Shown here: positions 1 through 64,000 of the stretch, in pieces | Layout of the letters: each line of letters starts with the position of its first letter | Position numbering within the stretch: position 1 is the first letter of the stretch | Source: a virus | Reading direction: 5' to 3' (one strand) | DNA length: 64,000 nucleotides | IMG/VR virus record: IMGVR_UViG_3300045996_002337 | Span: 239,971-303,970 of that record | The notes under the pieces: generated by a model | What the model saw: the letters and a program-made list of their open reading frames with translations, nothing else | The model's database searches: none | What the model was told of the DNA's origin: nothing | Made by a program: the position numbers and the translations under genes

Positions 1-8552: not shown

Positions 8553-8640
8553 TTGAACGACGGGATTCGAACCCGCACATTGCGCCGGTGATTAGCCGGT
8601 GCTAAGTATACCAATTCCTCACGTTATGCAAACACGTTCA
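8553..8640 (-). tRNA. tRNA-like (T-arm gcgggTTCGAATcccgt; acceptor and anticodon ambiguous)
   Basis: T-arm and D-like gaattggtatac present. A possible 5' acceptor ttgaacg pairs with the 3' cgttcaa only if the gene is 89 nt. Confidence 0.3.
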
Positions 8641-8695
8641 ACAAAATCAACCATGCGCGGCTACCAATTACGCCACGAGTGCATTAAAACAAGAG

Positions 8696-8829
8696 CAACA
8701 AAGGGCGATAACGAAAAGCCTTTCGGCGAGCCGGCTGCCTTACCACTTGGCGACTATCAATTGCTCGATAGGTAGGATTCGAACCTACGTTTAGCTGGAT
8801 AGATAATCATCATCAACGGTTGCTAATTC
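8696..8829. repeat. R2: second copy of the diverged 134-bp direct repeat (T-arm ggattcgaacctac)
   Basis: Aligns with 5469-5602 at about 70% identity. Too short between its T-arm (8771-8790) and the next tRNA (8832) to hold a full tRNA. Confidence 0.6.
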
Positions 8830-8831
8830 TG

Positions 8832-8905
8832 TGGTGCCCCGTGGGTGAATCGAACACCCGACACCGGGTTACAAAGCCAGTGTTATACCACTTAACTAAC
8901 GGGGC
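8832..8905 (-). tRNA. tRNA, anticodon loop tttgtaa (TGT, Thr-like)
   Basis: Acceptor gccccgt/acggggc, D-arm tagttaagtggtataac, T-arm gggtgTTCGATTcaccc, encoded CCA. Terminal C-C mismatch in anticodon stem. Confidence 0.6.
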
Positions 8906-8931
8906 AAAATTTGATATGCAAAAGTGTAACC

Positions 8932-9008
8932 TGGAGTGCGAGGCCGGAATTGAACCGATGCGTCTCTTGTTTTGCAGACAAGCGGAAGGACCACTCTCCC
9001 ACTCGCAC
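8932..9008 (-). tRNA. tRNA-Cys(GCA)
   Basis: Acceptor gtgcgag/ctcgcac, anticodon arm cttgt-ctGCAaa-acaag, T-loop TTCAATT, encoded CCA. Confidence 0.7.
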
Positions 9009-9153
9009 ATAAAAATTGATGATCGTGAAGAGCTTTCCGAGGTGCGTCCCATGTCTATTAGGTCTAAGCATTCCCCTCGGCAATTCGTGGATTCCCCTTG
9101 CAACTTTTCGAGGGTTGCAAGCTCTTCTTGGCGCCGTCACTTACGATCAAACT

Positions 9154-9246
9154 TGGCGGAGACGGTGAGACTCGAACTCACACACCCATTTCTGAGCCTT
9201 CTGCTTTCAAGGCAGCTGCCGCTATGCCGATTCGGCTAACGTCTCC
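9154..9246 (-). tRNA. tRNA-Ser(TGA)
   Basis: Acceptor ggagacg/cgtctcc, anticodon loop ctTGAaa, long variable region, T-arm gtgagTTCGAGTctcac, encoded CCA. Confidence 0.7.
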
Positions 9247-9251
9247 ATATT

Positions 9252-9327
9252 TGGTGGAGGCGACAGGGATCGAACCTGCGACCTGATGCTTGCAAAGCAC
9301 CTGCTCTCCCAGCTGAGCTACACCCCC
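9252..9327 (-). tRNA. tRNA-Ala(TGC), second copy
   Basis: G3:U70, D-arm tagctcagctgggagagc, anticodon arm ggtgc-ttTGCaa-gcatc, T-arm gcaggTTCGATCcctgt, encoded CCA. Confidence 0.8.
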
Positions 9328-9344
9328 GTTATTCATTGAACTCA

Positions 9345-9436
9345 TTTGGATAGGACTCGAACCTACACGAGGACCTCGCGGTTTGCTCTGCTCCTACTAC
9401 GGAGCCGCGTCTACCAATTCCGCCAGCTTCAGAGTT
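9345..9436 (-). tRNA. tRNA-Leu-like, degenerate (Leu-type D-arm tggcggaattggtagacgcg; 3' acceptor does not pair)
   Basis: D-arm identical to bacterial tRNA-Leu. Anticodon region ctccgTAGtagg. T-arm gtaggTTCGAGTcctat. The 5' ctgaagc has no complementary 3' strand. Confidence 0.35.
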
Positions 9437-9584
9437 CGCCGGGGTAATTAAGCCCGACAGCTGCTAGAAGGAGCGACCCTCTTCGCGACATTTGTTTTGC
9501 TCTGAACTCCGGGTTTTCTCCGGCAAAGGTTCCAGCTTCGGCAGTAAAGATACTCTTTCCAACGTCAGGCCAGACAGCATTCAA

Positions 9585-9680
9585 GCTGAGGGGAATCGAA
9601 CCCCCAATCGGATTTTTCTCACATAACGTGTCAGTTAGGTCCTAGTCCTGGACGACTGCTATTTCCCCTTCACGCTGATG
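9585..9680 (-). tRNA. tRNA-like fragment (T-arm gggggTTCGATTcccc only)
   Basis: Strong T-arm. No pairing acceptor found. Confidence 0.25.
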
Positions 9681-9811
9681 TCTGCTAGTTCAGAGCAAAA
9701 CAAACATGTTGAACAGTTTCATCCGTAGGATAACTGAAAACCTACCACCGCGGGTTGCATCCCGTTTCTCTTCGTGTATGGTGACACTAGCTGATGCTAA
9801 TCAGCACGTAT

Positions 9812-9901
9812 TGGTGGATGCTGTCCGAATCGAACGGACCTTAATGCTCAAAGCATTCATAAGCAAGTAACTTATGCCCACTCGTACCAACTACCACATC
9901 C
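9812..9901 (-). tRNA. tRNA, type II (long variable hairpin), anticodon unresolved (loop ttacttg)
   Basis: Acceptor ggatgtg/agcatcc, T-arm gtccgTTCGATTcggac, encoded CCA. Two internal hairpins (cataag/cttatg and aatgc/gcatt). Confidence 0.55.
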
Positions 9902-9906
9902 AATAC

Positions 9907-9982
9907 TGGTGGACCTAGAGGGAATCGAACCCTACCCACAGATCACTTGCAAGGCGATCCGGCAACCCCAATGCTTAAGCCC
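9907..9982 (-). tRNA. tRNA, Ala-like (G3:U70; anticodon loop ctTGCaa)
   Basis: Acceptor gggctta/taggtcc with G3:U70, anticodon stem atcgc/gtgat, T-arm tagggTTCGATTccctc, encoded CCA. Confidence 0.5.
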
Positions 9983-10102
9983 ATGTTGAATCAGGAATTC
10001 TTGTCAGCGTCCCGACTGAATAGGCAAGAAATCGAATCTTGCAATACCGATCCTTGTAGATCGTCGCTGTCCCATTCGCGTTCTATTCAGAACTCCTAAA
10101 CT

Positions 10103-10186
10103 TGGTGGTGTCGGCTGGATTCGAACCAGCGCGTCCTAGGAATCGGGTTTACAATCCGACGGTTTCAGCCACTCACCCACGACACC
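10103..10186 (-). tRNA. tRNA, type II, anticodon loop ttGTAaa (Tyr-like)
   Basis: Acceptor ggtgtcg/cgacacc, long variable arm ttcctaggacgcg, T-arm gctggTTCGAATccagc, encoded CCA. Confidence 0.6.
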
Positions 10187-10207
10187 AATATTCTTTCTAC
10201 CATTTCT

Positions 10208-10310
10208 CTATGCACAGGGATAGGACTTGAACCTATCATAACCCGTTCCGGGAATCGAACCCCTTCCGCGAGGATGCGTCCAAGCGTGTACCCCAGTACT
10301 GACTCTATGC
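10208..10310 (-). tRNA. tRNA-like element with two T-arm motifs, flanked by 12-bp direct repeats (ctctatgcacag)
   Basis: gggaatcgaacccc and ggacttgaacctatc. Direct repeat at 10208-10219 and 10298-10309. Confidence 0.25.
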
Positions 10311-10319
10311 ACAGAAAAA

Positions 10320-10394
10320 TGGTACCTCCTGACGGTATCGAACCGCCGACCCGCTCCGTGTAAAGGAGCCGCTCTACCACTGAGCTAAGGAGGC
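10320..10394 (-). tRNA. tRNA-Val(TAC)
   Basis: D-arm tagctcagtggtagagc, anticodon arm gctcc-ttTACac-ggagc, T-loop TTCGATA, encoded CCA. Confidence 0.8.
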
Positions 10395-10825
10395 AATGTG
10401 GATCGGATATTGTGCCTTCGACAGTTCCTCCATTACAGAGGCAGTCTCATTTGCTTGATACCGATCCAGATTTTACGTTGAATTTACGACGAGTTAGTCC
10501 TTAGCCGATCGTACCTTGCGGTCTCCACGGTCTCTTACTGGTCCGCGAGCTCTGACGAGCATTACAGCGGCTGACAGCAGTGAGTCTTAGTCTCAACGGT
10601 TCGTCAGAACCTCAGAGAACTTTCGTCGCTTTCAACGTAAGTTGTTGGCATTCCAAATTGTTAAAGAGCACCTAATGCATAACAATCTACTGACTTTGCT
10701 TTTTCAGCAAGGACTTAGTTTAAGTCGTCCTAGTCTCCACATCTTTTTAACACAAGTCCTGTGGTTGCTTGTGAGTTATGCACTAAGTTTTAAAGAACGT
10801 TTCGGTTTGTTTAACCGATGAAGCT

Positions 10826-10854
10826 ATTATACAACAGCTTCCGAATTTTGTACA
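10826..10854 (-). promoter_or_regulatory. sigma70-like promoter P1 (TGTACA-N17-TATAAT on minus strand) within a 70-bp direct repeat
   Basis: Minus strand reads TGTACAaaattcggaagctgttgTATAAT (extended -10 TGtATAAT). Points into the tRNA array. Confidence 0.55.
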
Positions 10855-11041
10855 CTGATTTTGCAATCAGCATTGTTGAACTCTACCGGCTTTCACTGTT
10901 CCGATTTCTCGGCTTCAGCTTCCCCAATTTATGGTTTTTCCGATTAGTTCCCCAATCCTTGGCTTTTGCTTCAGGCTCTAAGGGGAACTGTTGTCCAACA
11001 AATTTTTAAAGAACATTTCGGTTTGTTTAACCGATGAAGCT

Positions 11042-11070
11042 ATTATACAACAGCTTCCGAATTTTGTACA
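11042..11070 (-). promoter_or_regulatory. sigma70-like promoter P2, second copy of the 70-bp repeat
   Basis: Near-identical to P1 (10788-10856 vs 11004-11075). Confidence 0.55.
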
Positions 11071-11232
11071 ATGATTTTTCAATCATTGCGTTTTTATTCT
11101 GCCAGCTTCATCCACTCTCAAGGAACCCTATCTGGCTGGAAGACCATGCGTACTAACGGGTGGCTCTCCGATCGTTTACCCACTTAAGGGATATTGTGAT
11201 TTGGTTTCCCTCTTCTACAACCGATGAAGCTA

Positions 11233-11269
11233 TTGTATCACAGCCTTACGACTTGTACACAGCTAATTT
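11233..11269 (-). promoter_or_regulatory. sigma70-like promoter P3 (diverged copy; TGTACA-N16-TACAAT)
   Basis: Third copy of the ccgatgaagctatt...tgtaca block. Confidence 0.4.
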
Positions 11270-11509
11270 GTAACCAGATACAACAAAGGGTCCAATCTTT
11301 CGAGAGGACCCTTTGGAGTAAGTTCATTCAACTTTTATCCTTGGGTCCCCTTACGTGTATACACGGCGGGCACGAGCGCGGAGCTACCTGATCCAGGTAG
11401 GCATACGGCGGTCAATGTAAGCAGTGCGTTCACGGAAGTTTAATCCTTGGTTTGGTTGTGTAATTCTATATATGCGTTTCGCCAGAAAGGCGAAGTTTCA
11501 TCAACCTGT

Positions 11510-12163
11510 TTAATCAAGTCGCAGGTCAATGATGCGCCGCGACTTGAGCTTTGGATGGGCTCCACGGTAGAAGCCACCCTCGTAAGGCATGTCTTCGAAG
11601 GTGGCGTAGAAGTCTTCGTTCACTTCAACGACGAGGCCCATGAATGAGTATTTTTGAAACTGCTCACGAGTTGCATTGAAGATCTTCTCATGGCCATCAT
11701 CGTCCATGTCGAAGTCCAATCCGAACGTTTCTTCAAATTGTTTGTCAAAGTCTTGGTTGAAGATTTCTTCATCAAGCCACGCATCGAAACCGATGATGAG
11801 CTTGTTGCCACGCGCGCTGTAACCGACGTAAACTTCCTGGGCCTCAGTGACTGGATAGTCAACATCGTATTCACCGTGCTCGTCAATGTCGGCCACGGTG
11901 CCGTCAAGCTCAAGGCGGATATTAACCGTACTCGATTCGTCCTTTAGAAGGGCTTCAGCTTCTGCGATGGCACGCTCGAGGGCGGGCCCGTATTCTCCGC
12001 TCTTCGTGAAGACAGCTTCGCCACCAAACATCAGGCGACCACTCTTTGCCAGAGTTCTAGCTGCCTTCTCGTAGGTGTTGGGGAAGTACTTGGTCAGTTC
12101 CTTGAGCTCGATGGGTTGGCCAGCAGGAGCTTCTTCTCTGATGATAATGTCGGTAAGTTTCAT
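11510..12163 (-). CDS. hypothetical acidic protein
   Basis: 217 aa ORF, dominant strand. Confidence 0.55.
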   Translation of the reverse strand: MKLTDIIIREEAPAGQPIELKELTKYFPNTYEKAARTLAKSGRLMFGGEAVFTKSGEYGPALERAIAEAEALLKDESSTVNIRLELDGTVADIDEHGEYDVDYPVTEAQEVYVGYSARGNKLIIGFDAWLDEEIFNQDFDKQFEETFGLDFDMDDDGHEKIFNATREQFQKYSFMGLVVEVNEDFYATFEDMPYEGGFYRGAHPKLKSRRIIDLRLD

Positions 12164-12231
12164 AGGTGTCCAATGAAGAAAGGGTCGATCAGTTATTTAT
12201 ACCGATCGACCCTTTAGTTTCTAGAAAGCGT

Positions 12232-12459
12232 TCAGAACAACTGATTGGTGATCGCTTCCGGCAGCCGGTCAATAAGATCGAGCACCTTGTCATCGCCTGC
12301 ATAGCCCACAGAGAAGCGGAGCTCTGTTGCCAGTTCCGTCGATGCCTTAAGCACCTCATCACGTGTTGGGTCCTTAGGGAGCTTTACCTGATTCAGGAGC
12401 TCCTCAAGTTGCAGAGCTACGTTTTGCGGGAGCGCGACGTAAATTTCAGCGAGATCCAT
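12232..12459 (-). CDS. hypothetical protein (75 aa; start at internal Met MDLAEIY)
   Basis: The longer ORF overlaps the upstream gene. The internal ATG abuts the upstream stop. Confidence 0.4.
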   Translation of the reverse strand: MDLAEIYVALPQNVALQLEELLNQVKLPKDPTRDEVLKASTELATELRFSVGYAGDDKVLDLIDRLPEAITNQLF

Positions 12460-12460
12460 T

Positions 12461-12763
12461 TTAGCCCTGCAGAATCTGTGAAGGTGCAGACGAGACGATC
12501 TGAAGGCCCGTGGTATTTTGGATGTAGTTGTCCTCAACGTCCTTGGGCACATCAAATCGTGCTACGATCGAATGCGCTTCCAAAGGAATCTTGCCTTCGG
12601 CGATGATCGTCCATGGGAAGAAGTTGACCATCAGACCTTGTGGGCCTTGAGACATTCTCAGCACCAGTGGGTCCTTTACGAGAACTCGCCCAACGTGATC
12701 TGTTTCGATCACGTTGGCAACGAGCTCTTCACCTGTTACGAGCTTGATTCCTTGGATTGGCAT
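12461..12763 (-). CDS. hypothetical protein (100 aa)
   Basis: ORF on dominant strand. Confidence 0.5.
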   Translation of the reverse strand: MPIQGIKLVTGEELVANVIETDHVGRVLVKDPLVLRMSQGPQGLMVNFFPWTIIAEGKIPLEAHSIVARFDVPKDVEDNYIQNTTGLQIVSSAPSQILQG

Positions 12764-12772
12764 ATTTCCTGC

Positions 12773-13357
12773 TTAGAAGTTATACGAAACGCCGGTCGTG
12801 AGACCGTTTGAAACGAGATCAGCCTGACGCGTGTGGGCGAAGCCAGCGCGGAGGGCGATGGTCTTTGTCACAGCGTAGTCAACGCCGACGGTGTAGCGGT
12901 TTTGGTTTGGTGTGTCGCTGTTCAGGCCATTGCGGTGACGATAGCCAACGAAGCCGTTCAGCGTTGTGGAGACAGGCACGGCACCTTCAACACCGACGCT
13001 GGCGTACGATGCGTTGCCGGTGAAGCCACCACCATTTGGATCGATTTGGTTCAGGCGGCCGTAAGCAACACGGGCCTTGACGCCGTATTGACCAAAGGCG
13101 AAACCGTTACCATAACCAAGTTCGAAGCCATTGGCGTCGTCATGGTTGGATTCGCCCTGATAACGAGCGAGCAGCACTCCACCGTCAAAGGTGCCAAAAC
13201 GGGTGTCTTGAGCAACCGAAAGTTTGACTTCATGTGCAGCATTGAAACCTTCGCCATTGGCGCGGTCAACGTCATATGAAAGGCCAACAACAGGGCCAGC
13301 AGCGGAGGCAGTAGCGGCGGCAAATGCCAGCGTAAAAAGCGCGAAAGTTTTCTTCAT
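12773..13357 (-). CDS. outer-membrane beta-barrel protein (Lom/Ail/OmpX-like)
   Basis: Signal peptide MKKTFALFTLAFAAATASA, alternating beta-strand pattern, C-terminal aromatic ...GVSYNF, size 194 aa. Confidence 0.55.
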   Translation of the reverse strand: MKKTFALFTLAFAAATASAAGPVVGLSYDVDRANGEGFNAAHEVKLSVAQDTRFGTFDGGVLLARYQGESNHDDANGFELGYGNGFAFGQYGVKARVAYGRLNQIDPNGGGFTGNASYASVGVEGAVPVSTTLNGFVGYRHRNGLNSDTPNQNRYTVGVDYAVTKTIALRAGFAHTRQADLVSNGLTTGVSYNF

Positions 13358-13378
13358 CGAGAGGTCCTCTTGTAGTTA

Positions 13379-13798
13379 TCATCCATAGAAATACCAGTCC
13401 AAAGCTTCACTGACGTTCAGCTCTTTTCCGGTGATTGATTCCTTAACGACAATAATGTCGCCAAGGCCAGTAGGGGTAAACGAGTAAGTCAACCCACCAC
13501 CAACAGCACCATAATATGGAGTGTCAGGTGAAATTGTATCAAACTGTTTCCCCTGAGCAGCCATGATTTCAGGACGAAGTGATTCGACCCATTCATCAAC
13601 CACGGCTTGTTCCGCTCTATTTAGCACAAATCGCGTTGCTTCTTTCTTGAATGCAGCACCGTATTTGCGCTTGAGTTCAAGTTCCTTTACTTCGCATTCC
13701 TTATCAAGGTCTGCAAAGATATGTGCGTGTGCTTTGACGACTGCGCGGGCTCTGTCAAGAGCCGTGAGTTGCTCAGTGTCGGGCGGCTTCTTGCTCAC
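13379..13798 (-). CDS. hypothetical protein
   Basis: 139 aa ORF. Confidence 0.5.
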   Translation of the reverse strand: MSKKPPDTEQLTALDRARAVVKAHAHIFADLDKECEVKELELKRKYGAAFKKEATRFVLNRAEQAVVDEWVESLRPEIMAAQGKQFDTISPDTPYYGAVGGGLTYSFTPTGLGDIIVVKESITGKELNVSEALDWYFYG

Positions 13799-14145
13799 AG
13801 CGCTTCTGGCTTCTTGTAGAAGGACTTGACGTTTGCAACTGTGAACGACCGCCAGCCCTCGCGATCAACTGCGTAGACATGAAGCAGGTGTTCTTGTTCG
13901 GGTCTTGCCTTCGTACCATCCTTTGCTGGAGGTAGAAGCTTCGGATCGAGGGTGGCTTCCATGATGGCGGGAGTACCGTCAACCTTGTTGAACTCCACGA
14001 CCCAAACGCCGTGCTCGAGCTTAGAACGGTAGTCTTCCTTCAGGCCGGCTGTGTTGCCTTGCCACTTGTCGAGTAGGATTTGGGCGATGCTGCTCACAGC
14101 GACTTCCCGGCGGCCTCGAAGACTGCATTCGTGAACTCCTCGCAC
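13795..14145 (-). CDS. hypothetical protein
   Basis: 116 aa ORF; 4-nt overlap with the downstream gene (operon-style). Confidence 0.5.
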   Translation of the reverse strand: MRGVHECSLRGRREVAVSSIAQILLDKWQGNTAGLKEDYRSKLEHGVWVVEFNKVDGTPAIMEATLDPKLLPPAKDGTKARPEQEHLLHVYAVDREGWRSFTVANVKSFYKKPEAL

Positions 14146-14291
14146 AGTGCGGCGAGTGCATCCTCGCTGAGGTCAGCAAGCTTAAGCGTCGGAAGAGGCT
14201 TCGCGCCGTCTTCCCTCTTACCAGCCGGCATGTCGATCGTGACTTCAGTTGGTACTGGGAAGGGCTTCAGTGTTAGGTTGATCGTTGCCAT
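14094..14291 (-). CDS. hypothetical small protein
   Basis: 65 aa ORF. Confidence 0.35.
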   Translation of the reverse strand: MATINLTLKPFPVPTEVTIDMPAGKREDGAKPLPTLKLADLSEDALAALCEEFTNAVFEAAGKSL

Positions 14292-14796
14292 TGGGTTCTT
14301 TCATTTCGTCGATGTTGAGGATTCGGCCTTTGACTTGAAGGTTGGGCCATTCGAATGTCTCATTGTATACCGCATCGTCGAGGAGAACAACCTCAACGGA
14401 GGTTTGACCACTCTTCCACATGTGACGCATGTTCAAACGAAAGGCCTCGTGCTTTCCCCAGAAGTCGGACATGTCCGAGAAGGTCAAGCTGTCTTGTGCA
14501 AGCCCCAAGACCCTGCAACAGGTTGGTAGGATTTCACCGTCAACAGTGGGAACTTCCGTGAAGCTCATCCCCAAAGCACGCTCAATCATTGCCCTAGTTC
14601 CCATGTTAAAGCGTTCGCGCTGGGCTTCATCCCAGATCGCGAACGAAAACACATGCATGAAATGTGGCTTGAAATCGGCAATGAAGGATTTTATCTTTGC
14701 AACATTCTTGAGGCGCGTGTTGAACCAGCCATCAATCACCGGCGAAATGATTGTATCTTCGAGATCGAGGAAAAGATGGCGTACCGGTTCAGTCAT
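14245..14796 (-). CDS. hypothetical protein (N-terminal LFLDLEDTII resembles a hydrolase motif but is not a canonical HAD DxDxT)
   Basis: 183 aa ORF. Confidence 0.45.
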   Translation of the reverse strand: MTEPVRHLFLDLEDTIISPVIDGWFNTRLKNVAKIKSFIADFKPHFMHVFSFAIWDEAQRERFNMGTRAMIERALGMSFTEVPTVDGEILPTCCRVLGLAQDSLTFSDMSDFWGKHEAFRLNMRHMWKSGQTSVEVVLLDDAVYNETFEWPNLQVKGRILNIDEMKEPNGNDQPNTEALPSTN

Positions 14797-15101
14797 TTCA
14801 AATTTGCAAATTTTCCATCAGCGATCGTGTCTTGACATTTCGAAAGTGAAATTTTTAGGCCTTCGATGATGGTTGATGCAATGTGCTCTATCAGCCCAGG
14901 GTGCTTCTGAAGTTCCGCATCCAGCCCGGCATTTATGGCTGCCAATTGCGGACTTTCAAGGAACGCTTTTGCCGCTTCTTTCAATTCGCTGGCCGTCGCA
15001 GGGTTACGCTCAAGCAAAAAATGGCCCCAAATCAGTGTCACCTCATCGTAAAAATTCACGATCGTTGCTTGGACACTTTTGATTTTTTCTTGATTTGTCA
15101 T
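14793..15101 (-). CDS. hypothetical protein
   Basis: 102 aa ORF, 4-nt overlap with neighbour. Confidence 0.5.
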   Translation of the reverse strand: MTNQEKIKSVQATIVNFYDEVTLIWGHFLLERNPATASELKEAAKAFLESPQLAAINAGLDAELQKHPGLIEHIASTIIEGLKISLSKCQDTIADGKFANLK

Positions 15102-15409
15102 TAAATCTTCAGGTTTTTACTCAGCTCATTGAGCTTGGCCATCTCAGCCTTCGTTGCCTTCTCACCGGGGATCAAGCACATTTGCGCAAGATCTTTTGTC
15201 ATCATTCGAAGGCCAGCTTCGCTGAGCTTTGAAGCCACAACAACTTTTTGTGCCGTCGGGGTGGTGTCAATTTGCGTGAAGAAAACGTACTGTGCACCGC
15301 TCCCACGTTTGGGAGCTGGGTAGAAGGCCTCAGTGAAGAGGCCGTTCGCCATCGGTGTGAGCTTTGCACGGTACCAAAGTCGTTGTTCGATTTGCTTTTC
15401 GTGTTTCAT
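15101..15409 (-). CDS. hypothetical protein
   Basis: 102 aa ORF. Confidence 0.5.
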   Translation of the reverse strand: MKHEKQIEQRLWYRAKLTPMANGLFTEAFYPAPKRGSGAQYVFFTQIDTTPTAQKVVVASKLSEAGLRMMTKDLAQMCLIPGEKATKAEMAKLNELSKNLKI

Positions 15410-15489
15410 TGTGAGGAGCCGTGTTGTTGAGAGGGCTCCTTATCACATGAGTTGATTATAACACAACCTGAGGGCGATTCGAGAGAAGT

Positions 15490-15978
15490 TTAATCAGGTT
15501 GTTTCTGCTCTTCAATCAGCGGGACCGCTTCCTTTGGAGCCGGCTCAGAGAGCTGAATTACCCGTGGGGCGTATGTCGACTGCGGCCGAGCCTCAATTTC
15601 AATGGTCAGGAGACCATACTTGAGTTCGGCACGCTTTACATCAAGACCTTCAGCAAGTTTGAATAGACGCTTGAAGCTGCGCCCCGCAATGCCCTGCGTG
15701 ATTGACTCACGTTCTTGTTTTTCTGCGGTGTTCTGTTGCCCCTTAATCGTGAGCTCGCGCTGGTGCTCATCGAACTCAATGGTGATGTCCTCTTCCTTGA
15801 AGCCCGCAACTGCGACCTCGATGGTGTAGTTGTCACCGTCTTTGAAGATATTGATTGGAGGAAAGTGGTCGCGTTGTCCGCCGAAGGCGGTACCTGGGTT
15901 CAGGAGGAAATCCAGCTCAGCAAAGAGCGGGTCAAAACCGAGGTGGGTGGAGGCGAGTTTGGAAAAAATTGGATGCAT
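15490..15978 (-). CDS. small heat-shock protein (Hsp20/alpha-crystallin family)
   Basis: GDNYTIEVAVAGFKEEDITIE...LTIKG...LKYGLLTIEI matches the alpha-crystallin domain pattern. Confidence 0.65.
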   Translation of the reverse strand: MHPIFSKLASTHLGFDPLFAELDFLLNPGTAFGGQRDHFPPINIFKDGDNYTIEVAVAGFKEEDITIEFDEHQRELTIKGQQNTAEKQERESITQGIAGRSFKRLFKLAEGLDVKRAELKYGLLTIEIEARPQSTYAPRVIQLSEPAPKEAVPLIEEQKQPD

Positions 15979-16087
15979 AGTACACTCCTTCTTTGAAGCA
16001 AGTTAATTACATGGGCCCCGAAGCGACCCTCTACCAATGCGGACCCGAAGCATCCGCATTGGTATTTATAACATGAACGTTGGAATT

Positions 16088-16627
16088 TTATGCAGAAAAT
16101 TCAGGATGTTTCTGTGGCAATTGATTGATAAGTTTTCGACCCAACTTGTTAAGCGCTTTCCATTTGATCTTGAATGAAGTGCTCTCGATGCCACCAAACA
16201 TAGAAGCGTTCGCATGAAGTTCGGCGAGGGCAGTCAAAAGAAGAGCAGGAGCCAGGTCAATGCGATCATATGTGTCAGCTTCGGCAGGCTTAAGCAGGTG
16301 CATATCCATGTCGCGAGCGATCAGCTCAGCAATTGTAGGATCACCCCCATTCACGCGCCAGATAGAGGCGCTGATCCTTGCGTGGTCTGGGAAATGCCGA
16401 CGACCTTCATCATCAATGGTCAAGCAGTATGGTTTTCCACAATCGTGATAGATGTGGTAAAGTTCCATCGTCTCCAGATCTGGGCACAGGTTAATCAGCT
16501 CAGGATCAAACCAATCTGGCAGTTTCCACCCCAGCTTACGTTCACCAATCAGGTCCTTAAAGTACGTAGCCACCGATTCACCGTGTTGGAGAATGGTTTG
16601 GCCGGGCGTTTGGTAACATGAAGACAT
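16088..16627 (-). CDS. HD-domain phosphohydrolase (minimal, 179 aa)
   Basis: H...HD...D motif (QHGES, YHIYHDCGKP, IARDMDMH). Confidence 0.6.
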   Translation of the reverse strand: MSSCYQTPGQTILQHGESVATYFKDLIGERKLGWKLPDWFDPELINLCPDLETMELYHIYHDCGKPYCLTIDDEGRRHFPDHARISASIWRVNGGDPTIAELIARDMDMHLLKPAEADTYDRIDLAPALLLTALAELHANASMFGGIESTSFKIKWKALNKLGRKLINQLPQKHPEFSA

Positions 16628-16654
16628 CTTCTCACGAAGAGCCTCGAGCTTTCC

Positions 16655-16690
16655 GGCGGCTATCTAGCAACTAATGCTATAATTGTTGGC
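16655..16690. repeat. 30-bp exact repeat copy A (gctatctagcaactaatgctataattgttg), upstream of the HD gene
   Basis: Identical to 40197-40230. Contains palindrome tagca-N5-tgcta and a TATAAT. Confidence 0.7.
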
Positions 16691-16695
16691 GCTGT

Positions 16696-17103
16696 TCATG
16701 CTTGCTCCAGTTGTGCGTTGATTTCTGCGAGTGCGGTGGCGTGTCGAATCACCTCATTTTGGACACCGAAAAGTTTAGCTTCGGTCTCACGCTTTGCTTT
16801 CTCCAGCTTCCACTTGTGGGCAGCTTTCAAAGGATTTTCTGAGTCAACGATGAATGAGGGAATCCGATACTCACTCGTCTGTGAGCATCCACGTGATGAC
16901 CAAGAGGTTTCAATTACGATCCACTTTTGGCCGTTTGATGTCCGCTCATCGATGCTCTCAACGCAGTCGCGCATCAGGCTGCCAACGCCGGCAGCATTCA
17001 GGACCTCTGACATTGCAGGCTTGAACTCGTCGATGTTTGGGTGCTTATAGGTGTCGATCTGCTGCTTGGCATCCTCAAGCAGTTCGCGAAGTTTGGTGGT
17101 CAT
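16696..17103 (-). CDS. hypothetical protein
   Basis: 135 aa ORF. Confidence 0.5.
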   Translation of the reverse strand: MTTKLRELLEDAKQQIDTYKHPNIDEFKPAMSEVLNAAGVGSLMRDCVESIDERTSNGQKWIVIETSWSSRGCSQTSEYRIPSFIVDSENPLKAAHKWKLEKAKRETEAKLFGVQNEVIRHATALAEINAQLEQA

Positions 17104-17348
17104 GCTTGTTCCTTAAAGAGTGTTTCGAGGTTAATGGGTTCAGACGTGTACTCGTAATCACCGCAGCCGATGTAGTTCCTATATGTCGCGGTCAAGTGCT
17201 CAAGGTCGGTCTCAAAGAGGTGGCAGATTGTGTACTGTTCGGGATCGTAATAATCAGGGACCCGAATCTCCTTTGGCAACTTTTCCTGCACGACCTTGCT
17301 GAGTTCGAGGAAGTCACCGTGAATTTTCTTGGCTTGATCGTAGTTCAT
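17100..17348 (-). CDS. hypothetical protein
   Basis: 82 aa ORF, 4-nt overlap. Confidence 0.5.
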   Translation of the reverse strand: MNYDQAKKIHGDFLELSKVVQEKLPKEIRVPDYYDPEQYTICHLFETDLEHLTATYRNYIGCGDYEYTSEPINLETLFKEQA

Positions 17349-17490
17349 TTTTGGTCCTGGGTAGGGAGGCGCCAGAGCTGAAGGCCCTTCATGAGGTGCC
17401 GCTTAGATTCTGGGAGGATGCACGCGATTGCGGTGAGACCCCAGTCCTGGTACGGTTCGTGGAACTCGGCAGTCTGAATACCGGCATCGT

Positions 17491-17727
17491 TCAAGGCGCG
17501 TCGAAACTGCTCGAGACGAGGTTTGTCTCGAATACGTAACTGGATGTAGGAGGGGTGATGGTCAGGAGGACGACCATATTGGAATGCATATTCAATTCCC
17601 GCGTGCGCGGATTGAATTGCCTGTTGAGCGAGTGGGAGGTCGCTGCGAGAGATTGTGTAAAGATAGTGCTTTTCGGAGATCTACGATTGCATGATTTTTC
17701 CTGTATGGTTGGTTCCATTTGCGGCAA
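17491..17727 (-). CDS. hypothetical protein (low-complexity)
   Basis: 78 aa ORF downstream of an attataacc motif at about 17760. Confidence 0.3.
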   Translation of the reverse strand: MPQMEPTIQEKSCNRRSPKSTIFTQSLAATSHSLNRQFNPRTRELNMHSNMVVLLTITPPTSSYVFETNLVSSSFDAP

Positions 17728-17764
17728 GGAACCTTGGCCGAAACTATTTACAGTCGATGAGTGA

Positions 17765-17992
17765 TTATAACCTAACGTTGCCGATAATGAAACCGGTTTG
17801 ATCAGGTTGAGGCAATCTGCTTTTCAGCATTCGGAACTTCGTTTCGCCCTTGGGCTCATGCGAAAGAGGAATGTACAGATCGACCGATTTTTGACGTGGT
17901 TGGCTCAACACGAACTTCACATCATGACGATGCGCAATTTCCTTCAATTGCTCGTAGAACGTTTTCGAGGCTGGCTCGACTGGCATGATCAC
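17765..17992 (-). CDS. hypothetical protein
   Basis: 75 aa ORF. Confidence 0.45.
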   Translation of the reverse strand: MIMPVEPASKTFYEQLKEIAHRHDVKFVLSQPRQKSVDLYIPLSHEPKGETKFRMLKSRLPQPDQTGFIIGNVRL

Positions 17993-18228
17993 TTCCTCAA
18001 GAAGGCGCCACCTTCAAAGATCGACTGGCACTTCACACAACGAATGGCAGATGGATACGCCTTGCGGCGGGCTTCAGGAATCGGCTCGTCGCAGTCATCG
18101 CAATCAGCTTGGCCGCTGCCGATCAAGCCAAGACGTGCAACCGCCATACGGTCCTTCATCGTCTGCTCGATCTGATCTTGAACACCGTCCGCTGCACCCC
18201 AACCTACTGCCATCAACTTTCCTATCAA
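17989..18228 (-). CDS. DksA/TraR-type C4 zinc-finger protein
   Basis: CDDCDEPIPEARRKAYPSAIRCVKCQ is a CxxC...CxxC zinc finger of the TraR/DksA type. Confidence 0.55.
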   Translation of the reverse strand: MIGKLMAVGWGAADGVQDQIEQTMKDRMAVARLGLIGSGQADCDDCDEPIPEARRKAYPSAIRCVKCQSIFEGGAFLRK

Positions 18229-18241
18229 CTAACGATAGTCA

Positions 18242-18270
18242 ATTATAACCATTCTTACGAACGTTGTACA
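18242..18270 (-). promoter_or_regulatory. promoter of the TGTACA-N17-TATAAT family
   Basis: Plus attataaccattcttacgaacgttgtaca. Confidence 0.45.
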
Positions 18271-18632
18271 TCTAGGCGTTCAGAAATTCTTGCACGATTC
18301 AGTTGCTGAGCAGCTTCATCTGGTTCCCAGTCGCACCACCATGATGTGGGCATTTGAGGCAGATCTGGAATCGACATGAATGAAACCCGTCTCCCGCGTC
18401 TGAGACACTCTGAAACGATTTCGTTGTACCGCTTCTGGAGATATCCGAGCCGGGTGTAGAAGAACTTTACATGCCCACCGCCAAGCACATAGGCTGCTGG
18501 AAACTTGGAAGGATCATCACCCCTCGCGTACGAGTTGTAAGCGAGTGTAAAGACACGAGGAAGCTCCCGGTATTCGGCACCCAGATGCTTATCGGTCAAT
18601 TCACTTGGTGGAATGCAGTTGATTCGCGTCAT
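18255..18632 (-). CDS. denV: pyrimidine-dimer DNA glycosylase (T4 endonuclease V family)
   Basis: [28 protein letters not shown]...[30 protein letters not shown] closely parallels T4 DenV ([28 protein letters not shown]...GAGHVTFFYDKLEFLRKR...ECLKRG). Start placed at the internal Met. Confidence 0.8.
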   Translation of the reverse strand: [125 protein letters not shown]

Positions 18633-18640
18633 CGCAATTA

Positions 18641-18717
18641 TGGCCGCCTCGCTGGGGATCGAACCCAGGACCAATCGCTTTTAGAGGGCGCTGCTCTACC
18701 GCTGAGCTACAAGGCGA
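18641..18717 (-). tRNA. tRNA with anticodon-region cctctaaaa (CUA-type, possible amber suppressor); atypical 8-nt T-loop
   Basis: Acceptor cgccttg/cgaggcg, D-arm tagctcagcggtagagc, encoded CCA. Weak anticodon stem. Confidence 0.5.
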
Positions 18718-18723
18718 AAATTT

Positions 18724-18800
18724 GGTGCGTCGTAAGGGATTCGAACCCTTGATCAAGTGTTTTAGAGGCACTAGCTTTAGACCGCTAAGCTAACGACGCG
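18724..18800 (-). tRNA. tRNA with anticodon CTA (amber-reading, suppressor-type)
   Basis: Acceptor gcgtcgt/acgacgc, anticodon region agtgc-cTCTAaa-acact (U33, CUA at 34-36, closing C-A mismatch), T-arm aagggTTCGAATccctt, encoded CCA. Confidence 0.6.
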
Positions 18801-18816
18801 TTGAAGCTATTATACA

Positions 18817-19254
18817 TCAGATCATTAGCGCCGGCTTAAACTTTTTAGCGTCGTTACATACTACATCAAGGTAATCTGTGATGAAGTTACCAGGAATTCT
18901 TGGGTTTTTAATCGCACCCAGCTGGGTGCTTGTTGCCAACGCTTCACCGTCCTCGGCATAGAGGGTGGCCGAGTTCAAAACCAGTTTGTCATCGCGGCAA
19001 ATCGCGGTCACCGAATCGATGAAGTAGGAGCCTTTCTTCTTCGCGCCTTCTACCACTCGCTCTTGGAAGAGCTTCAGACGGAGAGTAGAAGAAACTTCAT
19101 ACCCGCCGTTGTGTTGGCGGATAAAAAGTGACTTCATGTCTACTTCTATTTCAAATGCTGGTGATGCCCCAATTCGAACGAACTCAGTAACGTCTTGGAT
19201 GGGAGTCGTAATGATCCCCAATGCAAGTAGCACATGTGTGAGGAAAGAACCCAT
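18817..19254 (-). CDS. hypothetical protein (N-terminal hydrophobic segment)
   Basis: 145 aa ORF. AGGAG RBS upstream. Confidence 0.5.
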   Translation of the reverse strand: MGSFLTHVLLALGIITTPIQDVTEFVRIGASPAFEIEVDMKSLFIRQHNGGYEVSSTLRLKLFQERVVEGAKKKGSYFIDSVTAICRDDKLVLNSATLYAEDGEALATSTQLGAIKNPRIPGNFITDYLDVVCNDAKKFKPALMI

Positions 19255-19299
19255 CGACGACTCCTGTTAAGCTGATTTCGTATTTACACACATTGGGAG

Positions 19300-19695
19300 C
19301 ACATATGACTGCGGAGCCCGAAGGCTCCGCAGGATGGTTGGTTTACAAGGTGATCAACCCCGCCGTCGAGAGGTTATTAAGCTCTCGACTGCCCTTTCAG
19401 GCAGCCATACGGTAGTTTGCTTCGTTTGCACTTAGCTGTTTTACGCTGATTAGGTCAGTCGTCTCTCCTGCCGCGTATGATCGTCTCCGAAACCCTGTCG
19501 AAACCAGGTCATCCCCATTACAAATTTCTCTGAACTTCCGGGCGCCCAGTTGTTCTTGTTTCCCCAAGCTTTGGTACTGAAAACAGTGTTGGGATGCAGT
19601 AAGAGAAATTTGTGGTGGAGATGGCGGGAATCGAACCCGCGTCCAGAATCCTTCAAGTCACTCCGAATTACGGCAATCAACTGCATTGCTGCAGT
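19300..19695 (-). ncRNA. ssrA: tmRNA (SsrA), circularly permuted two-piece form. Acceptor piece about 19613-19695, intervening about 19517-19612, coding piece about 19300-19516.
   Basis: 3' tRNA-like domain ggacgcgggTTCGATTcccgccatctccACCA matches the E. coli tmRNA 3' end except for two nucleotides. Downstream 5' acceptor ggggatgacctggtttcgacagggtttcgg resembles tmRNA 5' ends and pairs with catctcc giving G3:U70. Tag frame GCA AAC GAA GCA AAC TAC CGT ATG GCT GCC TGA gives ANEANYRMAA (19397-19429). Terminal UUCG hairpin at 19311-19330. Confidence 0.75.
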
Positions 19696-19746
19696 ATGTT
19701 CCTATTATACACTACAATCACTTACCAAAGCTCAAATAAATGTGCT

Positions 19747-20298
19747 TTATTTTACACCGCGGAAGAGAGTCTCTAGAGGATACGTAGCCTCGATTCGCTT
19801 TTTCACCGCTGCGTTCTCGGATTTTGGGATGGTGCCCGCAACGAGGTCTGCCCATTGCTTCCGAGCTTCCTTGCGTTCTTTCTTGAACTCTGCGGCCAGC
19901 TCCGACGGTGTCGCACCTGCTTCCAGCTTTTTCAAGAGCCCCTTCGCTGCCTGAGCAAGTTCTGAGTCCTTGGAGTTGCCGAAGCTGCCTAGGTGGTCAG
20001 CGCTTTTCGCTTCCCATCCAGCCGCGTACTTCTCAAGCTTTTTTTGCCACGCCGTAGATTCGTCTAATGAGAGTAGTTCTTGTAGTAGCATGTATTCTCC
20101 AAATGTTGTTTGTTCGCTGAGCCCTGCTCTGCGCTTCACAATGCCGTTGACGTAGGCCCAAAACCGTGGGCCTTTCTTTTTGAATTTTTTCTTAGCCTGC
20201 TGTTCAGCTTCTTTCCACCAGCCCTCAATGTGCTCAGCGGATTTTCCTGTCTTTTCAGCGTAGCTCTTAACAACTGCGTTTGGCATGTCATCCTCCAA
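19747..20298 (-). CDS. hypothetical Lys/Ala-rich protein
   Basis: 183 aa ORF. Confidence 0.55.
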   Translation of the reverse strand: MEDDMPNAVVKSYAEKTGKSAEHIEGWWKEAEQQAKKKFKKKGPRFWAYVNGIVKRRAGLSEQTTFGEYMLLQELLSLDESTAWQKKLEKYAAGWEAKSADHLGSFGNSKDSELAQAAKGLLKKLEAGATPSELAAEFKKERKEARKQWADLVAGTIPKSENAAVKKRIEATYPLETLFRGVK

Positions 20299-20506
20299 TT
20301 TCTTCTAGCTGCTTTCGAATGCCTTCGAAAACCCGCCGAATATGTTCTTGTTCTTCTGCGGTAAGCGGCAACTCCAGTAACTGGAACTCCTCTAGCCTAC
20401 GCGTTTCAGTAGCTTTTTCAGCCTCTGCTTCGCGAATGCGCTTAGAAACGATTCGCATGGCGTTTCGCAAGCTTAGTTGAGACTGCCTTCTCAAGCTCAC
20501 GCTCAA
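20288..20506 (-). CDS. hypothetical small protein
   Basis: 72 aa ORF. Confidence 0.4.
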   Translation of the reverse strand: MSVSLRRQSQLSLRNAMRIVSKRIREAEAEKATETRRLEEFQLLELPLTAEEQEHIRRVFEGIRKQLEEIGG

Positions 20507-20789
20507 GTTGTTTGCTCCAGCCTGGAAGTTTGGTTACGTTTGTGCCAATTGGCCATGTCTTGACGAGCTCACCGTCTTCGCCAACTTGATCAGCCGGAGA
20601 AGCAAGAGTCGCTACACCAAGTTCAACTGACTCAGGTTGGCGTTCGTCAAACGAAGCATCATCACCATGCCGTGTTACGCTCGCCGCTTCATGCTCATAC
20701 TCAACCTTGATTTCAAGCGAGTCAAAACCATTGTCTTGAACATCAAGAGTGACTACCTCAGTGGGCAACTTAATTTCAAAAAGCTTCAT
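20442..20789 (-). CDS. hypothetical protein
   Basis: 115 aa ORF. Confidence 0.5.
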   Translation of the reverse strand: MKLFEIKLPTEVVTLDVQDNGFDSLEIKVEYEHEAASVTRHGDDASFDERQPESVELGVATLASPADQVGEDGELVKTWPIGTNVTKLPGWSKQLERELEKAVSTKLAKRHANRF

Positions 20790-20827
20790 AGTTGTTCCTA
20801 ATCCAAGGTAGTATTTATTGCCAAATC

Positions 20828-21166
20828 TCAGTCTACGTGAGGATTTTTGAAGACCACCTTCACGCCAAGTCTGTCAGCATGGGCAATTTCGCCAGCCACT
20901 CCAACCGAGGTATCGTGGCCATCAAACTGCAGCACCCACACCTCCTGACAGCAGCCAATAACAGCTCGACAGTAATCACACCATTGTTCCCAGGTGGGCT
21001 CCAGCGGCATGTACGGAAGAAGTTGGTACTGCTGCACCATTGGTGCAATGAGCGCGCAGTCAGGATTCTCCATCTGCAACTTGGCAAGATAGCTCAAGAA
21101 TTCCCCCTTGAGCTTCTCATTTTCAACTGTTCCTTTTGAGGGAATGGAAATGAAGACCGTTTTCAA
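20828..21166 (-). CDS. hypothetical protein
   Basis: 112 aa ORF. Confidence 0.5.
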   Translation of the reverse strand: MKTVFISIPSKGTVENEKLKGEFLSYLAKLQMENPDCALIAPMVQQYQLLPYMPLEPTWEQWCDYCRAVIGCCQEVWVLQFDGHDTSVGVAGEIAHADRLGVKVVFKNPHVD

Positions 21167-22563
21167 AACTCGGTCCTTGCGCGAACCTCAGCGAGAGTCG
21201 TTTCATTCATAATTTTACCATTCTGGTAAACGGTGACCATCTCGTCCTCGAATTCCTCGTTGAGGGTACCTTGATCCGTGCGGAGGGTCATGAGCTCACC
21301 GGTCAGCTTGCTGCGGAACAGGGAGAGGGTGCCTTCTTTCGACTTCTTGCCAGGATCGGTGATTGGATCCTTGGCGATGCCAACCCATTCACCATTTACT
21401 CGTACGGCAGATGCCTTCATGGCGAACTTGTAGGTATCGCGGTTGACCTTCTGCAACAGAGCACCACCAGAACCGAAGACAATGTTGTCAGCGGCGAAAC
21501 CCATTGCTTGGAGATTGCCAAGCAGAGTTTTGATCGAGAGGTGATCGACACCATCGCCCTGCAGCAGACCGACGTGCTTGATCTTCTTGAAGCCCTTGGC
21601 GTTCAGCTCATATCCGAAGGTAGCAGCTTGAAGCTTCAGGAGGCGTGGAACAACTTCCATCATGTCGCCAGAATCGGGGCGGAAGACGACCTTTGCACCA
21701 CTTGCGATGATCTCGTCCTTCAGCGTGGTGCAAAGTTGTTCGGCGGCACGGTACACATCGTAGCCATCGATCACGATCGAAACGATACCACCCGGCTTGC
21801 CGAGGTTCTTGATGACGTGACGAAGATACTCGAGTTCTTGCTCGGGCTCCCGGCCAAACGAGCATTCGACGCTGTGCTCGGTTGCAGGAACCGAAAAGGC
21901 GGCCATCGATTCCTTGTAGTAGAAGTTGGCGGCGCGAACACCTTCAATCGTGTCCGAACCCATGAAGTTCACCAAGTGGGCAGCGCCACCGATTTCAGCC
22001 TGTTCAGCGGAGGTGACACCACGCCCACCGAAGTCATGCAGCGCGAAGGGCAGACCACCAAGATCTGCACCAGTTGCATTGTAGAAGTTGCGAATTTCGC
22101 GCTTGATTGCGTAGTCAAGTGAGGCGATGGTGGTGGCGTACCAGACCGCGCGAAGAATGGCGGTCTCGATGTACGAGCAGAGCCAGAACAGGTCTTCATC
22201 ATCGCACTGCACGGTCACAATGGCGTTGCCAGAGCGAACGGGAGTTCCTTCGCGCACGGCCCGGATGGTCAGGGGCAGAAAACCGCCATACACTTTCACG
22301 ATCTTTTCCCAAGCCGAACGCTTGAATGGTTCGCCATGGCCAGCAGCAAAGGCTTCAGCCTCGTCGATGTGCGCGGTGGTGATTCGAATCGTCAGGAACT
22401 TCTTCAGCCACATTTGTAGGCCGAAGGGAATCATGATGTCACGACCATTGGTGCGGGCCTCGATATACGAGAACATGCCGGTGACGTTCTTCGGGTAGGC
22501 GAAGGCGTGCGACAGCTTGTACGAATCAACAGCGAGAATGGGATTGAAAGTGAGAGTGGTCAA
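21163..22563 (-). CDS. nadV: nicotinamide phosphoribosyltransferase (NAMPT/NadV)
   Basis: ILAVDSYKLSH N-terminus and HDFGGRGVTSAEQAEIGGAAHLVNFMGSDTIEG closely match the NAMPT active-site region. Confidence 0.8.
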   Translation of the reverse strand: MTTLTFNPILAVDSYKLSHAFAYPKNVTGMFSYIEARTNGRDIMIPFGLQMWLKKFLTIRITTAHIDEAEAFAAGHGEPFKRSAWEKIVKVYGGFLPLTIRAVREGTPVRSGNAIVTVQCDDEDLFWLCSYIETAILRAVWYATTIASLDYAIKREIRNFYNATGADLGGLPFALHDFGGRGVTSAEQAEIGGAAHLVNFMGSDTIEGVRAANFYYKESMAAFSVPATEHSVECSFGREPEQELEYLRHVIKNLGKPGGIVSIVIDGYDVYRAAEQLCTTLKDEIIASGAKVVFRPDSGDMMEVVPRLLKLQAATFGYELNAKGFKKIKHVGLLQGDGVDHLSIKTLLGNLQAMGFAADNIVFGSGGALLQKVNRDTYKFAMKASAVRVNGEWVGIAKDPITDPGKKSKEGTLSLFRSKLTGELMTLRTDQGTLNEEFEDEMVTVYQNGKIMNETTLAEVRARTEF

Positions 22564-22648
22564 GATTAGCTCCTAATCAAGTTATAGGCAGTTCACGTCT
22601 ATCGCAAACTGGCAGGTTTTTAGAGGACCCCGCTAACCTCATCTTACA

Positions 22649-23911
22649 TTATAGCATACCCTTATGAAGGCGTACATCCTTTGCTGAGGGACCATGAGAT
22701 GTCAAGCAAACACGAATGCCCATTCGTGCCTCAATGATCGAAGGAAGTTCTGCCGTTAGGATTTCGTGAAGAACATCCTGCATAACCACACGCATCTTCT
22801 CGCCCATTTGGTCAAGACATGTGATCACAATGAGCGGCTGGGCAATCGTGGTGCTGGAGACCTGAGCGTAACTTTTCGCACGATGCATGTCCAACGCGAT
22901 GAAGCGCTGTAGGTTGTCAATATCCAGCGGTGCGTAACGAAGGGTGCCTTGCCATTCGTTGTGAACGTTTGTCTGATCGTTCAGGGGACGATCAGTGATC
23001 ATCTTTCCTTCATGCAATAGAGCCCCATTACCATGACGGGTGGTGTACGCCCGTGTCACGTAGATAGGTTTGACGTTGGTGTAACCACATTCGTTGGCGG
23101 CAGCGATGGAAGACGCTAGACCAGTAACAGAGCGGGTGACGTGCGGAAACTCACCAAAGAACTCGTCAAGCATCAGGCCTTGAGCACCCTCGACGATCAT
23201 GCACTGACGAAAATCGTTGAAGACCTTCGGGTTTTCAAATCGTAGGAAGACGGCCATCCGACGAAGCTCGCCGGCGAGCTTCGTCGTGCTCAGATCAAAC
23301 ATGGAGAAGTAGAGCTGCGCCTTCGCTTGCACATCTGCGCTGGCGTTCGTGAAGCTGGCCATAGAGAGCCCGTACTCGTGAAGCCGCTTCGGCACCCATT
23401 CCTTGCGAATGCGTTGGAGAATGTGCGCAACTTCAAAGCCACTTGACCGTAGCATGTCGAGGGTGAGGAAGTGTCCTGCCTTGTGACGTGTCACGGTCTC
23501 GTTGATACCAAGCCCACATGAACCATGACGGTTGTCGCGTGCGAGCTCGGCAAGAGAATTGATCGCCATGTCGTAGATGGTTGTTACGCGGCAATCACGG
23601 TGGGCGTAGATGTCAGGACGGTGACCGAGCTTCTGAAGAGCGAGCAGCTCCTTCTTCAAGACTGGTGCGTTGAGAATGAAGTTCGACCCGAGGTAGGTGT
23701 TGGCTCCAGCAAATGTACCAGAGCCGACGTGACCGAACACATGACGCTTCTCGCCATCGACCACGGTGTGCCCCGCTTGAGCACCGCCATTGCCACGAGC
23801 AACTAGGGGTGGGACGCCTTGTTCTGTGAACGCGCGGGTGAAGTAGTCCGTTGCCAAACCCTTACCCTCGTCTCCAAACCCGGCCCCAATGATGGCGATT
23901 GCAGTTGTCAT
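22649..23911 (-). CDS. adenylosuccinate synthetase homologue (PurA family; possibly PurZ-type)
   Basis: P-loop IGAGFGDEGKGLATD and GGAQAGHTVV correspond to the PurA GDEGKGK and GGxNAGHT motifs. 420 aa. Confidence 0.75.
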   Translation of the reverse strand: MTTAIAIIGAGFGDEGKGLATDYFTRAFTEQGVPPLVARGNGGAQAGHTVVDGEKRHVFGHVGSGTFAGANTYLGSNFILNAPVLKKELLALQKLGHRPDIYAHRDCRVTTIYDMAINSLAELARDNRHGSCGLGINETVTRHKAGHFLTLDMLRSSGFEVAHILQRIRKEWVPKRLHEYGLSMASFTNASADVQAKAQLYFSMFDLSTTKLAGELRRMAVFLRFENPKVFNDFRQCMIVEGAQGLMLDEFFGEFPHVTRSVTGLASSIAAANECGYTNVKPIYVTRAYTTRHGNGALLHEGKMITDRPLNDQTNVHNEWQGTLRYAPLDIDNLQRFIALDMHRAKSYAQVSSTTIAQPLIVITCLDQMGEKMRVVMQDVLHEILTAELPSIIEARMGIRVCLTSHGPSAKDVRLHKGML

Positions 23912-24162
23912 CCCAGATTCCTGGCCGCGAAGTGATTGAACACAATGACAGCGACTTCCATTTCCGGCGTAACACAGATCAAAGACCCTGAGTTACGTAC
24001 GTGAAACAGAACTTCAGCGCCATCATCATGTTCAGCAGTTAGAGCCACGCGTCGATTTCGAGAATACGTTTCGAAGAGCTCTACGAACCCTTCCTCGTCA
24101 AACTCTTCGCTCATACTGGCAAACACGGTTTCCAACTGCTCTTGGGTAATGGTCATAGTCAT
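23908..24162 (-). CDS. hypothetical protein
   Basis: 84 aa ORF, 4-nt overlap. Confidence 0.45.
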   Translation of the reverse strand: MTMTITQEQLETVFASMSEEFDEEGFVELFETYSRNRRVALTAEHDDGAEVLFHVRNSGSLICVTPEMEVAVIVFNHFAARNLG

Positions 24163-24188
24163 GGTTGATTATAACCTATCTTAAGCAG

Positions 24189-24443
24189 TTAGAACACCAC
24201 TGCGCAGATCACCAAATCAGGATCGTCTACCTCCAGATCCAACTCCTCAAGATCATCAGCGCGGTAGCACTCATCTCCATCGAAGTAATTGGTCTCATCA
24301 CTTCCAGGCGGTGCGAAGTCGATGCCGTTCATGTAGCGATAGCCGTTTCCTTCATCGTCCTTCTGGAGGACGATCAACGTTTCGTCAGGAATGCCCACAA
24401 GCATCGCCTTAAGATCTGCAACTGTAATCATCTCAAACTCCAA
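24189..24443 (-). CDS. hypothetical acidic protein
   Basis: 84 aa ORF. Confidence 0.45.
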   Translation of the reverse strand: MEFEMITVADLKAMLVGIPDETLIVLQKDDEGNGYRYMNGIDFAPPGSDETNYFDGDECYRADDLEELDLEVDDPDLVICAVVF

Positions 24444-25338
24444 TGCTGTTGCTGAAGGCGTAGCGCAGCTCGTTAGGGCAGGTGGATTCGGTCAACACCG
24501 TTTCAAAATCTGCACCGTTTGCGATGGCCATCGTGGCGATCACAATTTCTGTCAGATACTTGCGATTGCGCAAGAAGATGGCGTTCGGACCTAGCATCTC
24601 TGTCCAGCTTTCGCGAACACCGCGGTTGCTAACACCGTGCTCAACGACGATGTGAAAGACCTTGAACTTTTGCTGGGCGGCTCGCAGACTGGCCTCAGGA
24701 GAAGCGCCTTCGTAATTACCTGGGCCAAAAATGATCTCGAGGTCACGCTTCGAGACGTCCTGAAACGGAGCTGGCTCATCACCGAACGTGAAGAGGAAGC
24801 CCTTACGGCCCTGCTTTTCAAAGCCTTCGAGATATGTGTGGTGACCAGCAAAATACCAAGCAAGGTCGTACGACTCGGAGCCATTGCCACCGCCATTACC
24901 GACCAGCCACATTTGACGAAGCTGTTCGACGATCCGCAGATCTGGTTCGAAGTACGAAACCTGCAGCGCTCCATGGCCCTGAGCGAAGACATCATCGATG
25001 CCCATGAACATGACATGCGGGTCAGATACGATACCCGTTTCATGAATGCGCGTCATGAGCTTTGGGAGCTCTTCCTTCGCGATCTGCTCTGCAACCGAGC
25101 CCATCGAACCTGTCACGTCTAGACCGAGAATGATCGGAGTCGGATTCGGGTTCGAGTCGCTGATGATGCTTTCGCGAAGCTGCAGCCCCGTGCGCTCGCC
25201 CTTGCCTACCTTGACATTGCGCGGATCAAGCTTCTCATTCACCCGGTGCGCAAAGACTTCATCGCGCGACTTCGATACGTAGTTTGTGCTACGCGCATAC
25301 GACGTGTAGTCGTCATTGTTCCAGCGGCTGTTACCCAT
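24433..25338 (-). CDS. von Willebrand factor A (VWA) domain protein
   Basis: MIDAS-like ILGLDVTGSMG. Confidence 0.55.
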   Translation of the reverse strand: MGNSRWNNDDYTSYARSTNYVSKSRDEVFAHRVNEKLDPRNVKVGKGERTGLQLRESIISDSNPNPTPIILGLDVTGSMGSVAEQIAKEELPKLMTRIHETGIVSDPHVMFMGIDDVFAQGHGALQVSYFEPDLRIVEQLRQMWLVGNGGGNGSESYDLAWYFAGHHTYLEGFEKQGRKGFLFTFGDEPAPFQDVSKRDLEIIFGPGNYEGASPEASLRAAQQKFKVFHIVVEHGVSNRGVRESWTEMLGPNAIFLRNRKYLTEIVIATMAIANGADFETVLTESTCPNELRYAFSNSIGV

Positions 25339-25340
25339 GT

Positions 25341-25706
25341 TTATTCCTTTTCGTTTTTTGCGGCAAACTTTCGCGCTAGCCGCTCATTCACACGTTGCAT
25401 TCCGTGCACCTTGATGGTAGGAGCTCTCATGAACTCGTCTTCTTGACTAGACCACACCTTCGATATCTTGCACACGACAACTGAATCTTGACCGTCTTCC
25501 TCTGACCACTTTTTCATCAGTTCCCTGATCTGGTGGCATTCTGTCGAAGTAACGCTTCCAAGCTTTTGTCGACCATTATGCAGCATCACCGCATGCGAGT
25601 CATACTTGTTATTGATGTCGGAGACGAGGTAAAGGTGCTGATCGAAGTAGTCGGGAAGTAGTGACGTGTTGTACAGTTCGCGATGTGCCCCTTTGTAGAA
25701 CCGCAT
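25341..25706 (-). CDS. hypothetical protein
   Basis: 121 aa ORF. Confidence 0.5.
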   Translation of the reverse strand: MRFYKGAHRELYNTSLLPDYFDQHLYLVSDINNKYDSHAVMLHNGRQKLGSVTSTECHQIRELMKKWSEEDGQDSVVVCKISKVWSSQEDEFMRAPTIKVHGMQRVNERLARKFAAKNEKE

Positions 25707-25801
25707 GCCGACGATTGTGACTGAGTTCAGAATTCGATGCTCTGACTCAGTCAGATCGCGAAGCCCACTGTGAAACTTCGCGTCTGCATCGCTGTCGTCG
25801 G

Positions 25802-26539
25802 TCAGCCCCTGAAAGGGCCGTTGCCGCTCTTCTTGCCGAAAGGGCTGTTGCCGCCCATCATCTGCATCATCATCATGGCTTGCATCATGTTGCCGTTGCC
25901 GCCTTCACCGCCGCCCATAGCGGACATCAGCATGATTGGCATCAGCTTTTCCATGTCGATGTTGCCTTCGCCGCCGCTCATGGCCGACATCTGCATCATC
26001 ATCATGAGGTTGCTTTGCATACCGCCCAGGGCCTTGTCGCCGCCAGGAAGCATGGTCATCAACGAGCGAATCACCATGACACCGTTGTCGCCCATGCCGA
26101 GCAGCGAGACCTTCGGTGGCTTCCAAGTGGTGCGCTGACCGTCGACCTTCATCAGGACGAATTGGACGTTGGTGCGGTCTTCTTCAGTCGAACCACCAGC
26201 AGGCTTGCGCTTCGCAACGGTTGATCCAGTTGGCTTGACGCCGTACTTGATGTCAATCACCCAGCCTGGCTTTTCAGAAGCACCGAAGAAGATCAGATCT
26301 CCAACGTTGACGCTCGACACTGGCGTCGACTGTGCGAACGCAGGAACTTCCATGCCGAACTGGTCGAACATGTTGATCTGGACTTCAGCGTCATCGCCGC
26401 TGCCAACGAGGGTGGAGATGCCTTCTTTCGAAGAGACACCAACACTGCCCGACATCAGGTCCCACACGACACCTTCGGCACGGCGGAAAAGGCGGTTCAT
26501 CATCTTGTCACTGCCAGGGAATTGCATACCGTTCATCAT
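25802..26539 (-). CDS. hypothetical protein with Met/Gly-rich low-complexity C-terminus
   Basis: 245 aa. C-terminal MMMMQMSAMSGGEGN...MMQAMMMMQMMGGN repeats. Confidence 0.5.
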   Translation of the reverse strand: MMNGMQFPGSDKMMNRLFRRAEGVVWDLMSGSVGVSSKEGISTLVGSGDDAEVQINMFDQFGMEVPAFAQSTPVSSVNVGDLIFFGASEKPGWVIDIKYGVKPTGSTVAKRKPAGGSTEEDRTNVQFVLMKVDGQRTTWKPPKVSLLGMGDNGVMVIRSLMTMLPGGDKALGGMQSNLMMMMQMSAMSGGEGNIDMEKLMPIMLMSAMGGGEGGNGNMMQAMMMMQMMGGNSPFGKKSGNGPFRG

Positions 26540-26588
26540 TTTCTCCTTAAGTTGTCTCGAAAGTTGAGAGGGCTTCGAGGCGTTGCCC

Positions 26589-27698
26589 TTAGTCCTTAAT
26601 CATGCCGAGCATGGTGTCCAAGATCGCGTGGTGATCTTCGAACCAGTTTTGGCTGTTGGCCCGCGCTTCATGAATAGGCAACCAGAAAGCTTTTGCGGTT
26701 TCTACCACTGCTTTGCCACCCGTTTCATGAAGCGGTGCATTCTGTCCCTTGACCTTTGGTAGTGGTTTTGTGTCATCGAGTCGAATCAGAAAGGCGGTAG
26801 TGATGGTGCGTCCGCGGAGACTTCGATCAGGGTGATCAAAGATTTCCTTTGCACGAATCGAGCCACGCAGAATACCTTCTGGTACCTTGATGCCAGTTTC
26901 TTCAACCAGCTCACGAATCGCCGCGCTTTGAAGACGTTCACTTTGATCCACGAAGCCACCAGGCAGCGCCCACAGGCCTTTGCCTGGCAGAGCACCGCGC
27001 TCAACAACCAGCACGTGACCAGATTGAATCACAACGTTATCAACCGTCACGAAGGTCGGAGCATACGGTGCCGCCTTCCAAGCCGACTTGTACTTCTCGA
27101 TGAAGTCGTATTCATCTTGAAGCTGATCGTACGCCTCAGATTCAAGAAACTTGACAAGGAGGAATTTGTACGTGACAGGCGGTACATCTTTCCACGCCGG
27201 AGGTGACATATCCCAAATGCTGCTGCGCTCGAAGAGGCGTCTGCGAAGAGCAGTAGCGCTGAGGTCGCGGCCTTCTGGCACCTTCGGCAGCAGATCGCTC
27301 TTCCACTGCGGGAACGCGGAGAGGTACCAGGTCGAGTCGTCTCGATCAGAGCCGGTCAGCCGAATTTCAACTTCATCACGTTTAAGCCGGGCTTCATCAA
27401 TGGCACGATAGACCTGCTCTTGAACCGATTGAATCCACTTCGCGTCGTTGTACGGCTGATCAGCCAATGGGCAGACCTTAAAATGACCATCGTAGTTCGC
27501 GCCAACTTTCCAGCGCTGAATCAATAATTCGCGTTCCTCATACGTGAATGGATTCTTGATCGTGCGCGCTTGGTGCGCGGAACCTACGAGAACGACGACG
27601 AGGTCCGATTGAGCCAGTGCGTGCTCAAGAACGTGGACGTGTCCGAGGTGGAGAGGTTGGAAGCGACCGATGTAGACGGTCACGATTTTGTTTGCCAT
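26589..27698 (-). CDS. bifunctional NMN adenylyltransferase / Nudix hydrolase (NadM-Nudix)
   Basis: N-terminal GRFQPLHLGH (cytidylyltransferase HxGH). C-terminal Nudix box GGFVDQSERLQSAAIRELVEETGI. Confidence 0.8.
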   Translation of the reverse strand: MANKIVTVYIGRFQPLHLGHVHVLEHALAQSDLVVVLVGSAHQARTIKNPFTYEERELLIQRWKVGANYDGHFKVCPLADQPYNDAKWIQSVQEQVYRAIDEARLKRDEVEIRLTGSDRDDSTWYLSAFPQWKSDLLPKVPEGRDLSATALRRRLFERSSIWDMSPPAWKDVPPVTYKFLLVKFLESEAYDQLQDEYDFIEKYKSAWKAAPYAPTFVTVDNVVIQSGHVLVVERGALPGKGLWALPGGFVDQSERLQSAAIRELVEETGIKVPEGILRGSIRAKEIFDHPDRSLRGRTITTAFLIRLDDTKPLPKVKGQNAPLHETGGKAVVETAKAFWLPIHEARANSQNWFEDHHAILDTMLGMIKD

Positions 27699-27784
27699 AT
27701 CGAACTCCTCGAATAGCGGTTTGAAAGAGTAGGCGTCTATCGCTTACTCGACTTTATTTATTGTAACTCCTAGTAGAGGTACAA

Positions 27785-28120
27785 TTAAATTGTTGTAGGT
27801 TGAACGATGTTGGCAGCCTTGAGCAATCGACCACGACCATCTTGAGAGTGATACACGTAGAAGGTGACTTCCTCACCAATCTTTGGCCACTTGGAATAAT
27901 CAATCCAAGTGGCGTATTGCACGCCATCTATCGTCATCACCTGATTTCCCGCCCCTCCAAACGTAAGGTCGATTTTCTCGAGCTTACCCATGAGGTACTT
28001 CGGCGCAGCTGGCTTCGTGCTAAACAGATTTCGGAGGAAGTTGATCATGTTACTCGGCCTGCAGCGTTTCGGTTGAAGCCTCGGTGCGGGTGACTGCAAC
28101 TCGGCGGACGGTGGCGCCAC
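27785..28120 (-). CDS. hypothetical protein
   Basis: 111 aa ORF. Confidence 0.5.
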   Translation of the reverse strand: MAPPSAELQSPAPRLQPKRCRPSNMINFLRNLFSTKPAAPKYLMGKLEKIDLTFGGAGNQVMTIDGVQYATWIDYSKWPKIGEEVTFYVYHSQDGRGRLLKAANIVQPTTI

Positions 28121-28631
28121 CGGCAGTTTTCTGGATCGTGACGTTCGGGTCCTTCTTCACCGTCTTCTTGACAGTTCCGGCGGCTTTCTTGACCGTGGTC
28201 TTTGCCTTCGTCACCGTCTCTTGAATGCTGCCGGTTTTGTTGTTACCACGATTTGCCTTGGTGGGGACGCCACTCTTGCTCGTCAGGCGTCCACCGACGA
28301 TGCGCGACAGCTCGATGAGTTCCTTCTTGACCGAGCGGAAATTGCTGGAGGACTTGGCAGCTTGAGCGGCTGCAACAAGCTTGGCTTCATTCGGCTTGAT
28401 GAAGTCTGGGTTGACGAAGTTGTAAAGGCGAGGAATGGTGAAGTCGACGGCCCCGAGTTGATCGGTTTCGCTGACAATGATCTCAACGTCATTCCATTGC
28501 GCGGCATGATCGGCAGGACGGTGATCTTTCCAATACCCGATGTGCATCTCGGGAATCAGCACGTCCTTGAGCAAGGCGGCTTGAACGATGGACGAGACAT
28601 AAAGTTTTTTGGTGGTCATGGTAATCCTCAA
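28050..28631 (-). CDS. hypothetical protein with Lys-rich C-terminus
   Basis: 193 aa ORF. Start may be the second Met. Confidence 0.5.
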   Translation of the reverse strand: MRITMTTKKLYVSSIVQAALLKDVLIPEMHIGYWKDHRPADHAAQWNDVEIIVSETDQLGAVDFTIPRLYNFVNPDFIKPNEAKLVAAAQAAKSSSNFRSVKKELIELSRIVGGRLTSKSGVPTKANRGNNKTGSIQETVTKAKTTVKKAAGTVKKTVKKDPNVTIQKTAGGATVRRVAVTRTEASTETLQAE

Positions 28632-28709
28632 AGTTGGTGTTACGCAACCAGCTTGGTTGCTTGAGACAATTCTATCACGCTTTTACAGGTTAGTGTTGTT
28701 CAACCTGAA

Positions 28710-28988
28710 TTAAGCGGTGCGGCCCAGCTTCTTGTCGATGTTCACCATCTTTCGGGCGAGGGCAAGAAGATCTTCTTGCCGACCTTGGATGGCCGCATTT
28801 GACTTGCCAACTGGAGAGCTCTTCAGCTCTTCAATTTGGAGCTGAATTCGCTCACGTTGTGTGAGAAGCTTCTCGCGTTCATTGGAAGCGGGTCGACCGT
28901 TTTGCGTGTCTGCGAGCCAGGTCATAGAACTTCCAGTTTGTTTTGCATAAGCAATTATAACACAACCTGCATTTACTGTACATGCCAT
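28710..28988 (-). CDS. hypothetical protein
   Basis: 92 aa ORF. Confidence 0.45.
   Translation of the reverse strand: MACTVNAGCVIIAYAKQTGSSMTWLADTQNGRPASNEREKLLTQRERIQLQIEELKSSPVGKSNAAIQGRQEDLLALARKMVNIDKKLGRTA
28944..28972 (-). promoter_or_regulatory. promoter of the TGTACA-N17-TATAAT family (with CAGGTTG spacer element)
   Basis: Plus attataacacaacctgcatttactgtaca. Confidence 0.5.
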
Positions 28989-29230
28989 TTAATGCGAAGT
29001 GGCGCATTAAGCAGTGCAGGTCTATTACGATTGAGAATCTTCTTTGCATCCTCCATCGCTGATTCGACGCTGTTGAAGCGCTGCGCCGAATCCATTTCCT
29101 CAATGCTCCATGTCCACTTCGTTTGATCCTTACTCTGGATCACCACTTCAACTTGCGGCACTCGGAACGTGATCATTTGCGCTTTGCCTCCCGCTTGATA
29201 GCTGCCAGTGCAGATGGGTGCACCGCCCAT
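28973..29230 (-). CDS. hypothetical protein
   Basis: 85 aa ORF. Confidence 0.4.
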   Translation of the reverse strand: MGGAPICTGSYQAGGKAQMITFRVPQVEVVIQSKDQTKWTWSIEEMDSAQRFNSVESAMEDAKKILNRNRPALLNAPLRIKWHVQ

Positions 29231-30243
29231 TTAACGCGTTCAATGTCCAGTGGATCTACATCACGCCACTTTGGGTGACCTGACGCTTGAAGTTGATCAA
29301 TGTTCCGGGTGATGCAGGTAACGAGATTGCCAATTTCCTTCTGGTACTGATTCTTGTACGCGAAGGTAGCAAGCACGTTGTTCACCTTGTACGTCGAGAT
29401 TGGTGTACCTTGCCAAGGATAGGTTCCTGTAGGGAGCATTGCCTTTGTGTAGAAGCCAAACTTATCGAGAGCGGGGTGTTGGATAGGAATCAACTTCACA
29501 CCGTTTGCACCAGACAGAACGCGAATCGGTTGGCCAGCAACGATAAACTCCACATCCGCAGCACCGGTTTGGACGGCCTTCAGACCCGCAGCCTGTGATA
29601 GGTTACCTTCAACGGTTTCCCACTGAATGCCAGTTTGCTGCTTGATCAGCTGAACAGTCACCCAAGTTCCAGAACCTTCTGGACCTTCAACCACGCGCTT
29701 ACCAGCGAGGTCGGCCAAGGAATTGATAGGAGAACCATTTGCAACAATTGCGTGCACCTCCACTGAAAAGAATGGAAAAACAGCAACTACGCGCGACATC
29801 ATCTTTGGATCAATCTTCTGCTGATATGCGAGGGCGTCCTCTTGCGCGATACCAAACTGTGAGTTAGGATCAGTGTAGATCTTGTTGATGTTGTCGATTG
29901 AGCCGTCACTGATGACATTACGAAGCGGGTAGTCATCAGTAGAACAGGCTTTTACGATGTCCTCAGCCATGGGCCAATTCGTACCGGTTTTTTGACCCGA
30001 GGCAATGCCGGCGCCGGGAAGCTTGCCACCTGCGTTCAGGACCGGCATTTGCGGCTGAGGTTGCGGCTGAGGTTGCGGCTCGACGTTAGGCGCCACCATA
30101 ATGGCTGGTGCTACCGGTGCAGTCGCGACGATTGCAGCCGTGTCAGCTTGCGTTTTTGGCATGAACTTGTAAGCGACGAACCCAAGAAGGGCCACAACGC
30201 TTCCAACAATGATTGCCTTGGGAAGAGTCTTTAGCTTTGCCAT
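29173..30243 (-). CDS. ABC transporter substrate-binding protein (NitT/TauT- or PhnD-like)
   Basis: Signal anchor, PQPQPQPQ linker, SBP-like core (SLADLAGKRVVEGPEGSGTWVT...). Adjacent to the ABC ATPase. Confidence 0.65.
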   Translation of the reverse strand: MAKLKTLPKAIIVGSVVALLGFVAYKFMPKTQADTAAIVATAPVAPAIMVAPNVEPQPQPQPQPQMPVLNAGGKLPGAGIASGQKTGTNWPMAEDIVKACSTDDYPLRNVISDGSIDNINKIYTDPNSQFGIAQEDALAYQQKIDPKMMSRVVAVFPFFSVEVHAIVANGSPINSLADLAGKRVVEGPEGSGTWVTVQLIKQQTGIQWETVEGNLSQAAGLKAVQTGAADVEFIVAGQPIRVLSGANGVKLIPIQHPALDKFGFYTKAMLPTGTYPWQGTPISTYKVNNVLATFAYKNQYQKEIGNLVTCITRNIDQLQASGHPKWRDVDPLDIERVKWAVHPSALAAIKREAKRK

Positions 30244-30255
30244 ATTTCTCCTGTT

Positions 30256-31041
30256 TTACAAAGTTTTGAAAAGTTCTTTCAGCTCATGCACCGTCGGCCA
30301 GAACTGTGGGTGATTTTCAACATCAGGGTGCCAAGCAAGGCCTCGTTCGATGAGGTCAAACTGCTTGACAACCGTCGCACCAGGTTTTCCCTCTTCACGA
30401 CCCATCACCCAAATGGTGTCTGCAATTTGAACTGCAGATTCAAGATCGTGCGTGGTGAAGACAGTCGTGTTCAGCTCATCGACCAGATTCACTTCATTGA
30501 TCAGCGCGCAGACCTTATCCTTCGCGACCACGTCAAGACCTGAGAACGGTTCGTCCATCAGCAGGAAGTGCTTTGAGCCAAGCATCTGTTGAATGATCGC
30601 GATACGCTGGCGTTGACCACCAGACAGCTGGAGCGGGTATTTCTTTGCGTGTTGCTCAAGTCCAAAGCGGCTAAGCAGTTCATGAATTCGATCGTTGTCC
30701 TTCGACACCAGCTGCAGATTCCCCTCGATCGTCCGATGTTGAAGCAGCGGGTAGTTCTGCTGAACAACACCAACAACTCCAGCCGGAACAGGGTCCTTCG
30801 AGTCATGAATGCGCACCATACCAGCTGAGGGCCGCTGCATGCCAGCAATGCAGCGAAAGAGCTGGGTCTTACCGCAGCCCGATGGGCCGAGGAGGGCGAT
30901 GCACTGGCCCTGATTCATACCAGGACGAACGATGTTGTCGACCTGCAGATTAATGTCGCGAAGGATTTGTTTATCTCCGTACGACAGATTGAGACCTTCA
31001 ACGGTGAGCAGGCGCTCTTTGCGTTCGTATTGTTGTTTCAC
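30256..31041 (-). CDS. ABC transporter ATP-binding protein
   Basis: Walker A GPSGCGKT, signature LSGGQRQR, Walker B LLMDEP. Confidence 0.85.
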   Translation of the reverse strand: MKQQYERKERLLTVEGLNLSYGDKQILRDINLQVDNIVRPGMNQGQCIALLGPSGCGKTQLFRCIAGMQRPSAGMVRIHDSKDPVPAGVVGVVQQNYPLLQHRTIEGNLQLVSKDNDRIHELLSRFGLEQHAKKYPLQLSGGQRQRIAIIQQMLGSKHFLLMDEPFSGLDVVAKDKVCALINEVNLVDELNTTVFTTHDLESAVQIADTIWVMGREEGKPGATVVKQFDLIERGLAWHPDVENHPQFWPTVHELKELFKTL

Positions 31042-31556
31042 TTAACACCTCGTTGTTCCAAGTACACGACAAGCTTTTGCACCGTGTTGTGCTCCTCGAG
31101 GAAGAGGTATGGAGTGCAGGGGATGGCAATGTCAAATTCGAATGCCAGATCTTCCACCAACTCACCATACGCGAAATAGTCACCTTCGAAGCCGGGCTTC
31201 ATGTACTCGGTAAGATCTTCATCGGGCTTCACGTCGCTGAGGCCGAGGCTGATCGCCACAGTTTCTGCAACGCGGTCAGTCAGAGACCGATCCTCATTCT
31301 CCACAGCTCCCATGTTCTGCATCAGGATGTAGCGAACAAGCGCCTGAATCACAACGCCCTTTTCTTGCGCCAGCTTTTGAAGCCGCTCGTGTTCCTGAGT
31401 CGTCACGTAGATCGGTGGCAGCTGCGCCAAACCAAGAGCGGCGCCAATTTGTTCTTCAATCTCTTTCGACGCCCGTGTGGGGATAAGTCCCTTGAGCTTG
31501 TGAACTTCTTCAATGAGAGTGTCAAGCCGTTCGCCGATGGTAAGTTTCTTAGTCAT
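31038..31556 (-). CDS. hypothetical protein
   Basis: 172 aa ORF, 4-nt overlap. Confidence 0.5.
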   Translation of the reverse strand: MTKKLTIGERLDTLIEEVHKLKGLIPTRASKEIEEQIGAALGLAQLPPIYVTTQEHERLQKLAQEKGVVIQALVRYILMQNMGAVENEDRSLTDRVAETVAISLGLSDVKPDEDLTEYMKPGFEGDYFAYGELVEDLAFEFDIAIPCTPYLFLEEHNTVQKLVVYLEQRGVK

Positions 31557-31592
31557 GATGAATTATAACCTACGTTGACACTAGCTTGTTGA

Positions 31593-32405
31593 TTACTTGC
31601 CAAGAACGACAGGGACCTGGCCAATAACGCAGGTGGATTTCGAGCACGCTTCACTGAACCGCTTGATCTGCTCAAGCTGAATGAACTGCTCGGGCGAGAG
31701 ACCGATCGCATTGCGATATGCGTTGTCAGCATCTGCCTTGGCAACCTGCTCCTTCTTCCGCTGAATTTCAGCAGCTTCTGCTTCAATGAGGGTCTTCTTG
31801 CGTTGCTGTTGCGCGGCCGTTTCATTCATCTGCGCGAGGACGTTCGCGTTAGGCTTTGCACGCCCGAGCGATACGCCGATGATTTTGAGCGGCAGTTTCG
31901 ATTCGATGACGAGCTTCTGCAGAGCCAACGTAACTTCAGAGTCGACGTCATTTGCTGCAGCGACATCTGACATCATCTGGGTCATGGTCTTCTTCTTGAC
32001 AGCTTCACGAACGATGGACATGTACTGTCGCTCGACGTTCGCCGCAAACCAATCTTGTGTACCGAAGTTCTTCACGAGAGAGACCGCATCTGTGAACTGA
32101 TATTGAATAGTGGATTCAAAGTCGAGGAGAATGTTGTCAGCCGATGACAGATCGTCGAACTGCACCTGCACGCCCTGCGGCGTCATGCGAACTGCCGTGA
32201 GGGACGAAGTTCGGAAAAGCAGAATGCGGCCGTCTTTCAGAACTTCGTCACGAACGCCAGAGTGGCCGAAGAAGTAGGGTTTGTCGACGATGACACCATG
32301 CTGACCAGGTTCAACGACCTCGGTGTGCATGAAGAAGATCCACGTAAACACGAAGCCGATGATGGCAAGAGCTGCGACCGACAGAGCCGCGATAACGTAT
32401 TTCAT
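31593..32405 (-). CDS. SPFH/band-7 domain membrane protein
   Basis: N-terminal TM helix. Prohibitin/HflC-like core and coiled-coil tail. Confidence 0.6.
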   Translation of the reverse strand: MKYVIAALSVAALAIIGFVFTWIFFMHTEVVEPGQHGVIVDKPYFFGHSGVRDEVLKDGRILLFRTSSLTAVRMTPQGVQVQFDDLSSADNILLDFESTIQYQFTDAVSLVKNFGTQDWFAANVERQYMSIVREAVKKKTMTQMMSDVAAANDVDSEVTLALQKLVIESKLPLKIIGVSLGRAKPNANVLAQMNETAAQQQRKKTLIEAEAAEIQRKKEQVAKADADNAYRNAIGLSPEQFIQLEQIKRFSEACSKSTCVIGQVPVVLGK

Positions 32406-32415
32406 TTATTTTCTT

Positions 32416-32715
32416 TCAGAGTTTAGGTTTGAACGTGTACATGGCAGAGCCGCTTTCATTAAAGGCGGGCTTATCAAAAGTCACCTTCCAACCATAGTTC
32501 CCATACAGCAACTCGAAATCAAGCCACTTTGGATTGAGATACTCAAAGTTGCCGAGCGAGTGCATTTTTTCAGCGACGCGCTCCTTCACTGACGTCAGGG
32601 TCAAACTGAACGAAGACGTACCGTTGAAGTTTTCGTTGATGAGCTCATTGACCGCGTCGATGACGAAATCGGGGATTGGGCGCGAGGCCTCTTGGGGCGT
32701 GATTGGTTTAGTCAT
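32416..32715 (-). CDS. hypothetical protein
   Basis: 99 aa ORF. Confidence 0.5.
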   Translation of the reverse strand: MTKPITPQEASRPIPDFVIDAVNELINENFNGTSSFSLTLTSVKERVAEKMHSLGNFEYLNPKWLDFELLYGNYGWKVTFDKPAFNESGSAMYTFKPKL

Positions 32716-32748
32716 AATGCCATTATAACCTGTTCGGGTGAAAAAGGT

Positions 32749-33111
32749 TCACCAACGAATAACAATTGCGTAGTGCTGATAGAGAGGGCCAGGTTGAAAG
32801 CCATCTACGTCATCAACCGCCAACCCGCGTGGAACATACGCGTTACCGAGCTTTTCAAGGGTAGCGCCGTAGCCGAGTGCCTTCAGCTTCTCAATTAACA
32901 CCTTCATGAATGGTGACACTTCGACGCTATCATATGGCCCAGCATCAATGCTGATCTTGTCATAGGGCATTCCAACTACGTCTGAAAGCACGAGTAACGC
33001 AGCACCGGATTTTGCTGCTGCCTTGATAGGTGCGTCCAGTTTTTCAAGAACGTTCTGTACCGCCGCCTCAGAACGTTCAACAAGGCCACGTGCCTCTTTT
33101 GCGGTGATCAC
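32749..33111 (-). CDS. hypothetical protein
   Basis: 120 aa ORF. Confidence 0.5.
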   Translation of the reverse strand: MITAKEARGLVERSEAAVQNVLEKLDAPIKAAAKSGAALLVLSDVVGMPYDKISIDAGPYDSVEVSPFMKVLIEKLKALGYGATLEKLGNAYVPRGLAVDDVDGFQPGPLYQHYAIVIRW

Positions 33112-33896
33112 CGGTCACTCCTTCCAAGTTCGCTGTATGGGCATACAAGAGCTCGAAGGAAGTTCAATGCCATGTCCTGTACGATGCCGTAGAACAGAAT
33201 GGTGAGCTGAATAGCAAACACCGCGCTGAGGTTGAAGTATTTGGCTTGAACAGCCAACAGCGCACCGATTCCACCGTCACTGCGAACATATGATTCCACC
33301 ATCACGATCAGCGTCCAACCGATTGCGGCGTTCTGGCGGAGAAGGTCAAGCATGACGTGAAGACGGCCGCGAACACCCATTTCCCACGTGATCTGCCAGC
33401 CGCTGAGACCCAAGCTACGTGCGTAGTCGATGCTTTCCAGCGGGATCGATTTGATTTCGTCGACCGTCGACCGCATTAGGAATACCGTCATGCCGAAAGT
33501 GAGCATCGCCAGCTTGAGCATTTGACCATCACCACCCACCCAGAGGGTAAAGAGGAAGGTGAGACCAGCAAAACCGAGGAAGCGCAGCGAGGCAATGAAC
33601 GTTCCAGTCGGTTTGAAAATGTCGGCAGTGGTGAGATAGGCGACGCCAAAGGAAATTAGAGCTGACAGGATTAGAGCCTCCCAGATCACCACTACCGATT
33701 TGAAGAGCTCAAGCAGAAGACCGTTGTTGAGGGCCAACGAGTTCCATGCTTGCGCGATTGAAGAAGGCGAGGGAATGCCTGTGCCATTTGGCAACAGAGT
33801 CCAGATGATCGCCATAATGGCAAGCTGTGTGAGCGCCAGAAACTTCACGCTTAGCTTGCGACCTTGAGAAAAGGGGACGAACATGGATTTGATCAT
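33108..33896 (-). CDS. ABC transporter permease
   Basis: Six hydrophobic segments. Conserved cytoplasmic loop DYARSLGLSGWQITWE (EAA-type). Confidence 0.75.
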   Translation of the reverse strand: MIKSMFVPFSQGRKLSVKFLALTQLAIMAIIWTLLPNGTGIPSPSSIAQAWNSLALNNGLLLELFKSVVVIWEALILSALISFGVAYLTTADIFKPTGTFIASLRFLGFAGLTFLFTLWVGGDGQMLKLAMLTFGMTVFLMRSTVDEIKSIPLESIDYARSLGLSGWQITWEMGVRGRLHVMLDLLRQNAAIGWTLIVMVESYVRSDGGIGALLAVQAKYFNLSAVFAIQLTILFYGIVQDMALNFLRALVCPYSELGRSDR

Positions 33897-34210
33897 TTCT
33901 TGCCTTTGAGAGATGCGAGCGTAATTTCAGGGTCCTTCTCCTGTTTCTTCAGTTGTTGCTGAACGCTCGGGGTGATGAAGCCACCTGGCTCTTCGAGGAT
34001 GACGTGATTGCCGTCGACCTTCACGAGGCGGTATGGCTTCATGCTGTGACCCATACCAAACCTATCACCGAAGGCGCGTTGCTCAGCCGACTTCAGCGAC
34101 TTGTACGCGGCGGCTTTCTGGATGTCGTTCGTAAAGCACCACTCATATGTGGGTTGATGTTTGGCGTAGTAGCCGCGATCAATCCATTCAACAACGTATT
34201 GAACAATCAT
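33893..34210 (-). CDS. hypothetical protein
   Basis: 105 aa ORF. Confidence 0.5.
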   Translation of the reverse strand: MIVQYVVEWIDRGYYAKHQPTYEWCFTNDIQKAAAYKSLKSAEQRAFGDRFGMGHSMKPYRLVKVDGNHVILEEPGGFITPSVQQQLKKQEKDPEITLASLKGKK

Positions 34211-34213
34211 TTC

Positions 34214-34432
34214 TTACTTTCGAATGTGCCCGAACGTACGTTCGAGGGCGATGATGAATACACAGAAAAACCAGCATCCGCCCACAACACCAAATGGAAT
34301 CCGAATAAGGTCATTATGCGAAAAGATATCTGCGATGAAAAGCGGAATCATCCAGCCAAGCATTATGGCCAAGAAAATCAAGAACCTTTTTGGTTCCCGC
34401 AAGCTATCGAACCACATGTTGAATTTCTTCAC
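34214..34432 (-). CDS. small membrane protein
   Basis: 72 aa, two hydrophobic helices. Confidence 0.4.
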   Translation of the reverse strand: MKKFNMWFDSLREPKRFLIFLAIMLGWMIPLFIADIFSHNDLIRIPFGVVGGCWFFCVFIIALERTFGHIRK

Positions 34433-34437
34433 AGCAA

Positions 34438-34671
34438 CTATCCAACAATTTTCTTAGAACGCACCTGCGCATCTTGTTCTTTTTGTTGAGAGACCGCCGC
34501 AACAGCCTCATCGCGTGTTTTGAACCTAAGTGGATAGGGCAAGGACTCTGATGACGCGAACTGCGTTTCCCATGTTCTCCAAAATAGATAGAGTTCCCAT
34601 GCGCCTTTTTCTTGCACTGTGTACCATACACTTTCACCTTCGCGACGTTCCACAATTCGGTATTTCTTCAT
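34438..34671 (-). CDS. hypothetical protein
   Basis: 77 aa ORF. Confidence 0.45.
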   Translation of the reverse strand: MKKYRIVERREGESVWYTVQEKGAWELYLFWRTWETQFASSESLPYPLRFKTRDEAVAAVSQQKEQDAQVRSKKIVG

Positions 34672-34679
34672 GATGATCC

Positions 34680-34943
34680 TTAAACGCGATTCACAAAACC
34701 GCAGTGCTTACACACATCTTCGAAGCGTGAACCCATGAGTGACAGATCACCGCATTCAAAATCATGAGACTCAGTGTCATTACAGATACGCTGTTTGACA
34801 AGTGCATCTGCTGTTTCTTGAAGATTTTTAATGCGCTCCTGCAGATCAATCAACGCTTTCTGAGTCAACCGAATCTGCTGTTGAACAAACACGGACGAAT
34901 CTTCAATTTCGCGGGCGAACAGGTTCTTCATCATTTGATCCAT
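34680..34943 (-). CDS. hypothetical protein with C-terminal zinc-ribbon (CGD...CKHCG)
   Basis: 87 aa ORF. Confidence 0.45.
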   Translation of the reverse strand: MDQMMKNLFAREIEDSSVFVQQQIRLTQKALIDLQERIKNLQETADALVKQRICNDTESHDFECGDLSLMGSRFEDVCKHCGFVNRV

Positions 34944-35031
34944 TGTCTTCCTTCGTTGACTTTCTTCGAGCTAGGCCACATTTGACCCACTTCGAAGAAG
35001 GAAGGAGACTTAAGTCTCCTTCCAGCGTCAC

Positions 35032-36729
35032 TTACTTCGTGGAGAAGAGGACGATTTCAACGCGACGGTTCTGTGCATCCGAACCAATAGGCTGGGTGTC
35101 GCCATAACCACGGGTCACGATGCGCTCTGTCGGGAAGTTCGAGCCGGCGTTGGTCATGAGGAACTGCTTCACTGCTTCAGCACGGGCCTTCGACAGAATC
35201 ATGTTCGACGTAGGGTTACCCTTGGAGTCGGTGTGACCATTGATCTGGACCGAGAGACTCGACACCGCGATGTTGTCGAGAAGGTCATTCAGAACGGCGA
35301 TGGAAGCGGGCTTGATCGTGGACTTACCGCTGTCGAACTCAACCGTGTACGACTTGTTGGCAACGACCTCAGCCTTTTGACCACCGTACGTAGGCACCGC
35401 AGCCGGAGCAACCGTGGTCGAGCCTGCCAGCAGCGCTTGAACATACGTCGTGTCGACCACATCTTCGTAGGGAATCAGCTTGTCGAGCATGTCAGGAAAG
35501 TACTTTACCGCGATGTTGCCATAGACGGTGTAGACCTTCTTGTACAGGTTATCGTTGCCATTCAGGCCAAAGAGAAACGCGTTGTCAGCGAGGCCGTTGG
35601 TCGTCGAACCACCCAAGAAGATCGGGTTGCCAGTCTTGTCGTTCTCAACGACACCACGGTGGTACTTCGCCCAGTATGCGGCGTCCTGTTCACCATAGAC
35701 TTTGGCTTGAACTGCACCAGACTTGAGCAGTGCGTCAGAGTTGGAGCGAACTGCTTCACCACCTTCGAACGCTGCAGCCAAGAGGGCCTTCACGACTTCA
35801 GGGTTCTTCTGCATCCACTGCTTGTTGCCAATGATGGTCGTCGGCATTTGCCATGCGTATTCCTTCGTCGAGGCGAGGACTTTGAGGTTACCACGTTCAC
35901 GTGCCAGCTTCACATCGCCTGGGGTCCAGGTTGCAGAACCGTTCACGCAAACCTTTTGACTCTGTTTGGTAGCGGTGTTCGTGCGCGTTTCGCATGCACC
36001 TGCCATGAACTTTTCATCAGCTTCCGTGAAGGAGCCAGTGCCAGCAAAGTTCATGCCATTCGGGTCATACGTCTTCGGGTCAGAGTTCACGACGATGCCG
36101 TTATCCGCGGCGTACTTGATGCAGATGTTGATGTCACCATCACCGAGGTAACCGGCAATCAGCGAGCCCTTTGCGGTCGCGTTCTTGTCGATGATGCACT
36201 TGTCTTCACCACGGCTGTAGCCGAGGGCACCAACAACGGCAACCGACTGATTGAACGGAGCGAGTGCGTCATTTGCACCCTTGACGAAAGCAGGGTAACC
36301 GTCACCCATGATGATCACGAAGTGCGAGCCCTGCGAGTTGTCTTTTGCGAAGGTGGCGAGGTCAGCAATGAGCTTCGCGTAGTCGTCTTCACGCTTGATG
36401 TTGACCTTCAGGCCGCGCTTGGCCATCAGGGAACCAGATGCGGTCGTTGCATCGCCGTTCGCGAAGTGCAGACCGGCGGTGCCGTTCCACGGAATCGTCT
36501 TGATGCGGATCGTGTCGCTCGAAGAAACGGTGGTTGCAGCGATCGTGGTCGTTGCGGCAGGAGTGGCTGCAGCAGCCGTCGGCAGATCGATCTTGTCAGG
36601 CACGGAGGCCTCAATCGTTGCCTTCGGCTTGAAGTAGCCAGCGTTCATTGCGATGTGGGCGCCGTAGCCCAGGATACCGACAGCCGCAGCGATGAGAATC
36701 GCCTTCGGTGCCGCTTTCAGCTTTGCCAT
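35032..36729 (-). CDS. OmpA-family peptidoglycan-binding protein with large periplasmic N-domain
   Basis: C-terminal NGHTDSKGNPTSNMILSKARAEAVKQFL...TRGYGDTQP...NRRVEIVLF is the OmpA/MotB PG-binding motif. N-terminus MAKLKAAPKAILIAAAVGILG resembles that of the SBP gene at 29173-30243. Confidence 0.7.
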   Translation of the reverse strand: MAKLKAAPKAILIAAAVGILGYGAHIAMNAGYFKPKATIEASVPDKIDLPTAAAATPAATTTIAATTVSSSDTIRIKTIPWNGTAGLHFANGDATTASGSLMAKRGLKVNIKREDDYAKLIADLATFAKDNSQGSHFVIIMGDGYPAFVKGANDALAPFNQSVAVVGALGYSRGEDKCIIDKNATAKGSLIAGYLGDGDINICIKYAADNGIVVNSDPKTYDPNGMNFAGTGSFTEADEKFMAGACETRTNTATKQSQKVCVNGSATWTPGDVKLARERGNLKVLASTKEYAWQMPTTIIGNKQWMQKNPEVVKALLAAAFEGGEAVRSNSDALLKSGAVQAKVYGEQDAAYWAKYHRGVVENDKTGNPIFLGGSTTNGLADNAFLFGLNGNDNLYKKVYTVYGNIAVKYFPDMLDKLIPYEDVVDTTYVQALLAGSTTVAPAAVPTYGGQKAEVVANKSYTVEFDSGKSTIKPASIAVLNDLLDNIAVSSLSVQINGHTDSKGNPTSNMILSKARAEAVKQFLMTNAGSNFPTERIVTRGYGDTQPIGSDAQNRRVEIVLFSTK

Positions 36730-36803
36730 TTGTTTTCCTTCAAAGTTTCAAAATACAAACTAAGTCCTGTCAGACTTTTCTATCCAGTATGGACAGATGA
36801 TGA

Positions 36804-36833
36804 ATTATACACCACCTGTCCATACCTGTACAA
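36804..36833 (-). promoter_or_regulatory. promoter of the TGTACA-N17/18-TATAAT family
   Basis: Plus attatacaccacctgtccatacctgtaca. Confidence 0.45.
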
Positions 36834-36837
36834 CGCT

Positions 36838-37860
36838 TTACTTACGTGAGAGCAGTTCGCTGTAGTCAACTTGACCTGCAGCAGGGACACCGATTCCCAT
36901 GTTGAGCGTGGAGTTCACGGTAGTGTGCTCGAGCATTTGTTGCTTGCTGTTGCCAAGCAGAATGCTGTCGGCTTTGTTTTCCCACTCTTGCAGACGCTTG
37001 AGCGCTTCTTCTTCATAAACGCCGTTCTGAAGATCAAGACCATCAACGAAACCCTTCGAGTTCTCAATGAAGTTCTCGATTTCACCAAGCTTCATGCCGT
37101 AGTCGTTCACTACGTATTCCATGGCTTGGTCGAACAGTTCCTTCTGGTCAGTACCGCCCATCAGAATCTTCTTCGCGGTCATCATCGCCGAGTGCGACTC
37201 AAGGATCAGATTGCGCTGGAGTTCCTGCGACTTGACTTCGTTGTTGAGGTCAGCGATAACGGTGTCAGTTACCTCGCGGTACTTGCGAAGCGCTTTCAAG
37301 TGAACCTGCATTTGGAGAAGCAGCGGTTTCAGAGTTTCTTTGTTCAGCTTCTCCATGCGAATCGCCTGACGACCTGACACCTGCACCGCAGAAACGTTGT
37401 TGCGTTCGCGCGCCACTTTGGCGATGGACATGTTGCGTTCGTACTCAGCTTCATTCGTCTGCACTGCTTTTTCACAGACCTTCACTTGACCTTGGAGCTT
37501 GGCGATGGATTCGTCCATTGTCTCTTGCTTTTTACGAAGGTCCTCAATGTAGGACTTCATGATGCCAATTGGATCGATTTCAACGAAAGCTCCAGTGACC
37601 TTTCGCATGGCGCTCTTGAACGCGTAGCTGATGAGCGTTTGGAACTTCTTGTTCGACAGAATCATGATGATCGCGAAGAGAACTGCACCGAGCACCGTCA
37701 GCGTGATTGCTTGTCCGACCATCGTGATCGCCATACCGAAGATGTTGATCAGCGTAGGGCCAACGAAGAAGACGGTTGCGAGGACACCAAGCCCGATCGC
37801 AATCATACCCGTCGTACCCTCTGGCCGCTCCCAGAAGCTCTTTGGTTTAAAGTCGTTCAT
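36838..37860 (-). CDS. membrane-anchored coiled-coil protein (PspA/IM30-like?)
   Basis: Two N-terminal TM helices then long predicted coiled coil. Confidence 0.45.
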   Translation of the reverse strand: MNDFKPKSFWERPEGTTGMIAIGLGVLATVFFVGPTLINIFGMAITMVGQAITLTVLGAVLFAIIMILSNKKFQTLISYAFKSAMRKVTGAFVEIDPIGIMKSYIEDLRKKQETMDESIAKLQGQVKVCEKAVQTNEAEYERNMSIAKVARERNNVSAVQVSGRQAIRMEKLNKETLKPLLLQMQVHLKALRKYREVTDTVIADLNNEVKSQELQRNLILESHSAMMTAKKILMGGTDQKELFDQAMEYVVNDYGMKLGEIENFIENSKGFVDGLDLQNGVYEEEALKRLQEWENKADSILLGNSKQQMLEHTTVNSTLNMGIGVPAAGQVDYSELLSRK

Positions 37861-37881
37861 TTGTTTAGTTTCCTTTCCGGC

Positions 37882-38529
37882 TTAACCGAGGGTAGAGAGA
37901 ATGGTGCTCTTGTGACCGTTGAGCGTTTCGCGCACGTGCTGAGCTGCTGCCTTGAACTCGACTTCTGCTTGGCGGAGCTCATGTTCTTTCGCTTGTGCTT
38001 CGCCACGAAGTTGGCTTGCCTTGGTCGTCTGCTCGAGAACTTGACCTTGCAGGGACGTGATGCGCTCAGTAAGGCGGCGAATTTCATCATTCGCCGCAGC
38101 GGTTGCTTGCTCGGCAGCGTCGGCTTGTCGCGTAAGACCACCAACCTCAGTTTGAATCTTCGCGTTCAGCGCTTGGCTGAACCGCATTTCTTCGCCATCG
38201 ACGTCGCTCAAGTGAATCGCGACCGCGTCAGCAATCTCCTTTGGGGAACGACCGCCGCCCGCCTTGTGCGCGGCTTTCAGGCGCATTACCTGATCAGGAA
38301 TGACGTCAGCAAGGTTGTCGCTTTGTGCCAGCAGCGCAGTCAGTGCGGTGTTTCGACCAAACGTCGCCTTTTCAATCGCTTGCACCATTGCTGGATTCAG
38401 CGTCGAGGAGGAAGCTGGCGAGGTAGACCCATTGGTCGCTTGCGCTGCGACAGGCTTTTGGGTGGGAGTCGACGTAGTTTCGCCCTCCTCCTCGAGCACC
38501 AAACCCTTAATTGCTTTGAGAAAACTCAT
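37882..38529 (-). CDS. coiled-coil protein, hypothetical
   Basis: 215 aa ORF. Confidence 0.5.
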   Translation of the reverse strand: MSFLKAIKGLVLEEEGETTSTPTQKPVAAQATNGSTSPASSSTLNPAMVQAIEKATFGRNTALTALLAQSDNLADVIPDQVMRLKAAHKAGGGRSPKEIADAVAIHLSDVDGEEMRFSQALNAKIQTEVGGLTRQADAAEQATAAANDEIRRLTERITSLQGQVLEQTTKASQLRGEAQAKEHELRQAEVEFKAAAQHVRETLNGHKSTILSTLG

Positions 38530-38560
38530 GTTCAGTCCTTAAAAATGATGTGTTATCGTA

Positions 38561-38779
38561 TCACGCCGATGGCGGAATGTGAACTTTGTTGGTGGCGATA
38601 TTCAGGTTGATGCGTCGTTCATGGACACTGATCGCCCACTGTCGAACCTCCTTCAGCTCCGCTTCCCAGATCGCTTCCTCTGGGCTGCTCTTTGCAGGTT
38701 TGTTGTCATGCAAAAGGCAGAAGAGCTTGTTGATGGCCCGCAGTGCGGCATCAGTTTTCTCCCACGTATCGTAGTTCAC
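38561..38779 (-). CDS. hypothetical protein
   Basis: 72 aa ORF, 4-nt overlap with the RNA ligase gene. Confidence 0.4.
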   Translation of the reverse strand: MNYDTWEKTDAALRAINKLFCLLHDNKPAKSSPEEAIWEAELKEVRQWAISVHERRINLNIATNKVHIPPSA

Positions 38780-40137
38780 TTCTCGCCTTCAAGCCACTTG
38801 TTGCTGATCACTTTGAACTGGTGCGAACCATCCATCGCCTTGAACACGAGACCTTCGCGCACAGCAGCGACCATACTTGGACCATCAGCGAACTTGAGCA
38901 GATCGTCCATGTTGTGAATGCCGAGTTCGGCGAGGGTCACGTTGAAGTGCAGCACAGGCACATGCTCGATCATCTCGCAACCGAAGAGGTTCTTCGCGCA
39001 TTCATTCGCGCTCTTGATCCAAGCAAGGCGTTGGTCAGGAGTCATGAACTCGCCATTCTTGATGTCGAAGATGTTGTACACGAAGAAGCGGTTTTCTGTG
39101 AAGCGTTCTTGGTTGCCCTGGATTCCGGGGCCCATCAGTTCGCCTTGAAGTGCAACGTCGCCACCTTGTTCCGCGATCAGCTCGAGGAGGTCAGGGCTGG
39201 CCATCTTGACAAACGCGTTGTCCTCGTTGCCTTCCAGCTTGAGGTCGAGATTGCGCGAGCACACGCCCTTGATCTCGAGGCCTTCATCGCACTCGGCGTT
39301 CTTCACGTAGGCGGTCATCGAGCTGCCGTCCATCTTCATGGTCACCTCGTAGCGGGTGTCGCGGCTGGCTTCAGCCTTGCGGACCTTGTGCCACTTGCTG
39401 GTCGATTCGTGCCACACGATGTCACCACGGGCGCACATGGCGTCGAGAGCTTCGTCGGGAATGTTCTCGACGCTGAACTCGTAGGTGACATCCTCGTAAC
39501 CGAAGATTTGGTTGCCCATGTTCTGCGCACGTTCTTGATCGCTCTTCTTCAGGAACGAGGGGAAGTTGCCCTTGGCCAGACCAACAAGCTGAGCGCTGGG
39601 CACAGGCGGTTCCCATTTCATGATGCCGAGAAGGCCCGTGAAGTTATACTGACGAATGTCTTCAAAGTCGTAAGTATGACGGCCGGCATCTCGCTCACGG
39701 TGAAACCCGTCGATGAATTCCTCGACTTCGGGGAAAAGGCTCAGCGGTAGCGCGAGACCTTGCGAGAGCTGCTTGCGGAGGCGGATCGTCTTCAGGCGAG
39801 CACCATCGATTCCGTTCCACGTGATCTTGTTCTTCGCGAGGAAGGCGTAACGTTCATCATCGAGCGGTAGGAAACTGTCGACCTCGAAGAACACGCATGA
39901 ATCTCCAACCTGAAATTCTCCAGCCTTGACCACGACCTTCCAGCCTTCAACTGAAGCAACCTTGATCAGGTCTGCACCAGGGATGTCGTCGATCGCATCG
40001 ATGCGCCTGACGGTCACGAGCTTCCGGCCGTCAGCAACCGCGTCTTGGACGAGACGTTGACGGCGAACAGCTTGAAAAGCCGTATGGTCGCCAATGATTT
40101 GGGCATCTGCTTCATTGTATTCATTCATCGTCATCAT
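38776..40137 (-). CDS. ATP-dependent RNA ligase (Rnl5/DraRnl-like: N-terminal domain plus nucleotidyltransferase domain)
   Basis: Motif I VTMKMDGSS (KxDG), motif IV EGLVFKAMDG, motif V FKVISNKW. N-terminal RRIDAIDDIPGADLIKVASVEGWKVVVKAGEFQVGDSCVFFEVDSFLP matches the DraRnl-type N-domain. Confidence 0.7.
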   Translation of the reverse strand: MMTMNEYNEADAQIIGDHTAFQAVRRQRLVQDAVADGRKLVTVRRIDAIDDIPGADLIKVASVEGWKVVVKAGEFQVGDSCVFFEVDSFLPLDDERYAFLAKNKITWNGIDGARLKTIRLRKQLSQGLALPLSLFPEVEEFIDGFHRERDAGRHTYDFEDIRQYNFTGLLGIMKWEPPVPSAQLVGLAKGNFPSFLKKSDQERAQNMGNQIFGYEDVTYEFSVENIPDEALDAMCARGDIVWHESTSKWHKVRKAEASRDTRYEVTMKMDGSSMTAYVKNAECDEGLEIKGVCSRNLDLKLEGNEDNAFVKMASPDLLELIAEQGGDVALQGELMGPGIQGNQERFTENRFFVYNIFDIKNGEFMTPDQRLAWIKSANECAKNLFGCEMIEHVPVLHFNVTLAELGIHNMDDLLKFADGPSMVAAVREGLVFKAMDGSHQFKVISNKWLEGEK

Positions 40138-40196
40138 TTTCTCCTGGTATGTCTATGGTGTATTGTATCATTATCAGCGCAGGATGTACACCTTTT

Positions 40197-40230
40197 TTCG
40201 CGCCGCTATCTAGCAACTAATGCTATAATT
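40197..40230. repeat. 30-bp exact repeat copy B, upstream of the RNA ligase gene
   Basis: Identical to 16655-16690. Confidence 0.7.
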
Positions 40231-40717
40231 GTTGCGCGTCGGGGGTCTTGACTCTGTGCTCTTCTGCTCGCTTCATTGCTGCCAGTCCTTTGACGACGCG
40301 AACCGGGTCGACGAGATGCGGGTGTGCGGCCATGAACTCCTGCTCTTGAGGAGTCATCTCATTCCCGCGGAGGCCATTGCAGTCAGAGCAGCACGGCCGA
40401 AGGTTCTCGACTGCATCCACCCCGCCGAGTGATTTGGGAATGATATGGTCGCGTGTCATCAGAACAGGCACCCCACAACGCCTCGCATAGAGGTTCAGGC
40501 AAGGTTTGCCCATATGGTTCTTGTGACGATCTGCAATCCAACTGGTGGCTTCACAGCCGCAGTTGTAGCACTTGATGGGGTGTCCGCGGAGGGACAAGAA
40601 GAGAGCTGCACCGCTAGCCGCGGATACAGCTTGGCCTCTCACGAGGCGCTCAGCTTTCGGCTTTGAGAGAATATCGAAGCCGTCTTCCAGTGAAACCTCG
40701 TGATAGAAGATCAGCAT
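40223..40717 (-). CDS. HNH endonuclease
   Basis: CYNCGC...HIIPKSLGGVDAVENLRPCCSDCN is an HNH motif with zinc-binding cysteines. Confidence 0.7.
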   Translation of the reverse strand: MLIFYHEVSLEDGFDILSKPKAERLVRGQAVSAASGAALFLSLRGHPIKCYNCGCEATSWIADRHKNHMGKPCLNLYARRCGVPVLMTRDHIIPKSLGGVDAVENLRPCCSDCNGLRGNEMTPQEQEFMAAHPHLVDPVRVVKGLAAMKRAEEHRVKTPDAQQL

Positions 40718-40775
40718 TCAGGTCGGGGGTTCGTTTGCATAGAAGCATTTTAACACCGACCTGTAAGCTTGTACA

Positions 40776-41111
40776 TCAGTCCGTCGCGCGGCGTCCGCCC
40801 TGCACCTTCACTTCTGGCTTGAACTCGCCACGGTCCGTGCGCCGGCGCGGCTTGAAGGGCGCCGTAACTTGCGTGTTCTCTGCTGAGAGCGTCACAACGA
40901 CCTCGACCATCTTTTCATCTGGGCGAAGATTGATGTCAAATTTGTTGGTGAAGAGCTTCGCATTGAGGACGTCATCAACGATGATTGGTCCTTGCTTTTC
41001 TGGATCAAAGCCTCCGAAGAAGCGGCCGTCAGAATCTCTGACGATGGCGTACAGTGAAATGGTATTCATCTTGGTCTCAATTGATGGAAATACCGTGCTG
41101 CATAAGTTCAC
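40776..41111 (-). CDS. hypothetical protein
   Basis: 111 aa ORF. Confidence 0.45.
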   Translation of the reverse strand: MNLCSTVFPSIETKMNTISLYAIVRDSDGRFFGGFDPEKQGPIIVDDVLNAKLFTNKFDINLRPDEKMVEVVVTLSAENTQVTAPFKPRRRTDRGEFKPEVKVQGGRRATD

Positions 41112-41490
41112 GGCTTAGTTTAAGGAAAAGAAGGATATTAAAGCAACGTGCGTATGCTTCTGAAAACATGAATGGCGTTTCAATCCTAATGCCATTCATG
41201 ATAAAGGAGGCAACCCAGCCAATTTGTTTATTGGACTGGCTAGGCGCCCTCAATTCAAGTGCCAACTTGATCTTCGCCTCAATTTGAGAGAGCGCGTTGA
41301 GGTCAGTCAAGTAGTTAACATTCGGCAGTACCCACAGCGAAATGTTCGAAATAAAATAATCGTTGAGATGGTTGTTCCGAGCAAACTTCTCCCAGTTCGT
41401 TGAAATTTCATCCAACGAAGTTGCAGCAAGTTGTTCAAGTGTTGGCTTGACCTTCTTGTGATGATCTGCAAAGGAGATGATGTCAGCCAT
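41077..41490 (-). CDS. hypothetical protein
   Basis: 137 aa ORF. Confidence 0.45.
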   Translation of the reverse strand: MADIISFADHHKKVKPTLEQLAATSLDEISTNWEKFARNNHLNDYFISNISLWVLPNVNYLTDLNALSQIEAKIKLALELRAPSQSNKQIGWVASFIMNGIRIETPFMFSEAYARCFNILLFLKLSRELMQHGISIN

Positions 41491-41659
41491 TCAGCGTGTC
41501 CTTAATCGACACCAATGGAAGCCATTCAACCCACTGATTCAGTCGCGTGCTGAAGATGAAGGCTTTACGGTGCTGGAACCAAATGACCAGCGTGTCATCT
41601 TCCAATTGCTTTGGCAAAACGGGCTGAAGTGGACATGAGTGGACATAGACCTTCTGCAT

Positions 41660-42475
41660 TTAGACCTCCACGAATTTTGGGCCATACTGATTAAACTCAG
41701 ATGCATGTTCATTGTTGTACCCACTAGGGTTGCACACGACACGTGTGCCCCACATCTCAGTGTCAATCGAATCATGAGTATGGCCGTGAATCCATAGATC
41801 GATTTTTCCACCTGCAAGGAGGGCGTCACAGTTCGACGCAAAACCGCCGTTGATTTCATTACCAAAACGGGGGTGACACAGCCGATATGATGGCATGTGA
41901 TGCGAGATGACCACTGTCCTACCTTCAAATGGCTTCTCAAGGTGCTCCACGATCTTCGCCTTCTGCTTGCGGTGAATCTCGGCCATGTCAGGCACGGTGA
42001 ACCGGCGAGGCGGATCGTTCAAATGTGATTGATCGATCTTGATGACGTAGAAGTCACGAAGAGATGAACCGACCATCCCGCGTTCCGCAATCGATTGACC
42101 GCCATCAGCCCACAGCGTGCTGAAGATGAATCGCGCGTTCTCAAGCTCGAGGTAGCCAACGTCGCAGGTCGCGAACTCAGTCTTCTCGCTTACGCCCAAC
42201 TCGAGGCTGAATTTCGTGGACCACTCCGTCATGTTGTGGCCGTAAAATTCGTGGTTGCCGGGAATGTAGATGACCTTCAGAAACCGTTTCTCAATCTCGC
42301 GGAGAAAGGCAATGAGTTGATCGAACTTGGAGCTGATATCACCCGCCAAAACCAAAACGCTCTCAGCATCGCGCTCGTCGGGGGCAACGAATGTTTTCAC
42401 CAGGAATTCAGCAGTTTGCCCGGTCCATTGCTCAAGATGCAGGTCGCTCGCGACACGAATGTATTTTGGTTTCAT
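41660..42475 (-). CDS. calcineurin-like metallophosphoesterase
   Basis: MPP motifs DLH, GDIS, GNHE, GHTH. Confidence 0.7.
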   Translation of the reverse strand: MKPKYIRVASDLHLEQWTGQTAEFLVKTFVAPDERDAESVLVLAGDISSKFDQLIAFLREIEKRFLKVIYIPGNHEFYGHNMTEWSTKFSLELGVSEKTEFATCDVGYLELENARFIFSTLWADGGQSIAERGMVGSSLRDFYVIKIDQSHLNDPPRRFTVPDMAEIHRKQKAKIVEHLEKPFEGRTVVISHHMPSYRLCHPRFGNEINGGFASNCDALLAGGKIDLWIHGHTHDSIDTEMWGTRVVCNPSGYNNEHASEFNQYGPKFVEV

Positions 42476-42495
42476 CTTACTATTATAGCCTTAAA

Positions 42496-42690
42496 TTAGG
42501 CTAAGTTGGCAACTTTTTTCAGAACTTCCTGATGGAGCATAAACCAGCCATCAACCTTTTGCTTAAGGTCACGCACGGCCCCGGGAGCTTCAATGTGGGC
42601 AATGACTTCTACTACCGCTTCACGAGCAGCATTTTCCCTTTTAATCGCATCACGCCGTTCAGCGTATGCAGAAAAGTCATATAGCCTCAC
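42496..42690 (-). CDS. hypothetical small protein
   Basis: 64 aa ORF. Confidence 0.4.
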   Translation of the reverse strand: MRLYDFSAYAERRDAIKRENAAREAVVEVIAHIEAPGAVRDLKQKVDGWFMLHQEVLKKVANLA

Positions 42691-42701
42691 AAGAAAACTC
42701 C

Positions 42702-42938
42702 TTAAACTTCCGTGTTTCCTGGAGTATTTATGTCGGCAGGCTGCGGTTCAGGGACAACTGTCGTCAATTGCCCGTCGATTACCAGGTCTTCACCATTAAG
42801 CATGCGCTGAACGCGTGCCATGATCGTCTGGTGACCTTGCTGCTTGATCTGGGGCGGCTCGTCCTTAAACAGATCTAGCGCTTGCTTAACGCGGTAGGCT
42901 GCCTGCTTGGCAATTTGGTCGTAGTCTTTTGCGCTCAT
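42702..42938 (-). CDS. hypothetical small protein
   Basis: 78 aa ORF. Confidence 0.4.
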   Translation of the reverse strand: MSAKDYDQIAKQAAYRVKQALDLFKDEPPQIKQQGHQTIMARVQRMLNGEDLVIDGQLTTVVPEPQPADINTPGNTEV

Positions 42939-43210
42939 GTCTGTTTAAAGATTTTTACGGTTACGAGTTCGGTGTACGGTCTGTAGTCTGAATAAAGGCG
43001 TTCGCACTTCATTGGGATGTCAAGAAGCGCTCGGAACCCAGTGTCCTCAATTTCGAGGTAGTAGTTGGTAAACAGCTTCCCGATCTTTTTAGCATTTAGC
43101 TTTTTGGAGAGCCGATTTGCATGGTTCCAGCTCATCAGATATTCATGAACGAGTACACTCATTTTAGCCACCCCGCAACCACAAGAACGGTTATGAAGAT
43201 CCACGCGCAC
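42935..43210 (-). CDS. hypothetical protein
   Basis: 91 aa ORF, 4-nt overlap. Confidence 0.45.
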   Translation of the reverse strand: MRVDLHNRSCGCGVAKMSVLVHEYLMSWNHANRLSKKLNAKKIGKLFTNYYLEIEDTGFRALLDIPMKCERLYSDYRPYTELVTVKIFKQT

Positions 43211-43331
43211 AGCGTGGCGAATTGATTAATTTTCCATTTCCAAAAACCACCAGGGGTTTTCAGGATTTTCAAAACATCAAGAAAATACCACCCGATTGCG
43301 AAGCAAAGGATGTAGTGGAGAGCCAACAGCA

Positions 43332-43520
43332 TCAGAACAACCTCGCCACCCCGTAGGCCAAAAAGAAGGCGGCGATGATGAAGATGAAATAGAGCCAGCC
43401 TGGAAAAGGCACCCCACGCGGAAAGTCAGGCGGCGCATCACCCTCCAAGAAATTACGAGTAAGCCGATTGATGCCGTACATACCGCCAATGAAGATCACG
43501 AGAAAAATAAAAAGCGCCAT
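43332..43520 (-). CDS. small membrane protein
   Basis: 62 aa, hydrophobic. Confidence 0.35.
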   Translation of the reverse strand: MALFIFLVIFIGGMYGINRLTRNFLEGDAPPDFPRGVPFPGWLYFIFIIAAFFLAYGVARLF

Positions 43521-43521
43521 G

Positions 43522-43710
43522 TTAAGCTCTCACTGCGATAAAAATGTTGTAAATGGTGACGATCAGCGTGGTAACCGCAACGGCTTCAAGAAACTCCATC
43601 GTGGCCCTGGCACCAATGTGCATGTTGTCAATTGCTGGATTTCTATTGCCCTGGAAAAAGATAATCAGCCATGACGCAAAGAAGATACCGATGATGACTA
43701 ATGCAGACAT
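43522..43710 (-). CDS. small membrane protein
   Basis: 62 aa, hydrophobic. Confidence 0.35.
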   Translation of the reverse strand: MSALVIIGIFFASWLIIFFQGNRNPAIDNMHIGARATMEFLEAVAVTTLIVTIYNIFIAVRA

Positions 43711-45011
43711 CAGATTTCCACCAACTTATCAGTGCGGCTGTGATTGTAGGTGCAGAAGCGAAGGGAAGCGAACTCCTTGCCTTTGCTCTTCGACACTTCC
43801 TGGTAGGTGATCACGTGAGTACCAGCCAGCCACTTTTCGGGGTTGTTCTTCATGTCCTCACGCATTGCATCGGTGAAACCTGAGCCGACGTTGAAGCGAA
43901 CTTCAGTGCCGTTCTCGAGGAAGGCGATGCAGTTGACGCCGCCGACAGTGTTCTCAAGGCGCGACTTGGGACGACCTGGGTAGAAGCCAACGATTCGGGC
44001 GTCGACGTCGTAGAAGCGCTTGACCTTCACCCACGTGTAGGAGCGGCCCCATTCGTAAACAGCGTCCTCATTCTTGAGAATCAGGCCTTCACGTTCTGCC
44101 TTCTGCTTTGTCTCGTCGTCGATGCGCTCGTTGCAGTACGCGACCATGTCAGCGTAGTTCTGAACCTTGCGACCTTCGGTCAGCTTGATCTTCGTGAGAC
44201 CTTCGAGGAGGGCGGTGAGTGTCTCGCGCGTCTTGCCGTTGGTGATCGTCGTCTTCTGTGCAACCCAGTCGGTGAGCGGCATGATGAAGAAGGCGCGGAA
44301 CATCAGGGACTTCTTGGCGTCCACGTTCTTGCTGCCCTTGGCGTTCATCGTCTGCTCGAACGTCGTGCCGAGGGTTTCACCGTCCAACACGAAGTCTTGC
44401 CCGTAACGCTTGCGAATTTCGAGCAGCTCCTCGTCGAAGATGCCGTTGAGGTGGTCCGAAGGCTTGCCGCCACGCGCACGGTACTCTACGACGCCGTCCT
44501 TGACGAACGCGAATTGGCGGGTGCCGTCGTACTTGATATCCGCTTGGCAGGGGAACGTGACGTACTTTTCGAACTCGTCTTCGTCCTCGCACTTTTCGGC
44601 GAGCTGTTGATCCCAGCTGGGGATCGGATCGTTGGGCCATACCTTGTTGAAGGTGTCAGCCGAGAAGCCTGCTTTGGGGTCCTGATCGATCACACGCTCG
44701 AGATAGTCGGCGGTGTCCTTCGTAAAGTAGCTCAGAATGTTGGTGACAGCGGAGCGGGCTGCATTGCCGCTCAGATCACGCGTAGCGAGCGCATCCAGAA
44801 CGCTGAACACCGGCCCGAGAATGCCGTCCGTTTCGGCGTACTTTGCGGGACGATCGAACTTCTTGACGCCGAACGTGGTGTACGGGTCCATCGCGTAACG
44901 CATGAGCTTGCGGCCGTCGGCGTCCAGCGTGGCGAGCGCGGCTTGAATGGTCTTCTTCGAACCGGCGCCATTCGCGCTTTCGCAGGCTTTCAGGACTTCA
45001 ACGAATTTCAT
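43710..45011 (-). CDS. ATP-dependent DNA ligase
   Basis: Motif I ADIKYDGTR, motif IV EREGLILKNED, motif V YTWVKVKRF. Confidence 0.8.
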   Translation of the reverse strand: MKFVEVLKACESANGAGSKKTIQAALATLDADGRKLMRYAMDPYTTFGVKKFDRPAKYAETDGILGPVFSVLDALATRDLSGNAARSAVTNILSYFTKDTADYLERVIDQDPKAGFSADTFNKVWPNDPIPSWDQQLAEKCEDEDEFEKYVTFPCQADIKYDGTRQFAFVKDGVVEYRARGGKPSDHLNGIFDEELLEIRKRYGQDFVLDGETLGTTFEQTMNAKGSKNVDAKKSLMFRAFFIMPLTDWVAQKTTITNGKTRETLTALLEGLTKIKLTEGRKVQNYADMVAYCNERIDDETKQKAEREGLILKNEDAVYEWGRSYTWVKVKRFYDVDARIVGFYPGRPKSRLENTVGGVNCIAFLENGTEVRFNVGSGFTDAMREDMKNNPEKWLAGTHVITYQEVSKSKGKEFASLRFCTYNHSRTDKLVEI

Positions 45012-45124
45012 TAAGCTCTCCAGGATTTGATAGGTTGATTATAACACAGCTGCACCGCCATGTTACTTTCGTTCATCATTTAGCTCAGATGTAGGAGCGT
45101 CGCATCGCTCCTACATCTCGCGTG

Positions 45125-45514
45125 TTAGGCGATCGGGTTCTTCATGTAGCGGGCCAGGGATTCGGCCGGGTACAGCATGACCTTGCCGTTGATCAGCACG
45201 CCGGCCTTGCTGTTCTTGAGACCAACGAACTTGCACTTCACGAGACCCTTGGAGGTCGGCAGAACAACTTCCTTGTTCAACATCGATTCGTCGAGGCCGT
45301 AGCGGAAACCCTTCAGACGCAGATCACGAAGGTAGATCGGGTCGATTTCATTGGGATTGGCCGTCTTGTCGCCGAAGTTCACGGTGACCTTGAAATCCGT
45401 CGAGCCATAAAGGATCTTCGAAGCGCCAGCAACGAGACCGTTTTCTTCAGCGAATTCCTTCAGAGCGGCGTCAAGCTTGGCGTGGAGAGCGGCGATTTGT
45501 TGCTTGGTGTACAT
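45125..45514 (-). CDS. hypothetical protein
   Basis: 129 aa ORF, directly downstream of the promoter at 45550-45577. Confidence 0.5.
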   Translation of the reverse strand: MYTKQQIAALHAKLDAALKEFAEENGLVAGASKILYGSTDFKVTVNFGDKTANPNEIDPIYLRDLRLKGFRYGLDESMLNKEVVLPTSKGLVKCKFVGLKNSKAGVLINGKVMLYPAESLARYMKNPIA

Positions 45515-45549
45515 TTGAATTCCTTTGCAAGATTGGTTGGTATGATGCT

Positions 45550-45577
45550 ATTATACTCAACCTGCGCTAGATGTACA
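45550..45577 (-). promoter_or_regulatory. promoter of the TGTACA-N16-TATAAT family; about 45-bp block near-identical to 60722-60770
   Basis: Plus ggttggtatgatgctattatactcaacctgcgctagatgtacac. Confidence 0.5.
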
Positions 45578-45593
45578 CAACTAGATGTAGCTG

Positions 45594-45899
45594 TTACAAC
45601 TTAGGCATCTTAAGCTTGCGCTTCGGAAGGTTGCCGCCCTTCAACACCACGTAGATCGTGAGGCACGGAAGGAAGTTGATGCACCAGCGCCGTTCATCCT
45701 TCGAGTAGTGTGCGCCAATCCAGATACCACCGGCTTGGAACAGCGTGCCGATCGTAAGACGATCAACCTTGAGACTTGATATCATGGGCGAGATGCCGTG
45801 CGCCTTCTGGGCACCATGAACGAGAGCTTCCTGCGAGACGTCCCCAAGACGAGGACCTCCTTCAATCACCTTGAGGTTCGTCATCATTCGACCTTGCAA
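45594..45899 (-). CDS. hypothetical protein
   Basis: 101 aa ORF. Confidence 0.4.
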   Translation of the reverse strand: MQGRMMTNLKVIEGGPRLGDVSQEALVHGAQKAHGISPMISSLKVDRLTIGTLFQAGGIWIGAHYSKDERRWCINFLPCLTIYVVLKGGNLPKRKLKMPKL

Positions 45900-46159
45900 C
45901 CGATAGGATGGCCTTCAGCATCAAGATCGATCACGTAGCCGGCACCGTTCGAACGCCCAACGATCTCGACTAACACCTTGCCGTCCATGCAGTGACGGCG
46001 GAAGTTAAGCACATCGCGGTTGGCTGTCTTGCCTTCCACGCCCACGCGCCGGCTTTCCGTAGACACAGAGAATACGATGAGCGCGATGAACGCTACGGCG
46101 AACGCGATGAACCCTATGACGTTGAGAGCTTGCTTGAGGAATTTCATTGTTTGTTCCAA
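45884..46159 (-). CDS. small membrane protein
   Basis: 91 aa with TM helix. Confidence 0.4.
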   Translation of the reverse strand: MEQTMKFLKQALNVIGFIAFAVAFIALIVFSVSTESRRVGVEGKTANRDVLNFRRHCMDGKVLVEIVGRSNGAGYVIDLDAEGHPIGCKVE

Positions 46160-46497
46160 GAACGCAGGAAGTTGGCGCCGACATCAAGGCTGACATAGTT
46201 GAAGCCCTGCATCCCCTGTTCGGAGTAGGCTACGTCAGAGGCATCGTACCCCGCCCGGGTTAGATAGTCGCGAAGCTCGTCCATGAAGCCCTTGTCGGTG
46301 TAGATGAGACCGTGCTGATCCACATCCCACGAGTCCATGGCGAAGTAGACGCGAAGCTCGCCGAACGAGGGTTCCGTTTCGCCGTCTTCCAGTTCTGCGA
46401 CATACGCAACTACAAGACCGGTGCAGGCGACTGCACGTTGTTCGTCCGTCCAGTAACCGACGCCGTTCGTGCTGAGAGATTCGTTCATTGAGCGCAT
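46144..46497 (-). CDS. hypothetical acidic protein
   Basis: 117 aa ORF. Confidence 0.5.
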   Translation of the reverse strand: MRSMNESLSTNGVGYWTDEQRAVACTGLVVAYVAELEDGETEPSFGELRVYFAMDSWDVDQHGLIYTDKGFMDELRDYLTRAGYDASDVAYSEQGMQGFNYVSLDVGANFLRSWNKQ

Positions 46498-46672
46498 TGT
46501 GCGTCCTGCTTTGTCTTCTCGCGGGCAAGCGTTGCTTCAACCTCCTTCTCAACAGCAAACTTATGACCGGCAACGATATGCGAGGTCACACTGTTCACTG
46601 TGATGCCCAGGATAAAAACCGCAAGAACGTAAGCTGTGCTGTTCGGCATGAAGTCTCCAAGAGTTTATAGAT

Positions 46673-46700
46673 GAATTATATCCAACCTGCGCCCAATGTA
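46673..46700 (-). promoter_or_regulatory. promoter of the TGTACA-N16-TATAAT family
   Basis: Plus gaattatatccaacctgcgcccaatgtacac. Confidence 0.45.
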
Positions 46701-46747
46701 CACAACCTGACGGTAAATATGTGTAACGTTCTTCTTAAGGATTTCTA

Positions 46748-47209
46748 GTGGCAAAAAAACGCATCCCAAGCTTGGTGGTTGAACGAGCTGAAGACCAGGG
46801 CAATTACTTCTATTTGAGCGTGCTCGAATATCGGCGCGAGAATTATCTCGTCATCATCGATAACATTACAGAAGATGGCATCGGGGCCTACGTACTTGAT
46901 TACGCGCAGCAAGAAGGTCTTGATCTTCGCCAACTTATGAGCGTCGTGACCGAGTGGTTCTATCGCGGCTCATATCGTTACCCGCTCTCATTTGAGTTTT
47001 CACGTCGTGGCATGGCGCACATGACGAACAGGATTCACAAGAATTTTGAACTTGCGCACGTCACCCGATTGATCGGAAACGACTTTAGGTTTGACCTCAC
47101 AGCCCCACCTAAAGTTCGTCGTCGTCGCGTTTCAATGATCCCGGCTGGAGTTGAGATCAAGCTCAGAAAATCAAGCGAGCGCGTAGAGGTTCTGAAGTTT
47201 CCGAAGTAG
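46748..47209 (+). CDS. hypothetical protein on the minority (plus) strand, GTG start
   Basis: 153 aa ORF with TAAGGA RBS 6 nt upstream of GTG. Convergent 39-nt overlap with the 3' end of the nucleotidyltransferase gene. Confidence 0.4.
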   Translation: MAKKRIPSLVVERAEDQGNYFYLSVLEYRRENYLVIIDNITEDGIGAYVLDYAQQEGLDLRQLMSVVTEWFYRGSYRYPLSFEFSRRGMAHMTNRIHKNFELAHVTRLIGNDFRFDLTAPPKVRRRRVSMIPAGVEIKLRKSSERVEVLKFPK

Positions 47210-48193
47210 CCATTCTTCAGCGGCCGCCTCCAGTTCGGGGGTCCGCTTTTGCAGGGTGGTCTCCTTGAGCTTGCGCTGGACAGTGTCGTCCAGTTCACGT
47301 AGGTGGGCTTCGATCACCGGCATGTCAACAAGGCCCTTCTTCACAGAAAGAAGGTACTCGGCATTGCTGCGCGGGAATGTGATCGCTCCAGTGTCCAATA
47401 GCTCGATGGCCTGCTCATAAACGCGGATGGCGTGGGACATCGACTTGTAATCCACCGCTTTTTCAGCAGCTCCAGTCGTGCGTTCGCCATACCCTGCGAT
47501 AAGCTTCTTCACAGCGGTGTTCAGCGTCTGCAGAGAAGAGGTCTCCAAGTAGCTACGTCCATTCAACTCAAGCGTACGAAGCACCCGGTTGTTGTTCGGC
47601 GTTTCAGAGGTGAGCAGCTCGGCTTCGCGTGCGATCACATCGATCACCTTTTCACCATCGATCAAGTCATCGAGCCGATACTCAGCTTTCTTTTCCTGCA
47701 AGGAAAGCTTAAGCTCTACAGCAGAGATAGCAGCGAGGACCTTGCGAGCTGCATTCAGACGCTCACCGCGTCGAACGTAGTCAAACGTCTGCTTCATCGC
47801 AAACCCGACCATCGAATAGACTTCGGCGTTCGTGAACTTTGCGATCAGTTCCTGAAGAAGCTCTTGCATCTCAGGAGGGGTGCTGGTATTCTTCACCCCG
47901 CCGAAGGCGATTTCAAGTGCGTAAGTTTGCCCTGCCACGAAGTCGCGAACGAACGTTTGAAGTGGGAAGTACTCCGTCTCGACACCATTATCAGGCATCG
48001 ATTTATCGACTGCAACAGGTTCACCGTCAGCGTCAACCCGCGTCTTGAAGATGCGAGGAGCTTTGCCTAGCAGCAAACTGTCGAGTGAGGGGAGGTACAC
48101 GACCTTGTTGTCGGTATCAGAAGTAGGCGTTGAGGTACCGTACAGCTTCGAGCCATATGTCACCTCAAAAAGATTCGTGGTTTGATCTGTCAA
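47171..48193 (-). CDS. predicted nucleotidyltransferase (Pol-beta superfamily)
   Basis: N-terminal YGSKLYGTSTPTSDTDNKVVY fits the hG[GS]x9-13[DE]h[DE] NTase signature. Confidence 0.55.
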   Translation of the reverse strand: MTDQTTNLFEVTYGSKLYGTSTPTSDTDNKVVYLPSLDSLLLGKAPRIFKTRVDADGEPVAVDKSMPDNGVETEYFPLQTFVRDFVAGQTYALEIAFGGVKNTSTPPEMQELLQELIAKFTNAEVYSMVGFAMKQTFDYVRRGERLNAARKVLAAISAVELKLSLQEKKAEYRLDDLIDGEKVIDVIAREAELLTSETPNNNRVLRTLELNGRSYLETSSLQTLNTAVKKLIAGYGERTTGAAEKAVDYKSMSHAIRVYEQAIELLDTGAITFPRSNAEYLLSVKKGLVDMPVIEAHLRELDDTVQRKLKETTLQKRTPELEAAAEEWLLRKLQNLYALA

Positions 48194-48237
48194 CAGAAAC
48201 TCCTAAATTAAGTGCAGCGAAACGTTGCAAGGCTTTT

Positions 48238-48738
48238 TCATTCGACCTCGAGCTCCTCGACGCGGTATGAGTTGTCACGTCTGCGTGAGTAGTCGTAGAC
48301 GTAGTACGGTGCGGAGGCGTAGTGATTACGCTCTTCCACCGGCACGTTCAGCGCGTCGAAGACCTTTGTCGCTGCTTTGCCCAGGTCTTCGAAGTAGACC
48401 TGAAGCTTTGCCTCGTATTCGAAATGTACCGCCTTGTTGTACATCTCAACGCGCTCCTTCTCGTCCCAGTAGGTCTGCGGCCACAGATCTTTCTTCAAAC
48501 CCTTCGGCTGCTTAGGTTGCAGTAACAGGTCTGGCCGTGGGGGTGGGCGGACGGCCACACTAATTGTGCTGAACATGACCGCGAACTTGTCGCGGATTTC
48601 CCAGTAGGCACGATCCGCCTCCTTGAGCATGAGGATGGCGTACTCAGCTTTGGCATGGTCAAGGTAGCCTTTTATCAGCTCCTCACCAGCGTCCTCGTAC
48701 TCTCCCCAGGATTCAATCACAACATAAATTTTGTTCAT
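48238..48738 (-). CDS. hypothetical protein
   Basis: 166 aa ORF. Confidence 0.5.
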   Translation of the reverse strand: MNKIYVVIESWGEYEDAGEELIKGYLDHAKAEYAILMLKEADRAYWEIRDKFAVMFSTISVAVRPPPRPDLLLQPKQPKGLKKDLWPQTYWDEKERVEMYNKAVHFEYEAKLQVYFEDLGKAATKVFDALNVPVEERNHYASAPYYVYDYSRRRDNSYRVEELEVE

Positions 48739-48757
48739 GCTGTGATTATATCACAAA

Positions 48758-49249
48758 TCAACTAACAGCGACTTCTTCGATCACACGATTGAACAGCTCA
48801 TCCATGATGGCGATGAAGCGGGTCTTGATACGCATTTCGTTCTTGATGCCGCGGAAGCCAGCCTCAAAATCAGTGATGGCTGCATCATCACCAAACTCTT
48901 GACGAATCTTCGCAATACCAACGGTGTAGAGCGGGGTCATCGTGGTGCCGGTGTTTGAGCGGGCGCCGTGATAGCCGATCGTATCGAGGAACTGCTGAGT
49001 GGCAATTGACATCATGCGGCCAAGCAGCTCCGGGCTCATGTGCTCCGGGCGATTGTAAAGCGTGGCGTCGTGAATGTACCCTTGAAACTTCGGGTTCTTG
49101 GTCTGCGCCGTGCGAGCACGGGCGCAGTGACCACCCTGCGAAAGGGTTCCATCTTCACGAAGAATGGATGATGCAAAGAATTGCTTTTGCTCAGCAAGAC
49201 CATTGCGTTCGAAATCGGCAGCGGAAACGGGGTTGACTTTAACGGACAT
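48758..49249 (-). CDS. hypothetical protein
   Basis: 163 aa ORF. Confidence 0.5.
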   Translation of the reverse strand: MSVKVNPVSAADFERNGLAEQKQFFASSILREDGTLSQGGHCARARTAQTKNPKFQGYIHDATLYNRPEHMSPELLGRMMSIATQQFLDTIGYHGARSNTGTTMTPLYTVGIAKIRQEFGDDAAITDFEAGFRGIKNEMRIKTRFIAIMDELFNRVIEEVAVS

Positions 49250-49401
49250 AGATTTCTCCAGGATAGCAGGTGGAAGATGCCAGCACTTTGGTATTCCCTA
49301 GGGGAAGTTCCTACTCATGTGGCGGTTTGATATCGGTTACTCTTTGCAACCGATGAAGCTATTATAAGCTCCGGGTATTTATCGTGTTCAGCACGTTTAG
49401 G

Positions 49402-49974
49402 TTACACTCTACCTTGCTCGATCAAGTGTAACTGAAGCCAGACGACGTACGAGTAGGCCAAGGCGTGTGACTTCTTGAAGGAGTAACCGGACTCATCCTT
49501 CGCGTACAGAATCCTTCGTGCAGCTTCGCGGTCCTTCTTGTAGAGGCCGATGAAGTTCTTCTTGCCAGGTCGAATGAGGGCCATGATGTCAGCAACCTCC
49601 ATGATCGACGTTGGCTTCAGATCGCAGAGAAGATCGCCATGCTTGGCCAGCTGAAAAATCTTGTCATGGTTAGACGGAACGAGCAGCAGCTTCCAATCGG
49701 GTTCTTTCTTCAGCAGCTCGTCAATCTCGGCTCTGCTTGTAAAGTGCTTGTACACAGTGAGGTGGAGAAAGTCAACCTTCAGGTAGCCCAGGTCCTCTGC
49801 CTCTTCATATGGGATTGCCGCTAGGCCGGTCACCGGGTCCTTTGCAATTTTTTGTGGATACACTCCACATGGATGTGGAGTCAGCTTGCCGTCTTTCAGC
49901 AAACTGGCCCGCACCCACGTTTTAAAGAGGGTGGTTGGCTTGAAATCGGGGGTGATGTCAATATCGACGTCCAA
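49402..49974 (-). CDS. DnaE-like (Pol III alpha family) polymerase fragment: catalytic DxD and downstream palm/finger motifs
   Basis: MDVDIDITPDF parallels DnaE MPDFDVDF. LGYLKVDFL parallels GLVKFDFLGL. SGYSFKKSHALAYSYVVWLQ parallels GYGFNKSHSAAYALVSYQ. Confidence 0.55.
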   Translation of the reverse strand: MDVDIDITPDFKPTTLFKTWVRASLLKDGKLTPHPCGVYPQKIAKDPVTGLAAIPYEEAEDLGYLKVDFLHLTVYKHFTSRAEIDELLKKEPDWKLLLVPSNHDKIFQLAKHGDLLCDLKPTSIMEVADIMALIRPGKKNFIGLYKKDREAARRILYAKDESGYSFKKSHALAYSYVVWLQLHLIEQGRV

Positions 49975-49975
49975 A

Positions 49976-50218
49976 TTAAATGTCCCTCATGTTGTCAAGC
50001 TTAATCATCATTACGATCTGTGGTACCGCTTCTCGCCATCTTAACATGATCAGTGGGTCATCAGACTCACAAATCAGGATGTCAAAATATCCACGACGGA
50101 CAGCATGGAGGTTCAGTAGCGCAGTATTGAACACACGTGAATAGAAAGCCTTTGAATGCCCATCCATGCCCTCGAAGATCTTTCGAGTCATAGACCCAAT
50201 TCCTTCGTCGCCTTGCAA
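49976..50218 (-). CDS. hypothetical protein
   Basis: 80 aa ORF. Confidence 0.4.
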   Translation of the reverse strand: MQGDEGIGSMTRKIFEGMDGHSKAFYSRVFNTALLNLHAVRRGYFDILICESDDPLIMLRWREAVPQIVMMIKLDNMRDI

Positions 50219-50952
50219 AAATCGGTAAACATGTCGCGTGTCTTTTCAGACTGGTTGATCCGCGAGATCATTGCACCAACCTGAACGGCATCTTCAAGCC
50301 GCAGCGAATCATCAGGAGTTTGGTTCTTAAGCCACTCTCTAAACGCTGTTGATGCTACTAGAAACCACGCAGAGAGCTTTCTTCGTTGCACCAGGTCGAG
50401 CACCTTGTTCACACCAACCGCCGTAAAAACATCACGCAACGGGACCTCATGACTTTGTGAGAGCTCAGTCACCAAATCAATGCTATCAATGAACTGCTTC
50501 GTCGGTGGAACAACCTTGTCATACCCCTGCAGGTACAGGGCGTACACGTTGTCGCGACACCACAATGATGGCTGCACGTTACCATTGTCCACCATTGCCT
50601 TAACGAAAGCCATTGGCGTCGGCATGTTCACGCGAAGAACGTGGTTAGCAAACTTGATGAACGTAGAAAAATACGACGAGGCGCTAAACGTTTCGATTGG
50701 TGGGACTGACCTTCTGTTGAGGCGCATCCACTCGCTGTAATAGGCGTAAGCGGCTTGACCAATTGGGCTTCGTAGCTCGTCAAGCTTCTCACGTTCACGA
50801 CAACGGTGATTCATGAACGTACGCTCACTCACGAAGTCATGATTGCAAAACGTGCAGCCCCACTTCACCTTACGTTGCAGCGGAGCTTCGGCCTCAACGG
50901 TTTGGTTTCTTCTTGCTGCTGCTTGGTTTCTCAGTGCTTCCCGATCCATCAC
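50188..50952 (-). CDS. hypothetical protein with zinc-finger-like CTFCNH...HRC
   Basis: 254 aa ORF. Confidence 0.5.
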   Translation of the reverse strand: MMDREALRNQAAARRNQTVEAEAPLQRKVKWGCTFCNHDFVSERTFMNHRCREREKLDELRSPIGQAAYAYYSEWMRLNRRSVPPIETFSASSYFSTFIKFANHVLRVNMPTPMAFVKAMVDNGNVQPSLWCRDNVYALYLQGYDKVVPPTKQFIDSIDLVTELSQSHEVPLRDVFTAVGVNKVLDLVQRRKLSAWFLVASTAFREWLKNQTPDDSLRLEDAVQVGAMISRINQSEKTRDMFTDFCKATKELGL

Positions 50953-51469
50953 CCACCTCTTTCTTGAGTTTCGTCAGTTCCTCTTTCTCCCACCCAAGTT
51001 CCTCCGCCATCTGCATGATCGTTTCACCATCGATGTTAATCGCATAGAGGGTAGCTTCACGCGTGGACACGTCGTAATACTGCTTGATGGCTTCTAACCG
51101 CAGCTTGGTCGCGCTCTTGGCACCAGGGGCCTTCAGCCATTGATACCTACGACTCTTGCCCGTGGCCGCCGCGGCCAACAGCTTAAACAGCAGTGCCTTC
51201 TCTTGTCCCAGAGAAAACCCATAGGGGTTAACAAACGTATTTAGCCGAATCAGCTGGGCGTGATCAGAAGTTCCAGTCATCCACCTCGCGATTACGAATG
51301 GTGAAGCTGCCTTCTTGTCCTCAGGGCTGAGGCGATCATACCACGTCATGTCCCGCCCGGAGATCTTTTCCAATCCGTCGAATAGATCAAACGCCACGTG
51401 TAATTCTCCAACCTGTAGTCCAAAGATCAACGCGAAAGAACCACTTGCCATCATGCTTTCCGAGACCAA
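50894..51469 (-). CDS. hypothetical protein (possible replication accessory; lies downstream of the clamp loader)
   Basis: 191 aa ORF. Confidence 0.45.
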   Translation of the reverse strand: MVSESMMASGSFALIFGLQVGELHVAFDLFDGLEKISGRDMTWYDRLSPEDKKAASPFVIARWMTGTSDHAQLIRLNTFVNPYGFSLGQEKALLFKLLAAAATGKSRRYQWLKAPGAKSATKLRLEAIKQYYDVSTREATLYAINIDGETIMQMAEELGWEKEELTKLKKEVGDGSGSTEKPSSSKKKPNR

Positions 51470-51511
51470 CCCGTATCATGCGGTTATTTTTATCAAGTGG
51501 TAGCTTTGTAA

Positions 51512-51859
51512 TCATGCGAGCTCAACGATGTACGTAGTTGGTGATGTTTCAGTAATTTTAGCACGAACCTTCCACCCCGCGAAGCTGATGTAAGGACCCT
51601 CGGTTGCAGTGAAGTGAATCTTCAAATCTTCAGTTGCCTCAACAGCGCCATCAATGACGTGCTCCATGAGCGCGCTCTGAATTCCAGCAGGGAGCTGAGT
51701 GAAGAAGCAGGTGCCAATTGGCCATGTATCGGTAATCATAGTTGTTTTTCCTGTAGTTTTAGGCACCGCTGACAGCGACGCCGCGTAAACCAAAAAGAGC
51801 GTCTTCGCTTCTGAAAAGGATTCGACCATGGCGTCCACAAGTGAAAGCCGAGGCGACAC
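51512..51859 (-). CDS. hypothetical protein
   Basis: 115 aa ORF. Confidence 0.45.
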   Translation of the reverse strand: MSPRLSLVDAMVESFSEAKTLFLVYAASLSAVPKTTGKTTMITDTWPIGTCFFTQLPAGIQSALMEHVIDGAVEATEDLKIHFTATEGPYISFAGWKVRAKITETSPTTYIVELA

Positions 51860-51883
51860 CTCCAGTTCATGTCATCGTCTCAA

Positions 51884-52825
51884 TCACAGAAGCGCAGCAA
51901 TCTCAATGAAGAGTGCGGCGATCTGCAGTTCAGGATCTGACACGAATGAGTGTTGATACTGATACTGTGCAATGAGGACGACGGCTTCATCTTGCGCCTT
52001 CAGCTTCTTGCAGCGGTGAAGATTGTCGTAGAGAAAGCGATAGACCTCCAACAGCTCTTCCTTCGTGGCGGTTTCACACACGAGTTTACGGCACGCGCGG
52101 ATGTCTCCAGCTTCAAGTAGGGGTAGGAGCTGGAGCTTCCAGTCGTGTGCGGCCCCACCACCGTCGATCTGCAGTTTGCCACCAATAGAACCGCTCTCAA
52201 GGAGCTGGATGATCTTGCGGAAGTCTGGATAACCGGCGGCGACAACCTTCTCGAGGTCTTCAACTTCAAACGTGATGTCCTCAGCAACAAGGATGTCGGC
52301 AGCCTTGAGCAGCACGTCATCTTTTGACGGAGCCGCGAACACGAACTCTTGAAACCGTGAACGAAGCGCCGGTGTGATCTTGTTGATGTAATTACACGTC
52401 GCGATGTAGCGGCAGGATGTTGAAGTAGATTCAATGAGGTCACGGAGCAGGGCTTGTGCGTCATGACCAAGGTAATCAAACTCCTCTAGGCGGACCACCT
52501 TGAACTTACCAATCGCCATGGTCATGGCGAAGTTCTTCACCTTGTCCCGCATTGCATCAATTTTTTCGTCTGAGCAGTTGACCTTCAGGACATCACTTCG
52601 ATCGACACCGAGGGACCTGATCAACGCCAGTGACATGGAACTTTTGCCAGTCCCTGGGCCCCCCTGCAGAAGCAGGTTTGGAATTTGGCCTTCTGACACA
52701 TAGCTGTCAAATTTCTGACGGTCACGTTCATTAGTAACGATGACATCACTGACCTCTTTAGGCCGATATTTTTCACACCAAAGTTTTTTCACAGTCATGG
52801 TTCCAGATAAAACAAGGCACGACAC
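51884..52825 (-). CDS. clamp-loader ATPase (T4 gp44 / RFC small-subunit family)
   Basis: KYRPK, Walker A GGPGTGKSS, and PDFRK motifs shared with T4 gp44. Confidence 0.8.
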   Translation of the reverse strand: MSCLVLSGTMTVKKLWCEKYRPKEVSDVIVTNERDRQKFDSYVSEGQIPNLLLQGGPGTGKSSMSLALIRSLGVDRSDVLKVNCSDEKIDAMRDKVKNFAMTMAIGKFKVVRLEEFDYLGHDAQALLRDLIESTSTSCRYIATCNYINKITPALRSRFQEFVFAAPSKDDVLLKAADILVAEDITFEVEDLEKVVAAGYPDFRKIIQLLESGSIGGKLQIDGGGAAHDWKLQLLPLLEAGDIRACRKLVCETATKEELLEVYRFLYDNLHRCKKLKAQDEAVVLIAQYQYQHSFVSDPELQIAALFIEIAALL

Positions 52826-52863
52826 CTTCTATGGTGTCATTTTAACATGTAAGACGCGAGGTC

Positions 52864-54078
52864 TTACTTCTTTTCAGGGGTCGTAATTGACGAGGCTCGC
52901 TTGAACCCCGTTGTGGTGCGCGCGTCAACCACAGTGTTCGGATCAGGCTTAATAAGACCTAATGAAGATTTCGTGATCTGCTCCCGAACCGGTGGGGCAT
53001 CAACGCTCACCACGCTTGTTAAGCCAGTCTGTGGCGCTGGCTCTTCGGCCGGCGTAGGAAGGTCAACGTTATCCATTACCTGAACGTCTTCACGTTTTAC
53101 CTCTGGCACTTCCGAGACCTCTAGAAACTCGTCCTCGGGTTCTGGCTGAGGAGGTTCTTCCTTTGATGACTCGACAGGAAAAACCACAGGTGGAAGAGAG
53201 TCCCCTTCTTTCACAGAAGGATAGAGACGTTCGAAAATTGGAGGCTGCGGGTCTTCATTCAGCTTTCGCTGTTGCTCCGCATGAAAGGCTTCTTCCTCTG
53301 GATCTGGAACGTAGTGCTGCGGGCCCAAAGGCTCCTCGACCACGCTGTGCTTCACGGGATCGTAGGCAGCCAGCTTCTCCTGAAGAGGGGTTTCCTTTTG
53401 AGACTTGCGATGGGCCCAGAGGAAGTTGCCAGCGATGATCAGGAAGATGGCCAACGGGTCGAACACGAAGATGATCATGAGGATCACCCACTTCACTGCC
53501 TGCTCTACTGGCACGTCAAAGGCCTTCGCAACGTAGAGAATCGGGCCGGCTTTTGCTTCAGTGCCAATCTGGGTGATCTGCAAAGCGGGCAATTCCCGAT
53601 CAATGGTCGCGAGTTGTTCAGTGACCGCCTTTTGCTCACCTTCAAACTGCTTCATCAGGGTGATTCGCGAACGAGAGTAGTTTGAAGGCAGCTTTGCGAT
53701 CTGATCGTCAATCTGTTTCTTACGTTCAAGCAGTCGTGTTTGCTGTTCCTTCAACACGCTCACCTTCAGCTCACCTTCCTTCGTTCCAAGGATCGCCTTC
53801 TGAAACTCACCGGACAAATATCCGGCGGCGCCCGCAGAAGTAATCGTCATTGTCACCGCCGCGGCTACAAGAGCATACGACTTCATCAGCTTTGAAAGGT
53901 CCTTCCAGTAAGTGTATAGGAGGGACACAACCACGATCTTGCCAACGTCTAGTGCGATAGCGAGTGCGATGATGATTGGATTGGCACCGAAAAGTGCCGA
54001 GATGCCAATGACAGAAACGAGAGAACCGAGCCCTTCGATAAAGAGGGCTGCGGCAAAGGTGAGAATGATGAAGAACAT
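52864..54078 (-). CDS. membrane protein with coiled-coil and Pro/Glu-rich C-terminus
   Basis: 404 aa with several TM helices. Confidence 0.5.
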   Translation of the reverse strand: MFFIILTFAAALFIEGLGSLVSVIGISALFGANPIIIALAIALDVGKIVVVSLLYTYWKDLSKLMKSYALVAAAVTMTITSAGAAGYLSGEFQKAILGTKEGELKVSVLKEQQTRLLERKKQIDDQIAKLPSNYSRSRITLMKQFEGEQKAVTEQLATIDRELPALQITQIGTEAKAGPILYVAKAFDVPVEQAVKWVILMIIFVFDPLAIFLIIAGNFLWAHRKSQKETPLQEKLAAYDPVKHSVVEEPLGPQHYVPDPEEEAFHAEQQRKLNEDPQPPIFERLYPSVKEGDSLPPVVFPVESSKEEPPQPEPEDEFLEVSEVPEVKREDVQVMDNVDLPTPAEEPAPQTGLTSVVSVDAPPVREQITKSSLGLIKPDPNTVVDARTTTGFKRASSITTPEKK

Positions 54079-54096
54079 TAGGGGTCTTTGTAAACT

Positions 54097-54657
54097 TTAG
54101 ACGACGTGGGCGCCGAACTGCAGGGTGACAAAGGAACACTTCTCAATCATTTCAGCAGTCAACACGGTCGTGATACGACGGGGTTTCAATGTTTCTAGAT
54201 CGAAGATCGTACTAACGACTTGATCACCAATTGAGTAGTTTTCCAACACTTCACGGTGCGGCATCTCGAGCCGATACGGAAAAATTGTGACGGTCGAAAA
54301 GCTGTTATATCCCATGTCAAGCACCTCTTTCAGCGCTTGCATATTTGGTTCACCGCGCTCAATTGATTCCAAAACTGAAAGCGAAATTTTCAAGCGCAGG
54401 TTCGCTGTTAATGTTGTCACCTGCTCCTCGAAAGGAATTTCAAAGTCGATTGGGAGAGCCTCAGCCGGAATAAAATTTGGTGGGTTTGAGAATGCCGAAT
54501 CGTCTTCACTCTTGATAATCTTACTTCCACGAACAGTCTCGGCGGGCCCTCGCATCTGCTCACCAATTTGAATTTTTGGGTTGCACAGCTGAAGCCCACG
54601 GATGGATAGATCCATGAGGGCCTTATCCGTGTACTTGATAAGATTGGATTTTGACAT
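54097..54657 (-). CDS. hypothetical protein (start at internal Met MSKSN)
   Basis: Internal start abuts the GroES-like gene stop. Weak N-terminal resemblance to T4 gp45 is not sufficient to call. Confidence 0.35.
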   Translation of the reverse strand: MSKSNLIKYTDKALMDLSIRGLQLCNPKIQIGEQMRGPAETVRGSKIIKSEDDSAFSNPPNFIPAEALPIDFEIPFEEQVTTLTANLRLKISLSVLESIERGEPNMQALKEVLDMGYNSFSTVTIFPYRLEMPHREVLENYSIGDQVVSTIFDLETLKPRRITTVLTAEMIEKCSFVTLQFGAHVV

Positions 54658-54658
54658 T

Positions 54659-54982
54659 TTAGAAGCTTGTCTTGTACGTTTCGGTGACGTCGTCCGTGAC
54701 AAGCACAATCTTCGAGTCGTCGGTTTTCCACATCTTCTCACCGTCAACTTCGGTGCCAAAGGACCACATGAGGGCCTCGATCAGAATGTATTCACCGACG
54801 GCGACTTGGGCGTCAGGTCCGACTGCGACGACCTTACCCCAACGTGGGAGCTTCTGGCTTGAATCAAGGGTGGGCAAGATGATGCCACCTTCGGTCTTGC
54901 GGTCAGTAAACTTTCCCTTGGACCCTGCGGTCTCATCGAGAAATTTGAACATGACGTTGTTCTTGAGGGGAAGGATGTTCAT
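54659..54982 (-). CDS. co-chaperonin GroES / T4 gp31-like
   Basis: MNILPLKNNVMFK...EGGIILP...GKVVAVGP...GEYILIE...KIVLV follows the GroES pattern. Confidence 0.6.
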   Translation of the reverse strand: MNILPLKNNVMFKFLDETAGSKGKFTDRKTEGGIILPTLDSSQKLPRWGKVVAVGPDAQVAVGEYILIEALMWSFGTEVDGEKMWKTDDSKIVLVTDDVTETYKTSF

Positions 54983-55005
54983 ATGAGTATGGTTATGTTA
55001 ACGGA

Positions 55006-55236
55006 TTATTTCCGCTTGAGTTGCTTGGCTTGACCAGACGTGTTCGCAGCCTCGACTGAGACCGCAAGAAAATCAACATCTGCGACGACGTCAGATTTAA
55101 CGCCGTCTTTTACGTCGATTGCATGCTTCCGCTGCTCGACTGCCTTTGGAATTGGTGCTGAGGCAAGTTGCTGCTTGATTGCAAGCAGTTCAAAATCGAT
55201 CAGTTCACCGCGTGCGCTGCGAATGAGTTGTCCCAT
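55006..55236 (-). CDS. hypothetical protein
   Basis: 76 aa ORF. Confidence 0.4.
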   Translation of the reverse strand: MGQLIRSARGELIDFELLAIKQQLASAPIPKAVEQRKHAIDVKDGVKSDVVADVDFLAVSVEAANTSGQAKQLKRK

Positions 55237-55309
55237 TGTATCGTTCTCCGGAGATTTTTAGGCGTGCGTCTATATATTGCACTTCTATATTTATAGGCAC
55301 CCGCGCAGC

Positions 55310-55951
55310 TTATTCGTGGAAAAATTCTTCAGCAGATACGTTCATCTTAACACAATCGACAACATGCAGCCCGATGATAAACAGGAGGTAACATGCACAG
55401 GATGAACCTCGACCAACACCCCAGACGACATCATTTGCCCTGAGCTGATCCAGAATGTAAATGATGGTTCTCATGAACTCCACCATCCCGCGTTGGTTGA
55501 CCTGATCCAGCTCAAAGGCGATGCGATCGATTGCTTCTTCAACCTGCTCGGGCGTGTAATCCGTGGGGCAGCGTTCCTCGAACTGTGAAGCGATGTATTC
55601 TTCAAGATCGAGAGTTTGATACTTTTCGGGCAGTTCCCACCCCATGTCGAGCGCAATTGGTTCCTGCCCGCCGACTTGAATTTGATCCTCGGCCGGCACC
55701 TGCGCATTGAAGGTTACGACATCGGGAGTTTCTTGAAGGACTCGAAGCTTTGAGGGAGGGACGCCCAAAAGCAGAAACCGGCCCAACTGGTCCGGTTCCA
55801 CTTCAGAAACTCCGTCGAAACGGAGTTTTCGGTTCGTCAGTTCAGATTGAAGTGAACGCATGATTCTCGGGTTGAGCTGCCAGGGTGGCAGCTTCTTCTT
55901 TCGAAACGCCAAGCACACTCCGTTCACTGACCTGCAGTTGGTGACGTGCAA
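55310..55951 (-). CDS. DnaE-like polymerase fragment: region ending at the hG[GS] motif, immediately N-terminal to the DxD motif
   Basis: RIAFELDQVNQRGMVEFMRTIIYILDQLRANDVVWGVGRGSSCACYLLFIIGLHVVDCVKMNVSAEEFFHE parallels DnaE [21 protein letters not shown]...[26 protein letters not shown]...ERFLNPER. True start probably internal. Confidence 0.5.
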   Translation of the reverse strand: MHVTNCRSVNGVCLAFRKKKLPPWQLNPRIMRSLQSELTNRKLRFDGVSEVEPDQLGRFLLLGVPPSKLRVLQETPDVVTFNAQVPAEDQIQVGGQEPIALDMGWELPEKYQTLDLEEYIASQFEERCPTDYTPEQVEEAIDRIAFELDQVNQRGMVEFMRTIIYILDQLRANDVVWGVGRGSSCACYLLFIIGLHVVDCVKMNVSAEEFFHE

Positions 55952-56165
55952 ACTTCATCAGCACGGTCATCACGGCATCCGTGAACGGAAACTCAGCGAA
56001 GAACATCGTGTTCTTGTCCCACATGCCCGTTTCGATGTACTTTTTCAACGAGGCCAGGTGGGCCTCGTTCGTCGGGTCGAAGAAGGAGCGGGCCGAGCCA
56101 TGGCGGCGAAGAATCGAAGAACGCGACATGAAATCAGTAGAACCAACATCGACGAATTCAGGCAT
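55842..56165 (-). CDS. hypothetical protein (overlaps the previous gene by about 110 nt; start uncertain)
   Basis: 107 aa ORF. Confidence 0.3.
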   Translation of the reverse strand: MPEFVDVGSTDFMSRSSILRRHGSARSFFDPTNEAHLASLKKYIETGMWDKNTMFFAEFPFTDAVMTVLMKFARHQLQVSERSVLGVSKEEAATLAAQPENHAFTSI

Positions 56166-56194
56166 TTGATTTCCAGTGGAGTTGCAATAGAAGA

Positions 56195-56223
56195 ATTATA
56201 CAATGAACCTGTGTTCTTGTACA
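56195..56223 (-). promoter_or_regulatory. promoter of the TGTACA-N17-TATAAT family
   Basis: Plus gaattatacaatgaacctgtgttcttgtaca. Confidence 0.45.
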
Positions 56224-56646
56224 TCACTTCTTGCGAGGATAGCAAGGACCTTGCGGTAGATGGGTGATGTCGCCATAACGTGGCAACCAATTTGTCACGC
56301 CACACTTCACACACTCGTAGTCATACTCGCCGTTGTGGCCCCCGACTGCACGTGAAATGTCCTTCCACTCGTGCTGCTCAACCGCATCAGTCAAGGTTGG
56401 GATGACGTTAGCTTCGACCCACTTTTGGACGCCCGCAGGCGTTCCGTCACTTCGATTGTCGTGCTGTTCCCGCATCAACTTGCCAAGCATCGAGGCACCA
56501 TCACCTTTGATCGTCACGCCTTCCAAAGTCGGGAAACGCTTCGGGCTGGACAGGTCCAAAAACGGGAGGCACCTCGACCTCACCGTGAGAACCGTCCTGG
56601 ACCAGTTGATGACACTTAACCCCACGCTTTTCGAGCCGCTCAACAC
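56224..56646 (-). CDS. hypothetical protein with C-terminal zinc ribbon (CVKCG...)
   Basis: 140 aa ORF. Its 5' 146 nt overlap the tail of the dCMP deaminase ORF in another frame. Confidence 0.4.
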   Translation of the reverse strand: MLSGSKSVGLSVINWSRTVLTVRSRCLPFLDLSSPKRFPTLEGVTIKGDGASMLGKLMREQHDNRSDGTPAGVQKWVEANVIPTLTDAVEQHEWKDISRAVGGHNGEYDYECVKCGVTNWLPRYGDITHLPQGPCYPRKK

Positions 56647-57058
56647 CTTCAGGTAGACGGTAGTGCTTGCGGTACACTACACGGGAAATCTTGGCCTGCA
56701 CGATCAGTTTCGCACATTCTGGGCAGGGAGAATAGGTGGTGTAGAGTGTCGCCCCGCGAGAGCTCACCCCACCATTGGCTGCAAGTTTGAGAATTGCGTT
56801 GGCCTCAGCGTGGAGAACTTCCTGCTTGGTTCGAACATTGCCATCTTCGTCATACATCTCGCATACATCGTCTTCACCTTCTGCACCCGCAGGCATGCCA
56901 TTGTAGCCATCCGAGATGATCTGACCATCCTTCACGATGAGGGCCCCCACCTGGGCACGGGTGGCTTTGGAGCGCTTTGACCAAACCTCAGCCATTTGCA
57001 TGTAGGCCTCATCGAGCTCGATGCGATTTGTGTTAACTTTGAGAATTGGTTTGTTCAT
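56501..57058 (-). CDS. dCMP deaminase
   Basis: HAEANAI and PCPECAK zinc-ligand motifs of the cytidine/dCMP deaminase family. Confidence 0.8.
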   Translation of the reverse strand: MNKPILKVNTNRIELDEAYMQMAEVWSKRSKATRAQVGALIVKDGQIISDGYNGMPAGAEGEDDVCEMYDEDGNVRTKQEVLHAEANAILKLAANGGVSSRGATLYTTYSPCPECAKLIVQAKISRVVYRKHYRLPEGVERLEKRGVKCHQLVQDGSHGEVEVPPVFGPVQPEAFPDFGRRDDQR

Positions 57059-57101
57059 GCTCCTATTTTAACACAGGAACATGAACGCAACATTTTCGTC
57101 T

Positions 57102-58331
57102 TCAGGTCGTTTTTGGCTTCTGATACACACGAACCCAATCAACCTTCAGGGCCTGAGGAAAGACTGAATCATCAATCCCATGGCGACCTGCCCATTGTCC
57201 GCCCAAAGCAAGGTTCAAGATGATGTGGGCGGGCGCGCCAAGTGTACCATCAGAGTACTTCCAAGGTGATTTTCGGACGTAGATTGCTGTGCCATCTACG
57301 TAGACCTTTGCGTTGTCCCAGTCCCACTCTAGACCTACGGTATGCCACCCTTCAGTGAACTTGTAGTCTGCCGGCCAATAGGTCCACTGCTTGTTGAACT
57401 TTGGATGGGCCCAGTAGAATGGAGCTGGATGTTTAGCGGTTCCAACCACGCCCGAATGAAGCATGTGCGGCCGATCCTCTACTCCGTTATTGACGAACTC
57501 GAAGATGTCGATTTCTGGAGGCCAGCTCAACTTGCCTTTATCCGAAACATCTGAGTTGAGCCAGAACGCCGCTGAGCATCCAACGCCAGGTGGCATCCAA
57601 ACTCGGGCTTCGTAGTAGCCCCAGTAGAAGGTTGCATCTGAGCGAATTAACCCAGATTCATAGTTGACGCCATCGGGGTGATCGTTACGAACCTTGTGAG
57701 CTGTTAGCTCGAGGGCCCCATCTTTAACGATGTGGTTATTGTTGTCACGGTAGCGCTGCACCTCGTCGTTGAGGTAATCACCGGTCCCAGCAGAATAAAT
57801 CGTGCGAGTGTGCCACTTGCTTCGATCAAGCTCAGTTCCATTAAACTCATCGTTAAACACGAGTTCGTACCCTGCAGGCACGAATGAACCTTCAGTGCTG
57901 GTGATTGGTTGCGTGAGAGAAATTGCTTCACATTCCATGAGAGAAATGGAATCAACATGGCAGCGGCTGCCATTTGCGATAACTGCGACAACGCCTTTGG
58001 TAAAGATCGGCGCGATGAAGCGAACTTCATAGTCCTTCCACTCAGTGCCCGTCATCTTCACTTCGTAGCTGCGGAATGTTTCATCGGCGGCTGTTTTGAA
58101 TCTCACCATTCCAGTAGCAAAGCCAGTGGTGGCAGTCATTTTTGCGCGAATCTTCAGAACATATGACGCACGTGCCTTGAGCAGGCCATGATTAAAAAGC
58201 TGCTTGGCGAGATAGCCAATGTTGAGCGCCTTACCACCTGGTCGCTCCGTGCTAGAAATTACAGTTGCGGTGCTTAACGTCCAGTTTGCAGCAACGTTTT
58301 CAAAAGTTCCGTCCTTGACCATTTCAACCAT
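57102..58331 (-). CDS. glycoside hydrolase family 16 (beta-glucanase/laminarinase-like) with N-terminal carbohydrate-binding-like domain
   Basis: GH16 catalytic motif EIDIFEF. Confidence 0.65.
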   Translation of the reverse strand: MVEMVKDGTFENVAANWTLSTATVISSTERPGGKALNIGYLAKQLFNHGLLKARASYVLKIRAKMTATTGFATGMVRFKTAADETFRSYEVKMTGTEWKDYEVRFIAPIFTKGVVAVIANGSRCHVDSISLMECEAISLTQPITSTEGSFVPAGYELVFNDEFNGTELDRSKWHTRTIYSAGTGDYLNDEVQRYRDNNNHIVKDGALELTAHKVRNDHPDGVNYESGLIRSDATFYWGYYEARVWMPPGVGCSAAFWLNSDVSDKGKLSWPPEIDIFEFVNNGVEDRPHMLHSGVVGTAKHPAPFYWAHPKFNKQWTYWPADYKFTEGWHTVGLEWDWDNAKVYVDGTAIYVRKSPWKYSDGTLGAPAHIILNLALGGQWAGRHGIDDSVFPQALKVDWVRVYQKPKTT

Positions 58332-58424
58332 TTCGTCTCCTTGAGGGGCTTCACAGCCAATATTTAAGAGACGATGACTGGGTGTCTGGTTTTTGATTAC
58401 ACTTTGGTCACTTTCTGTACTTGG

Positions 58425-59036
58425 TTAAAAACTGTAGTTGGCGGCCGCGATACGGCATTTTACCTGCCACGTCTTGTTGCTGTCCGGCTTCAAGCAGGCT
58501 TTCAGAGTGGCGTTCGGGTCCTTGAGCACGAGACCTTCATCTTCAGCGCTAAGAGTGTCGAAGAGAGCCGTGAAACCACCGGTGAAGCACTTTGCCAGCG
58601 TGATGCGATCGGCGATGCGGTACTGATCGGACTCTGCTTCACCGCCGAATTTTTGGCGCATTGCAAGAACGCGCGATGCGAAGGTAGTTCCAACGAGGGA
58701 AACGCCATCACGAACGAGCTGATCGAAGATGAAGAGCTCATTCTTCGGCCCGCCGGTGACCTTGCTGTGGAGCAGCTCAGCCGTGTAGACGTTCCAGCCT
58801 TCGGAGCCAGAGAAGAACTTGATGTGGTCAGCTTGTGGGGTCCACAGCTTGTGATCGTCGTTGTGGCGGGTCTTGAAGATGACTTGGTCACCCTTCGCGA
58901 AGATCACCGTGCACGTGCCGTTCTTCTTTTTCTGCGCAACGAAGCCACGCTTCTGGTAAAAGCCAAGCATCGGTTTAGCGATTTTTTGTTCCGGACGAGG
59001 TGGCCACCAATACTGGTACTCGTTGTAATCCATCAC
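58425..59036 (-). CDS. ligase-like nucleotidyltransferase-fold protein (atypical motif I KKNG)
   Basis: Motif-IV-like DEGLVLKD and motif-V-like TWQVKC. 203 aa. Confidence 0.4.
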   Translation of the reverse strand: MMDYNEYQYWWPPRPEQKIAKPMLGFYQKRGFVAQKKKNGTCTVIFAKGDQVIFKTRHNDDHKLWTPQADHIKFFSGSEGWNVYTAELLHSKVTGGPKNELFIFDQLVRDGVSLVGTTFASRVLAMRQKFGGEAESDQYRIADRITLAKCFTGGFTALFDTLSAEDEGLVLKDPNATLKACLKPDSNKTWQVKCRIAAANYSF

Positions 59037-59218
59037 AGACCCTTCTTGAAGATTTCCGTGGCGAGTTCCATGACGAAATCATCCACGAGTTTCCGCTGCT
59101 CCATCATCTTCTCGATGCGTTCGGAAAGATTGGAAGTGGATGCGCTCTCTACTCGCTTGATTGCGAGGTCAAGAGCAGTCCACATTTCAAGAAGTTGGTT
59201 GGCTTGTTCGGTGTGCAT
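59033..59218 (-). CDS. hypothetical protein
   Basis: 61 aa ORF directly downstream of promoter 59224-59253. Confidence 0.4.
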   Translation of the reverse strand: MHTEQANQLLEMWTALDLAIKRVESASTSNLSERIEKMMEQRKLVDDFVMELATEIFKKGL

Positions 59219-59223
59219 GATGC

Positions 59224-59253
59224 ATTATACTCCAACCTGCGGAGCGTGTACAC
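59224..59253 (-). promoter_or_regulatory. promoter of the TGTACA-N18-TATAAT family
   Basis: Plus attatactccaacctgcggagcgtgtaca. Confidence 0.45.
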
Positions 59254-59256
59254 TGA

Positions 59257-59439
59257 TTATTTCTGTTTGCGCCGTTCCCACATCAGTACGTTGTGTAGGA
59301 TATCTGACGCGCGCTGCCAGGGTTTTCGATGATCTTGGCGCGTGAGTGTGCACTCAATCCATTCAAGAATTTCTTCATGCGTTAGCTGCTCGACAGTCTT
59401 CTCTTCCCAAGGTTTGAGCTTATCGATTTCGTTGGTCAT
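59257..59439 (-). CDS. hypothetical protein
   Basis: 60 aa ORF. Confidence 0.4.
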   Translation of the reverse strand: MTNEIDKLKPWEEKTVEQLTHEEILEWIECTLTRQDHRKPWQRASDILHNVLMWERRKQK

Positions 59440-59897
59440 TTCTGTTCGTCCATGTACTTCCAGGAGGCCACCAAGGAATCACCAAGTCGGTTCATGAAGA
59501 CCTTGTCAAAGGACCAGAACACGTGGTTGTCAATGTCCCACCAGAGGTCCGTCACATGATACTTTGAAGGTCGACGACCCGCTTCAAAGTGTGAAGATTC
59601 CTTCAGTCGCAATTTGTTGGCACGCATGGCCACAAGGTGCTGGAAGTACTCCTCAAACTCTGCCTCATCAAAGGTATGAAGAACACGGAGCGATTTCTCA
59701 CCTTCGAGGATGCGGTTGTCAACCGTCAGTTTGATCTTGTCGACGTTTGCCTGCAGCTGACGAAGCGACTGAGGGAGAGCACCGAATTCAAATTCGGCGC
59801 TGCCCATGTAATCGAGGTTTGCGACTTGAGAGAATCGACCTTCCGTCAGAGGACGGCGAATCTCGCAACGTTGAATGAGGTAGGGGGTCTTGATCAT
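59436..59897 (-). CDS. hypothetical protein
   Basis: 153 aa ORF. Confidence 0.5.
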   Translation of the reverse strand: MIKTPYLIQRCEIRRPLTEGRFSQVANLDYMGSAEFEFGALPQSLRQLQANVDKIKLTVDNRILEGEKSLRVLHTFDEAEFEEYFQHLVAMRANKLRLKESSHFEAGRRPSKYHVTDLWWDIDNHVFWSFDKVFMNRLGDSLVASWKYMDEQK

Positions 59898-59908
59898 TTT
59901 CTTTCCTT

Positions 59909-60319
59909 TCAGTAGCCGCGAACACGCTTCTGCAGTTCAGCAGAAACCAGGGTGGTGAGCACCGCGTGGGCGTTGAGCAGCACTTCCAGTTGTTCCTTTG
60001 TGAAGCTTGCCACGACTGCTTGCGCTGCTTCGCGCTTGCGCCGCTCTTCTTCGAAATGGGCCAACGCGGAGGTGAGGTTCTCGAGGAAGCTCTCGAATTC
60101 CCATGGCTCGCAGGCTTCGCCGACGGATTGATCCACGTCGTATCGGTGGCCCGTGTAAGCGGGCATCGTGAGCCGTAGGGAGTCCGTGAGAGAAAGTTCG
60201 GCGTACATACCGTGCTTCTTCAGCTGACCAACCAGACGCATGGCCTTCACGGCGCACTCATCGAATGTCAGGGGCGCCTCTTCAACAGTGACTTCAACTT
60301 GAGCTTTTGCTTTTGCCAT
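59909..60319 (-). CDS. hypothetical protein
   Basis: 136 aa ORF. Confidence 0.5.
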   Translation of the reverse strand: MAKAKAQVEVTVEEAPLTFDECAVKAMRLVGQLKKHGMYAELSLTDSLRLTMPAYTGHRYDVDQSVGEACEPWEFESFLENLTSALAHFEEERRKREAAQAVVASFTKEQLEVLLNAHAVLTTLVSAELQKRVRGY

Positions 60320-60333
60320 TTTTCAGTTCTCCT

Positions 60334-60534
60334 TCAGCAATTGTCTTGAAAGTACTCGCGCACGACTTCAACAGCTTCTTCCATCCACGCTTCATCGATT
60401 CCCTTGGTCGCGAGGAAGGCGCGGATTCGGGAGTCGAGCTCTTCATCTTCGAAGCTTTCGTCGTCATTTTCGTCGTAGTTGGCGTCGAGGAAGTCGTCAG
60501 CGTATTCTTGAAATTTGTTGTTCATGCTCTTCAC
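60334..60534 (-). CDS. hypothetical acidic protein
   Basis: 66 aa ORF. Confidence 0.4.
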   Translation of the reverse strand: MKSMNNKFQEYADDFLDANYDENDDESFEDEELDSRIRAFLATKGIDEAWMEEAVEVVREYFQDNC

Positions 60535-60710
60535 CGGCGGATCACGATGGTGAAGGTTTCGCCGTCGAGCGACTTCGGAGGATCAACTTCGAAACCGAGC
60601 ATCGTGAAAACATCGGCTTGTTCGTACGCCTTGTAAGCATCGTCGAACGTCATTTCGGTTTCCTTGTTAACGTGTTGAAGGCAGGAAACGGTAACTGCGT
60701 TGAATTCCAT
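60532..60710 (-). CDS. hypothetical small protein (59 aa)
   Basis: Minus-strand ORF MEFNAVTVSCLQHVNKETEMTFDDAYKAYEQ... directly downstream of promoter 60740-60767. Not in the ORF track. Confidence 0.4.
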
Positions 60711-60739
60711 GATCGTTCCAGTTTGGTTGGTATGATGCT

Positions 60740-60767
60740 ATTATATCCAACCTGCGCTAGATGTACA
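60740..60767 (-). promoter_or_regulatory. promoter of the TGTACA-N16-TATAAT family (near-identical to 45550-45577)
   Basis: Plus ggttggtatgatgctattatatccaacctgcgctagatgtacac. Confidence 0.5.
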
Positions 60768-60981
60768 CTACTTTTTAGCGCGACAGGAACTCACGGTAGG
60801 TGAATGAATCATTTGCCTCCATCATCTTCCTTTTCGAGAGCATCCAGAAAGATCTTCTTGTACGAGTTAACGCTGCCAACAAAGTTGGTGTGTGGCTCAA
60901 CCTTGTCCTTCTTGCCAAGTGGTTGAACCTCGTGGAGATGGGAGATGAACTTCTCCCAGAGTTCCCCAGCCTCTTCTCGCT

Positions 60982-61173
60982 TCACGCAATCACCAGCGAA
61001 GCGCGCTTTTGGCGGATGGCCTTGGCGACAAGTTCCTCAGCGACTTCGCGGGTCACTCCCTGGGCCACGATGGCCGAGTCCTTGCGCCGCATCACCGAGT
61101 ACAGCTTGATGGCGACAGCCTTGGGTGCGGGGCGGCGAGCGAAGAGGGCGAGCTTGATTTGACGAATCTTCAT
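60982..61173 (-). CDS. hypothetical protein
   Basis: 63 aa ORF. Confidence 0.4.
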   Translation of the reverse strand: MKIRQIKLALFARRPAPKAVAIKLYSVMRRKDSAIVAQGVTREVAEELVAKAIRQKRASLVIA

Positions 61174-61197
61174 GATGTTTCCTTTCGTTATGTGAGA

Positions 61198-61908
61198 TTA
61201 GGCGGCGACCTTCTTGGATTTGGCGATTTCTGCCACGCCTTCAGCTTCCAGTTCAGCGACTTCGTCGGTTTCCGGGACAAGGTAGCTTGCGACGTTCGTC
61301 TGGAGAGCTTCCATCGGGTATTCGGCGTTGAGCTTCGGCTTCAGCGCCATCGTGGTGACGATGCGGAGAGCGGTTTGACGTGCTTCACCTTCGAGCTTGA
61401 AGGCTGCGTCCATGAGTTCATCGCTGACAACCATCTTGGAAACTTCTTCTTGCAGAACGATGAAGTCTTCGGGAACGATCTTCTCGAGGGCCTTCGAAAC
61501 CTTTTCCATGAGCTTCTCATCACCTGCGTACTTCGGGTTGATGCCGAACATTTCGGTGGTTACCACTTGCTTGAAAGCGGTAAGGCCGAGACTTTCGAGA
61601 ACTTCGAGCTCGTCGGCGTTCAGCGCGGAATTGGTGCCGCGCTTGCGCATTTCAACAGAGCAGGTTGCCATGCCATCGACACCCTTGAAGGATTCCGGAC
61701 GAACGTTGGTTTCCATCGCGAGGAACTCGGAGAAACCGGCTTCCTTGATCTCGGTTGCGAGAGTGGACTTCACAGCCTCGAGGTTCTTGATCATCGCTTC
61801 GACTTCAGCGAGAGATTGGATACCAGCCAGAGCAATTTCCTGCTTCGTGGCCTTGGCCTTGGCGGTGGGCTTTGCGGAAACCTTGGCAGCTTTTGCGAAA
61901 ATGCTCAT
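61198..61908 (-). CDS. hypothetical protein (Ala/Lys/Glu-rich)
   Basis: 236 aa ORF downstream of promoter 61942-61970. Confidence 0.55.
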   Translation of the reverse strand: MSIFAKAAKVSAKPTAKAKATKQEIALAGIQSLAEVEAMIKNLEAVKSTLATEIKEAGFSEFLAMETNVRPESFKGVDGMATCSVEMRKRGTNSALNADELEVLESLGLTAFKQVVTTEMFGINPKYAGDEKLMEKVSKALEKIVPEDFIVLQEEVSKMVVSDELMDAAFKLEGEARQTALRIVTTMALKPKLNAEYPMEALQTNVASYLVPETDEVAELEAEGVAEIAKSKKVAA

Positions 61909-61941
61909 TTGAATTCCTTCAAGTTTGGTTGGTATAGATGA

Positions 61942-61970
61942 ATTATATTCAACCTGCGGTTTCTGTACAC
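61942..61970 (-). promoter_or_regulatory. promoter of the TGTACA-N17-TATAAT family
   Basis: Plus gaattatattcaacctgcggtttctgtaca. Confidence 0.5.
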
Positions 61971-62000
61971 ATCTAAAGTGTAACAGTTAGACATGCCCTT

Positions 62001-62309
62001 TCATTTGGCGCTCGAGTTGACAAGCTTGTAGCCCCTATCCGCGAGGTGGAGCACCAGCTCTTGATGGAAACCCTCGGCACGGTCGATGTGCGCGAACGTT
62101 TTCAAGTCACTTGCGTACCGCACCTTACCTTTCTTGAGAATGATTAGGCGGACCACGTACGATGGCCAAGTTTCGTGATGTACGTACCTTGAATGAACTG
62201 TGACATCGCGCCCAGTTTTTTCAAGTTTAGAAAATGAATAGTGGGTAGCCATGTGTCTATTGTAGCTCGAGTTCTTCAACCTGTACAACGTTGAAGTGTA
62301 ACACCCCAC
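62001..62309 (-). CDS. hypothetical protein
   Basis: 102 aa ORF. Confidence 0.45.
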   Translation of the reverse strand: MGCYTSTLYRLKNSSYNRHMATHYSFSKLEKTGRDVTVHSRYVHHETWPSYVVRLIILKKGKVRYASDLKTFAHIDRAEGFHQELVLHLADRGYKLVNSSAK

Positions 62310-62331
62310 AAAGGACCCGCAGGTCCTTTGT

Positions 62332-64000
62332 TTAACTTACTCCGTGACCGAAGCTTGTGAGTCGCATTCGCGTTGCGTCTCCACCTACGTACATCGCGAG
62401 ACCTGGTGAACCACCGGTGAGAGGCGTTCCATCAGTATAATCAATAGCTGCTGTCGTGCTACCGTTTAGATAGACTCGAATCCGTCCGTTCAAGCTAGTG
62501 ATCTTAACCGTGTTTGGCCCAGTGAATGTCAAGCCGTGGGCCGTCGTGTCACTTACCTGTGCGCTTGCTCTGTAAAGCAAGATCGACGAAGAATTAAGGC
62601 GCACGTGGTATCCCTCACCTGCACCGCTCCGATGAATGTACAAGTATAAGGTTTCACCGTTAGCCGTGAACGTCGTACCACCAGCAAGCGTAGCTTGAGC
62701 TGCTTGGTTTGTGCCCGTCACTGAGCTTAGATATGGAGGATCGTTATGCTCAACATAGCCGTTGCCAGTTACCTGCAGCGCCGAGTTTGTTACCGCGTAG
62801 CGAGCGTCGCCACTCCAGTTTGAATCAATCTGCTCAAGTGTTGTGCCATTAGCTTGATTGAAGAGGATGGATGTGCCGATGGTCGGTTCAGTTCCATTTG
62901 GTTCCCCACCACCAGGTTCCCCACCACCAGGTTCCCCACCACCAGGTTCCTCTACTGGTGTGACTCCTGTTTCACCGAGCGCCCAAGATGGCAACGCAAT
63001 CATGTACGATGATTTATCTGAGCGACTGCCTCCTTGGGTCAGTGGCATGTCAGATGCAAACAACACACGCGTAAAGTCGTTGTTTACAGTGCCGTGCGGT
63101 TCAGAGAAGTAATCCTCCTCGTCGGGCCGAACCTCAGTGTACGTGTATGCAAGGCGCTTTGGCGTTTCTGGCGTAGGAGTAAGCTTAGCTGCCATGATAA
63201 CGCCATCTTTCCAAATCATTCCGGTGTTGTTTGGAAGATACCAATCTTTGGTGTAAGAACCAACTAAAACCCAGCCAGGGCGTTTAGTAGCAGTCCCACA
63301 CATGTGCCACGCATAATCAGTACCGCCATAACCAGAGAACATTGGATATGCAACGCCATTGTCGAGGCGACGGTAGAAGAGATATCCATCGGGAACATCA
63401 GGCATATTACCGTCATTATAGTTCACGGATACATACACCTCGTTACCTTCAGCATCAATTGCCGTATCGGCGTGCTCGCCGTAGTAGCTAAGCTGGGTGA
63501 AGTTGCCGGTGTCCTTGTCGTAAGCTCGCGTTCCATCTGTAGTGTTGATGCCTTGTGCAGCTGCTTGCGCCATGGTGTAGCCTGATGCATTTGACCAAGA
63601 CACGATGGCGTACTTGCCCTTAGGGCTCGTAGAAATGTTGTTTGGCTTATTGGTAGTTGGCCAGCTTCTAGCAATTGTGTTTGTTTGACGATCATACATG
63701 ATAAAGCCAATCATGTTGAACTGTTCATCTTGACACGCAAGAGCCCACCAACGACCATCGTCACTCGGCCGACCTTCACCCTGAAATGAAATTCGAGTTA
63801 CGTTGTTCCAACCAAGAGCCGCCATGTGAGACGTAAAATCAAATGCTATCGTGCGAACTTTTGTTGACACATTGAAATCGTAAAAAACTAACCCGCCATT
63901 GATATCGGTGCATGTGATGATGTTTGGATCTGTTGGATGCCACATCGGCTCACAGTCACCTGTTAGCTGCCATGTGTTGCTTGGAAGACCGAGCGCATTG
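62332..64000 (-). CDS. large structural-type protein with PGGGE repeats (partial; reading frame remains open to the window end)
   Basis: 537 aa or more. Triple EPGGG repeat. No stop between 63946 and 64000 in frame. Confidence 0.5.
   Translation of the reverse strand, partial: NALGLPSNTWQLTGDCEPMWHPTDPNIITCTDINGGLVFYDFNVSTKVRTIAFDFTSHMAALGWNNVTRISFQGEGRPSDDGRWWALACQDEQFNMIGFIMYDRQTNTIARSWPTTNKPNNISTSPKGKYAIVSWSNASGYTMAQAAAQGINTTDGTRAYDKDTGNFTQLSYYGEHADTAIDAEGNEVYVSVNYNDGNMPDVPDGYLFYRRLDNGVAYPMFSGYGGTDYAWHMCGTATKRPGWVLVGSYTKDWYLPNNTGMIWKDGVIMAAKLTPTPETPKRLAYTYTEVRPDEEDYFSEPHGTVNNDFTRVLFASDMPLTQGGSRSDKSSYMIALPSWALGETGVTPVEEPGGGEPGGGEPGGGEPNGTEPTIGTSILFNQANGTTLEQIDSNWSGDARYAVTNSALQVTGNGYVEHNDPPYLSSVTGTNQAAQATLAGGTTFTANGETLYLYIHRSGAGEGYHVRLNSSSILLYRASAQVSDTTAHGLTFTGPNTVKITSLNGRIRVYLNGSTTAAIDYTDGTPLTGGSPGLAMYVGGDATRMRLTSFGHGVS

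Follow-up and report, generated by a model that had tools for sequence, protein, structure and literature searches.

A 30-bp element repeated upstream of HD-domain and RNA ligase genes belongs to a family of intergenic motifs in uncultivated T4-type jumbo phages

Results

Two exact copies of a 30-bp element

We analysed a 64-kb stretch of viral DNA (the window) in which a 30-mer, reading GCTATCTAGCAACTAATGCTATAATTGTTG on the plus strand, is present in exactly two copies 23.5 kb apart. No dispersed exact repeat in the window is longer, and the identity between the copies ends sharply at both of its edges. No further match was found in the window at up to three mismatches (0 of 100 shuffles gave any match), nor did a scan allowing up to 11 mismatches in 30 reveal a degenerate third copy. 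The original prediction of an element occurring exactly twice therefore holds, with its coordinates (16655–16690 and 40197–40230) shifted by a few bases. The genes adjoining both copies all lie on the minus strand, as do 90 of the 91 genes called in the window.

Features at the two sites. Descending coordinates are read along the gene strand.

16088–16627, minus strand: gene for an HD-domain protein, starting 31 nt downstream of copy 1
16659–16688, minus strand: copy 1 of the 30-mer; the gene strand reads CAACAATTATAGCATTAGTTGCTAGATAGC
16677 to 16660, gene strand: family core GCATTAGTTGCTAGATAG in copy 1
16681 to 16677, gene strand: 5-base TA-N-AG box (TATAG) in copy 1, its last G common to box and core
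16683 to 16678, gene strand: AT-rich run ATTATA (box plus adjacent bases) in copy 1
16664–16699, minus strand: mini-ORF of 11 codons in frame with the HD gene; its TAG (16666–16664) lies within the 30-mer
16696–17103, minus strand: gene for a 135-aa protein without family match, upstream of copy 1; its stop codon precedes the 30-mer by 7 nt
38776–40137, minus strand: RNA ligase gene (PHA02142 OB fold and RNA_ligase PF09414), 67 nt downstream of copy 2
40162–40190, minus strand: sigma-70-like promoter TGTACA-N17-TACAAT, of a class abundant in the window, 14 nt downstream of copy 2
40205–40234, minus strand: copy 2 of the 30-mer; family core 40223 to 40206
40223–40717, minus strand: gene for a 164-aa HNH-type protein, upstream of copy 2

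Copy 1 lies between the 135-aa ORF and the ATG of the HD gene (16627), and is overlapped by the mini-ORF, whose own ATG (16699) overlaps the TGA of the upstream gene; this layout is also seen in relatives. The Pfam HD match of the downstream gene scores 19.6 bits, under the curated cutoff of 22, and the assignment is supported by phrog_14850 (3e-58); with the PF09414 and PHA02142 matches of the ligase, both gene identities are as originally proposed. No sigma-70-like promoter was found between copy 1 and the HD gene. Copy 2 takes in the TAG stop (40225–40223) of the HNH-type gene, and the sigma-70-like promoter that follows it is predicted to drive the RNA ligase gene (ATG at 40137). The palindrome TAGCA-N5-TGCTA, also part of the original prediction, is found in both copies, and its pattern is not rarer than chance (three matches against 1.06 expected, with 6 of 100 shuffles reaching three). 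There is no shift of composition or skew at the 30-mer sites.

Full-length relatives of the HNH-type protein are encoded in 19 of the 28 related loci fetched (40–53% identity), and a convincing motif lies beside the gene in only one of those 19 (L196); in L202 a degenerate copy is found ~600 nt downstream. A sporadic homing endonuclease or cassette end at copy 2 was therefore rejected, the gene being conserved across the clade and rarely next to the motif. Linkage of HNH and Rnl2 genes is a known pairing (PMC7824862).

A motif family in related jumbo phages

Comparison with related contigs indicates that the 30-mer is the window phage's form of an undescribed, asymmetric DNA motif of ~25 bases, with the gene-strand consensus TA-N-AG-GCATTAG-N-TG-NN-AGATAG-CG, which genome-specific flanks lengthen to 30–38 bp. 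The 57 distinct instances collected from uncultivated jumbo-phage contigs display near-invariant columns over ~25 nt and sharp edges, and the 18-nt core is nearly invariant among phages whose HD proteins are only ~45–55% identical. Each genome has its own flank variant, common to all its copies: CAACAATTA in the window, and GCGCGAATTA, GCGCGGATTA or CCCAT in other genomes. Only the window's sub-clade retains the palindrome. In the rest of the family these columns are TGYCA-NCTAA-TGCC (e.g. TGTCA-NCTAA-TGCC), which does not support the idea that the palindrome forms the functional core of the element.

Four contigs of 235–342 kb carry 4 to 11 copies each, 18–100 kb apart, the best sampled being a 342-kb contig with 11 copies at intervals of 18–44 kb. 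The overall density is ~1 per 30 kb, and all but a few instances fall between called genes. As read from the consensus, the gene-strand motif holds stop codons in all three frames and so cannot lie inside an ORF. The motif was absent from 50,697 records of cultured phages and in effect absent from bacteria (three chance-like matches in 185,579 species genomes), and nothing in Rfam 15 matched the element at the gathering threshold or at E ≤ 1. It is restricted to a single clade of uncultivated T4-type jumbo phages.

Distant relatives carry the motif at matching gene junctions, namely ahead of HD genes, RNA ligases and a membrane protein. Of the HD-homologue loci fetched from contigs of related phages, 13 have a related motif upstream of the HD gene; in group A (L084, L134) it precedes, in gene orientation, both this gene and an RNA ligase gene. 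Both genes are likewise preceded by it in metagenome 3300016484, on contigs L007 and L202/L003, which may not be one genome. Among the ligases, it stands ahead of the Rnl1-type in L134 and L072; in the case of the Rnl2-type, the window has it in the interval separating HNH gene and ligase, and L202/L003 have it ~450 nt upstream of the ligase. The same membrane protein is preceded by it in L132 and L135, and a UvrD-helicase cluster is followed by it in L095 and L158. This recurrence at HD genes, and at both genes in other lineages, supports the part of the original proposal in which the two genes share a cis-acting element under selection. An operator private to the HD and RNA ligase genes, in contrast, is at odds with the 4 to 11 sites per genome beside many other genes. 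As for a dispersed repeat, an outcome considered from the start, related genomes do hold many copies, but at conserved and almost always intergenic junctions rather than at random.

Orientation and surroundings of the sites

The motif is biased towards the direction of its neighbouring genes, not fixed, and flips at orthologous junctions. With codon-scored gene calls, and with sister contigs counted twice, 25 sites are co-directional with both neighbours, 13 are reversed between co-directional genes, 5–8 lie between convergent and 4 between divergent genes. At the junction between the 'MKITY' gene and the HD gene, it is forward in L013 and L084 and reversed in L006, L136, L129/L140 and L138. 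Given these flips and the non-strict bias, no simple promoter, terminator or operator model fits every site.

A terminator hairpin is found ~35 nt upstream of the motif in group A and directly downstream in L068, L076, L132/L178 and L180. Within the window's sub-clade, most sites come after a co-directional gene, and at five sites the next start codon is 27–46 nt off with a Shine-Dalgarno sequence, leaving no room for another promoter, so that the motif either is a promoter or lets transcription pass. At reversed sites in several loci, the next start codon comes 29–33 nt past CTAATGCC with a Shine-Dalgarno sequence between. Group A repeats a whole cassette of 60 to ~150 nt, which is inverted as a unit and gave only sub-threshold chance matches in Rfam; three metagenome contigs end exactly at the motif.

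Comparison with known classes of element

The window contains 11 sites of the TGTACA-N17-TATAAT class (at one mismatch or fewer), all on the minus strand, and eight minus-strand but no plus-strand sites of the ATAAATA class. None of the latter overlaps the 30-mer; in L178, L180 and L181 an ATAAATA element lies downstream of the motif and hairpin. A T4-type late promoter with a TATAAATA-type −10 was rejected as an identity for the 30-mer, from which the ATAAATA class is separate. A MotA box (wwwTGCTTtA) 12 ± 1 bp upstream of a TAnnnT −10 was not found on either strand of the two copies and the relatives inspected, where the box-like strings TTGCTAGA or AATGCTATA occur without a −10 at the required spacing. 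An intrinsic terminator was also rejected: the core folds into a 5-bp hairpin of −4.7 kcal/mol, a stability matched by 21 of 200 shuffles, copy 1 with its flanks folds at z = +0.46, and no T tract follows the 30-mer on the gene strand. As regards mobility of the REP/MITE type, the conserved positions at several orthologous junctions speak against it and the flips of orientation in place speak for it.

Discussion

We give about even chances to a role for the motif in transcription control by the phage itself; the binding of a protein, its phage origin and the transcriptional effect are what we infer. In outline, a sequence-specific DNA-binding factor encoded by the phage would recognise the motif at the boundaries of transcription units. 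It might then initiate transcription towards the downstream gene, with the motif as a third, low-copy promoter class, or control read-through from the upstream gene, with the motif as an operator or roadblock, and we weigh these two options about equally. The HD and RNA ligase genes of the window would in this way receive a shared, phage-controlled input, adding to read-through for the former and to the TGTACA-N17-TACAAT promoter for the latter. Genome-specific flanks common to all copies fit a reader that is encoded in the genome and co-evolves with the motif, rather than host sigma-70, and the two other strand-strict promoter classes in the window leave room for a third, as in the early/middle/late scheme of T4. 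T4-type (group 2) jumbo phages have no RNA polymerase of their own and encode sigma factors and additional transcription factors (PMC7824862).

Several observations run against transcription control. A conventional promoter would be expected to be ~100% co-directional, as are the window's other two classes; a density this low and fairly even is not what a temporal promoter class usually shows; the conserved bases form one contiguous stretch, not two hexamers and a spacer; the order of the motif relative to terminator hairpins varies; and the related DNA fetched and examined yielded no candidate for a binding protein or a polymerase.

The main rival, which we hold to be unlikely, is a non-transcriptional genome-maintenance site serving in replication initiation, site-specific nicking, clamp loading, topoisomerase action or chromosome organisation, and intergenic only because its stop codons in all three frames bar it from ORFs. 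The low and fairly even spacing (in the 342-kb contig as between the window pair) favours such a site, as do an orientation that is biased yet not tied to neighbouring genes, the flexible position relative to terminators and promoters, with read-through apparently tolerated, and a contiguous length of 25–38 bp, which suits sites of this kind. It is weakened by the recurrence of the same gene families beside the motif in distant lineages, which conserved synteny alone could explain, by the lack of an adjacent AT-rich unwinding region or iteron array, and by composition and skew that do not change at the sites, with no cognate enzyme identified. From the density, the polarity bias, the independence from local promoter and terminator layout and the absence from coding sequence, one can derive a bolder and quite improbable proposal: a polar, strand-specific, spaced site at which a conserved phage enzyme opens or nicks DNA, the clade-wide HNH-type protein encoded beside copy 2 being a candidate. 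Such sites could act as replication origins and, given T4-type late promoters, also as fixed points of entry for the sliding clamp by which late transcription is activated, in which case they would replace, in hard-wired form, the forks or random nicks on which T4 relies. Similarly improbable is a selfish or recombinogenic repeat (REP- or PeSL-like), homogenised by gene conversion and serving as a crossover point for module shuffling. Copies are alike within a genome and diverged between genomes, occur in both orientations and right after stop codons, and the inverted group A cassette and the contig breaks at the motif are also in its favour; T4-type phages are known to have repeated cassettes between genes that drive shuffling (PMC2839356, PMC4122927). 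Drift and conversion would not, however, preserve a near-invariant 18-nt core at such HD divergence, and the sites are orthologous across clades rather than scattered, low in copy number and without an early-promoter consensus inside the motif.

Three further explanations seem to us very unlikely. The least implausible is a host sigma-70 promoter on the plus strand, where TGCTATAAT, a perfect extended −10, is present in both copies and at least nine sub-clade relatives, followed by the GC-rich, discriminator-like TCGCGCG; the start codons beyond CTAATGCC at reversed sites would also suit it. In the −10 hexamer that sigma-70 needs, A stands at position 2 and T at position 6; here the final T is not conserved (TATAAA, TATAAG, TATATC, TAATGG, TATTAC; TACGAG in group A). 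There is no −35 element, a plus-strand promoter scan found nothing, genome-specific flanks do not fit a host factor, and transcription would run antisense into a coding gene at most sites, in the window against the 3' ends of ORF 16696–17103 and the HNH-type gene. We give slightly less credence to a palindromic TAGCA-N5-TGCTA operator through which a dimeric repressor controls just the HD and RNA ligase genes. The palindrome in both copies and in the window's sub-clade and the motif at both genes in other lineages point that way, but in most of the family its columns look more like a 10-bp direct repeat, conservation reaches asymmetrically well past the palindrome, and related genomes have sites adjoining other genes; an operator of this type was rejected on the grounds that its two-fold half-sites are not kept across the family. 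Most doubtful is a gene-strand promoter for a phage single-subunit (T7/SP6-type) RNA polymerase with its start at or near ATA|G. Like such promoters, the motif has a contiguous block (~24 nt, against ~20–24 bp), ending in ATAG and then G or C, that is identical within a genome, covaries between genomes and directly follows the preceding gene's stop. Its variable columns coincide with the polymerase specificity region, and in a post hoc comparison a run of 10 bases (TTAGGTGACA) is common to the variant GCATTAGGTGACAGATAG, a frequent one, and the SP6 promoter ATTTAGGTGACACTATAG. With respect to the start site, however, the two are offset by 1 nt, the strict co-orientation of such promoters is violated by the reversed and convergent sites, and T7-type polymerase catalytic motifs were found neither in the window nor in 1.5 Mb of related loci, by which the genomes are partly covered. 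Nor is a polymerase expected, since published surveys report none in this jumbo-phage group or in RsoM2USA (PMC7824862, PMC8504454).

Among known systems, the proposed transcription-control site can be compared with T4 middle promoters (MotA box plus sigma-70 −10, with AsiA-dependent sigma appropriation). These are a third promoter class of low-to-moderate copy number, next to the sigma-70-like early and TATAAATA-type late promoters of that phage; they have a phage-encoded DNA-binding reader and often stand in tandem with early promoters, an arrangement also seen at copy 2. T4 has ~30 middle promoters in 169 kb, a far higher density than that of the motif, which is one contiguous 25-bp block without the MotA-box/−10 pair and is not strict in orientation. 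PeSL cassettes of T4-type phages are likewise dispersed and near-identical between a stop and the next start, combined with stem-loops, highly similar within a genome and linked to module boundaries, but they hold a sigma-70-like early promoter and crowd hyperplastic regions, described as densely populated by them (PMC2839356, PMC4122927), whereas the motif occupies a few conserved positions per genome. A PeSL-type identity was rejected, the 30-mer having no early-promoter consensus and a stem-loop at some sites only, in variable position. The window has PeSL-like families of its own, which are separate repeats (45530, 46666, 60720, 61922). Bacterial REP/BIME repeats are also short, extragenic, placed after stop codons in either orientation and homogeneous within a genome; they differ in being palindromic and numerous, with positions that are not conserved between distant genomes, whereas the motif is asymmetric and rare and keeps its positions.

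Beyond its two identical copies in the window, the motif is made informative by its conservation across the clade, its low and fairly even density and its flips of orientation. It provides a sequence handle for recognising members of an uncultivated jumbo-phage clade, and an aid for finding the cognate DNA-binding protein by phylogenetic profiling. Should it serve genome maintenance, it would be an origin or nick signal defined by sequence, of a kind that is rare in jumbo phages. If instead it is read by a phage-encoded factor, it would define a small regulon conserved across one giant-phage clade that includes RNA-repair-type genes (the HD protein and Rnl1- and Rnl2-type ligases), and would offer a handle on how giant T4-type phages divide genomes that reach 340 kb among transcription units.

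A repeated 30-mer ahead of two genes

The 30-mer GCTATCTAGCAACTAATGCTATAATTGTTG occurs exactly twice in the window, on the plus strand in both cases, and the absence of a third match bears out that part of the original prediction. No further match was found in the window at up to three mismatches (100 shuffles also gave none), and a scan allowing up to 11 mismatches revealed no degenerate copy. It is the longest dispersed exact repeat of the window, the longer repeats being local tandem duplications, and identity between the two copies breaks off sharply at either edge. Since 90 of the 91 called genes lie on the minus strand, the element is to be read as CAACAATTATAGCATTAGTTGCTAGATAGC.

Sites of the 30-mer and adjoining features (window coordinates).
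16659-16688, plus-strand match: copy 1, 7 nt past the stop of a 135-aa ORF and 31 nt ahead of the ATG of the HD-domain gene
40205-40234, plus-strand match: copy 2, overlapping the TAG stop of a 164-aa HNH-type gene
40223-40717, minus strand: the HNH-type gene
40190-40162: sigma-70-like promoter TGTACA-N17-TACAAT, 14 nt after copy 2, with the RNA ligase gene next

The genes upstream of the two copies are unrelated (BLASTP, E = 10) and so give no indication of a duplicated cassette. When folded on both strands, for both copies and with or without flanks, the 30-mer forms only a 5-bp hairpin, with no consistent advantage over shuffles.

The 164-aa HNH-type protein has full-length relatives (40-53% identity) at 19 jumbo-phage loci (L186-L204) and is therefore a conserved gene of the clade. 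Its gene usually lies directly upstream of an Rnl2-type ligase, normally with no motif adjoining, which excludes a homing-endonuclease link at copy 2. The HNH-Rnl2 association is already known (PMC7824862), and the arrangement recalls the HNH-Rnl2 fusions of Iyer et al. 2021.

A motif family of related jumbo phages

The exact 30-mer has no match in IMG/VR; in related contigs of that database the same sequence is recognisable ahead of the HD gene. When IMG/VR was scanned with the degenerate pattern CTATCTNNCANCTAATGC, 115 loci matched; about 45 are true members of the family, on contigs of jumbo phages, and the rest are chance or coding matches (for example to a clamp-loader motif). Metagenome contigs, scanned with the window-type variant, contributed 16 more. 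Once duplicates were removed, 57 distinct instances gave the consensus TA-N-AG-GCATTAG-N-TG-NN-AGATAG-CG, with about 25 nt of near-invariant columns and sharp edges. The motif is absent from cultured phages, has no match in Rfam and, among 185,579 bacterial and archaeal species genomes, is absent save for three matches that lack the flanking boxes; in the searchable literature, nothing relevant to the motif strings turned up. The sequence family appears to be undescribed. Dispersed cis-elements specific to phages are already known as a kind; unusual here are a density that is low and fairly even, positions that are conserved, and an orientation that flips in place.

Copy numbers and spacings, obtained by combining match positions with contig coordinates, are lower bounds because the search pattern was strict.

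Motif copies on related contigs (lower bounds).
342-kb contig 3300036781_000418: 11 copies, 18-44 kb apart
332-kb contig 3300047445_000186: 7 copies, 20-54 kb apart
235-kb contig: 5 copies
336-kb contig: 4 copies, up to about 100 kb apart

The two copies in the 64 kb of the window, 23.5 kb apart, agree with the density of the best-sampled contigs. The flanks carry a genome-specific variant common to all copies within one genome (CAACAATTA-TAGC in the window; GCGCGAATTA, GCGCGGATTA or CCCAT in other assemblies), so that the six extra identical bases of the window extend the shared core in a lineage-specific way. Group A, the GC-rich 342-kb phage, has a much longer repeated unit, in which about 35 nt are conserved 3' of the motif (TGCGGGTTCA-N4-RCGGCGACACGA) and several copies carry another 100 nt with long-range complementarity, the whole unit inverting together. 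At three convergent junctions of this phage (L079, L090 and L155) the motif is followed by a near-identical module of about 70 nt with a strong hairpin at its end, and a block complementary to the module start lies about 100 nt further on (CGGCGACACGA / TCGTGTCGCCG); this arrangement could represent a family of small RNA genes or a structured cassette of DNA. In the FVAB01 metagenome assembly, three contigs start or end exactly at the motif (L175, 1-24; L182, 1-24; L176, last 24 nt), as expected if a repeat breaks the assembly graph, which suggests several copies in that genome.

Position and orientation relative to genes

The motif lies between called genes in all but a few instances, five being placed within a long ORF by a rough caller. 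Its sites recur at orthologous gene junctions. It precedes the HD gene at 13 of the HD-homologue loci fetched, an Rnl1-type RNA ligase at two loci (L134, L072) and one same membrane protein at two more (L132, L135), and it lies 3' of a UvrD-helicase cluster in L095 and L158. In L202/L003 it lies some 450 nt ahead of the window-type ligase, as a variant identical at 26 of 27 nt to the pre-HD copy from the same sample (L007). The original prediction had the two window copies co-regulating the HD and RNA ligase genes through a palindromic operator: the sharing of the element by these genes is kept in several lineages and is just part of a larger set of sites.

A crude longest-ORF caller gave noisy orientation counts in GC-rich contigs. 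The counts below come from a codon-usage log-likelihood caller trained per genome; gene calls on metagenomic contigs are approximate and some sister-contig duplicates are included.

Motif orientation relative to neighbouring genes.
Co-directional with both neighbours: 25 sites
Reversed between co-directional genes: 13 sites
Between convergent genes: 5-8 sites
Between divergent genes: 4 sites

Orientation flips even at a single conserved junction, that of the 'MKITY' and HD genes, where the motif is forward in L013 and L084 and reversed in L006, L136, L129/L140 and L138. In the sub-clade of the window the forward orientation predominates, and at five sites the start codon follows 27-46 nt past the motif, with a Shine-Dalgarno sequence and no space for another promoter. 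At three further sub-clade loci (L178, L180, L181) the motif is followed by a terminator hairpin, an ATAAATA element and then the gene, unlike group A, where the terminator hairpin is upstream of the motif; at four others (L170, L171, L175, L179) the motif faces a convergent gene.

Promoter-like sequences and RNA genes of the window

The window comes from a novel jumbo phage. A comparison with 50,697 cultured-phage records gave no relative at the nucleotide level, the sole match being a 33-bp stretch of the tmRNA, and no existing record was found for its RNA ligase protein. The best protein matches of the HD and ligase genes are in the jumbo phages RsoM2USA and XacN1, Yersinia fHe-Yen9 phages, Rak2-like phages and BcepSauron. 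Two abundant promoter-like classes, TGTACA-N17-TATAAT (11 sites at up to one mismatch) and the T4-late-like ATAAATA (8 sites on the minus strand, none on the plus), are confined to the gene strand; the 30-mer lies outside both.

Promoter-like sites and RNA genes (minus strand).
TGTACA-N17-TATAAT, examples, often followed by AGC: 10826-10854, 18242-18270, 28954-28982, 36804-36832, 56195-56223, 59224-59252
ATAAATA: 55294, 49382, 42731, 27761, 20818, 16069, 12200, 964
19306-19749: tmRNA
18641-18716 and 18723-18799: tandem tRNA genes, anticodon CUA (amber suppressors)
2258-2362: Rfam tRNA match (105 nt, 55 bits)

The first class has an unusual -35 (TGTACA in place of TTGACA), and several copies lie within longer PeSL-like repeated cassettes (45530-45582, 46666-46704, 60720-60772, 61922-61974). 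One such promoter is held in a 55-nt exact tandem-type duplication, with copies 216 nt apart (10800-10854 and 11016-11070) and a diverged third near 11219. The flanks suggest that the ATAAATA sites sit upstream of genes, as they do in relatives L178, L180 and L181; the one at about 12200 is in a hairpin loop and that at about 16069 has a hairpin directly after it.

The 28 tRNA genes include the two tandem tRNA-CUA genes. The match at 2258-2362, which ARAGORN does not call, may represent a tRNA that contains an insertion or intron or has an unusual arm. The phage-encoded tmRNA (tag peptide ANEANYRMAA) scores with beta-proteobacterial and permuted models alike, and shares its 33-bp exact stretch with the tmRNAs of Stenotrophomonas jumbo phages (Moby, Mendera, IME-SM1 and others).

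A mini-ORF and amber codons

Ahead of the HD gene, within the stretch 16610-16699 (minus strand), lies an in-frame mini-ORF of 11 codons, whose ATG at 16699 overlaps the TGA of the upstream gene and whose TAG stop falls within the 30-mer, followed by twelve in-frame codons (IAAGKLEALREK) up to the annotated ATG. The same layout 10-13 codons ahead of the HD ATG recurs in RsoM2USA and in more than 20 of the jumbo-phage contigs, comprising ATG, 1-7 codons, a stop and then usually ATT, GTT, ATA, ATC or ATG (loci L004-L048, upstream of position 3001, and L169, 2460-2503). The stretch after the stop varies synonymously and therefore looks translated, a pattern that suggests either programmed read-through or termination followed by reinitiation at a near-cognate codon.

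Only 2 of the 91 called genes terminate in TAG (TGA 48, TAA 41), and as a coding-strand trinucleotide TAG occurs at 0.32 of expectation. The sole clearly genuine TAG-ended gene is the HNH-type gene, with its TAG in the motif and a second in-frame TAG two codons on; the motif is the only four-TAG cluster in a TAG-depleted genome with two tRNA-CUA genes. An amber-codon role for the motif was dropped, as no function could be derived and the in-frame mini-ORF stop before HD is TGA in group A.

What the motif may be

Several familiar identities do not fit. The motif hairpin is weak and no U tract follows it, excluding an intrinsic terminator. An efficient constitutive terminator of any kind is excluded as well, because for several of the genes downstream no other promoter is possible. 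Conventional sigma-70, T4-late and MotA-type promoters are ruled out by the conservation pattern and spacings, and by an orientation too lax when set against the two strict classes of the window. Judged by eye against consensus sequences, no IHF, DnaA, LexA, CRP or Pho box, and no sigma-54, sigma-28, sigma-E/ECF or SPO1-type promoter, fits in both sequence and spacing.

By contrast, almost every site combines a long, asymmetric, near-invariant core with flank variants shared genome-wide, a conserved intergenic junction, enrichment at transcription-unit boundaries (convergent and divergent junctions included) and absence from hosts. Taken together, these features argue for recognition of the site by a phage-encoded protein that binds DNA sequence-specifically. 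The most likely role of the site would be transcription control at unit boundaries, a reading of the sequence that we hold with about even confidence. The main rival, a polar genome-maintenance site without transcriptional function (an origin, a nick or clamp-loading site, or a chromosome organiser), is rather unlikely. It accounts better than transcription control for the fairly even intervals between copies, the flips of orientation and the independence from local promoter and terminator layout, but more poorly for the recurrent gene neighbours.

The other candidates range from improbable to slight. A REP- or PeSL-like recombinogenic repeat, for which there is precedent (PMC2839356, PMC4122927), is improbable. 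Very unlikely is an antisense sigma-70 promoter: the plus-strand extended -10 (TGCTATAAT) is perfect in the window yet not family-wide, the final position being variable and the group A form being TACGAG. Slightly less credit still is due to the palindromic two-gene operator originally proposed. The palindrome TAGCA-N5-TGCTA is indeed present in the 30-mer, but the pattern is no rarer than chance expectation and is retained only in the sub-clade of the window; the corresponding columns of other clades, TGYCA-NCTAA-TGCC(T), look more like a 10-bp direct repeat. Slightest of all is the chance of a T7/SP6-type promoter. The common motif variant shares 10 identical bases (TTAGGTGACA) with the SP6 promoter, a striking resemblance, but the register is off by one base. 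In 1.5 Mb of related DNA no T7-type polymerase motif was found. In published surveys neither the T4-type (group 2) jumbo phages nor RsoM2USA show a phage RNA polymerase, and phage sigma factors, gp33 and additional transcription factors are reported (PMC7824862, PMC8504454).

If the motif does control transcription at unit boundaries, it might act as a low-copy third promoter class or as a gate on read-through, and in the phage of the window it would supply the HD and RNA ligase genes with a common input.

Follow-up and report, generated by a model that had tools for sequence, protein, structure and literature searches.

Tandem CUA-anticodon tRNAs that differ at their acceptor ends in a jumbo phage related to XacN1 and using the standard code

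The 64-kb stretch of viral DNA analysed here (hereafter, the window) encodes on its minus strand two tandem tRNAs with the anticodon CUA. The genes around them use the standard genetic code, and the two tRNAs differ at their acceptor ends. It is proposed that the pair could be working amber suppressors of a standard-code jumbo phage, acting in trans in the infected cell and mainly on messages other than those of the phage; we judge the chances of this proposal to be roughly even. Amber-suppressor tRNAs of phages are usually taken to indicate an alternative genetic code. The clade of jumbo phages of soil and plant pathogens formed by XacN1, RsoM2USA, Xoo-sp13, RAS14 and the present phage keeps suppressors without recoding. 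The window adds a distant member to this clade and shows the recurrence of a pair whose members differ in their acceptor ends.

The two genes lie one behind the other (Table 1), separated by 6 nt and 74% identical. A preliminary description of this DNA, made from the sequence, had claimed two tRNAs with a CUA anticodon, and ARAGORN and Rfam agree with it: U33, CUA and A37 follow one another in both. The Rfam search with RF00005 covered the whole 64-kb window, and its gathering score is 29. Read on the minus strand, tRNA A is GCGUCGU-UA-GCUU-AGCGGUCUA-AAGC-U-AGUGC-CUCUAAA-ACACU-UGAUC-AAGGG-UUCGAAU-CCCUU-ACGACGC-A-CCA and tRNA B is CGCCUUG-UA-GCUC-AGCGGUA-GAGC-A-GCGCC-CUCUAAA-AGCGA-UUGGUC-CUGGG-UUCGAUC-CCCAG-CGAGGCG-G-CCA. 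Arm-by-arm parsing of the predictions of both detectors gives complete cloverleafs, with the 7-bp acceptor stem and the D, anticodon and T arms of RF00005 tRNAs, and with U8, A14, G18G19, the T-loop and CCA in place. The loop of both, C-CUCUAAA-A, places C32, U33, C34, U35, A36, A37 and A38, that is, CUA at 34-36 in a 7-nt loop with U33 and a purine at 37, as expected of an amber suppressor; the caveat is the C31·A39 pair that closes this loop. A36A37A38, the motif by which MiaA recognises tRNAs reading UNN codons for i6A37 modification, is also present.

The two copies differ in detail. tRNA A has G1-C72, the discriminator base A73, and an anticodon stem of four Watson-Crick pairs plus C31·A39. 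tRNA B has C1-G72, G73, a variable loop of 6 nt, and an anticodon stem of three G-C pairs flanked by G27·A43 on one side and C31·A39 on the other. CCA is encoded in both. Since its anticodon stem has no more than three Watson-Crick pairs, tRNA B might work poorly. ARAGORN labels the genes as tRNA-Pyl because of the anticodon CUA and nothing else. A tRNA-Pyl has a 3-nt variable loop, a short D-loop that lacks G18G19 and an elongated anticodon stem, and its T-loop is not of the canonical type; since tRNA A and tRNA B have G18G19, a UUCGA T-loop and a variable loop of 5-6 nt, this identity was rejected.

Table 1. Features of the window discussed in the text, with strand and supporting evidence.
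Feature	Position	Strand	Evidence or remark
Main tRNA array	1197..10394	-	26 ARAGORN tRNAs and 2 Rfam-only
Rfam-only tRNA	2258-2362	-	55 bits; missed by ARAGORN
Second Rfam-only tRNA	6216-6284		weak, 29.4 bits
denV (pyrimidine-dimer DNA glycosylase)	18255..18632	-	Pfam PF03013 Pyr_excise, E 6.1e-13; directly downstream of tRNA B
Candidate suppressor tRNA B	18641..18716	-	ARAGORN, anticodon CTA; Rfam RF00005 52.5 bits, E 2e-08
Candidate suppressor tRNA A	18723..18799	-	ARAGORN, anticodon CTA; Rfam RF00005 64.3 bits, E 1.2e-11
145-aa ORF	18817..19254	-	between tmRNA and tRNA A; function not assigned
Permuted (two-piece) tmRNA	19306..19749	-	Rfam tmRNA_permuted 129 bits, betaproteobacterial model beta_tmRNA 110.9 bits; ARAGORN
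NAMPT	21163-22563	-	NAD+ salvage
Adenylosuccinate-synthetase homologue	22649-23911	-	Pfam E 1e-34; PHROG annotated PurZ-type
NMNAT/NUDIX, bifunctional	26589-27698	-	NAD+ salvage
ABC-transporter ATPase	30256-31041	-
Band 7/SPFH protein	31593-32405	-
ABC permease-domain protein	33108-33896	-
RNA ligase	38776-40137	-
HNH endonuclease	40223-40717	-	TAG-terminated, ends TAG CAT TAG (double amber); adjoins RNA ligase
TAG-terminated gene, phrog_11637	46748-47209	+	only credible plus-strand gene
RlaP-like nucleotidyltransferase	47171-48193	-
dCMP/cytidine deaminase family	56501-57058	-	Pfam E 3e-26

The register of the anticodon loop deserves attention, and the preliminary description had named a 9-nt loop with a different anticodon as the finding that would speak against CUA. 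Energy folding does open the 31-39 pair (C and A) in both tRNAs and yields a 9-nt loop, CCUCUAAAA, but the extension is symmetrical and the anticodon stays CUA. A 7-nt loop in which CUA occupies 34-36 is supported because homologues close an identical CUCUAAA loop with a Watson-Crick 31-39 pair, which is U31-A39 in the Pectobacterium phage CBB and the Sinorhizobium phage Phosso and A31-U39 in the Ralstonia phage RsoM2USA. The C31·A39 combination, often accompanied by a mismatch at 27-43, is found in all six tRNAs of the XacN1-like group: the two of the window, the two of XacN1, and those of Xoo-sp13 and RAS14.

The comparison took in twelve CUA tRNAs, which come from several contigs and seven phages; some of these tRNAs had been found with a search pattern that includes the loop, and the GenBank members by BLAST. 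In this set the stretch from C32 to A39, CUCUAAAA, is invariant, and 14 of the 19 stem pairs show compensatory changes. An invariant loop combined with compensatory changes points to selection as tRNAs, and on this comparison the CUA tRNAs are under purifying selection and are neither chance matches nor pseudogenes.

The window is the early or auxiliary region of a new, distant jumbo phage of the XacN1/RsoM2USA group. It has no near DNA match among 50,697 GenBank phage records, and no exact match to its proteins turned up in an assembly index. For its DNA ligase the best match is the RsoM2USA enzyme, with an amino-acid identity of 40%, and since RsoM2USA is here the nearest relative, the carriers are deeply diverged. 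The suppressor tRNAs find their best matches in the Xanthomonas phages XacN1 and Xoo-sp13 and the Stenotrophomonas phages RAS14/CM1; the closest homologue of tRNA B is the CUA tRNA of Xoo-sp13 (84.5%). CUA tRNAs are also present in RsoM2USA, Xoo-sp13, RAS14, CBB and Phosso, and in the tRNA arrays of XacN1, Xoo-sp13 and RAS14 the suppressor occupies a syntenic place. To judge from its retention across such deep divergence, the CUA suppressor is an old and selected feature.

A suppressor in a standard-code jumbo phage is already known, and the exact pair has been published for XacN1, the genome of which contains two suppressor tRNA genes with the anticodon CUA (Yoshikawa et al. 2018, PMC5852040). 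The RsoM2USA paper describes one CUA suppressor. No explanation for the function of such CUA tRNAs was found in the literature searched. What is new here is the order of A73 and G73, which is the same as in XacN1, the occurrence of C31·A39 throughout the XacN1-like group, and a tmRNA nearby in four contexts.

The pair of XacN1 (AP018399) resembles that of the window in several respects. Its CUA tRNAs also stand in tandem, ~7 nt apart, with A73 in the 5' copy and G73 in the 3' copy; the anticodon region CCUCUAAAA with C31·A39 is identical; CCA is encoded in both; a permuted tmRNA lies within ~1 kb; and the phage uses the standard code with very few amber stops. In contrast, identity between the two pairs is only ~75-80%, the body is the same in both copies of XacN1 whereas the copies of the window have diverged, and the flanking protein genes are not homologous. 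The tmRNA lies downstream of the pair in XacN1 and upstream in the window, and the XacN1 pair sits inside a tRNA-rich terminal repeat, whereas 8 kb of protein genes separate the window pair from the main tRNA array. RsoM2USA, Xoo-sp13, RAS14/CM1, CBB and Phosso share with the window the CUCUAAA loop, a canonical cloverleaf and a position in or near large tRNA arrays, but each has a single CUA tRNA, and in RsoM2USA, CBB and Phosso the 31-39 pair is Watson-Crick. RAS14 has a GOLLD RNA in its tRNA array (OP752703 ~301163-301588; Rfam 217.8 bits, gathering 150), unannotated in the record, and no tmRNA in the 33-kb stretch examined. A 'tRNA-Stop(tta)' predicted by ARAGORN in RAS14 was rejected, as it has no Rfam support and little similarity to any tRNA.

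The acceptor ends bear on the amino acids that the pair might insert. In XacN1 the two suppressors, Sup1 and Sup2, are identical at 58 of 58 body positions (8 to 65) and differ at 13 of 15 positions of the acceptor stem and discriminator. An identical body with distinct ends points to homogenisation of the body while two ends were kept. The combination of C1-G72 and G73 is common to tRNA B and the single CUA tRNA of RsoM2USA, and an unrelated IMG/VR contig (L013) carries one A73 and one G73 CUA tRNA, the latter with U1-A72. The synthetases LysRS (U35, A73) and GlnRS (U35, G73) are the classical chargers of amber suppressors; both recognise U35, and CUA tRNAs therefore typically receive lysine or glutamine. 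In a tRNA with this anticodon, U35 and the acceptor end must be the main carriers of identity.

Isotypes were predicted by nearest neighbour and by per-isotype profile HMMs with masked anticodon, the accuracy of both being ~57%. For tRNA A the top score is that of Lys (39.0 versus 33.4), by a classifier that is only 57% accurate in leave-one-out trials, and in 9 of the 12 CUA tRNAs Lys takes one of the first two ranks with classifiers that are ~57% accurate on canonical tRNAs. Among annotated phage tRNAs the matches of tRNA B are mostly tRNA-Lys, but it has G73 and Lys is not its top score. As far as this hint towards lysine goes, the bodies look most like tRNA-Lys, and both tRNAs appear to derive from a tRNA-Lys-like ancestor. 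The A73 copy would probably be charged with lysine, a prediction of moderate weight. For the copy with G73 and C1-G72, glutamine would be the leading guess, which is uncertain and carries low weight. The pair may thus read UAG as two different amino acids.

When the standard code is applied, the window is tiled with genes. A gene model based on codon usage predicts 99-101 of them, with TGA (51-52), TAA (45-46) and TAG (3) as stops. No gap in the gene map of the 64 kb is explained by reading TAG as sense, no candidate genes with an internal TAG occur there, and the coding scores sum to 5713 for the standard code versus 5609 with TAG as sense. On these three grounds wholesale or local recoding of TAG was rejected. 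The statements of the preliminary description that the ORFs look intact under the standard code and that wholesale recoding is not indicated are thus upheld for the 64 kb, which hold no structural genes. The relatives give the same picture. Genes of the recoded (code 15) type were found neither in the window nor in the sampled parts of the relatives, and no credible gene that requires TAG as sense was seen in the sampled RsoM2USA, XacN1, Xoo-sp13 and RAS14 sequences; coding density under the standard code is 89% in 200 kb of RsoM2USA. Among the window proteins scanned (~50 by Pfam, and another handful by PHROGs alone) there was no release factor, including the RF2 that can accompany recoding, no aminoacyl-tRNA synthetase, no SmpB and no peptidyl-tRNA hydrolase.

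Only two of the genes that end in TAG in the window are credible, namely the HNH endonuclease gene and the phrog_11637 gene; the third is a doubtful ORF of 44 codons. The TAG of the phrog_11637 gene is not conserved, since the RsoM2USA orthologue has TAA as its stop. With the same gene model, TAG ends 23 of 304 genes in 200 kb of RsoM2USA, 2 of 60 in Xoo-sp13 and 0 of 50 in RAS14. In 50 kb of XacN1 the count is 7 of 91, or 1 of 49 for genes of at least 100 aa.

Read-through of late genes, which the preliminary description had considered, along with host interference, more likely than wholesale recoding, was not supported. In a pool of 604 genes, taken from this phage and four relatives, long in-frame extensions that look coding follow TAG in 4 of 35 cases, TAA in 34 of 332 and TGA in 2 of 237, and are thus no commoner after TAG than after TAA; the extensions past TAG are neighbouring genes that chance to be in frame. 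Four pairs of ORFs bridged by TAG in RsoM2USA were tried as programmed read-through fusions and rejected, the arrangement being as common after TAA. A seemingly split DNA-ligase gene in RsoM2USA was also rejected, since it is an annotated antisense shadow ORF.

The rarity of TAG could be taken as an adaptation to the suppressor. The Stenotrophomonas phage Moby, which carries a tmRNA along with its tRNA array and lacks a suppressor, ends 2 of 83 genes in TAG, compared with 12 of 300 for the suppressor carriers pooled (Fisher p = 0.74). As suppressor-free Moby is equally depleted, avoidance of TAG as an adaptation was rejected, and a test of TAG avoidance against an off-frame null was only marginal. 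It follows that the rarity of TAG is a permissive background and not evidence of adaptation. Because TAG is rare as a phage stop, suppression would cost the phage little.

The surroundings of the pair consist of genes on the same strand. The preliminary description had placed the tRNAs directly after denV. They do adjoin it, but the coordinates given were off by one base, and 'after' is true of plus-strand coordinates only; in the direction of transcription the tRNAs precede denV, the ATG of which begins 8 nt from the end of tRNA B. On the other side, a TATAAT (18814-18809) overlaps the TGA stop of the 145-aa ORF and ends 9 nt before the 5' end of tRNA A. No sigma-70 consensus promoter or terminator beyond chance expectation was found around the pair. 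The tight spacing suggests that the pair is probably co-transcribed with the flanking minus-strand genes and then processed. The 145-aa ORF has no Pfam match and no homologue in the loci of the relatives. A conserved protein partner beside the suppressors was rejected, since the flanking ORFs of the window lack homologues in the XacN1, RAS14 and Xoo-sp13 loci; XacN1 and RAS14 have an upstream gene in common, and RAS14 and Xoo-sp13 a downstream gene.

The tmRNA, which encodes the tag peptide ANEANYRMAA*, lies 0.5 kb upstream of the pair. Elsewhere a tmRNA is found downstream of the CUA tRNAs in XacN1 (~1 kb) and Xoo-sp13 (2.2 kb) and upstream of them in contig L013 (3.5 kb). The tmRNAs of XacN1 and Xoo-sp13 are also permuted; the hosts of these two phages are gammaproteobacteria and themselves have a one-piece tmRNA. 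According to Ueda et al. (2002), as cited in PMC3985003, suppressor tRNAs raise the demand on tmRNA. Because suppressors make work for tmRNA, a functional link is plausible, and by this analogy the tmRNA may be a functional partner of the pair. However, phages that lack a suppressor, such as Moby, likewise have tmRNAs within their tRNA clusters, and no tmRNA was seen near the suppressor in the 33 kb of RAS14 or in the first 200 kb of RsoM2USA. Since each is found without the other, their proximity may only reflect the clustering of RNA genes.

Based on these observations, the following mechanism can be imagined for the pair as trans-acting suppressors. After transcription and processing with the flanking genes, tRNA A and tRNA B would be charged by host aminoacyl-tRNA synthetases and would compete with release factor 1 at UAG codons in the infected cell. 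Phage genes, which almost never end in UAG, would suffer little, and read-through would fall on messages of the host and of mobile elements, as well as on any amber nonsense mutations of the phage. Ribosomes that pass a suppressed stop could be rescued by the tmRNA which the phage encodes nearby. Interference with the host, the other function raised by the preliminary description, is possible on such a scheme. It speaks against the mechanism that TAG is depleted just as strongly in the suppressor-free Moby, and also that E. coli strains tolerate amber suppressors well, so that harm to the host may be small. An elaboration, in which the A73/G73 pair is a dual-identity amber decoder (charged, for example, by LysRS and GlnRS) and forms with the tmRNA a module that reprograms UAG termination, extending host proteins that end at UAG while stalled or aberrant products are tagged and cleared and TAG-free phage genes are unaffected, seems to us unlikely.

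Other explanations of the pair have to be weighed against trans-acting suppression. In recoded phages (crAss-like, Lak and others) a CUA tRNA encoded by the phage, and presumably charged by enzymes of the host, changes the reading of UAG during infection (Borges et al., bioRxiv 10.1101/2021.08.26.457843), and this established role, together with the fact that the window covers early and auxiliary genes while the late genes lie outside, lends some credit to stage-specific recoding or programmed read-through, in which phage genes beyond the window (structural or lysis genes) contain in-frame TAG codons and are switched on late by the suppressors. We nevertheless hold it to be quite improbable. 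In recoded phages the late genes contain many in-frame TAG codons, the GC content is often low and RF2 is sometimes encoded, whereas no in-frame TAG was found in the window and its relatives, including 200 kb of RsoM2USA and the sampled XacN1, Xoo-sp13 and RAS14 sequences; extensions are as frequent after TAA as after TAG; the one conserved window gene that ends in TAG ends in TAA in RsoM2USA; and neither RF2 nor a synthetase gene was found in the window. The XacN1 authors, moreover, read in silico through all 18 amber stops (among 592) and obtained no added similarity and identified no targets (PMC5852040). It is possible, though we doubt it, that the suppressor is a nearly free form of insurance, which rescues amber mutations in a very large genome or simply persists. 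This would correspond to an intermediate on the route to recoding drawn by Borges et al., in which depletion of a stop codon is followed by acquisition of a suppressor and then by in-frame stops; a standard-code phage with an acquired suppressor is shown by the same authors (bioRxiv 10.1101/2021.08.26.457843), and the rarity of TAG with or without a suppressor is the permissive condition of that route. The GC content of the present phages, ~42-54%, is however not the low GC of the Borges scenario. A suppressor with an invariant loop has been kept in phages with DNA ligases of only 40% identity, and XacN1 maintains two acceptor ends on an otherwise identical body; such conservation and such maintenance argue for stronger selection than the rescue of rare mutations would give.

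The tRNAs might also not be translational suppressors at all, being read in an altered register with a 9-nt loop, or serving as decoys for anticodon nucleases of the host, or decaying as pseudogenes. The opening of 31-39 on energy folding and the weak anticodon stem of tRNA B fit such a view, and the RNA ligase and RlaP-like protein of the window suggest a conflict with tRNA-cleaving defences. We consider it very improbable, as the normal 5-bp stem around CUCUAAA in CBB, Phosso and RsoM2USA shows a conserved register, U33, the purine at 37, the nucleotides of the tertiary pairs and CCA are intact, and the compensatory changes speak against pseudogenes. We know of no anticodon nuclease that targets a CUA tRNA.

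Should suppression of host messages, or the insertion of two amino acids, prove true, it would be a new viral way to manipulate translation termination, and suppressor scaffolds of a natural, orthogonal-like kind would become available. As low-cost insurance and nothing else, the pair would be a record of the permissive stage through which a genetic code passes before it changes.

Classical amber suppressors of E. coli (supE from tRNA-Gln, su7 from tRNA-Trp, and those derived from lysine tRNA) arose when a single base change turned a sense anticodon into CUA. The loop of su7, CUCUAAA followed by A39, is the same as that of the window tRNAs. The E. coli suppressors are, however, mutations of cellular tRNA genes selected in the laboratory, whereas those of the window are a conserved natural viral pair with C31·A39.

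More tandem pairs were sought in public collections. A loose pattern gave 120 matches, none of them a tandem CUA pair. A strict tandem-pair pattern found nothing in IMG/VR and, in a metagenome collection, one real pair of a different tRNA family, along with a CRISPR array and other repeats. Another family of phage contigs, L010 and L011 from IMG/VR and L147 (Ga0307376_10063491, 1232-1386), carries two dissimilar CUA tRNAs, one canonical with U73 and the other atypical with a short D-arm and G73. Non-identical pairs of amber suppressors thus recur outside the XacN1 group.

In total, ARAGORN predicts 28 tRNAs and a single tmRNA for the window, every one of them encoded on the minus strand. Of the two tRNAs in the main array detected by Rfam only, the stronger has a 34-nt insertion within its anticodon loop and may contain an intron.

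Almost all of the ~100 protein genes are on the minus strand, and the recognisable products are early or auxiliary: denV, a DksA/TraR zinc finger, Hsp20, NAMPT, NMNAT/NUDIX, an adenylosuccinate-synthetase homologue, RNA and DNA ligases, a dCMP deaminase, the HNH endonuclease and parts of an ABC transporter. The PurZ-type match of the adenylosuccinate-synthetase homologue raises the question of whether adenine is replaced by 2-aminoadenine in this phage. The NAD+ salvage pair, NAMPT with the bifunctional NMNAT/NUDIX protein, is also annotated in Moby. The RNA ligase and the RlaP-like nucleotidyltransferase form an RNA-repair set. The deaminase of the dCMP/cytidine family also has weaker MafB19- and APOBEC-like matches. 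The clustered ABC-transporter ATPase, Band 7/SPFH and ABC permease-domain genes are unusual cargo for a phage, and in XacN1 a Band 7 gene is likewise found beside tRNA genes.

Follow-up and report, generated by a model that had tools for sequence, protein, structure and literature searches.

A beta-type circularly permuted tmRNA gene on a jumbo-phage-like replicon

The window (the whole 64-kb stretch of DNA that was analysed) carries on its minus strand a circularly permuted tmRNA gene with the tag ANEANYRMAA, the G3:U70 pair and a terminal hairpin, on a phage-like replicon. It is very probable, in our judgement, that this is a genuine, probably functional permuted ssrA of the beta type, which a lineage of very large phages carries and passes on by vertical inheritance; the computational analysis establishes the gene order, all pairings with covariation, an intact tag frame and conservation in the phage lineage. 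ARAGORN called a permuted tmRNA (tmRNA*) at 19306-19705 on the minus strand with the tag ANEANYRMAA*, and the locus matched the Rfam families RF04321 (tmRNA_permuted; 129 bits; E, 6.5e-25; model positions 1-213, the full length; gathering cut-off, 47 bits) and RF01850 (beta_tmRNA; 110.9 bits; E, 6.9e-33; model positions 1-331; gathering cut-off, 84 bits). The permuted tmRNA and tag proposed in a first-pass annotation are thereby borne out, and the covariance-model search that it had recommended gave matches above the curated cut-offs. RF04321, which belongs to no Rfam clan, has the higher bit score at the locus. RF01850 belongs to clan CL00001, in which competition drops overlapping lower scorers, and beta_tmRNA was the sole survivor; RF01849 (alpha) and RF01851 (cyano), judged by that competition and not by scores of their own, were not the best match. 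The subtype is therefore beta (RF01850), neither alpha nor cyano. No riboswitch or further Rfam family was found at the locus. The MFE fold of the 392-nt precursor has a z-score of -4.28, with none of 100 shuffles equally stable. One flanking ORF ends at 19254 and the other starts at 19747; the gap of 492 bp between them (earlier put at about 490 bp) holds the gene, which spans ~19306-19709 with its -10 element included; the earlier span of 19300-19695 had the locus right and was slightly short in extent.

The features of the gene are given below in the order of transcription. Pairing percentages refer to alignment A1, composed of 25 phage homologues and controlled by sliding the partners and by shuffles, or to alignment A2.

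19704-19709, minus: -10 hexamer TATAAT, perfect (read from the sequence; tentative assignment)
19613-19697, minus: acceptor piece, corresponding to the 3' half of a standard tmRNA (RF04321 and RF01850 alignments, covariation; 5' end predicted)
19695-19680, minus: 5' hairpin of the acceptor piece (recovered in the MFE fold)
19675-19671, minus: distal P2 strand UGCCG of the acceptor piece (distal P2 92% paired, A1)
19650-19644, minus: P2a strand GAUUCUG of the acceptor piece (P2a 98% paired, A1)
19640-19624, minus: T-arm (99% paired, A1; recovered in the MFE fold)
19623-19617, minus: acceptor 3' strand CAUCUCC, pairing with GGGGAUG
19616, minus: discriminator A
19615-19613, minus: encoded CCA
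19517-19612, minus: spacer of 96 nt, helix-closed, predicted to be excised
19612-19602 with 19531-19521, minus: spacer-closing helix of 11 bp, CAAAUUUCUCU with AGAGAAAUUUG (double changes at 11 of 11 pairs)
19520-19517, minus: unpaired UAAU, immediately 5' of G1
19306-19516, minus: coding piece, corresponding to the 5' half of a standard tmRNA (ARAGORN, Rfam, covariation, MFE fold)
19516-19510, minus: acceptor 5' strand GGGGAUG, pairing with CAUCUCC (G3:U70 is 19514:19619)
within the coding piece after the acceptor 5' strand, minus: D-loop analogue GGUUUCGAC
19497-19491, minus: P2a strand CAGGGUU of the coding piece
19473-19469, minus: distal P2 strand CGGCA of the coding piece
19446-19469, minus: pseudoknot PK1 (compensatory changes, A1 counts)
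19469-19467 with 19454-19452, minus: PK1 stem 1, (A)GG with CC(U) (80% paired, A1)
19458-19455 with 19449-19446, minus: PK1 stem 2, CUGA with UCAG (75% paired, A1)
19397-19429, minus: tag reading frame ANEANYRMAA, with resume codon GCA at 19429 and stop codon UGA at 19399-19397 (ARAGORN, sequence, MFE fold)
19405-19388, minus: stop-codon hairpin of 7 bp with UGA at its top (MFE fold)
19367-19387, minus: extra hairpin CGAGAG-CUUAAUAAC-CUCUCG, window-specific (MFE fold)
19333-19361, minus: probable pseudoknot PK2 (A2 pair counts)
19361-19357 with 19351-19347, minus: PK2 stem 1, GGGGU with ACCUU (96% paired versus 31-55% when slid, A2)
19355-19353 with 19335-19333, minus: PK2 stem 2, 3 bp in the window, GAU with AUC (65% paired, A2)
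19309-19332, minus: 3'-terminal G+C-rich hairpin CUGCGGAGCC-UUCG-GGCUCCGCAG, then UCA (RF01850 model, MFE fold)

The minus strand encodes the 3' half first, ending ...GGACGCGGGTTCGATTCCCGCCATCTCCACCA with its CCA at 19615-19613, and the 5' end (GGGGATGACCTGGTTTCGACAGGG..., from 19516) follows after a spacer of exactly 96 nt, in agreement with the earlier estimate of about 96 nt. The acceptor half lies upstream of the coding half, and the tRNA-like domain is formed across the intervening segment; this tRNA-Ala-like domain comprises a 7-bp acceptor stem with G3:U70, a T-arm with a GTTCRANNC loop, the discriminator A and the 3' CCA. The first-pass annotation had correctly read the pairing of the acceptor strand with CATCTCC that yields G3:U70, the tag frame (GCA AAC GAA GCA AAC TAC CGT ATG GCT GCC TGA) and the terminal UUCG hairpin. 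Besides its acceptor and P2 strands, the coding piece holds PK1, the tag frame, the stop-codon hairpin, the extra hairpin, PK2 and the terminal hairpin. PK1 lies upstream of the tag frame and ends 16 nt before the resume codon GCA, which is preceded by UAAGU (U-5, A-4) and used without a start codon, and the frame closes with a hydrophobic-Ala-Ala end and a stop. The extra hairpin at 19367-19387 is absent from the sequences of the relatives compared. The mid-P2 region contains non-canonical pairs with respect to the RF01850 consensus, and may form a local hairpin instead of the Rfam pairing. The beta-type anatomy is present (helix-closed spacer with a GAU-like end, PK1 and PK2, GC hairpin), with this misfit in mid-P2 and a weak stem 2 of PK2, which displays register shifts and compensatory changes across A2 (GAU/AUC, GAC/GUC, ACC/GGU, AGCC/GGUU).

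At the two ends of the gene, TATAAT is located ~7 nt upstream of the predicted transcript start (~19697), and the same position is occupied by TATAAT or TACAAT in relatives (L063 and L067), and by TTTACA-17-TACAAT in L058. The tmRNA gene has no canonical -35 element, and a sigma-70 consensus scan of 18500-20400 called no promoter; a terminator consensus scan of the same region called none for the gene. Since the 14-mer around TATAAT does not recur within the window above chance, no phage promoter family can be defined from it. The terminal hairpin has no U-tract, and its stems differ yet stay complementary in six relatives (L060, L063, L062, L058, L066 and L077); it is likely to mark where the transcript stops or to shield its 3' end.

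The pairings are supported by covariation. Across A1, 87.7% of the proposed base-pair cells form, as against 40-47% when the partners are slid, and the covariation score is 0.532 versus ~0.1, with 0 of 500 shuffles as high. The earlier reading had been made conditional on the 5' segment pairing with the 3' acceptor strand; this inter-piece acceptor stem is 100% paired, being formed between the halves in every one of the 25 homologues, and G3:U70 is kept in all of them (25/25). In the spacer helix 89.5% of the cells are paired and 11 of 11 pairs covary, and PK1 has double changes at every pair of both stems; between the window and L063, for example, AGG/CCU is replaced by ACG/CGU and CUGA/UCAG by CCGA/UCGG, both in a compensatory manner. 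The spacer ends are complementary, followed by YGAU or UAAU, in every permuted gene examined.

Based on this anatomy, we infer a transcription start, two-piece processing, alanylation, SmpB-dependent tagging, proteolysis and a fitness benefit as follows. A precursor of ~390 nt would be transcribed from the -10 element at 19709-19704, and the acceptor 3' strand of its upstream half would pair with the GGGGAUG that opens the downstream half, extruding the 96-nt spacer as a helix-closed loop, like the paired leader and trailer of a tRNA. Host RNase P would then cut 5' of G19516 and host 3'-processing enzymes trim as far as the CCA encoded at 19613, which would free the spacer and leave an acceptor piece of ~85 nt and a coding piece of ~211 nt, joined by the acceptor stem and helix P2. 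That the mature tmRNA consists of two pieces is suggested by the gene order with its covariation, by the helix-closed spacer and by the precedent of the two-piece tmRNA of Caulobacter, which works and whose processing is thought to involve RNase P and a 3' enzyme (PMC3985003). Host AlaRS would charge the two-piece complex via G3:U70, and the charged tmRNA would enter stalled ribosomes with host SmpB and EF-Tu; translation would resume at GCA 19429, adding ANEANYRMAA, and termination at UGA would free the ribosome, with the tagged protein marked for host proteases. The likely gain for the phage is that ribosomes are kept available during host mRNA destruction and the re-tooling of translation. 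SmpB, like tmRNA, occurs in huge phages (PMC7162821). A search of the 64-kb window for an SmpB-like gene, by tblastn with an approximate E. coli SmpB query (best E, 3.4) and by Pfam searches of the flanking ORFs, was negative, and a host SmpB partner must therefore be assumed.

The end of the tag is unusual, with Arg at -4 and Met at -3 (YRMAA versus the canonical YALAA), and because of this departure its recognition by proteases is only presumed. The same divergence, together with the recurrence of Arg at -4 in relatives (FRLVA in L062, FRVAA in L067), could also suit an RNA that is made but serves mainly as a competitor or regulator of host trans-translation, titrating SmpB, AlaRS or EF-Tu, or re-tagging host proteins with a phage degron. 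As cited in PMC11915505, mycobacteriophage DS6A encodes a tmRNA-like RNA that has no tag and inhibits the endogenous tmRNA in E. coli, and selective tagging of host proteins has been speculated on by Buchholz et al. (PMC9004378). In the window, however, the tag frame, the resume context (U-5, A-4), PK1 and the stop are intact and conserved with covariation in the phage lineage, which argues against a pure decoy, as a decoy would not need them; moreover, the hydrophobic-Ala-Ala end is that of functional tags. We therefore consider a mainly competitive or regulatory role decidedly unlikely and favor a functional rescue RNA.

The replicon that carries this gene is jumbo-phage-like, encoding a T4-type clamp loader, RNA and DNA ligases, the NAD-salvage proteins NAMPT and NMNAT-Nudix and families known only from PHROG, along with ~28 tRNAs and two tRNA(CUA) genes. 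Protein identity to any isolate is below 42%, and the best isolates (~40%) are the jumbo phages RsoM2USA and the PA5oct group; megablast found no nucleotide match to 24 kb of the window, blastn with the locus returned matches to the T-arm only, and an exact search with two proteins of the window gave no record. The NAMPT neighborhood is shared with 29 IMG/VR viral contigs, and the relatives found via NAMPT (58-74% amino acid identity; contigs as long as 455 kb) carry permuted tmRNAs of the beta type within 1.5-6 kb of NAMPT. For the ORF at 22649-23911, considered as PurZ versus PurA, the PDB matches were only weak and to ordinary PurA. No virion gene (capsid, terminase, tail) lies within the 64-kb window, which does contain genes of cellular appearance (an ABC importer, an OmpA-domain protein and an L,D-transpeptidase), and large plasmids can hold similar sets of translation genes (PMC7162821), as would be expected if the window were a segment of a cellular chromosome or megaplasmid and the ssrA that organism's own. 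Against this stand the clamp loader, RNA ligase, NAMPT with NMNAT-Nudix and PHROG-only families, the jumbo phages as best matches, the one-strand array of ~26 tRNAs, the 29 viral contigs with the same NAMPT neighborhood, and a tmRNA 5' end found in nothing cellular (see below), so that a cellular replicon appears highly improbable.

Within the phage group, composite identity to the window tmRNA is 88% in L063, 86% in L062 and 82% in L060, and the window, L063 and L060 group together in 179 of 200 neighbor-joining (NJ) bootstrap replicates; the tag of the closest relative, L063, is ANEANFLMAA. The presence of orthologous permuted tmRNAs near the same NAMPT in these IMG/VR relatives indicates that the gene has been inherited within the phage lineage. 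It could be asked whether the gene is instead a passenger, namely cellular DNA picked up, for example around an integration site, and decaying with no selected function, given that tmRNA genes are often integration sites whose fragments are often carried by phages (PMC9004378) and that several viral contigs matching a T-arm 25-mer have no complete tmRNA (L010, L011, L013 and others). Here, by contrast, both halves are complete and score above curated thresholds, compensatory changes have preserved the structure in the orthologues of at least seven related phage contigs, and the flanking ORFs gave no family match, integrase included, in Pfam and other searches. Furthermore, the exact 24-nt 5' end of the coding piece occurs in 19 viral contigs and in 0 of 185,579 prokaryotic species genomes, and this restriction to viruses among the sequences searched argues against recent capture. 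We accordingly give the passenger explanation very little credence, and vertical inheritance in the phage lineage remains the preferred reading.

The tmRNA gene is accompanied by ~28 tRNAs, RNA-repair genes and the pair of tRNA(CUA) genes (18641-18799), and the order NAMPT, tmRNA, tRNA(CUA) is common to the window and to L060, L067 and L077; the tRNA(CUA) sequences diverge too strongly across relatives to support orthology. TAG recoding in the window was rejected, because reading TAG as sense barely lengthens the ORFs. A separate possibility is that the tmRNA and the adjacent amber-suppressor-like tRNAs act as one unit, the tmRNA perhaps rescuing ribosomes that reach the end of a message because a suppressor has let them read through its stop codon.

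The first-pass annotation had also taken the permuted arrangement, known from alpha-proteobacteria, some beta-proteobacteria and cyanobacteria, as a hint at host range, and this part is not supported in that form. The gene is of the beta type, not alpha or cyano, and the same type is found in Stenotrophomonas and Xanthomonas phages, whose hosts fall outside the three bacterial clades named for two-piece ssrA (PMC11915505); in addition, the window gene groups with its phage relatives, and its 24-nt 5' end is missing from the species genomes searched. Taken together, these points mean that the gene arrangement suggests at most a Pseudomonadota host, and that the permuted form is an unreliable host marker. 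It is an unlikely though conceivable extension that the beta-type permuted ssrA is primarily a phage-borne family exchanged with cells, rather than a cellular invention sometimes borrowed. Consistent with such a history, phage copies are far more diverse than cellular copies in the sample compared; they sit in unrelated phage families, with hosts that include one-piece-tmRNA lineages, and the Rhodocyclales genes form one tight clade amid long phage branches. In the search for a cellular counterpart of the window gene, a relaxed 5'-end pattern gave at least 120 loci, a sample and not a census. A chromosomal permuted ssrA of Advenella (beside gyrA) groups weakly with a phage cluster and not with Rhodocyclales. 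In the deep nodes of the NJ tree, monophyly of all permuted genes was recovered in 0 of 200 replicates and a grouping of Rhodocyclales with the window clade in 25 of 200. If the phage-borne history were true, some bacteria would owe their two-piece rescue RNA to replacement by a phage gene. Both this history and the repeated association with amber-suppressor-like tRNAs are leads of modest weight; more immediately, a 492-bp gap of an uncharacterized jumbo-type phage, 'empty' apart from it, is assigned an RNA gene, which offers a well-conserved, lineage-specific case of large phages bringing a rescue RNA beside tRNAs and RNA-repair enzymes.

Among the closest known systems is the beta-type two-piece tmRNA of Rhodocyclales (RF01850), reportedly described by Sharkady and Williams in 2004 (cited in PMC9004378 and PMC3985003). 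The Rhodocyclales genes compared (Azonexus L096, Dechloromonas L135, Accumulibacter L127, Thauera L180 and Azoarcus L197) have, like the window, an acceptor piece, a helix-closed spacer ending in GAU, a coding piece and a terminal GC hairpin, with the same tRNA-like domain and positions of PK1 and PK2, and tags of 10 residues that start with AN(D/E) and end in hydrophobic-Ala-Ala. They differ in being cellular and not phage-borne, with a composite identity to the window gene of only 66-74%, and the window gene lies outside their tight clade (199/200 bootstrap, NJ), so that it has the architecture alone in common with this betaproteobacterial lineage. The spacer is 96 nt in the window versus 4-43 nt in Rhodocyclales, CCA is fully encoded in the window whereas most Rhodocyclales genes are without the final A, the tag ends in YRMAA versus FA[ILV]AA, and only the window has the extra hairpin after the tag and the mid-P2 misfit to the model.

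Beta-type permuted tmRNAs like that of the window are present in Stenotrophomonas phages of the genus Menderavirus (Marzo, Moby and IME-SM1), where they are annotated merely as 'tmRNA', in Alcaligenes phage QDWS595 and Xanthomonas phage JGB6, where they are unannotated, and in many IMG/VR contigs. As in the window, these are virulent or large phages with the gene usually in or beside tRNA clusters and with G3:U70 and the spacer helix; in contrast, the sequences are 55-75% identical to that of the window, the tags are VAANDDSYTVRIAA, ANDNVYAAAA and VTANDSYFEVALAA, and the phages are unrelated in family (Schitoviridae, Menderavirus). Deposited genomes miss or mis-annotate the gene; in JGB6, an opposite-strand 'hypothetical protein' CDS overlaps part of it. 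The NAMPT-linked relative L074 has, in the same neighborhood ~0.8 kb downstream of NAMPT, a one-piece tmRNA (179 bits, RF00023), which differs from the window gene in its standard, unpermuted order. One-piece phage tmRNAs are also found in mycobacteriophages.

Phage-encoded permuted ssrA is further found in OM43 phage Melnitz and pelagimyophages (PMC9004378), whose genes differ from that of the window in being alpha-type and marine, some of them fused to a glutamine riboswitch; in the Melnitz group the gene is recurring but non-defining, and its subtype mismatches that of the host (Buchholz et al. 2022, PMC9004378). Experimental proof that a permuted gene gives rise to two RNAs performing trans-translation comes, as cited in PMC3985003, from Caulobacter crescentus (Keiler, Shapiro & Williams 2000), whose cellular, alpha-type tmRNA is in sequence only a distant relative of that of the window. 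The 2025 tmRNA database contains 11,946 permuted sequences. Of the 133 unique phage tmRNAs in a 2022 survey, 53 were of the two-piece form, which is common in phages (PMC9004378). As phage two-piece tmRNAs are thus already documented, the window gene is a further case of something familiar, not a new kind.

The minus strand at 19100-19900 carries, in the order proposed by the first-pass annotation, every element claimed for a circularly permuted (two-piece) tmRNA gene, located in a 492-bp gap between the flanking ORFs:

19615-19613, minus: CCA of the acceptor (tRNA-like 3') half, which ends ...GGACGCGGGTTCGATTCCCGCCATCTCCACCA
19516, minus: start of the coding half, GGGGATGACCTGGTTTCGACAGGG
19429-19397, minus: tag frame GCA AAC GAA GCA AAC TAC CGT ATG GCT GCC TGA
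19332-19309, minus: UUCG-capped hairpin

The spacer between the halves is exactly 96 nt, and GGGGAUG pairs with CAUCUCC in the acceptor stem, placing the alanine-identity pair G3:U70 at 19514:19619, as had been claimed. ARAGORN calls a permuted tmRNA (tmRNA*) at 19306-19705 with the tag ANEANYRMAA*. The covariance-model search suggested as a check gave full-length matches above the gathering score to both Rfam RF04321 (tmRNA_permuted; 129 bits, gathering score 47) and RF01850 (beta_tmRNA; 110.9 bits, gathering score 84), and no further credible Rfam family at the locus. Three independent detectors thus concur, confirming the permuted tmRNA at 19306-19705.

Permuted tmRNAs were collected from viral contigs containing the T-arm 25-mer or the 5' 24-mer, from two GenBank phages, and from relatives of the window phage. 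With spacer interiors removed, 25 sequences were aligned by MAFFT on sequence, so that the alignment was not fitted to any structure. The proposed pairs are formed in 87.7% of the alignment cells, against 40-47% with the 3' partners slid; the covariation score is 0.532 (control, ~0.1), and none of 500 shuffles attains any of the four key measures. The acceptor stem joining the halves is paired in 100% of cells, with covariation at positions 4-6 and an invariant G3:U70 (25/25), followed by the T-arm (99%), P2a (98%), and distal P2 (92%) of the helix joining the pieces. The 11-bp spacer-closing helix is paired in 89.5% of cells, with double changes at 11 of 11 pairs. Stems 1 and 2 of pseudoknot PK1 (80% and 75%) both show compensatory changes; between the window and the related viral contig L063, AGG/CCU becomes ACG/CGU and CUGA/UCAG becomes CCGA/UCGG. 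PK2 lies 3' of the tag; its stem 1 has good support, with 96% of cells paired (31-55% when slid), and its short stem 2 shifts register (65%). The minimum free energy fold of the predicted precursor (19697-19306; -142.9 kcal/mol, z = -4.28) regains the 5' hairpin, T-arm, acceptor stem, spacer helix, and terminal hairpin. Mid-P2 is the weak spot, with non-canonical pairs relative to the RF01850 consensus.

The permuted tmRNA is inherited within the phage lineage. An IMG/VR search with the NAD-salvage gene NAMPT, located 1.5 kb from the window tmRNA, retrieved 29 viral contigs, the longest of 455 kb, and seven distinct relatives (L058, L060, L062, L063, L066, L067, and L077) have a permuted tmRNA of the beta type no more than a few kb from NAMPT, all above the RF01850 threshold; the call in L078 is identical to that in L062, and the exception, L074, has a standard one-piece tmRNA. 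In composite identity to the window, L063 (tag, ANEANFLMAA) reaches 88%, L062 86%, L060 82%, and L058 74%. The window, L063, and L060 group together in 179 of 200 bootstraps, and in 169 of 200 with L062 added. Tags of this clade end in [LIVM][AV]A, several sharing Arg at -4 (YRMAA, FRLVA, and FRVAA). That the gene is a decaying passenger has a lower probability, being opposed by the complete covarying tag module and by this lineage conservation.

Several details accompany these homologs. The ARAGORN tag for L077 (17175-17508), DDRKSSKTKYLQTMLTSKDCA, is a frame mis-call; the frame GCA AAC GAT GCT AAC TTC GAA GGA CTG CGC CTA GCG GCG TAA encodes ANDANFEGLRLAA. Long spacers in L047 (147 nt, within 10543-10989, minus) and L058 (165+ nt, within 6497-6973) hold an ATG-initiated small ORF, that of L047 (MALIIVGIVIVAFAFWLYEYHKNYNMKYLKHNKEQGKVVL) resembling a small membrane peptide; the excised spacer may harbor a nested protein gene. 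Beta-type permuted tmRNAs are also present, unannotated, in Alcaligenes phage vB_Af_QDWS595 (OK149171.2; tag, ANDNVYAAAA) and Xanthomonas phage JGB6 (OQ436456.1, 1452-1860; tag, VTANDSYFEVALAA), with RF01850 scores of 94-95 bits. In JGB6, the tmRNA shares its 5' part with a "hypothetical protein" CDS (locus 1383-1547) on the opposite strand. In QDWS595 (loci 1453-1829 and 1797-1873), an ochre-suppressor-like tRNA, with the anticodon UUA, comes directly after the tmRNA.

Downstream of the window tmRNA by 0.5 kb lies a tRNA pair, and the order NAMPT, tmRNA, tRNA(CUA) recurs in three relatives:

18641-18716 and 18723-18799, minus: two tRNAs with anticodon CUA (amber-suppressor-like; ARAGORN label "Pyl")
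L060 14149-14224, L067 7255-7331, and L077 17820-17894: tRNA(CUA) of the relatives

In these relatives the CUA genes are the sole tRNA-like genes within 13-21 kb, and they are too divergent between contigs to be called orthologous. In the window, TAG hardly serves as a stop, ending 2 of the 95 minus-strand ORFs with 100 aa or more; the window shows no in-frame recoding of TAG, and reading TAG as sense barely merges ORFs. A functional link between the tmRNA and tRNA(CUA) is conceivable, since suppressor tRNAs increase SsrA tagging (Ueda 2002, as cited in PMC3985003). The window also has a dense one-strand array of ~26 tRNA genes (1197-10394, minus), whose unusual members include tRNA-Ile(UAU) and tRNA-Ser(ACU); a "Leu(UAA)" of 72 nt (7360-7431) lacks the long variable arm, and two tRNA-like matches come from Rfam only, one at 6216-6284 and a 105-nt one at 2258-2362 that may contain an insertion or intron.

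The replicon has genes for NAMPT, an NMNAT-Nudix protein, a T4-type clamp loader, a DNA-polymerase fragment family, and several PHROG-only families. No GenBank phage with DNA-level similarity to the window was found; judged by clamp loader, the nearest isolates are jumbo phages, namely RsoM2USA of Ralstonia, at 41.8%, and the PA5oct group of Pseudomonas, at 40%. Because the 64-kb window contains no virion genes, the claim that the tmRNA is phage-encoded is well supported, short of proof from the window alone; a non-viral replicon is less probable in view of the covarying tag module and its conservation in the viral lineage. Other genes include the following:

38776-40137, 41660-42475, 47171-48193, and 43710-45011, minus: RNA ligase (PF09414 and PHA02142 OB fold), calcineurin-like phosphoesterase (metallophosphoesterase), RlaP-family nucleotidyltransferase (PF10127), and ATP-dependent DNA ligase
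29173-30243, minus: substrate-binding protein (NMT1_3)
30256-31041, minus: ABC ATPase
31593-32405, minus: lipoprotein
33108-33896, minus: permease (BPD_transp_1)

The RNA-repair-like genes, together with the tRNAs and tmRNA, suggest that the phage protects or replaces host translation RNAs. The ABC importer (29173-33896, minus) is apparently complete, and further cell-envelope genes encode an L,D-transpeptidase (4349-5296), an OmpA-domain protein (35032-36729), and a GH16 protein (57102-58331). An adenylosuccinate-synthetase-like (PurA/PurZ-like) protein (22649-23911, minus) matches phrog_1211, annotated as PurZ-type (E, 4e-51), and Pfam Adenylsucc_synt, its PDB matches being weak and to ordinary PurA only (E, ~1e-14); were it a PurZ, the phage might produce DNA containing 2-aminoadenine.

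From the gene order, pairings, tag frame, and conservation shown computationally, a mechanism can be proposed. Transcription would start downstream of a lone TATAAT (19709-19704), upstream of which no -35 element is present. Folding of the precursor may present the spacer as a paired tRNA leader and trailer would be. RNase P would cut 5' of G19516, with trimming of the 3' end back to the encoded CCA at 19613. The acceptor (~85 nt) and coding (~211 nt) pieces would stay joined via P1 (the acceptor stem) and P2. The complex would be alanylated by host AlaRS through G3:U70 and delivered to stalled ribosomes by host SmpB and EF-Tu, SmpB not being found in the 64-kb window, and ANEANYRMAA would be appended before termination at UGA. 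A plausible benefit is the maintenance of free ribosomes while host mRNA breaks down, a role also proposed for huge-phage tmRNAs (PMC7162821) and for phage Melnitz (PMC9004378). A decoy or regulator, for which the tag-less DS6A RNA cited in PMC11915505 offers a precedent, is of lower probability given the complete, covarying, and conserved tag module, and we favor the tagging role.

Permuted ssrA is named in the literature for Alpha- and Betaproteobacteria and Cyanobacteria (PMC11915505, PMC9004378), and the first-pass annotation took the permuted form as a hint to host range. It says little beyond a probable proteobacterial host, since the same type is carried by Stenotrophomonas phages in culture (Menderavirus; "tmRNA" in the annotation of Marzo), Xanthomonas phage JGB6, and Alcaligenes phage QDWS595, and a subtype-host mismatch is documented for Melnitz (PMC9004378). 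The exact 24-nt 5' end of the coding half is found in 19 viral contigs, all with permuted genes, with no occurrence in 185,579 species genomes of Bacteria and Archaea. A relaxed pattern gave a sample of at least 120 cellular loci, which were typed with ARAGORN; 92 calls are standard, among them every genome of Burkholderia, Paraburkholderia, Undibacterium, and Oxalobacteraceae. The truly permuted genes in the sample belong to Rhodocyclales (Azonexus, Dechloromonas, Accumulibacter, Thauera, Azoarcus, and related MAGs; tags ANDEQFAIAA, ANDERFALAA, and similar) and, in one further case, Advenella. The gene of Advenella mandrilli (NZ_JAENGP010000015.1, 946-1281) has the tag ANDESYALAA, identical to that of viral contig L044, lies among ordinary chromosomal genes (DUF1415, OmpA-family proteins, HAD hydrolase, methyltransferase, and gyrA), and joins a phage cluster weakly (65/200) rather than Rhodocyclales in the neighbor-joining tree; it may mark a second lineage of cells possessing the permuted form, or else an exchange between phage and cell.

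Phage tmRNAs, two-piece forms included, are already established: 133 unique tmRNAs, of which 53 are two-piece, have been reported from 402 phages (Buchholz et al., PMC9004378), and the 2025 tmRNA database, which holds 79 phage sequences (PMC11915505), is the source of RF04321, the model that detects the window gene. The window gene is a further example, and of remaining interest are the phage-specific diversity of this beta-type form, its occurrence in phages whose hosts have one-piece tmRNA, and the repeated NAMPT, tmRNA, tRNA(CUA) order. The Rhodocyclales genes resemble it in having PK1 and PK2, a terminal hairpin, and a spacer that is closed by a helix and ends in GAU, whereas their spacers are shorter (4-43 nt, against 96 nt), the final A of CCA is not encoded in most, identity is 66-74%, and they form a separate clade (bootstrap, 199/200), the deeper nodes of the tree having low support. 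In layout, the window gene agrees with the published two-piece tmRNA, in which a coding piece with PK1, tag, and PK2 is accompanied by a separate acceptor piece (PMC3985003).

What the first reader, a model, noticed from the sequence alone, without database searches (positions are those of the whole stretch)
38776..48193. Clustered RNA-end-processing genes: Rnl5-like RNA ligase, HNH nuclease, metallophosphoesterase, nucleotidyltransferase
Within 10 kb the phage encodes an ATP-dependent RNA ligase with an N-terminal DraRnl-type domain (38776-40137), an HNH endonuclease (40223-40717), a calcineurin-like phosphoesterase (41660-42475) and a Pol-beta-type nucleotidyltransferase (47171-48193). The ATP-dependent DNA ligase (43710-45011) sits among them. 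A kinase/phosphatase plus ligase set is the classic phage answer to host anticodon nucleases. Together with the many tRNAs and the insert-bearing tRNAs this suggests a dedicated tRNA repair or processing module. No P-loop polynucleotide kinase was seen, so end healing would rely on the phosphoesterase or host enzymes.
Basis: inference. Interest (0 to 1): 0.65.

Follow-up and report, generated by a model that had tools for sequence, protein, structure and literature searches.

The report
Phage RNA-break repair gene set
A roughly 350-kb uncultured phage carries a nick-sealing RNA ligase, a phosphodiesterase and an RNA 3'-end nucleotide-adding enzyme close together; this is a recognisable but kinase-less version of the RNA-repair toolkits already described in large phages, not a new kind of system.

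Summary
All five ORFs are at the stated coordinates on the minus strand and belong to the families named. 38776-40137 is an Rnl5/DraRnl-type RNA ligase. 40223-40717 is an HNH nuclease. 41660-42475 is a metallophosphoesterase (MPE). 43710-45011 is an ATP-dependent DNA ligase. 47171-48193 is an RlaP nucleotidyltransferase, a T4 NrdC.11 homologue. The RNA-repair reading is partly supported. In 49 groups of viral contigs carrying Rnl5 ligases, this MPE family is the commonest neighbour (13 groups). In other phages it lies directly next to Rnl5, Rnl1 or Rnl2-like ligases, and outside this clade it nearly always comes with a P-loop kinase. RlaP is published as an RNA 3'-OH NMP-adding enzyme linked to RNA ligases. 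The set is not one operon: it has several promoters. The RlaP...DNA ligase...MPE...HNH...Rnl5 order is clade-wide synteny inside a replication region. HNH and the DNA ligase are not shown to take part. No polynucleotide kinase lies in the 64 kb. Rnl5 enzymes seal duplex nicks, not anticodon-loop breaks. Phage toolkits of RNA ligase, RlaP, calcineurin-like phosphatase and tRNAs are already described, so this is a new member of a known kind. Interest is modest.

The parts
38776..40137 (-). [quoted passage not shown] It has an N-terminal OB domain and a C-terminal adenylyltransferase domain, with the motif I lysine at K268. Clade-specific features are a ~37-aa N-terminal extension and a ~40-aa linker insert.
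   Evidence: Pfam; PHROG; NgrRnl 5COT at E 1e-64; TIGR02306 above cut-off; alignment A1; motif positions.
40162..40190 (-). Promoter-like site (TGTACA-N17-TACAAT) directly upstream of the RNA ligase, followed by an AGGAG ribosome-binding site.
   Evidence: The motif family has 15 copies, all on the minus strand, against 0.12 expected.
40223..40717 (-). Free-standing HNH endonuclease. It holds this position in 8 of 9 related contigs. It is probably a domesticated or long-resident homing-type nuclease, and membership of the repair set is not shown.
   Evidence: Pfam and PHROG; synteny and identities that track the flanking genes.
40747..40775 (-). Promoter-like site of the same family, directly upstream of HNH.
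40776..41111 (-). Small ORF (97-111 aa) with no family match. It is poorly conserved (one related locus).
41077..41490 (-). 137-aa protein of a clade-restricted family. It is co-inverted with the MPE in two contigs. The predicted fold has a C-terminal alpha-beta-beta-beta-alpha unit that weakly resembles dsRBD, HPF and HicB. It is a candidate RNA-binding accessory (inference).
41483..41659 (-). 58-aa ORF bridging the MPE and the 137-aa ORF. Its start abuts the MPE stop, and its stop overlaps the start of the next gene.
41660..42475 (-). Binuclear metallophosphoesterase of the phosphodiesterase class, with PptH, Rv0805, GpdQ and Dbr1 as nearest structures. It is the proposed 3'-end healing enzyme (2',3'-cyclic phosphate or 3'-phosphate to 3'-OH).
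   Evidence: AF2 model pLDDT 95; Foldseek; neighbourhood statistics.
43710..45011 (-). T4-type ATP-dependent DNA ligase (K160). It is probably co-transcribed with the MPE from a promoter-like site at 45038-45066. It is the commonest neighbour of this MPE family across phages.
47171..48193 (-). RlaP-family Pol-beta nucleotidyltransferase of the T4 NrdC.11 type. Its predicted activity is addition of 1-2 NMP to RNA 3'-OH ends.
   Evidence: biochemistry of the family in PMC12776372.

Best explanation
The region holds three loosely linked components of a phage RNA-break repair toolkit, embedded in the nucleic-acid-metabolism region of a ~350-kb phage.

Proposed pathway (inferred, not shown):
1. A host or competitor ribonuclease breaks tRNA or another structured RNA.
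2. The metallophosphoesterase (41660-42475) removes a 2',3'-cyclic or 3'-phosphate to give a 3'-OH.
3. The RlaP nucleotidyltransferase (47171-48193) can add back one or two nucleotides where the nuclease has also trimmed the end.
4. The Rnl5 ligase (38776-40137) seals 3'-OH/5'-phosphate nicks held in a duplex, for example in tRNA stems.

Breaks made by metal-dependent nucleases already carry 5'-phosphate and 3'-OH, so they need only the ligase. Breaks with a 5'-OH would need a kinase encoded elsewhere in the genome or supplied by the host.

The DNA ligase is primarily a replication enzyme that shares a transcription unit with the phosphoesterase. The HNH gene is a long-resident nuclease with no demonstrated role in the pathway.

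Shown here: family membership, intact catalytic motifs, gene order, and conservation and recurrence of the linkages. Inferred: substrates, order of steps and biological target.
For: - Rnl5 membership meets curated thresholds and catalytic motifs are conserved.
- RlaP membership is met, with the GS/DxD/E motif invariant and homology to NrdC.11. Members of the family add 1-2 NMP to RNA 3'-OH, reject 3'-phosphate ends and prefer the 5' half of a cleaved-tRNA mimic (PMC12776372). An upstream 3'-phosphoesterase therefore makes mechanistic sense.
- In 81 Rnl5-centred viral loci (49 groups at 80% ligase identity), the window-type MPE is the most widespread neighbour: 12 groups by BLAST clustering, 13 by the iterated HMM. 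Next come Rnl1 (10), AAA_33 kinase (7), DUF2828/vWA (7) and RlaP (5).
- The MPE start overlaps the Rnl5 stop by 4 bp in L056 and L084. It lies 3 bp from an Rnl1 gene in L109. It is one small ORF from an Rnl2-like ligase in Caulobacter phage Cr30, which also has Rnl1 and a kinase nearby.
- Outside the window's clade, 5 of 6 MPE-plus-Rnl5 groups also carry the kinase. This is the pattern expected of a split kinase/phosphoesterase healing pair.
- In phiCbK-like phages the MPE sits inside the tRNA gene array, next to peptide deformylase.
- The MPE model (pLDDT 95) is closest to phosphodiesterase-class enzymes: PptH, Rv0805, Dbr1 and GpdQ.
- A metallophosphoesterase that heals RNA 2',3'-cyclic ends has a precedent in bacterial Pnkp (PMC3675462).
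- In nine related contigs at 40-75% protein identity, all carry the MPE, the 137-aa ORF and Rnl5 together; HNH is in 8 of 9 and RlaP is seen in 7. The MPE and 137-aa ORF invert as one unit in two of them yet stay next to the ligase.
- Toprim tRNases leave directly ligatable 5'-P/3'-OH ends, and single nicks in the anticodon stem are resealed by RNA ligases (PMC12445682). This gives a kinase-less set something to work on.
- The published jumbo-phage survey describes this toolkit: RNA ligases, RlaP, tRNAs and occasionally calcineurin-like phosphatases (PMC7824862).
Against: - There is no biochemical or expression data for any of these proteins.
- No polynucleotide kinase, Rnl1, RtcB or TROVE-like gene is in the 64 kb.
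- Rnl5 physiology is uncharted. The only in vivo phenotype is radiation sensitivity in Deinococcus, which points to DNA repair (PMC5397189).
- Seen from the MPE side (80 loci, 51 groups), the commonest neighbour is the ATP-dependent DNA ligase (12 groups). Rnl5 was found in only 3 loci, and 53 loci had no repair partner.
- RlaP lies within 10 kb of Rnl5 only in this clade, and 7-10 kb away. The clade shares whole-region synteny, so linkage there could be historical.
- The genes are driven by several separate promoter-like sites.
- The MPE is not of the lambda-phosphatase/CthPnkp type by fold ranking.
Confidence: 0.5

Rival explanations
1. This is a replication and DNA-repair set rather than an RNA-repair set. 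The Rnl5 ligase seals nicks whose 3' side is ribonucleotides, such as unremoved primers or ribo-patches. The DNA ligase seals Okazaki fragments. The MPE cleans 3'-phosphate or other blocked DNA ends for both ligases. The genes sit together because they are part of the replication module.
For: - The region lies between Pol III alpha fragments, a clamp loader and the DNA ligase.
- The ATP-dependent DNA ligase is the most widespread neighbour of this MPE family (12 of 51 groups, often 0.3-0.9 kb upstream) and is probably co-transcribed with it here.
- DraRnl accepts DNA in the 5'-phosphate and template strands, and its loss sensitises Deinococcus to ionising radiation (PMC5397189).
Against: - Across phages, Rnl5 genes keep company with Rnl1, AAA_33 kinase, DUF2828/vWA plus tRNA-like RNAs, and RlaP. 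These are RNA-repair-type partners, not replication genes.
- The MPE is also directly adjacent to Rnl1 and Rnl2-like ligases, and sits inside tRNA arrays.
- RlaP acted only on RNA among cellular macromolecules (PMC12776372 abstract).
Confidence: 0.22
2. There is no functional unit. The five genes are independent accessory genes that happen to lie in a conserved early or middle gene block. The MPE hydrolyses small molecules, such as cyclic-nucleotide immune signals or nucleotides, and the HNH is a homing endonuclease.
For: - Separate promoter-like sites and many intervening small ORFs.
- 53 of 79 MPE-centred loci show no ligase, kinase or RlaP within 10 kb.
- The structural neighbours include the cyclic-nucleotide phosphodiesterase Rv0805 and the small-molecule hydrolase PptH.
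- The jumbo-phage survey predicts anti-signalling roles for other calcineurin-like phosphodiesterases, the T5 A1 orthologues (PMC7824862).
- An HNH with the same core is inserted between Rnl1 and the kinase in L056 but is absent from its relative L036, which is typical of mobile endonucleases.
Against: - The MPE overlaps start to stop with, or directly abuts, three different RNA ligase families in unrelated phages. It co-occurs with the kinase in 5 of 6 non-clade groups.
- The family is rare in GenBank phages (191 of 50,697 records), yet it is the top neighbour of Rnl5.
Confidence: 0.18
3. The set matures the phage's own RNAs rather than repairing damage. It would excise and rejoin the inserts in the two insert-bearing tRNA-like genes of the window (2255-2362 and 6662-6779), as a tRNA-splicing-like pathway.
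For: - One insert-bearing tRNA is confirmed by Rfam, with a 32-34-nt insert in the anticodon loop at 55 bits. A second is called by ARAGORN in intron mode.
- 'Enigmatic' tRNA introns are reported in huge phages (bioRxiv 10.1101/356790).
Against: - No splicing endonuclease was found, and the inserts do not form a bulge-helix-bulge motif (own inspection).
- The tRNA genes are 30 kb or more from the ligase.
- Similar insert-bearing tRNA-like genes near Rnl5 in other phages are partners of DUF2828/vWA proteins, in a Ro60/Y-RNA-like arrangement. This suggests tRNA mimics rather than spliced tRNAs.
Confidence: 0.07

Closest known systems
Phage T4 tRNA repair (Pnkp plus Rnl1, with Rnl2 and NrdC.11 also encoded)
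   Same: Both are phage-encoded heal-and-seal logic against host RNA nucleases. Both use an ATP-dependent RNA ligase that needs 3'-OH and 5'-phosphate ends. Both carry an NrdC.11/RlaP homologue and phage tRNAs.
   Different: No Pnkp (neither the P-loop kinase nor the HAD phosphatase) is in the window. The ligase is Rnl5 (N-terminal OB domain, nick-sealing) rather than Rnl1, the anticodon-loop specialist. 3' healing would be done by a metallophosphoesterase instead of a DxDxT phosphatase.
Bacterial Pnkp/Hen1 system (Clostridium thermocellum Pnkp: kinase, metallophosphoesterase and ligase)
   Same: Both use a binuclear metallophosphoesterase as the 2',3'-cyclic phosphate/3'-phosphate healing enzyme next to an ATP-dependent RNA ligase (PMC3675462).
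   Different: Here the activities are separate proteins, and there is no kinase and no Hen1. By fold ranking the MPE is nearer to PptH, Rv0805, GpdQ and Dbr1 than to the lambda-phosphatase-like Pnkp module, which did not appear among the Foldseek matches.
Rnl5 family: Deinococcus DraRnl (DR_B0094) and Naegleria NgrRnl
   Same: They share the domain order (OB domain then adenylyltransferase), the motifs and the lack of a C-terminal domain. The window protein matches 5COT at E 1e-64 and passes the TIGR02306 cut-off.
   Different: The window protein has a ~37-aa N-terminal extension and a ~40-aa insert between the domains, both shared by its clade. Its operon partner differs: DraRnl is followed by a DEDDh-like gene (PMC5397189).
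RlaP nucleotidyltransferases in RtcB/RtcA and RNA-ligase operons (Pseudomonas PfRlaP and PaRlaP)
   Same: Both are PF10127 members with the catalytic carboxylate motif, and both are linked in the genome to RNA repair genes.
   Different: The window protein is of the T4 NrdC.11 subtype, a separate cluster in the published similarity network. It lies 7 kb from the ligase and is not in an RtcB operon. Its third acidic residue aligns as Glu.
Jumbo-phage RNA repair toolkits (Iyer et al. 2021; Burroughs and Aravind 2016)
   Same: The inventory is the same: ATP-dependent RNA ligases, RlaP, many tRNAs, occasional calcineurin-like phosphatases, NAD+ salvage genes and NADAR (PMC7824862; window genes).
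   Different: That survey names Rnl1 and Rnl2 as the main phage ligase families and HAD enzymes as the usual phosphatases. Here the set is Rnl5 plus an MPE, with no kinase in the window.

Membership tests
Rnl5 (DraRnl/NgrRnl) nick-sealing RNA ligases | An N-terminal OB-like domain comes before the adenylyltransferase domain, and there is no C-terminal domain after motif V. | tested here: met
   PF21189 covers residues 40-132 and PF09414 covers 263-444. The protein ends 9 residues after FKVISN. The NgrRnl alignment covers both domains.
Rnl5 (DraRnl/NgrRnl) nick-sealing RNA ligases | Covalent nucleotidyltransferase motifs I (KxDG), III, IIIa, IV and V are present. | tested here: met
   K268-MDG, QGELMG, FFVYNIFD, REGLVFK and FKVISN all align to the NgrRnl motifs and are invariant in A1.
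Rnl5 (DraRnl/NgrRnl) nick-sealing RNA ligases | The curated family model threshold is reached. | tested here: met
   TIGR02306 RNA_lig_DRB0094 scores 153.1 bits against a cut-off of 151.15. The margin is narrow because of the clade-specific insert.
Rnl5 (DraRnl/NgrRnl) nick-sealing RNA ligases | The enzyme seals 3'-OH/5'-PO4 nicks in duplexes only when the 3'-OH strand ends in ribonucleotides, and it depends on Mn2+. | not testable with these tools
   This needs an enzyme assay. The property is taken from PMC5397189.
RlaP (PF10127) RNA-ligase-associated Pol-beta nucleotidyltransferases | A Pfam PF10127 match above the gathering score, with the Pol-beta GS...DxD plus third-carboxylate motif. 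| tested here: met
   28.1 bits against 23. G14, S15, D26, D28 and E74 are invariant, including in KVP40 NrdC.11. phrog_388 matches at 4e-52.
RlaP (PF10127) RNA-ligase-associated Pol-beta nucleotidyltransferases | The gene lies in the neighbourhood of an RNA ligase. | tested here: inconclusive
   It is 7 kb from Rnl5 here and 6-10 kb away in seven related contigs. It is not found near Rnl5 outside the clade. It recurs near the MPE and DNA ligase in 7 of 51 MPE groups.
RlaP (PF10127) RNA-ligase-associated Pol-beta nucleotidyltransferases | The enzyme adds 1-2 NMP to RNA 3'-OH. | not testable with these tools
   This activity is shown only for the Pseudomonas enzymes (PMC12776372).
Calcineurin-like binuclear metallophosphoesterases | The metal-ligand motifs DxH, GD, GNH(E/D), H and GHxH are present. 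| tested here: met
   D11, H13, D46, N74, H75, H192/H193, H232 and H234 are invariant in 19 and in 40 homologues. The AF2 model has pLDDT 95 with an MPE fold.
Pnkp-type / lambda-phosphatase-type RNA 2',3'-phosphatase module | Close sequence or fold similarity to the CthPnkp phosphatase or the lambda phosphatase clade. | tested here: not met
   Neither appears in the sequence hits to the PDB. Neither appears among the Foldseek matches listed, which are led by PptH, Rv0805, Dbr1 and GpdQ. The MPE may work like one, but it is not a member.
T4-type heal-and-seal tRNA repair system | A 5'-OH polynucleotide kinase is encoded with the ligase. | tested here: not met
   There is no credible Walker A protein other than an ABC ATPase and a clamp loader in 64 kb. 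HMMs of the ligase-linked AAA_33 kinase find nothing. The remaining ~285 kb of the genome could not be read.
T4-type heal-and-seal tRNA repair system | A ligase specialised for anticodon-loop breaks (Rnl1, PF09511). | tested here: not met
   No Rnl1 homologue is in the window. The ligase present is Rnl5.
Free-standing HNH homing endonucleases | An HNH (beta-beta-alpha-metal) motif in a small stand-alone ORF. | tested here: met
   PF14279 and PF01844, with CxxC...DH...N...CxxC.
Free-standing HNH homing endonucleases | A sporadic, mobile distribution among close relatives. | tested here: not met
   The gene holds the same position in 8 of 9 related contigs. Its identities (43-53%) track the flanking genes, and it has its own phage-type promoter. 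This suggests a long-resident gene. A distant HNH in L056 does look like an insertion.
ATP-dependent DNA ligase (T4 gp30-like) | An adenylation domain with KxDG plus an OB domain, and a match to the phage DNA ligase family. | tested here: met
   PF01068 and PF14743, K160-YDG, and phrog_114 at 9e-78.

The most novel reading that the evidence does not exclude
In this clade of ~350-kb phages the kinase has been dropped. A PptH/Rv0805-like phosphodiesterase, its translationally coupled 137-aa partner with a dsRBD-like fold, the Rnl5 ligase and RlaP would form a self-sufficient, kinase-independent pathway. It would act on duplex-held RNA breaks that already carry a 5'-phosphate, for example nicks that Toprim- or PIN-type defence nucleases make in tRNA stems. 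Alternatively it would process the phage's own insert-bearing tRNA-like RNAs. Either way this would give the first physiological role for a viral Rnl5 ligase and define a new RNA-end-healing phosphodiesterase family.
Probability: 0.12. Interest if true: 0.7.

Novelty: new member of a known kind. Interest (0 to 1): 0.35.

Why it matters
The physiological role of Rnl5 ligases is still open (PMC5397189), and the phrog_1649-type phosphoesterase has never been characterised. The comparative result here gives a concrete hypothesis to test at the bench. This phosphoesterase family is the commonest neighbour of viral Rnl5 genes. It directly abuts three different RNA ligase families. Outside this clade it is usually accompanied by a kinase. 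The hypothesis is that it is the 3'-end healing partner of phage RNA ligases. The finding also flags a clade in which the kinase is missing locally and RlaP is present. That clade would be a good system for asking which kinds of RNA damage large phages repair. For annotation, these genes can be labelled more precisely than 'RNA ligase', 'metallophosphoesterase' and 'nucleotidyltransferase'. None of this changes the general picture of phage RNA repair that is already published.

Tried and rejected
- Megablast of the region against GenBank phages found no match. The best annotated ligase relatives, S-CREM1 and Microcoleus phage, have uninformative neighbourhoods.
- A PDB sequence search with RlaP found nothing usable.
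The model was redone with database homologues.
- The look-up of encoding contigs could not locate the exact MPE protein, so the rest of the 349,660-bp contig stayed out of reach.
- Burroughs and Aravind 2016 could not be fetched. I cite it only through papers that describe it.
- I tried to find relatives of the window's insert-bearing tRNA with an exact exon pattern, and with the YkuD-domain protein (4349-5296) as an anchor. Both failed.
- I rejected T4 endonuclease VII as the identity of the HNH. It gave only a weak PHROG hit (6e-6) and no Pfam Endonuclease_7 match.
- I rejected the 215-aa and 340-aa ORFs downstream of the ligase as repair components. They are coiled-coil and transmembrane proteins followed by an OmpA-domain protein.
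- I rejected a bulge-helix-bulge reading of the tRNA inserts after inspecting the folds.
- I first read the clustered 'intron tRNAs' near Rnl5 in L057, L064 and L069 as support for a splicing role. I withdrew that reading once their motif proved to be tied to DUF2828/vWA genes.

Full report
**Setting**

The window is part of a large uncultured phage. It has no megablast match in GenBank phages. Almost all genes are on the minus strand. It carries 28 tRNA genes and a permuted tmRNA. An identical copy of one of its proteins sits on a 349,660-bp JGI metagenome contig. The same window also encodes NAD+ salvage enzymes, a NADAR protein, Pol III alpha fragments and a clamp loader.

All five ORFs are at the stated coordinates.

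- 38776-40137 has the PHA02142 OB domain followed by an RNA-ligase adenylyltransferase domain. It matches Naegleria NgrRnl at 1e-64 across both domains. It clears the curated cut-off of the DraRnl model TIGR02306. It keeps the motif I lysine (K268) and motifs III to V. It is therefore a true Rnl5 ligase. It has a clade-specific N-terminal extension and a ~40-aa inter-domain insert.
- 47171-48193 is an RlaP (PF10127) nucleotidyltransferase of the T4/KVP40 NrdC.11 type, with an invariant GS...DxD...E motif.
- 41660-42475 is a metallophosphoesterase (MPE) with every metal ligand intact.
- 40223-40717 is an HNH nuclease.
- 43710-45011 is a T4-like ATP-dependent DNA ligase.
- No P-loop polynucleotide kinase, Rnl1, RtcB-like or TROVE-like gene is detectable in the 64 kb.

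**Local architecture**

A phage promoter-like motif, TGTACA-N15-18-TAnnAT, occurs 15 times against 0.12 expected, always on the minus strand. One copy sits directly upstream of the Rnl5 gene, which also has an AGGAG ribosome-binding site. Another sits directly upstream of HNH.

The MPE has no such site of its own. It probably rides on the transcript that starts at a promoter-like site before the DNA ligase. The MPE, a 58-aa ORF and a 137-aa ORF are joined start to stop. RlaP follows two unknown ORFs downstream of another promoter-like site. No convincing minus-strand terminator separates the units.

The set is therefore co-directional and probably shares a temporal class. This is inference. 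It is several transcription units, not one operon.

**Is the clustering meaningful?**

Nine IMG/VR contigs share the order RlaP ... DNA ligase ... MPE, 137-aa ORF, HNH, Rnl5 ... coiled-coil proteins, OmpA-domain protein, at 40-75% protein identity. Some lack HNH or run out of sequence before RlaP. The Pol III alpha fragment, and in one of them (L004) the clamp loader, lie upstream. Proximity within the clade is therefore inherited synteny and cannot by itself show function. One hint does come from the clade: in two contigs the MPE and the 137-aa ORF are inverted as a unit yet remain next to the ligase.

The stronger test is outside the clade. I collected 81 Rnl5-centred viral loci (49 groups at 80% ligase identity) and clustered all neighbouring ORFs.

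| Neighbour of Rnl5 within 10 kb | Groups out of 49 |
|---|---|
| Window-type MPE | 13 |
| Rnl1-type ligase | 10 |
| AAA_33 P-loop kinase | 7 |
| DUF2828/DUF7788/vWA protein | 7 |
| RlaP (window's clade only) | 5 |
| Small MPE | 4 |

- In L056 and L084 the MPE start overlaps the Rnl5 stop by 4 bp.
- In L109 the MPE is 3 bp from an Rnl1 gene.
- In Caulobacter phage Cr30 the MPE is one small ORF from an Rnl2-like ligase, with Rnl1 and a kinase nearby.
- In phiCbK-like phages the MPE lies inside the tRNA array beside peptide deformylase.
- Outside the window's clade, five of the six groups with both Rnl5 and the MPE also have the kinase. This is what a split kinase-plus-phosphoesterase healing pair would look like.

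The reciprocal view is less tidy. Among 80 MPE-centred loci (51 groups), the commonest neighbours are the ATP-dependent DNA ligase (12 groups), an unannotated 220-aa family (9 groups), RlaP (7 groups) and PhoH (6). Rnl1 with the kinase appears in a handful of loci, Rnl5 in three, and 53 loci have none of these. The MPE family is therefore broader than RNA repair. Its consistent theme is company with polynucleotide ligases and RlaP.

**What the MPE looks like**

A confident model (pLDDT 95) is closest to M. tuberculosis PptH (TM 0.72), then to the cyclic-nucleotide phosphodiesterase Rv0805, the RNA lariat debranching enzyme Dbr1 and GpdQ. Profile searches agree. This places it in the phosphodiesterase class. 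It is not lambda-phosphatase/CthPnkp-like and not Mre11-like. A role as a 2',3'-cyclic phosphodiesterase or 3'-phosphatase on RNA ends is an inference from context. It has a precedent in the metallophosphoesterase module of bacterial Pnkp (PMC3675462).

**Mechanism**

RlaP enzymes add one or two NMP to RNA 3'-OH ends, reject 3'-phosphate ends and prefer the 5' half of a cleaved-tRNA mimic (PMC12776372). Rnl5 ligases seal 3'-OH/5'-phosphate nicks in duplexes whose 3'-OH strand is RNA (PMC5397189).

The most economical pathway is that the MPE frees the 3'-OH, RlaP restores trimmed nucleotides and Rnl5 seals. Lesions with a 5'-OH (PrrC, RloC, colicins) would need a kinase that the window lacks. 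Lesions from metal-dependent nucleases such as Toprim OLD carry 5'-phosphate and 3'-OH, and single stem nicks are resealed by RNA ligases alone (PMC12445682).

I put this RNA-repair reading at about 0.5. The main rival, at about 0.2, is a replication and DNA-repair role for Rnl5, the MPE and the DNA ligase. It is supported by the replication-module setting, the link between the MPE and the DNA ligase, and the Deinococcus radiation phenotype.

HNH is conserved in place in 8 of 9 relatives, with divergence tracking its neighbours, and it has its own promoter. It is a long-resident gene, but nothing ties it to RNA. HNH fusions to Rnl2-family ligases are noted in the literature (PMC7824862), so a link cannot be excluded.

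**Insert-bearing tRNAs**

- One is solid: 2255-2362 scores 55 bits against Rfam tRNA with a 32-34-nt insert in the anticodon loop. It can be read as Asn(GUU) or Val(GAC).
- A second, 6662-6779, is called only by ARAGORN in intron mode.

Huge-phage tRNA 'introns' have been reported as enigmatic (bioRxiv 10.1101/356790).

I found similar genes clustered near Rnl5 in L057, L064 and L069. Their inserts share a hairpin followed by a CAGCAAT motif. A collection-wide scan found 62 loci with the motif. In 33 of them it lies inside a gene that ARAGORN's intron mode calls a tRNA. In 26 of 32 such loci there is a DUF2828/vWA gene. Across all 38 motif copies in loci that have that gene, the copy usually lies within about 2 kb downstream on the same strand. 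This is the layout of Ro60 with its tRNA-mimicking Y RNA (PMC4201824). These are therefore more likely protein-bound tRNA mimics than spliced tRNAs.

The window's two inserts lack that motif, and the window lacks a DUF2828 gene. Their nature stays open, and they add little to the repair argument.

**Comparison and verdict**

Phage toolkits of RNA ligase, RlaP, tRNAs and occasional calcineurin-like phosphatases are already described (PMC7824862). RlaP biochemistry has been reported (PMC12776372).

What is particular here is the combination of an Rnl5 ligase, a PptH/Rv0805-like phosphodiesterase and an NrdC.11-type RlaP, with no kinase in the window, conserved across a clade of very large uncultured phages. 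I file it as a new member of a known kind with modest interest (0.35).

The most novel reading that the evidence leaves open is a kinase-independent pathway for duplex-held breaks or for the phage's own tRNA-like RNAs. I give it about a 0.12 chance.

Noticed in passing
L064:17682-18428, L057:19573-20897, L069:20226-20923, L133:4895-5007, and loci L171-L232: These are tRNA-like genes of 110-125 nt whose anticodon arm is expanded by 25-50 nt. The expansion carries a short hairpin (about TTATCTTG-N3-5-AAGATAC) followed by CAGCAAT. The motif occurs in 62 viral loci. In 33 of them it lies inside an ARAGORN 'intron tRNA' of many isotypes. 26 of 32 such loci carry a DUF2828/DUF7788/vWA-family ORF. 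Across all 38 motif copies in loci with that ORF, it is usually 150-2200 bp upstream on the same strand. This looks like a Ro60/Y-RNA-style pair of a protein and a tRNA mimic.
   Followed up: partly
window 2255-2362 and 6662-6779 (minus strand); doubtful third at 8552-8760: Two tRNA-like genes in the tRNA array carry inserts of 32 and 40 nt in the anticodon arm. Each insert forms a 9-bp hairpin preceded by CGAA(A/C). The first is confirmed by Rfam (55 bits) and can be read as Asn(GUU) or Val(GAC). There is no CAGCAAT motif, no bulge-helix-bulge and no DUF2828 gene in the window. It is unknown whether the inserts are removed.
   Followed up: partly
window 18641-18716 and 18723-18799 (minus strand); whole window: There are two adjacent tRNAs with anticodon CUA (amber-reading). 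Only 2 of 82 long minus-strand ORFs end in TAG, against 44 in TGA and 36 in TAA. This may reflect TAG avoidance or stage-specific TAG read-through.
   Followed up: no
window 19306-19749 (minus strand): This is a phage-encoded tmRNA of the permuted (two-piece) type, with tag peptide ANEANYRMAA. It scores 129 bits against Rfam tmRNA_permuted and 111 bits against beta_tmRNA.
   Followed up: no
window 49402-49974 and 55310-55951, with 51884-52825 between (minus strand): Pieces of DNA polymerase III alpha lie on separate small ORFs several kb apart. The NTPase/palm piece scores above the Pfam cut-off and the finger domain is weak. A clamp-loader AAA+ gene and unknown ORFs lie between them. This may be a split or highly diverged DnaE. 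49402-49974 is conserved in relatives.
   Followed up: no
window, minus strand: 10826, 11042, 11232, 18242, 28954, 36804, 40162, 40747, 45550, 46675, 56195, 59224, 60740, 61942, 62259 (start coordinates): This is a family of 15 promoter-like sites, TGTACA-N15-18-TAnnAT, often with an inner GCAGGTTG. All are on the coding strand, against 0.12 expected by chance. Two copies, at 10826 and 11042, are identical over 29 nt.
   Followed up: partly
window 21163-22563, 22649-23911, 26589-27698, 1789-2241 (minus strand): The NAD+ and nucleotide genes are a NAMPT-like phosphoribosyltransferase, a divergent adenylosuccinate-synthetase-like protein, an NMNAT-Nudix fusion and a NADAR-domain protein. The synthetase-like protein is far below both the PurA and PurZ cut-offs. 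The NADAR protein sits inside the tRNA array, next to the insert-bearing tRNA.
   Followed up: no
window 29173-33896 and 31593-32405 (minus strand): The phage encodes ABC transporter parts: an NMT1-like substrate-binding protein, an ATPase and a permease. It also encodes an SPFH/Band-7 protein. A YkuD L,D-transpeptidase lies at 4349-5296 and an OmpA-domain protein at 35032-36729. These are unusual envelope and transport cargo for a phage.
   Followed up: no
L008 (Caulobacter phage Cr30, NC_025422.1 9.0-15.5 kb): This is a compact RNA-repair island in a cultured T4-like phage. It holds the MPE (gp033), a small ORF, an Rnl2-like ligase (gp031), then further on Rnl1 (gp022) and an AAA_33 kinase (gp021, annotated only as 'ATPase'). 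It is a tractable system for testing the MPE's role.
   Followed up: partly
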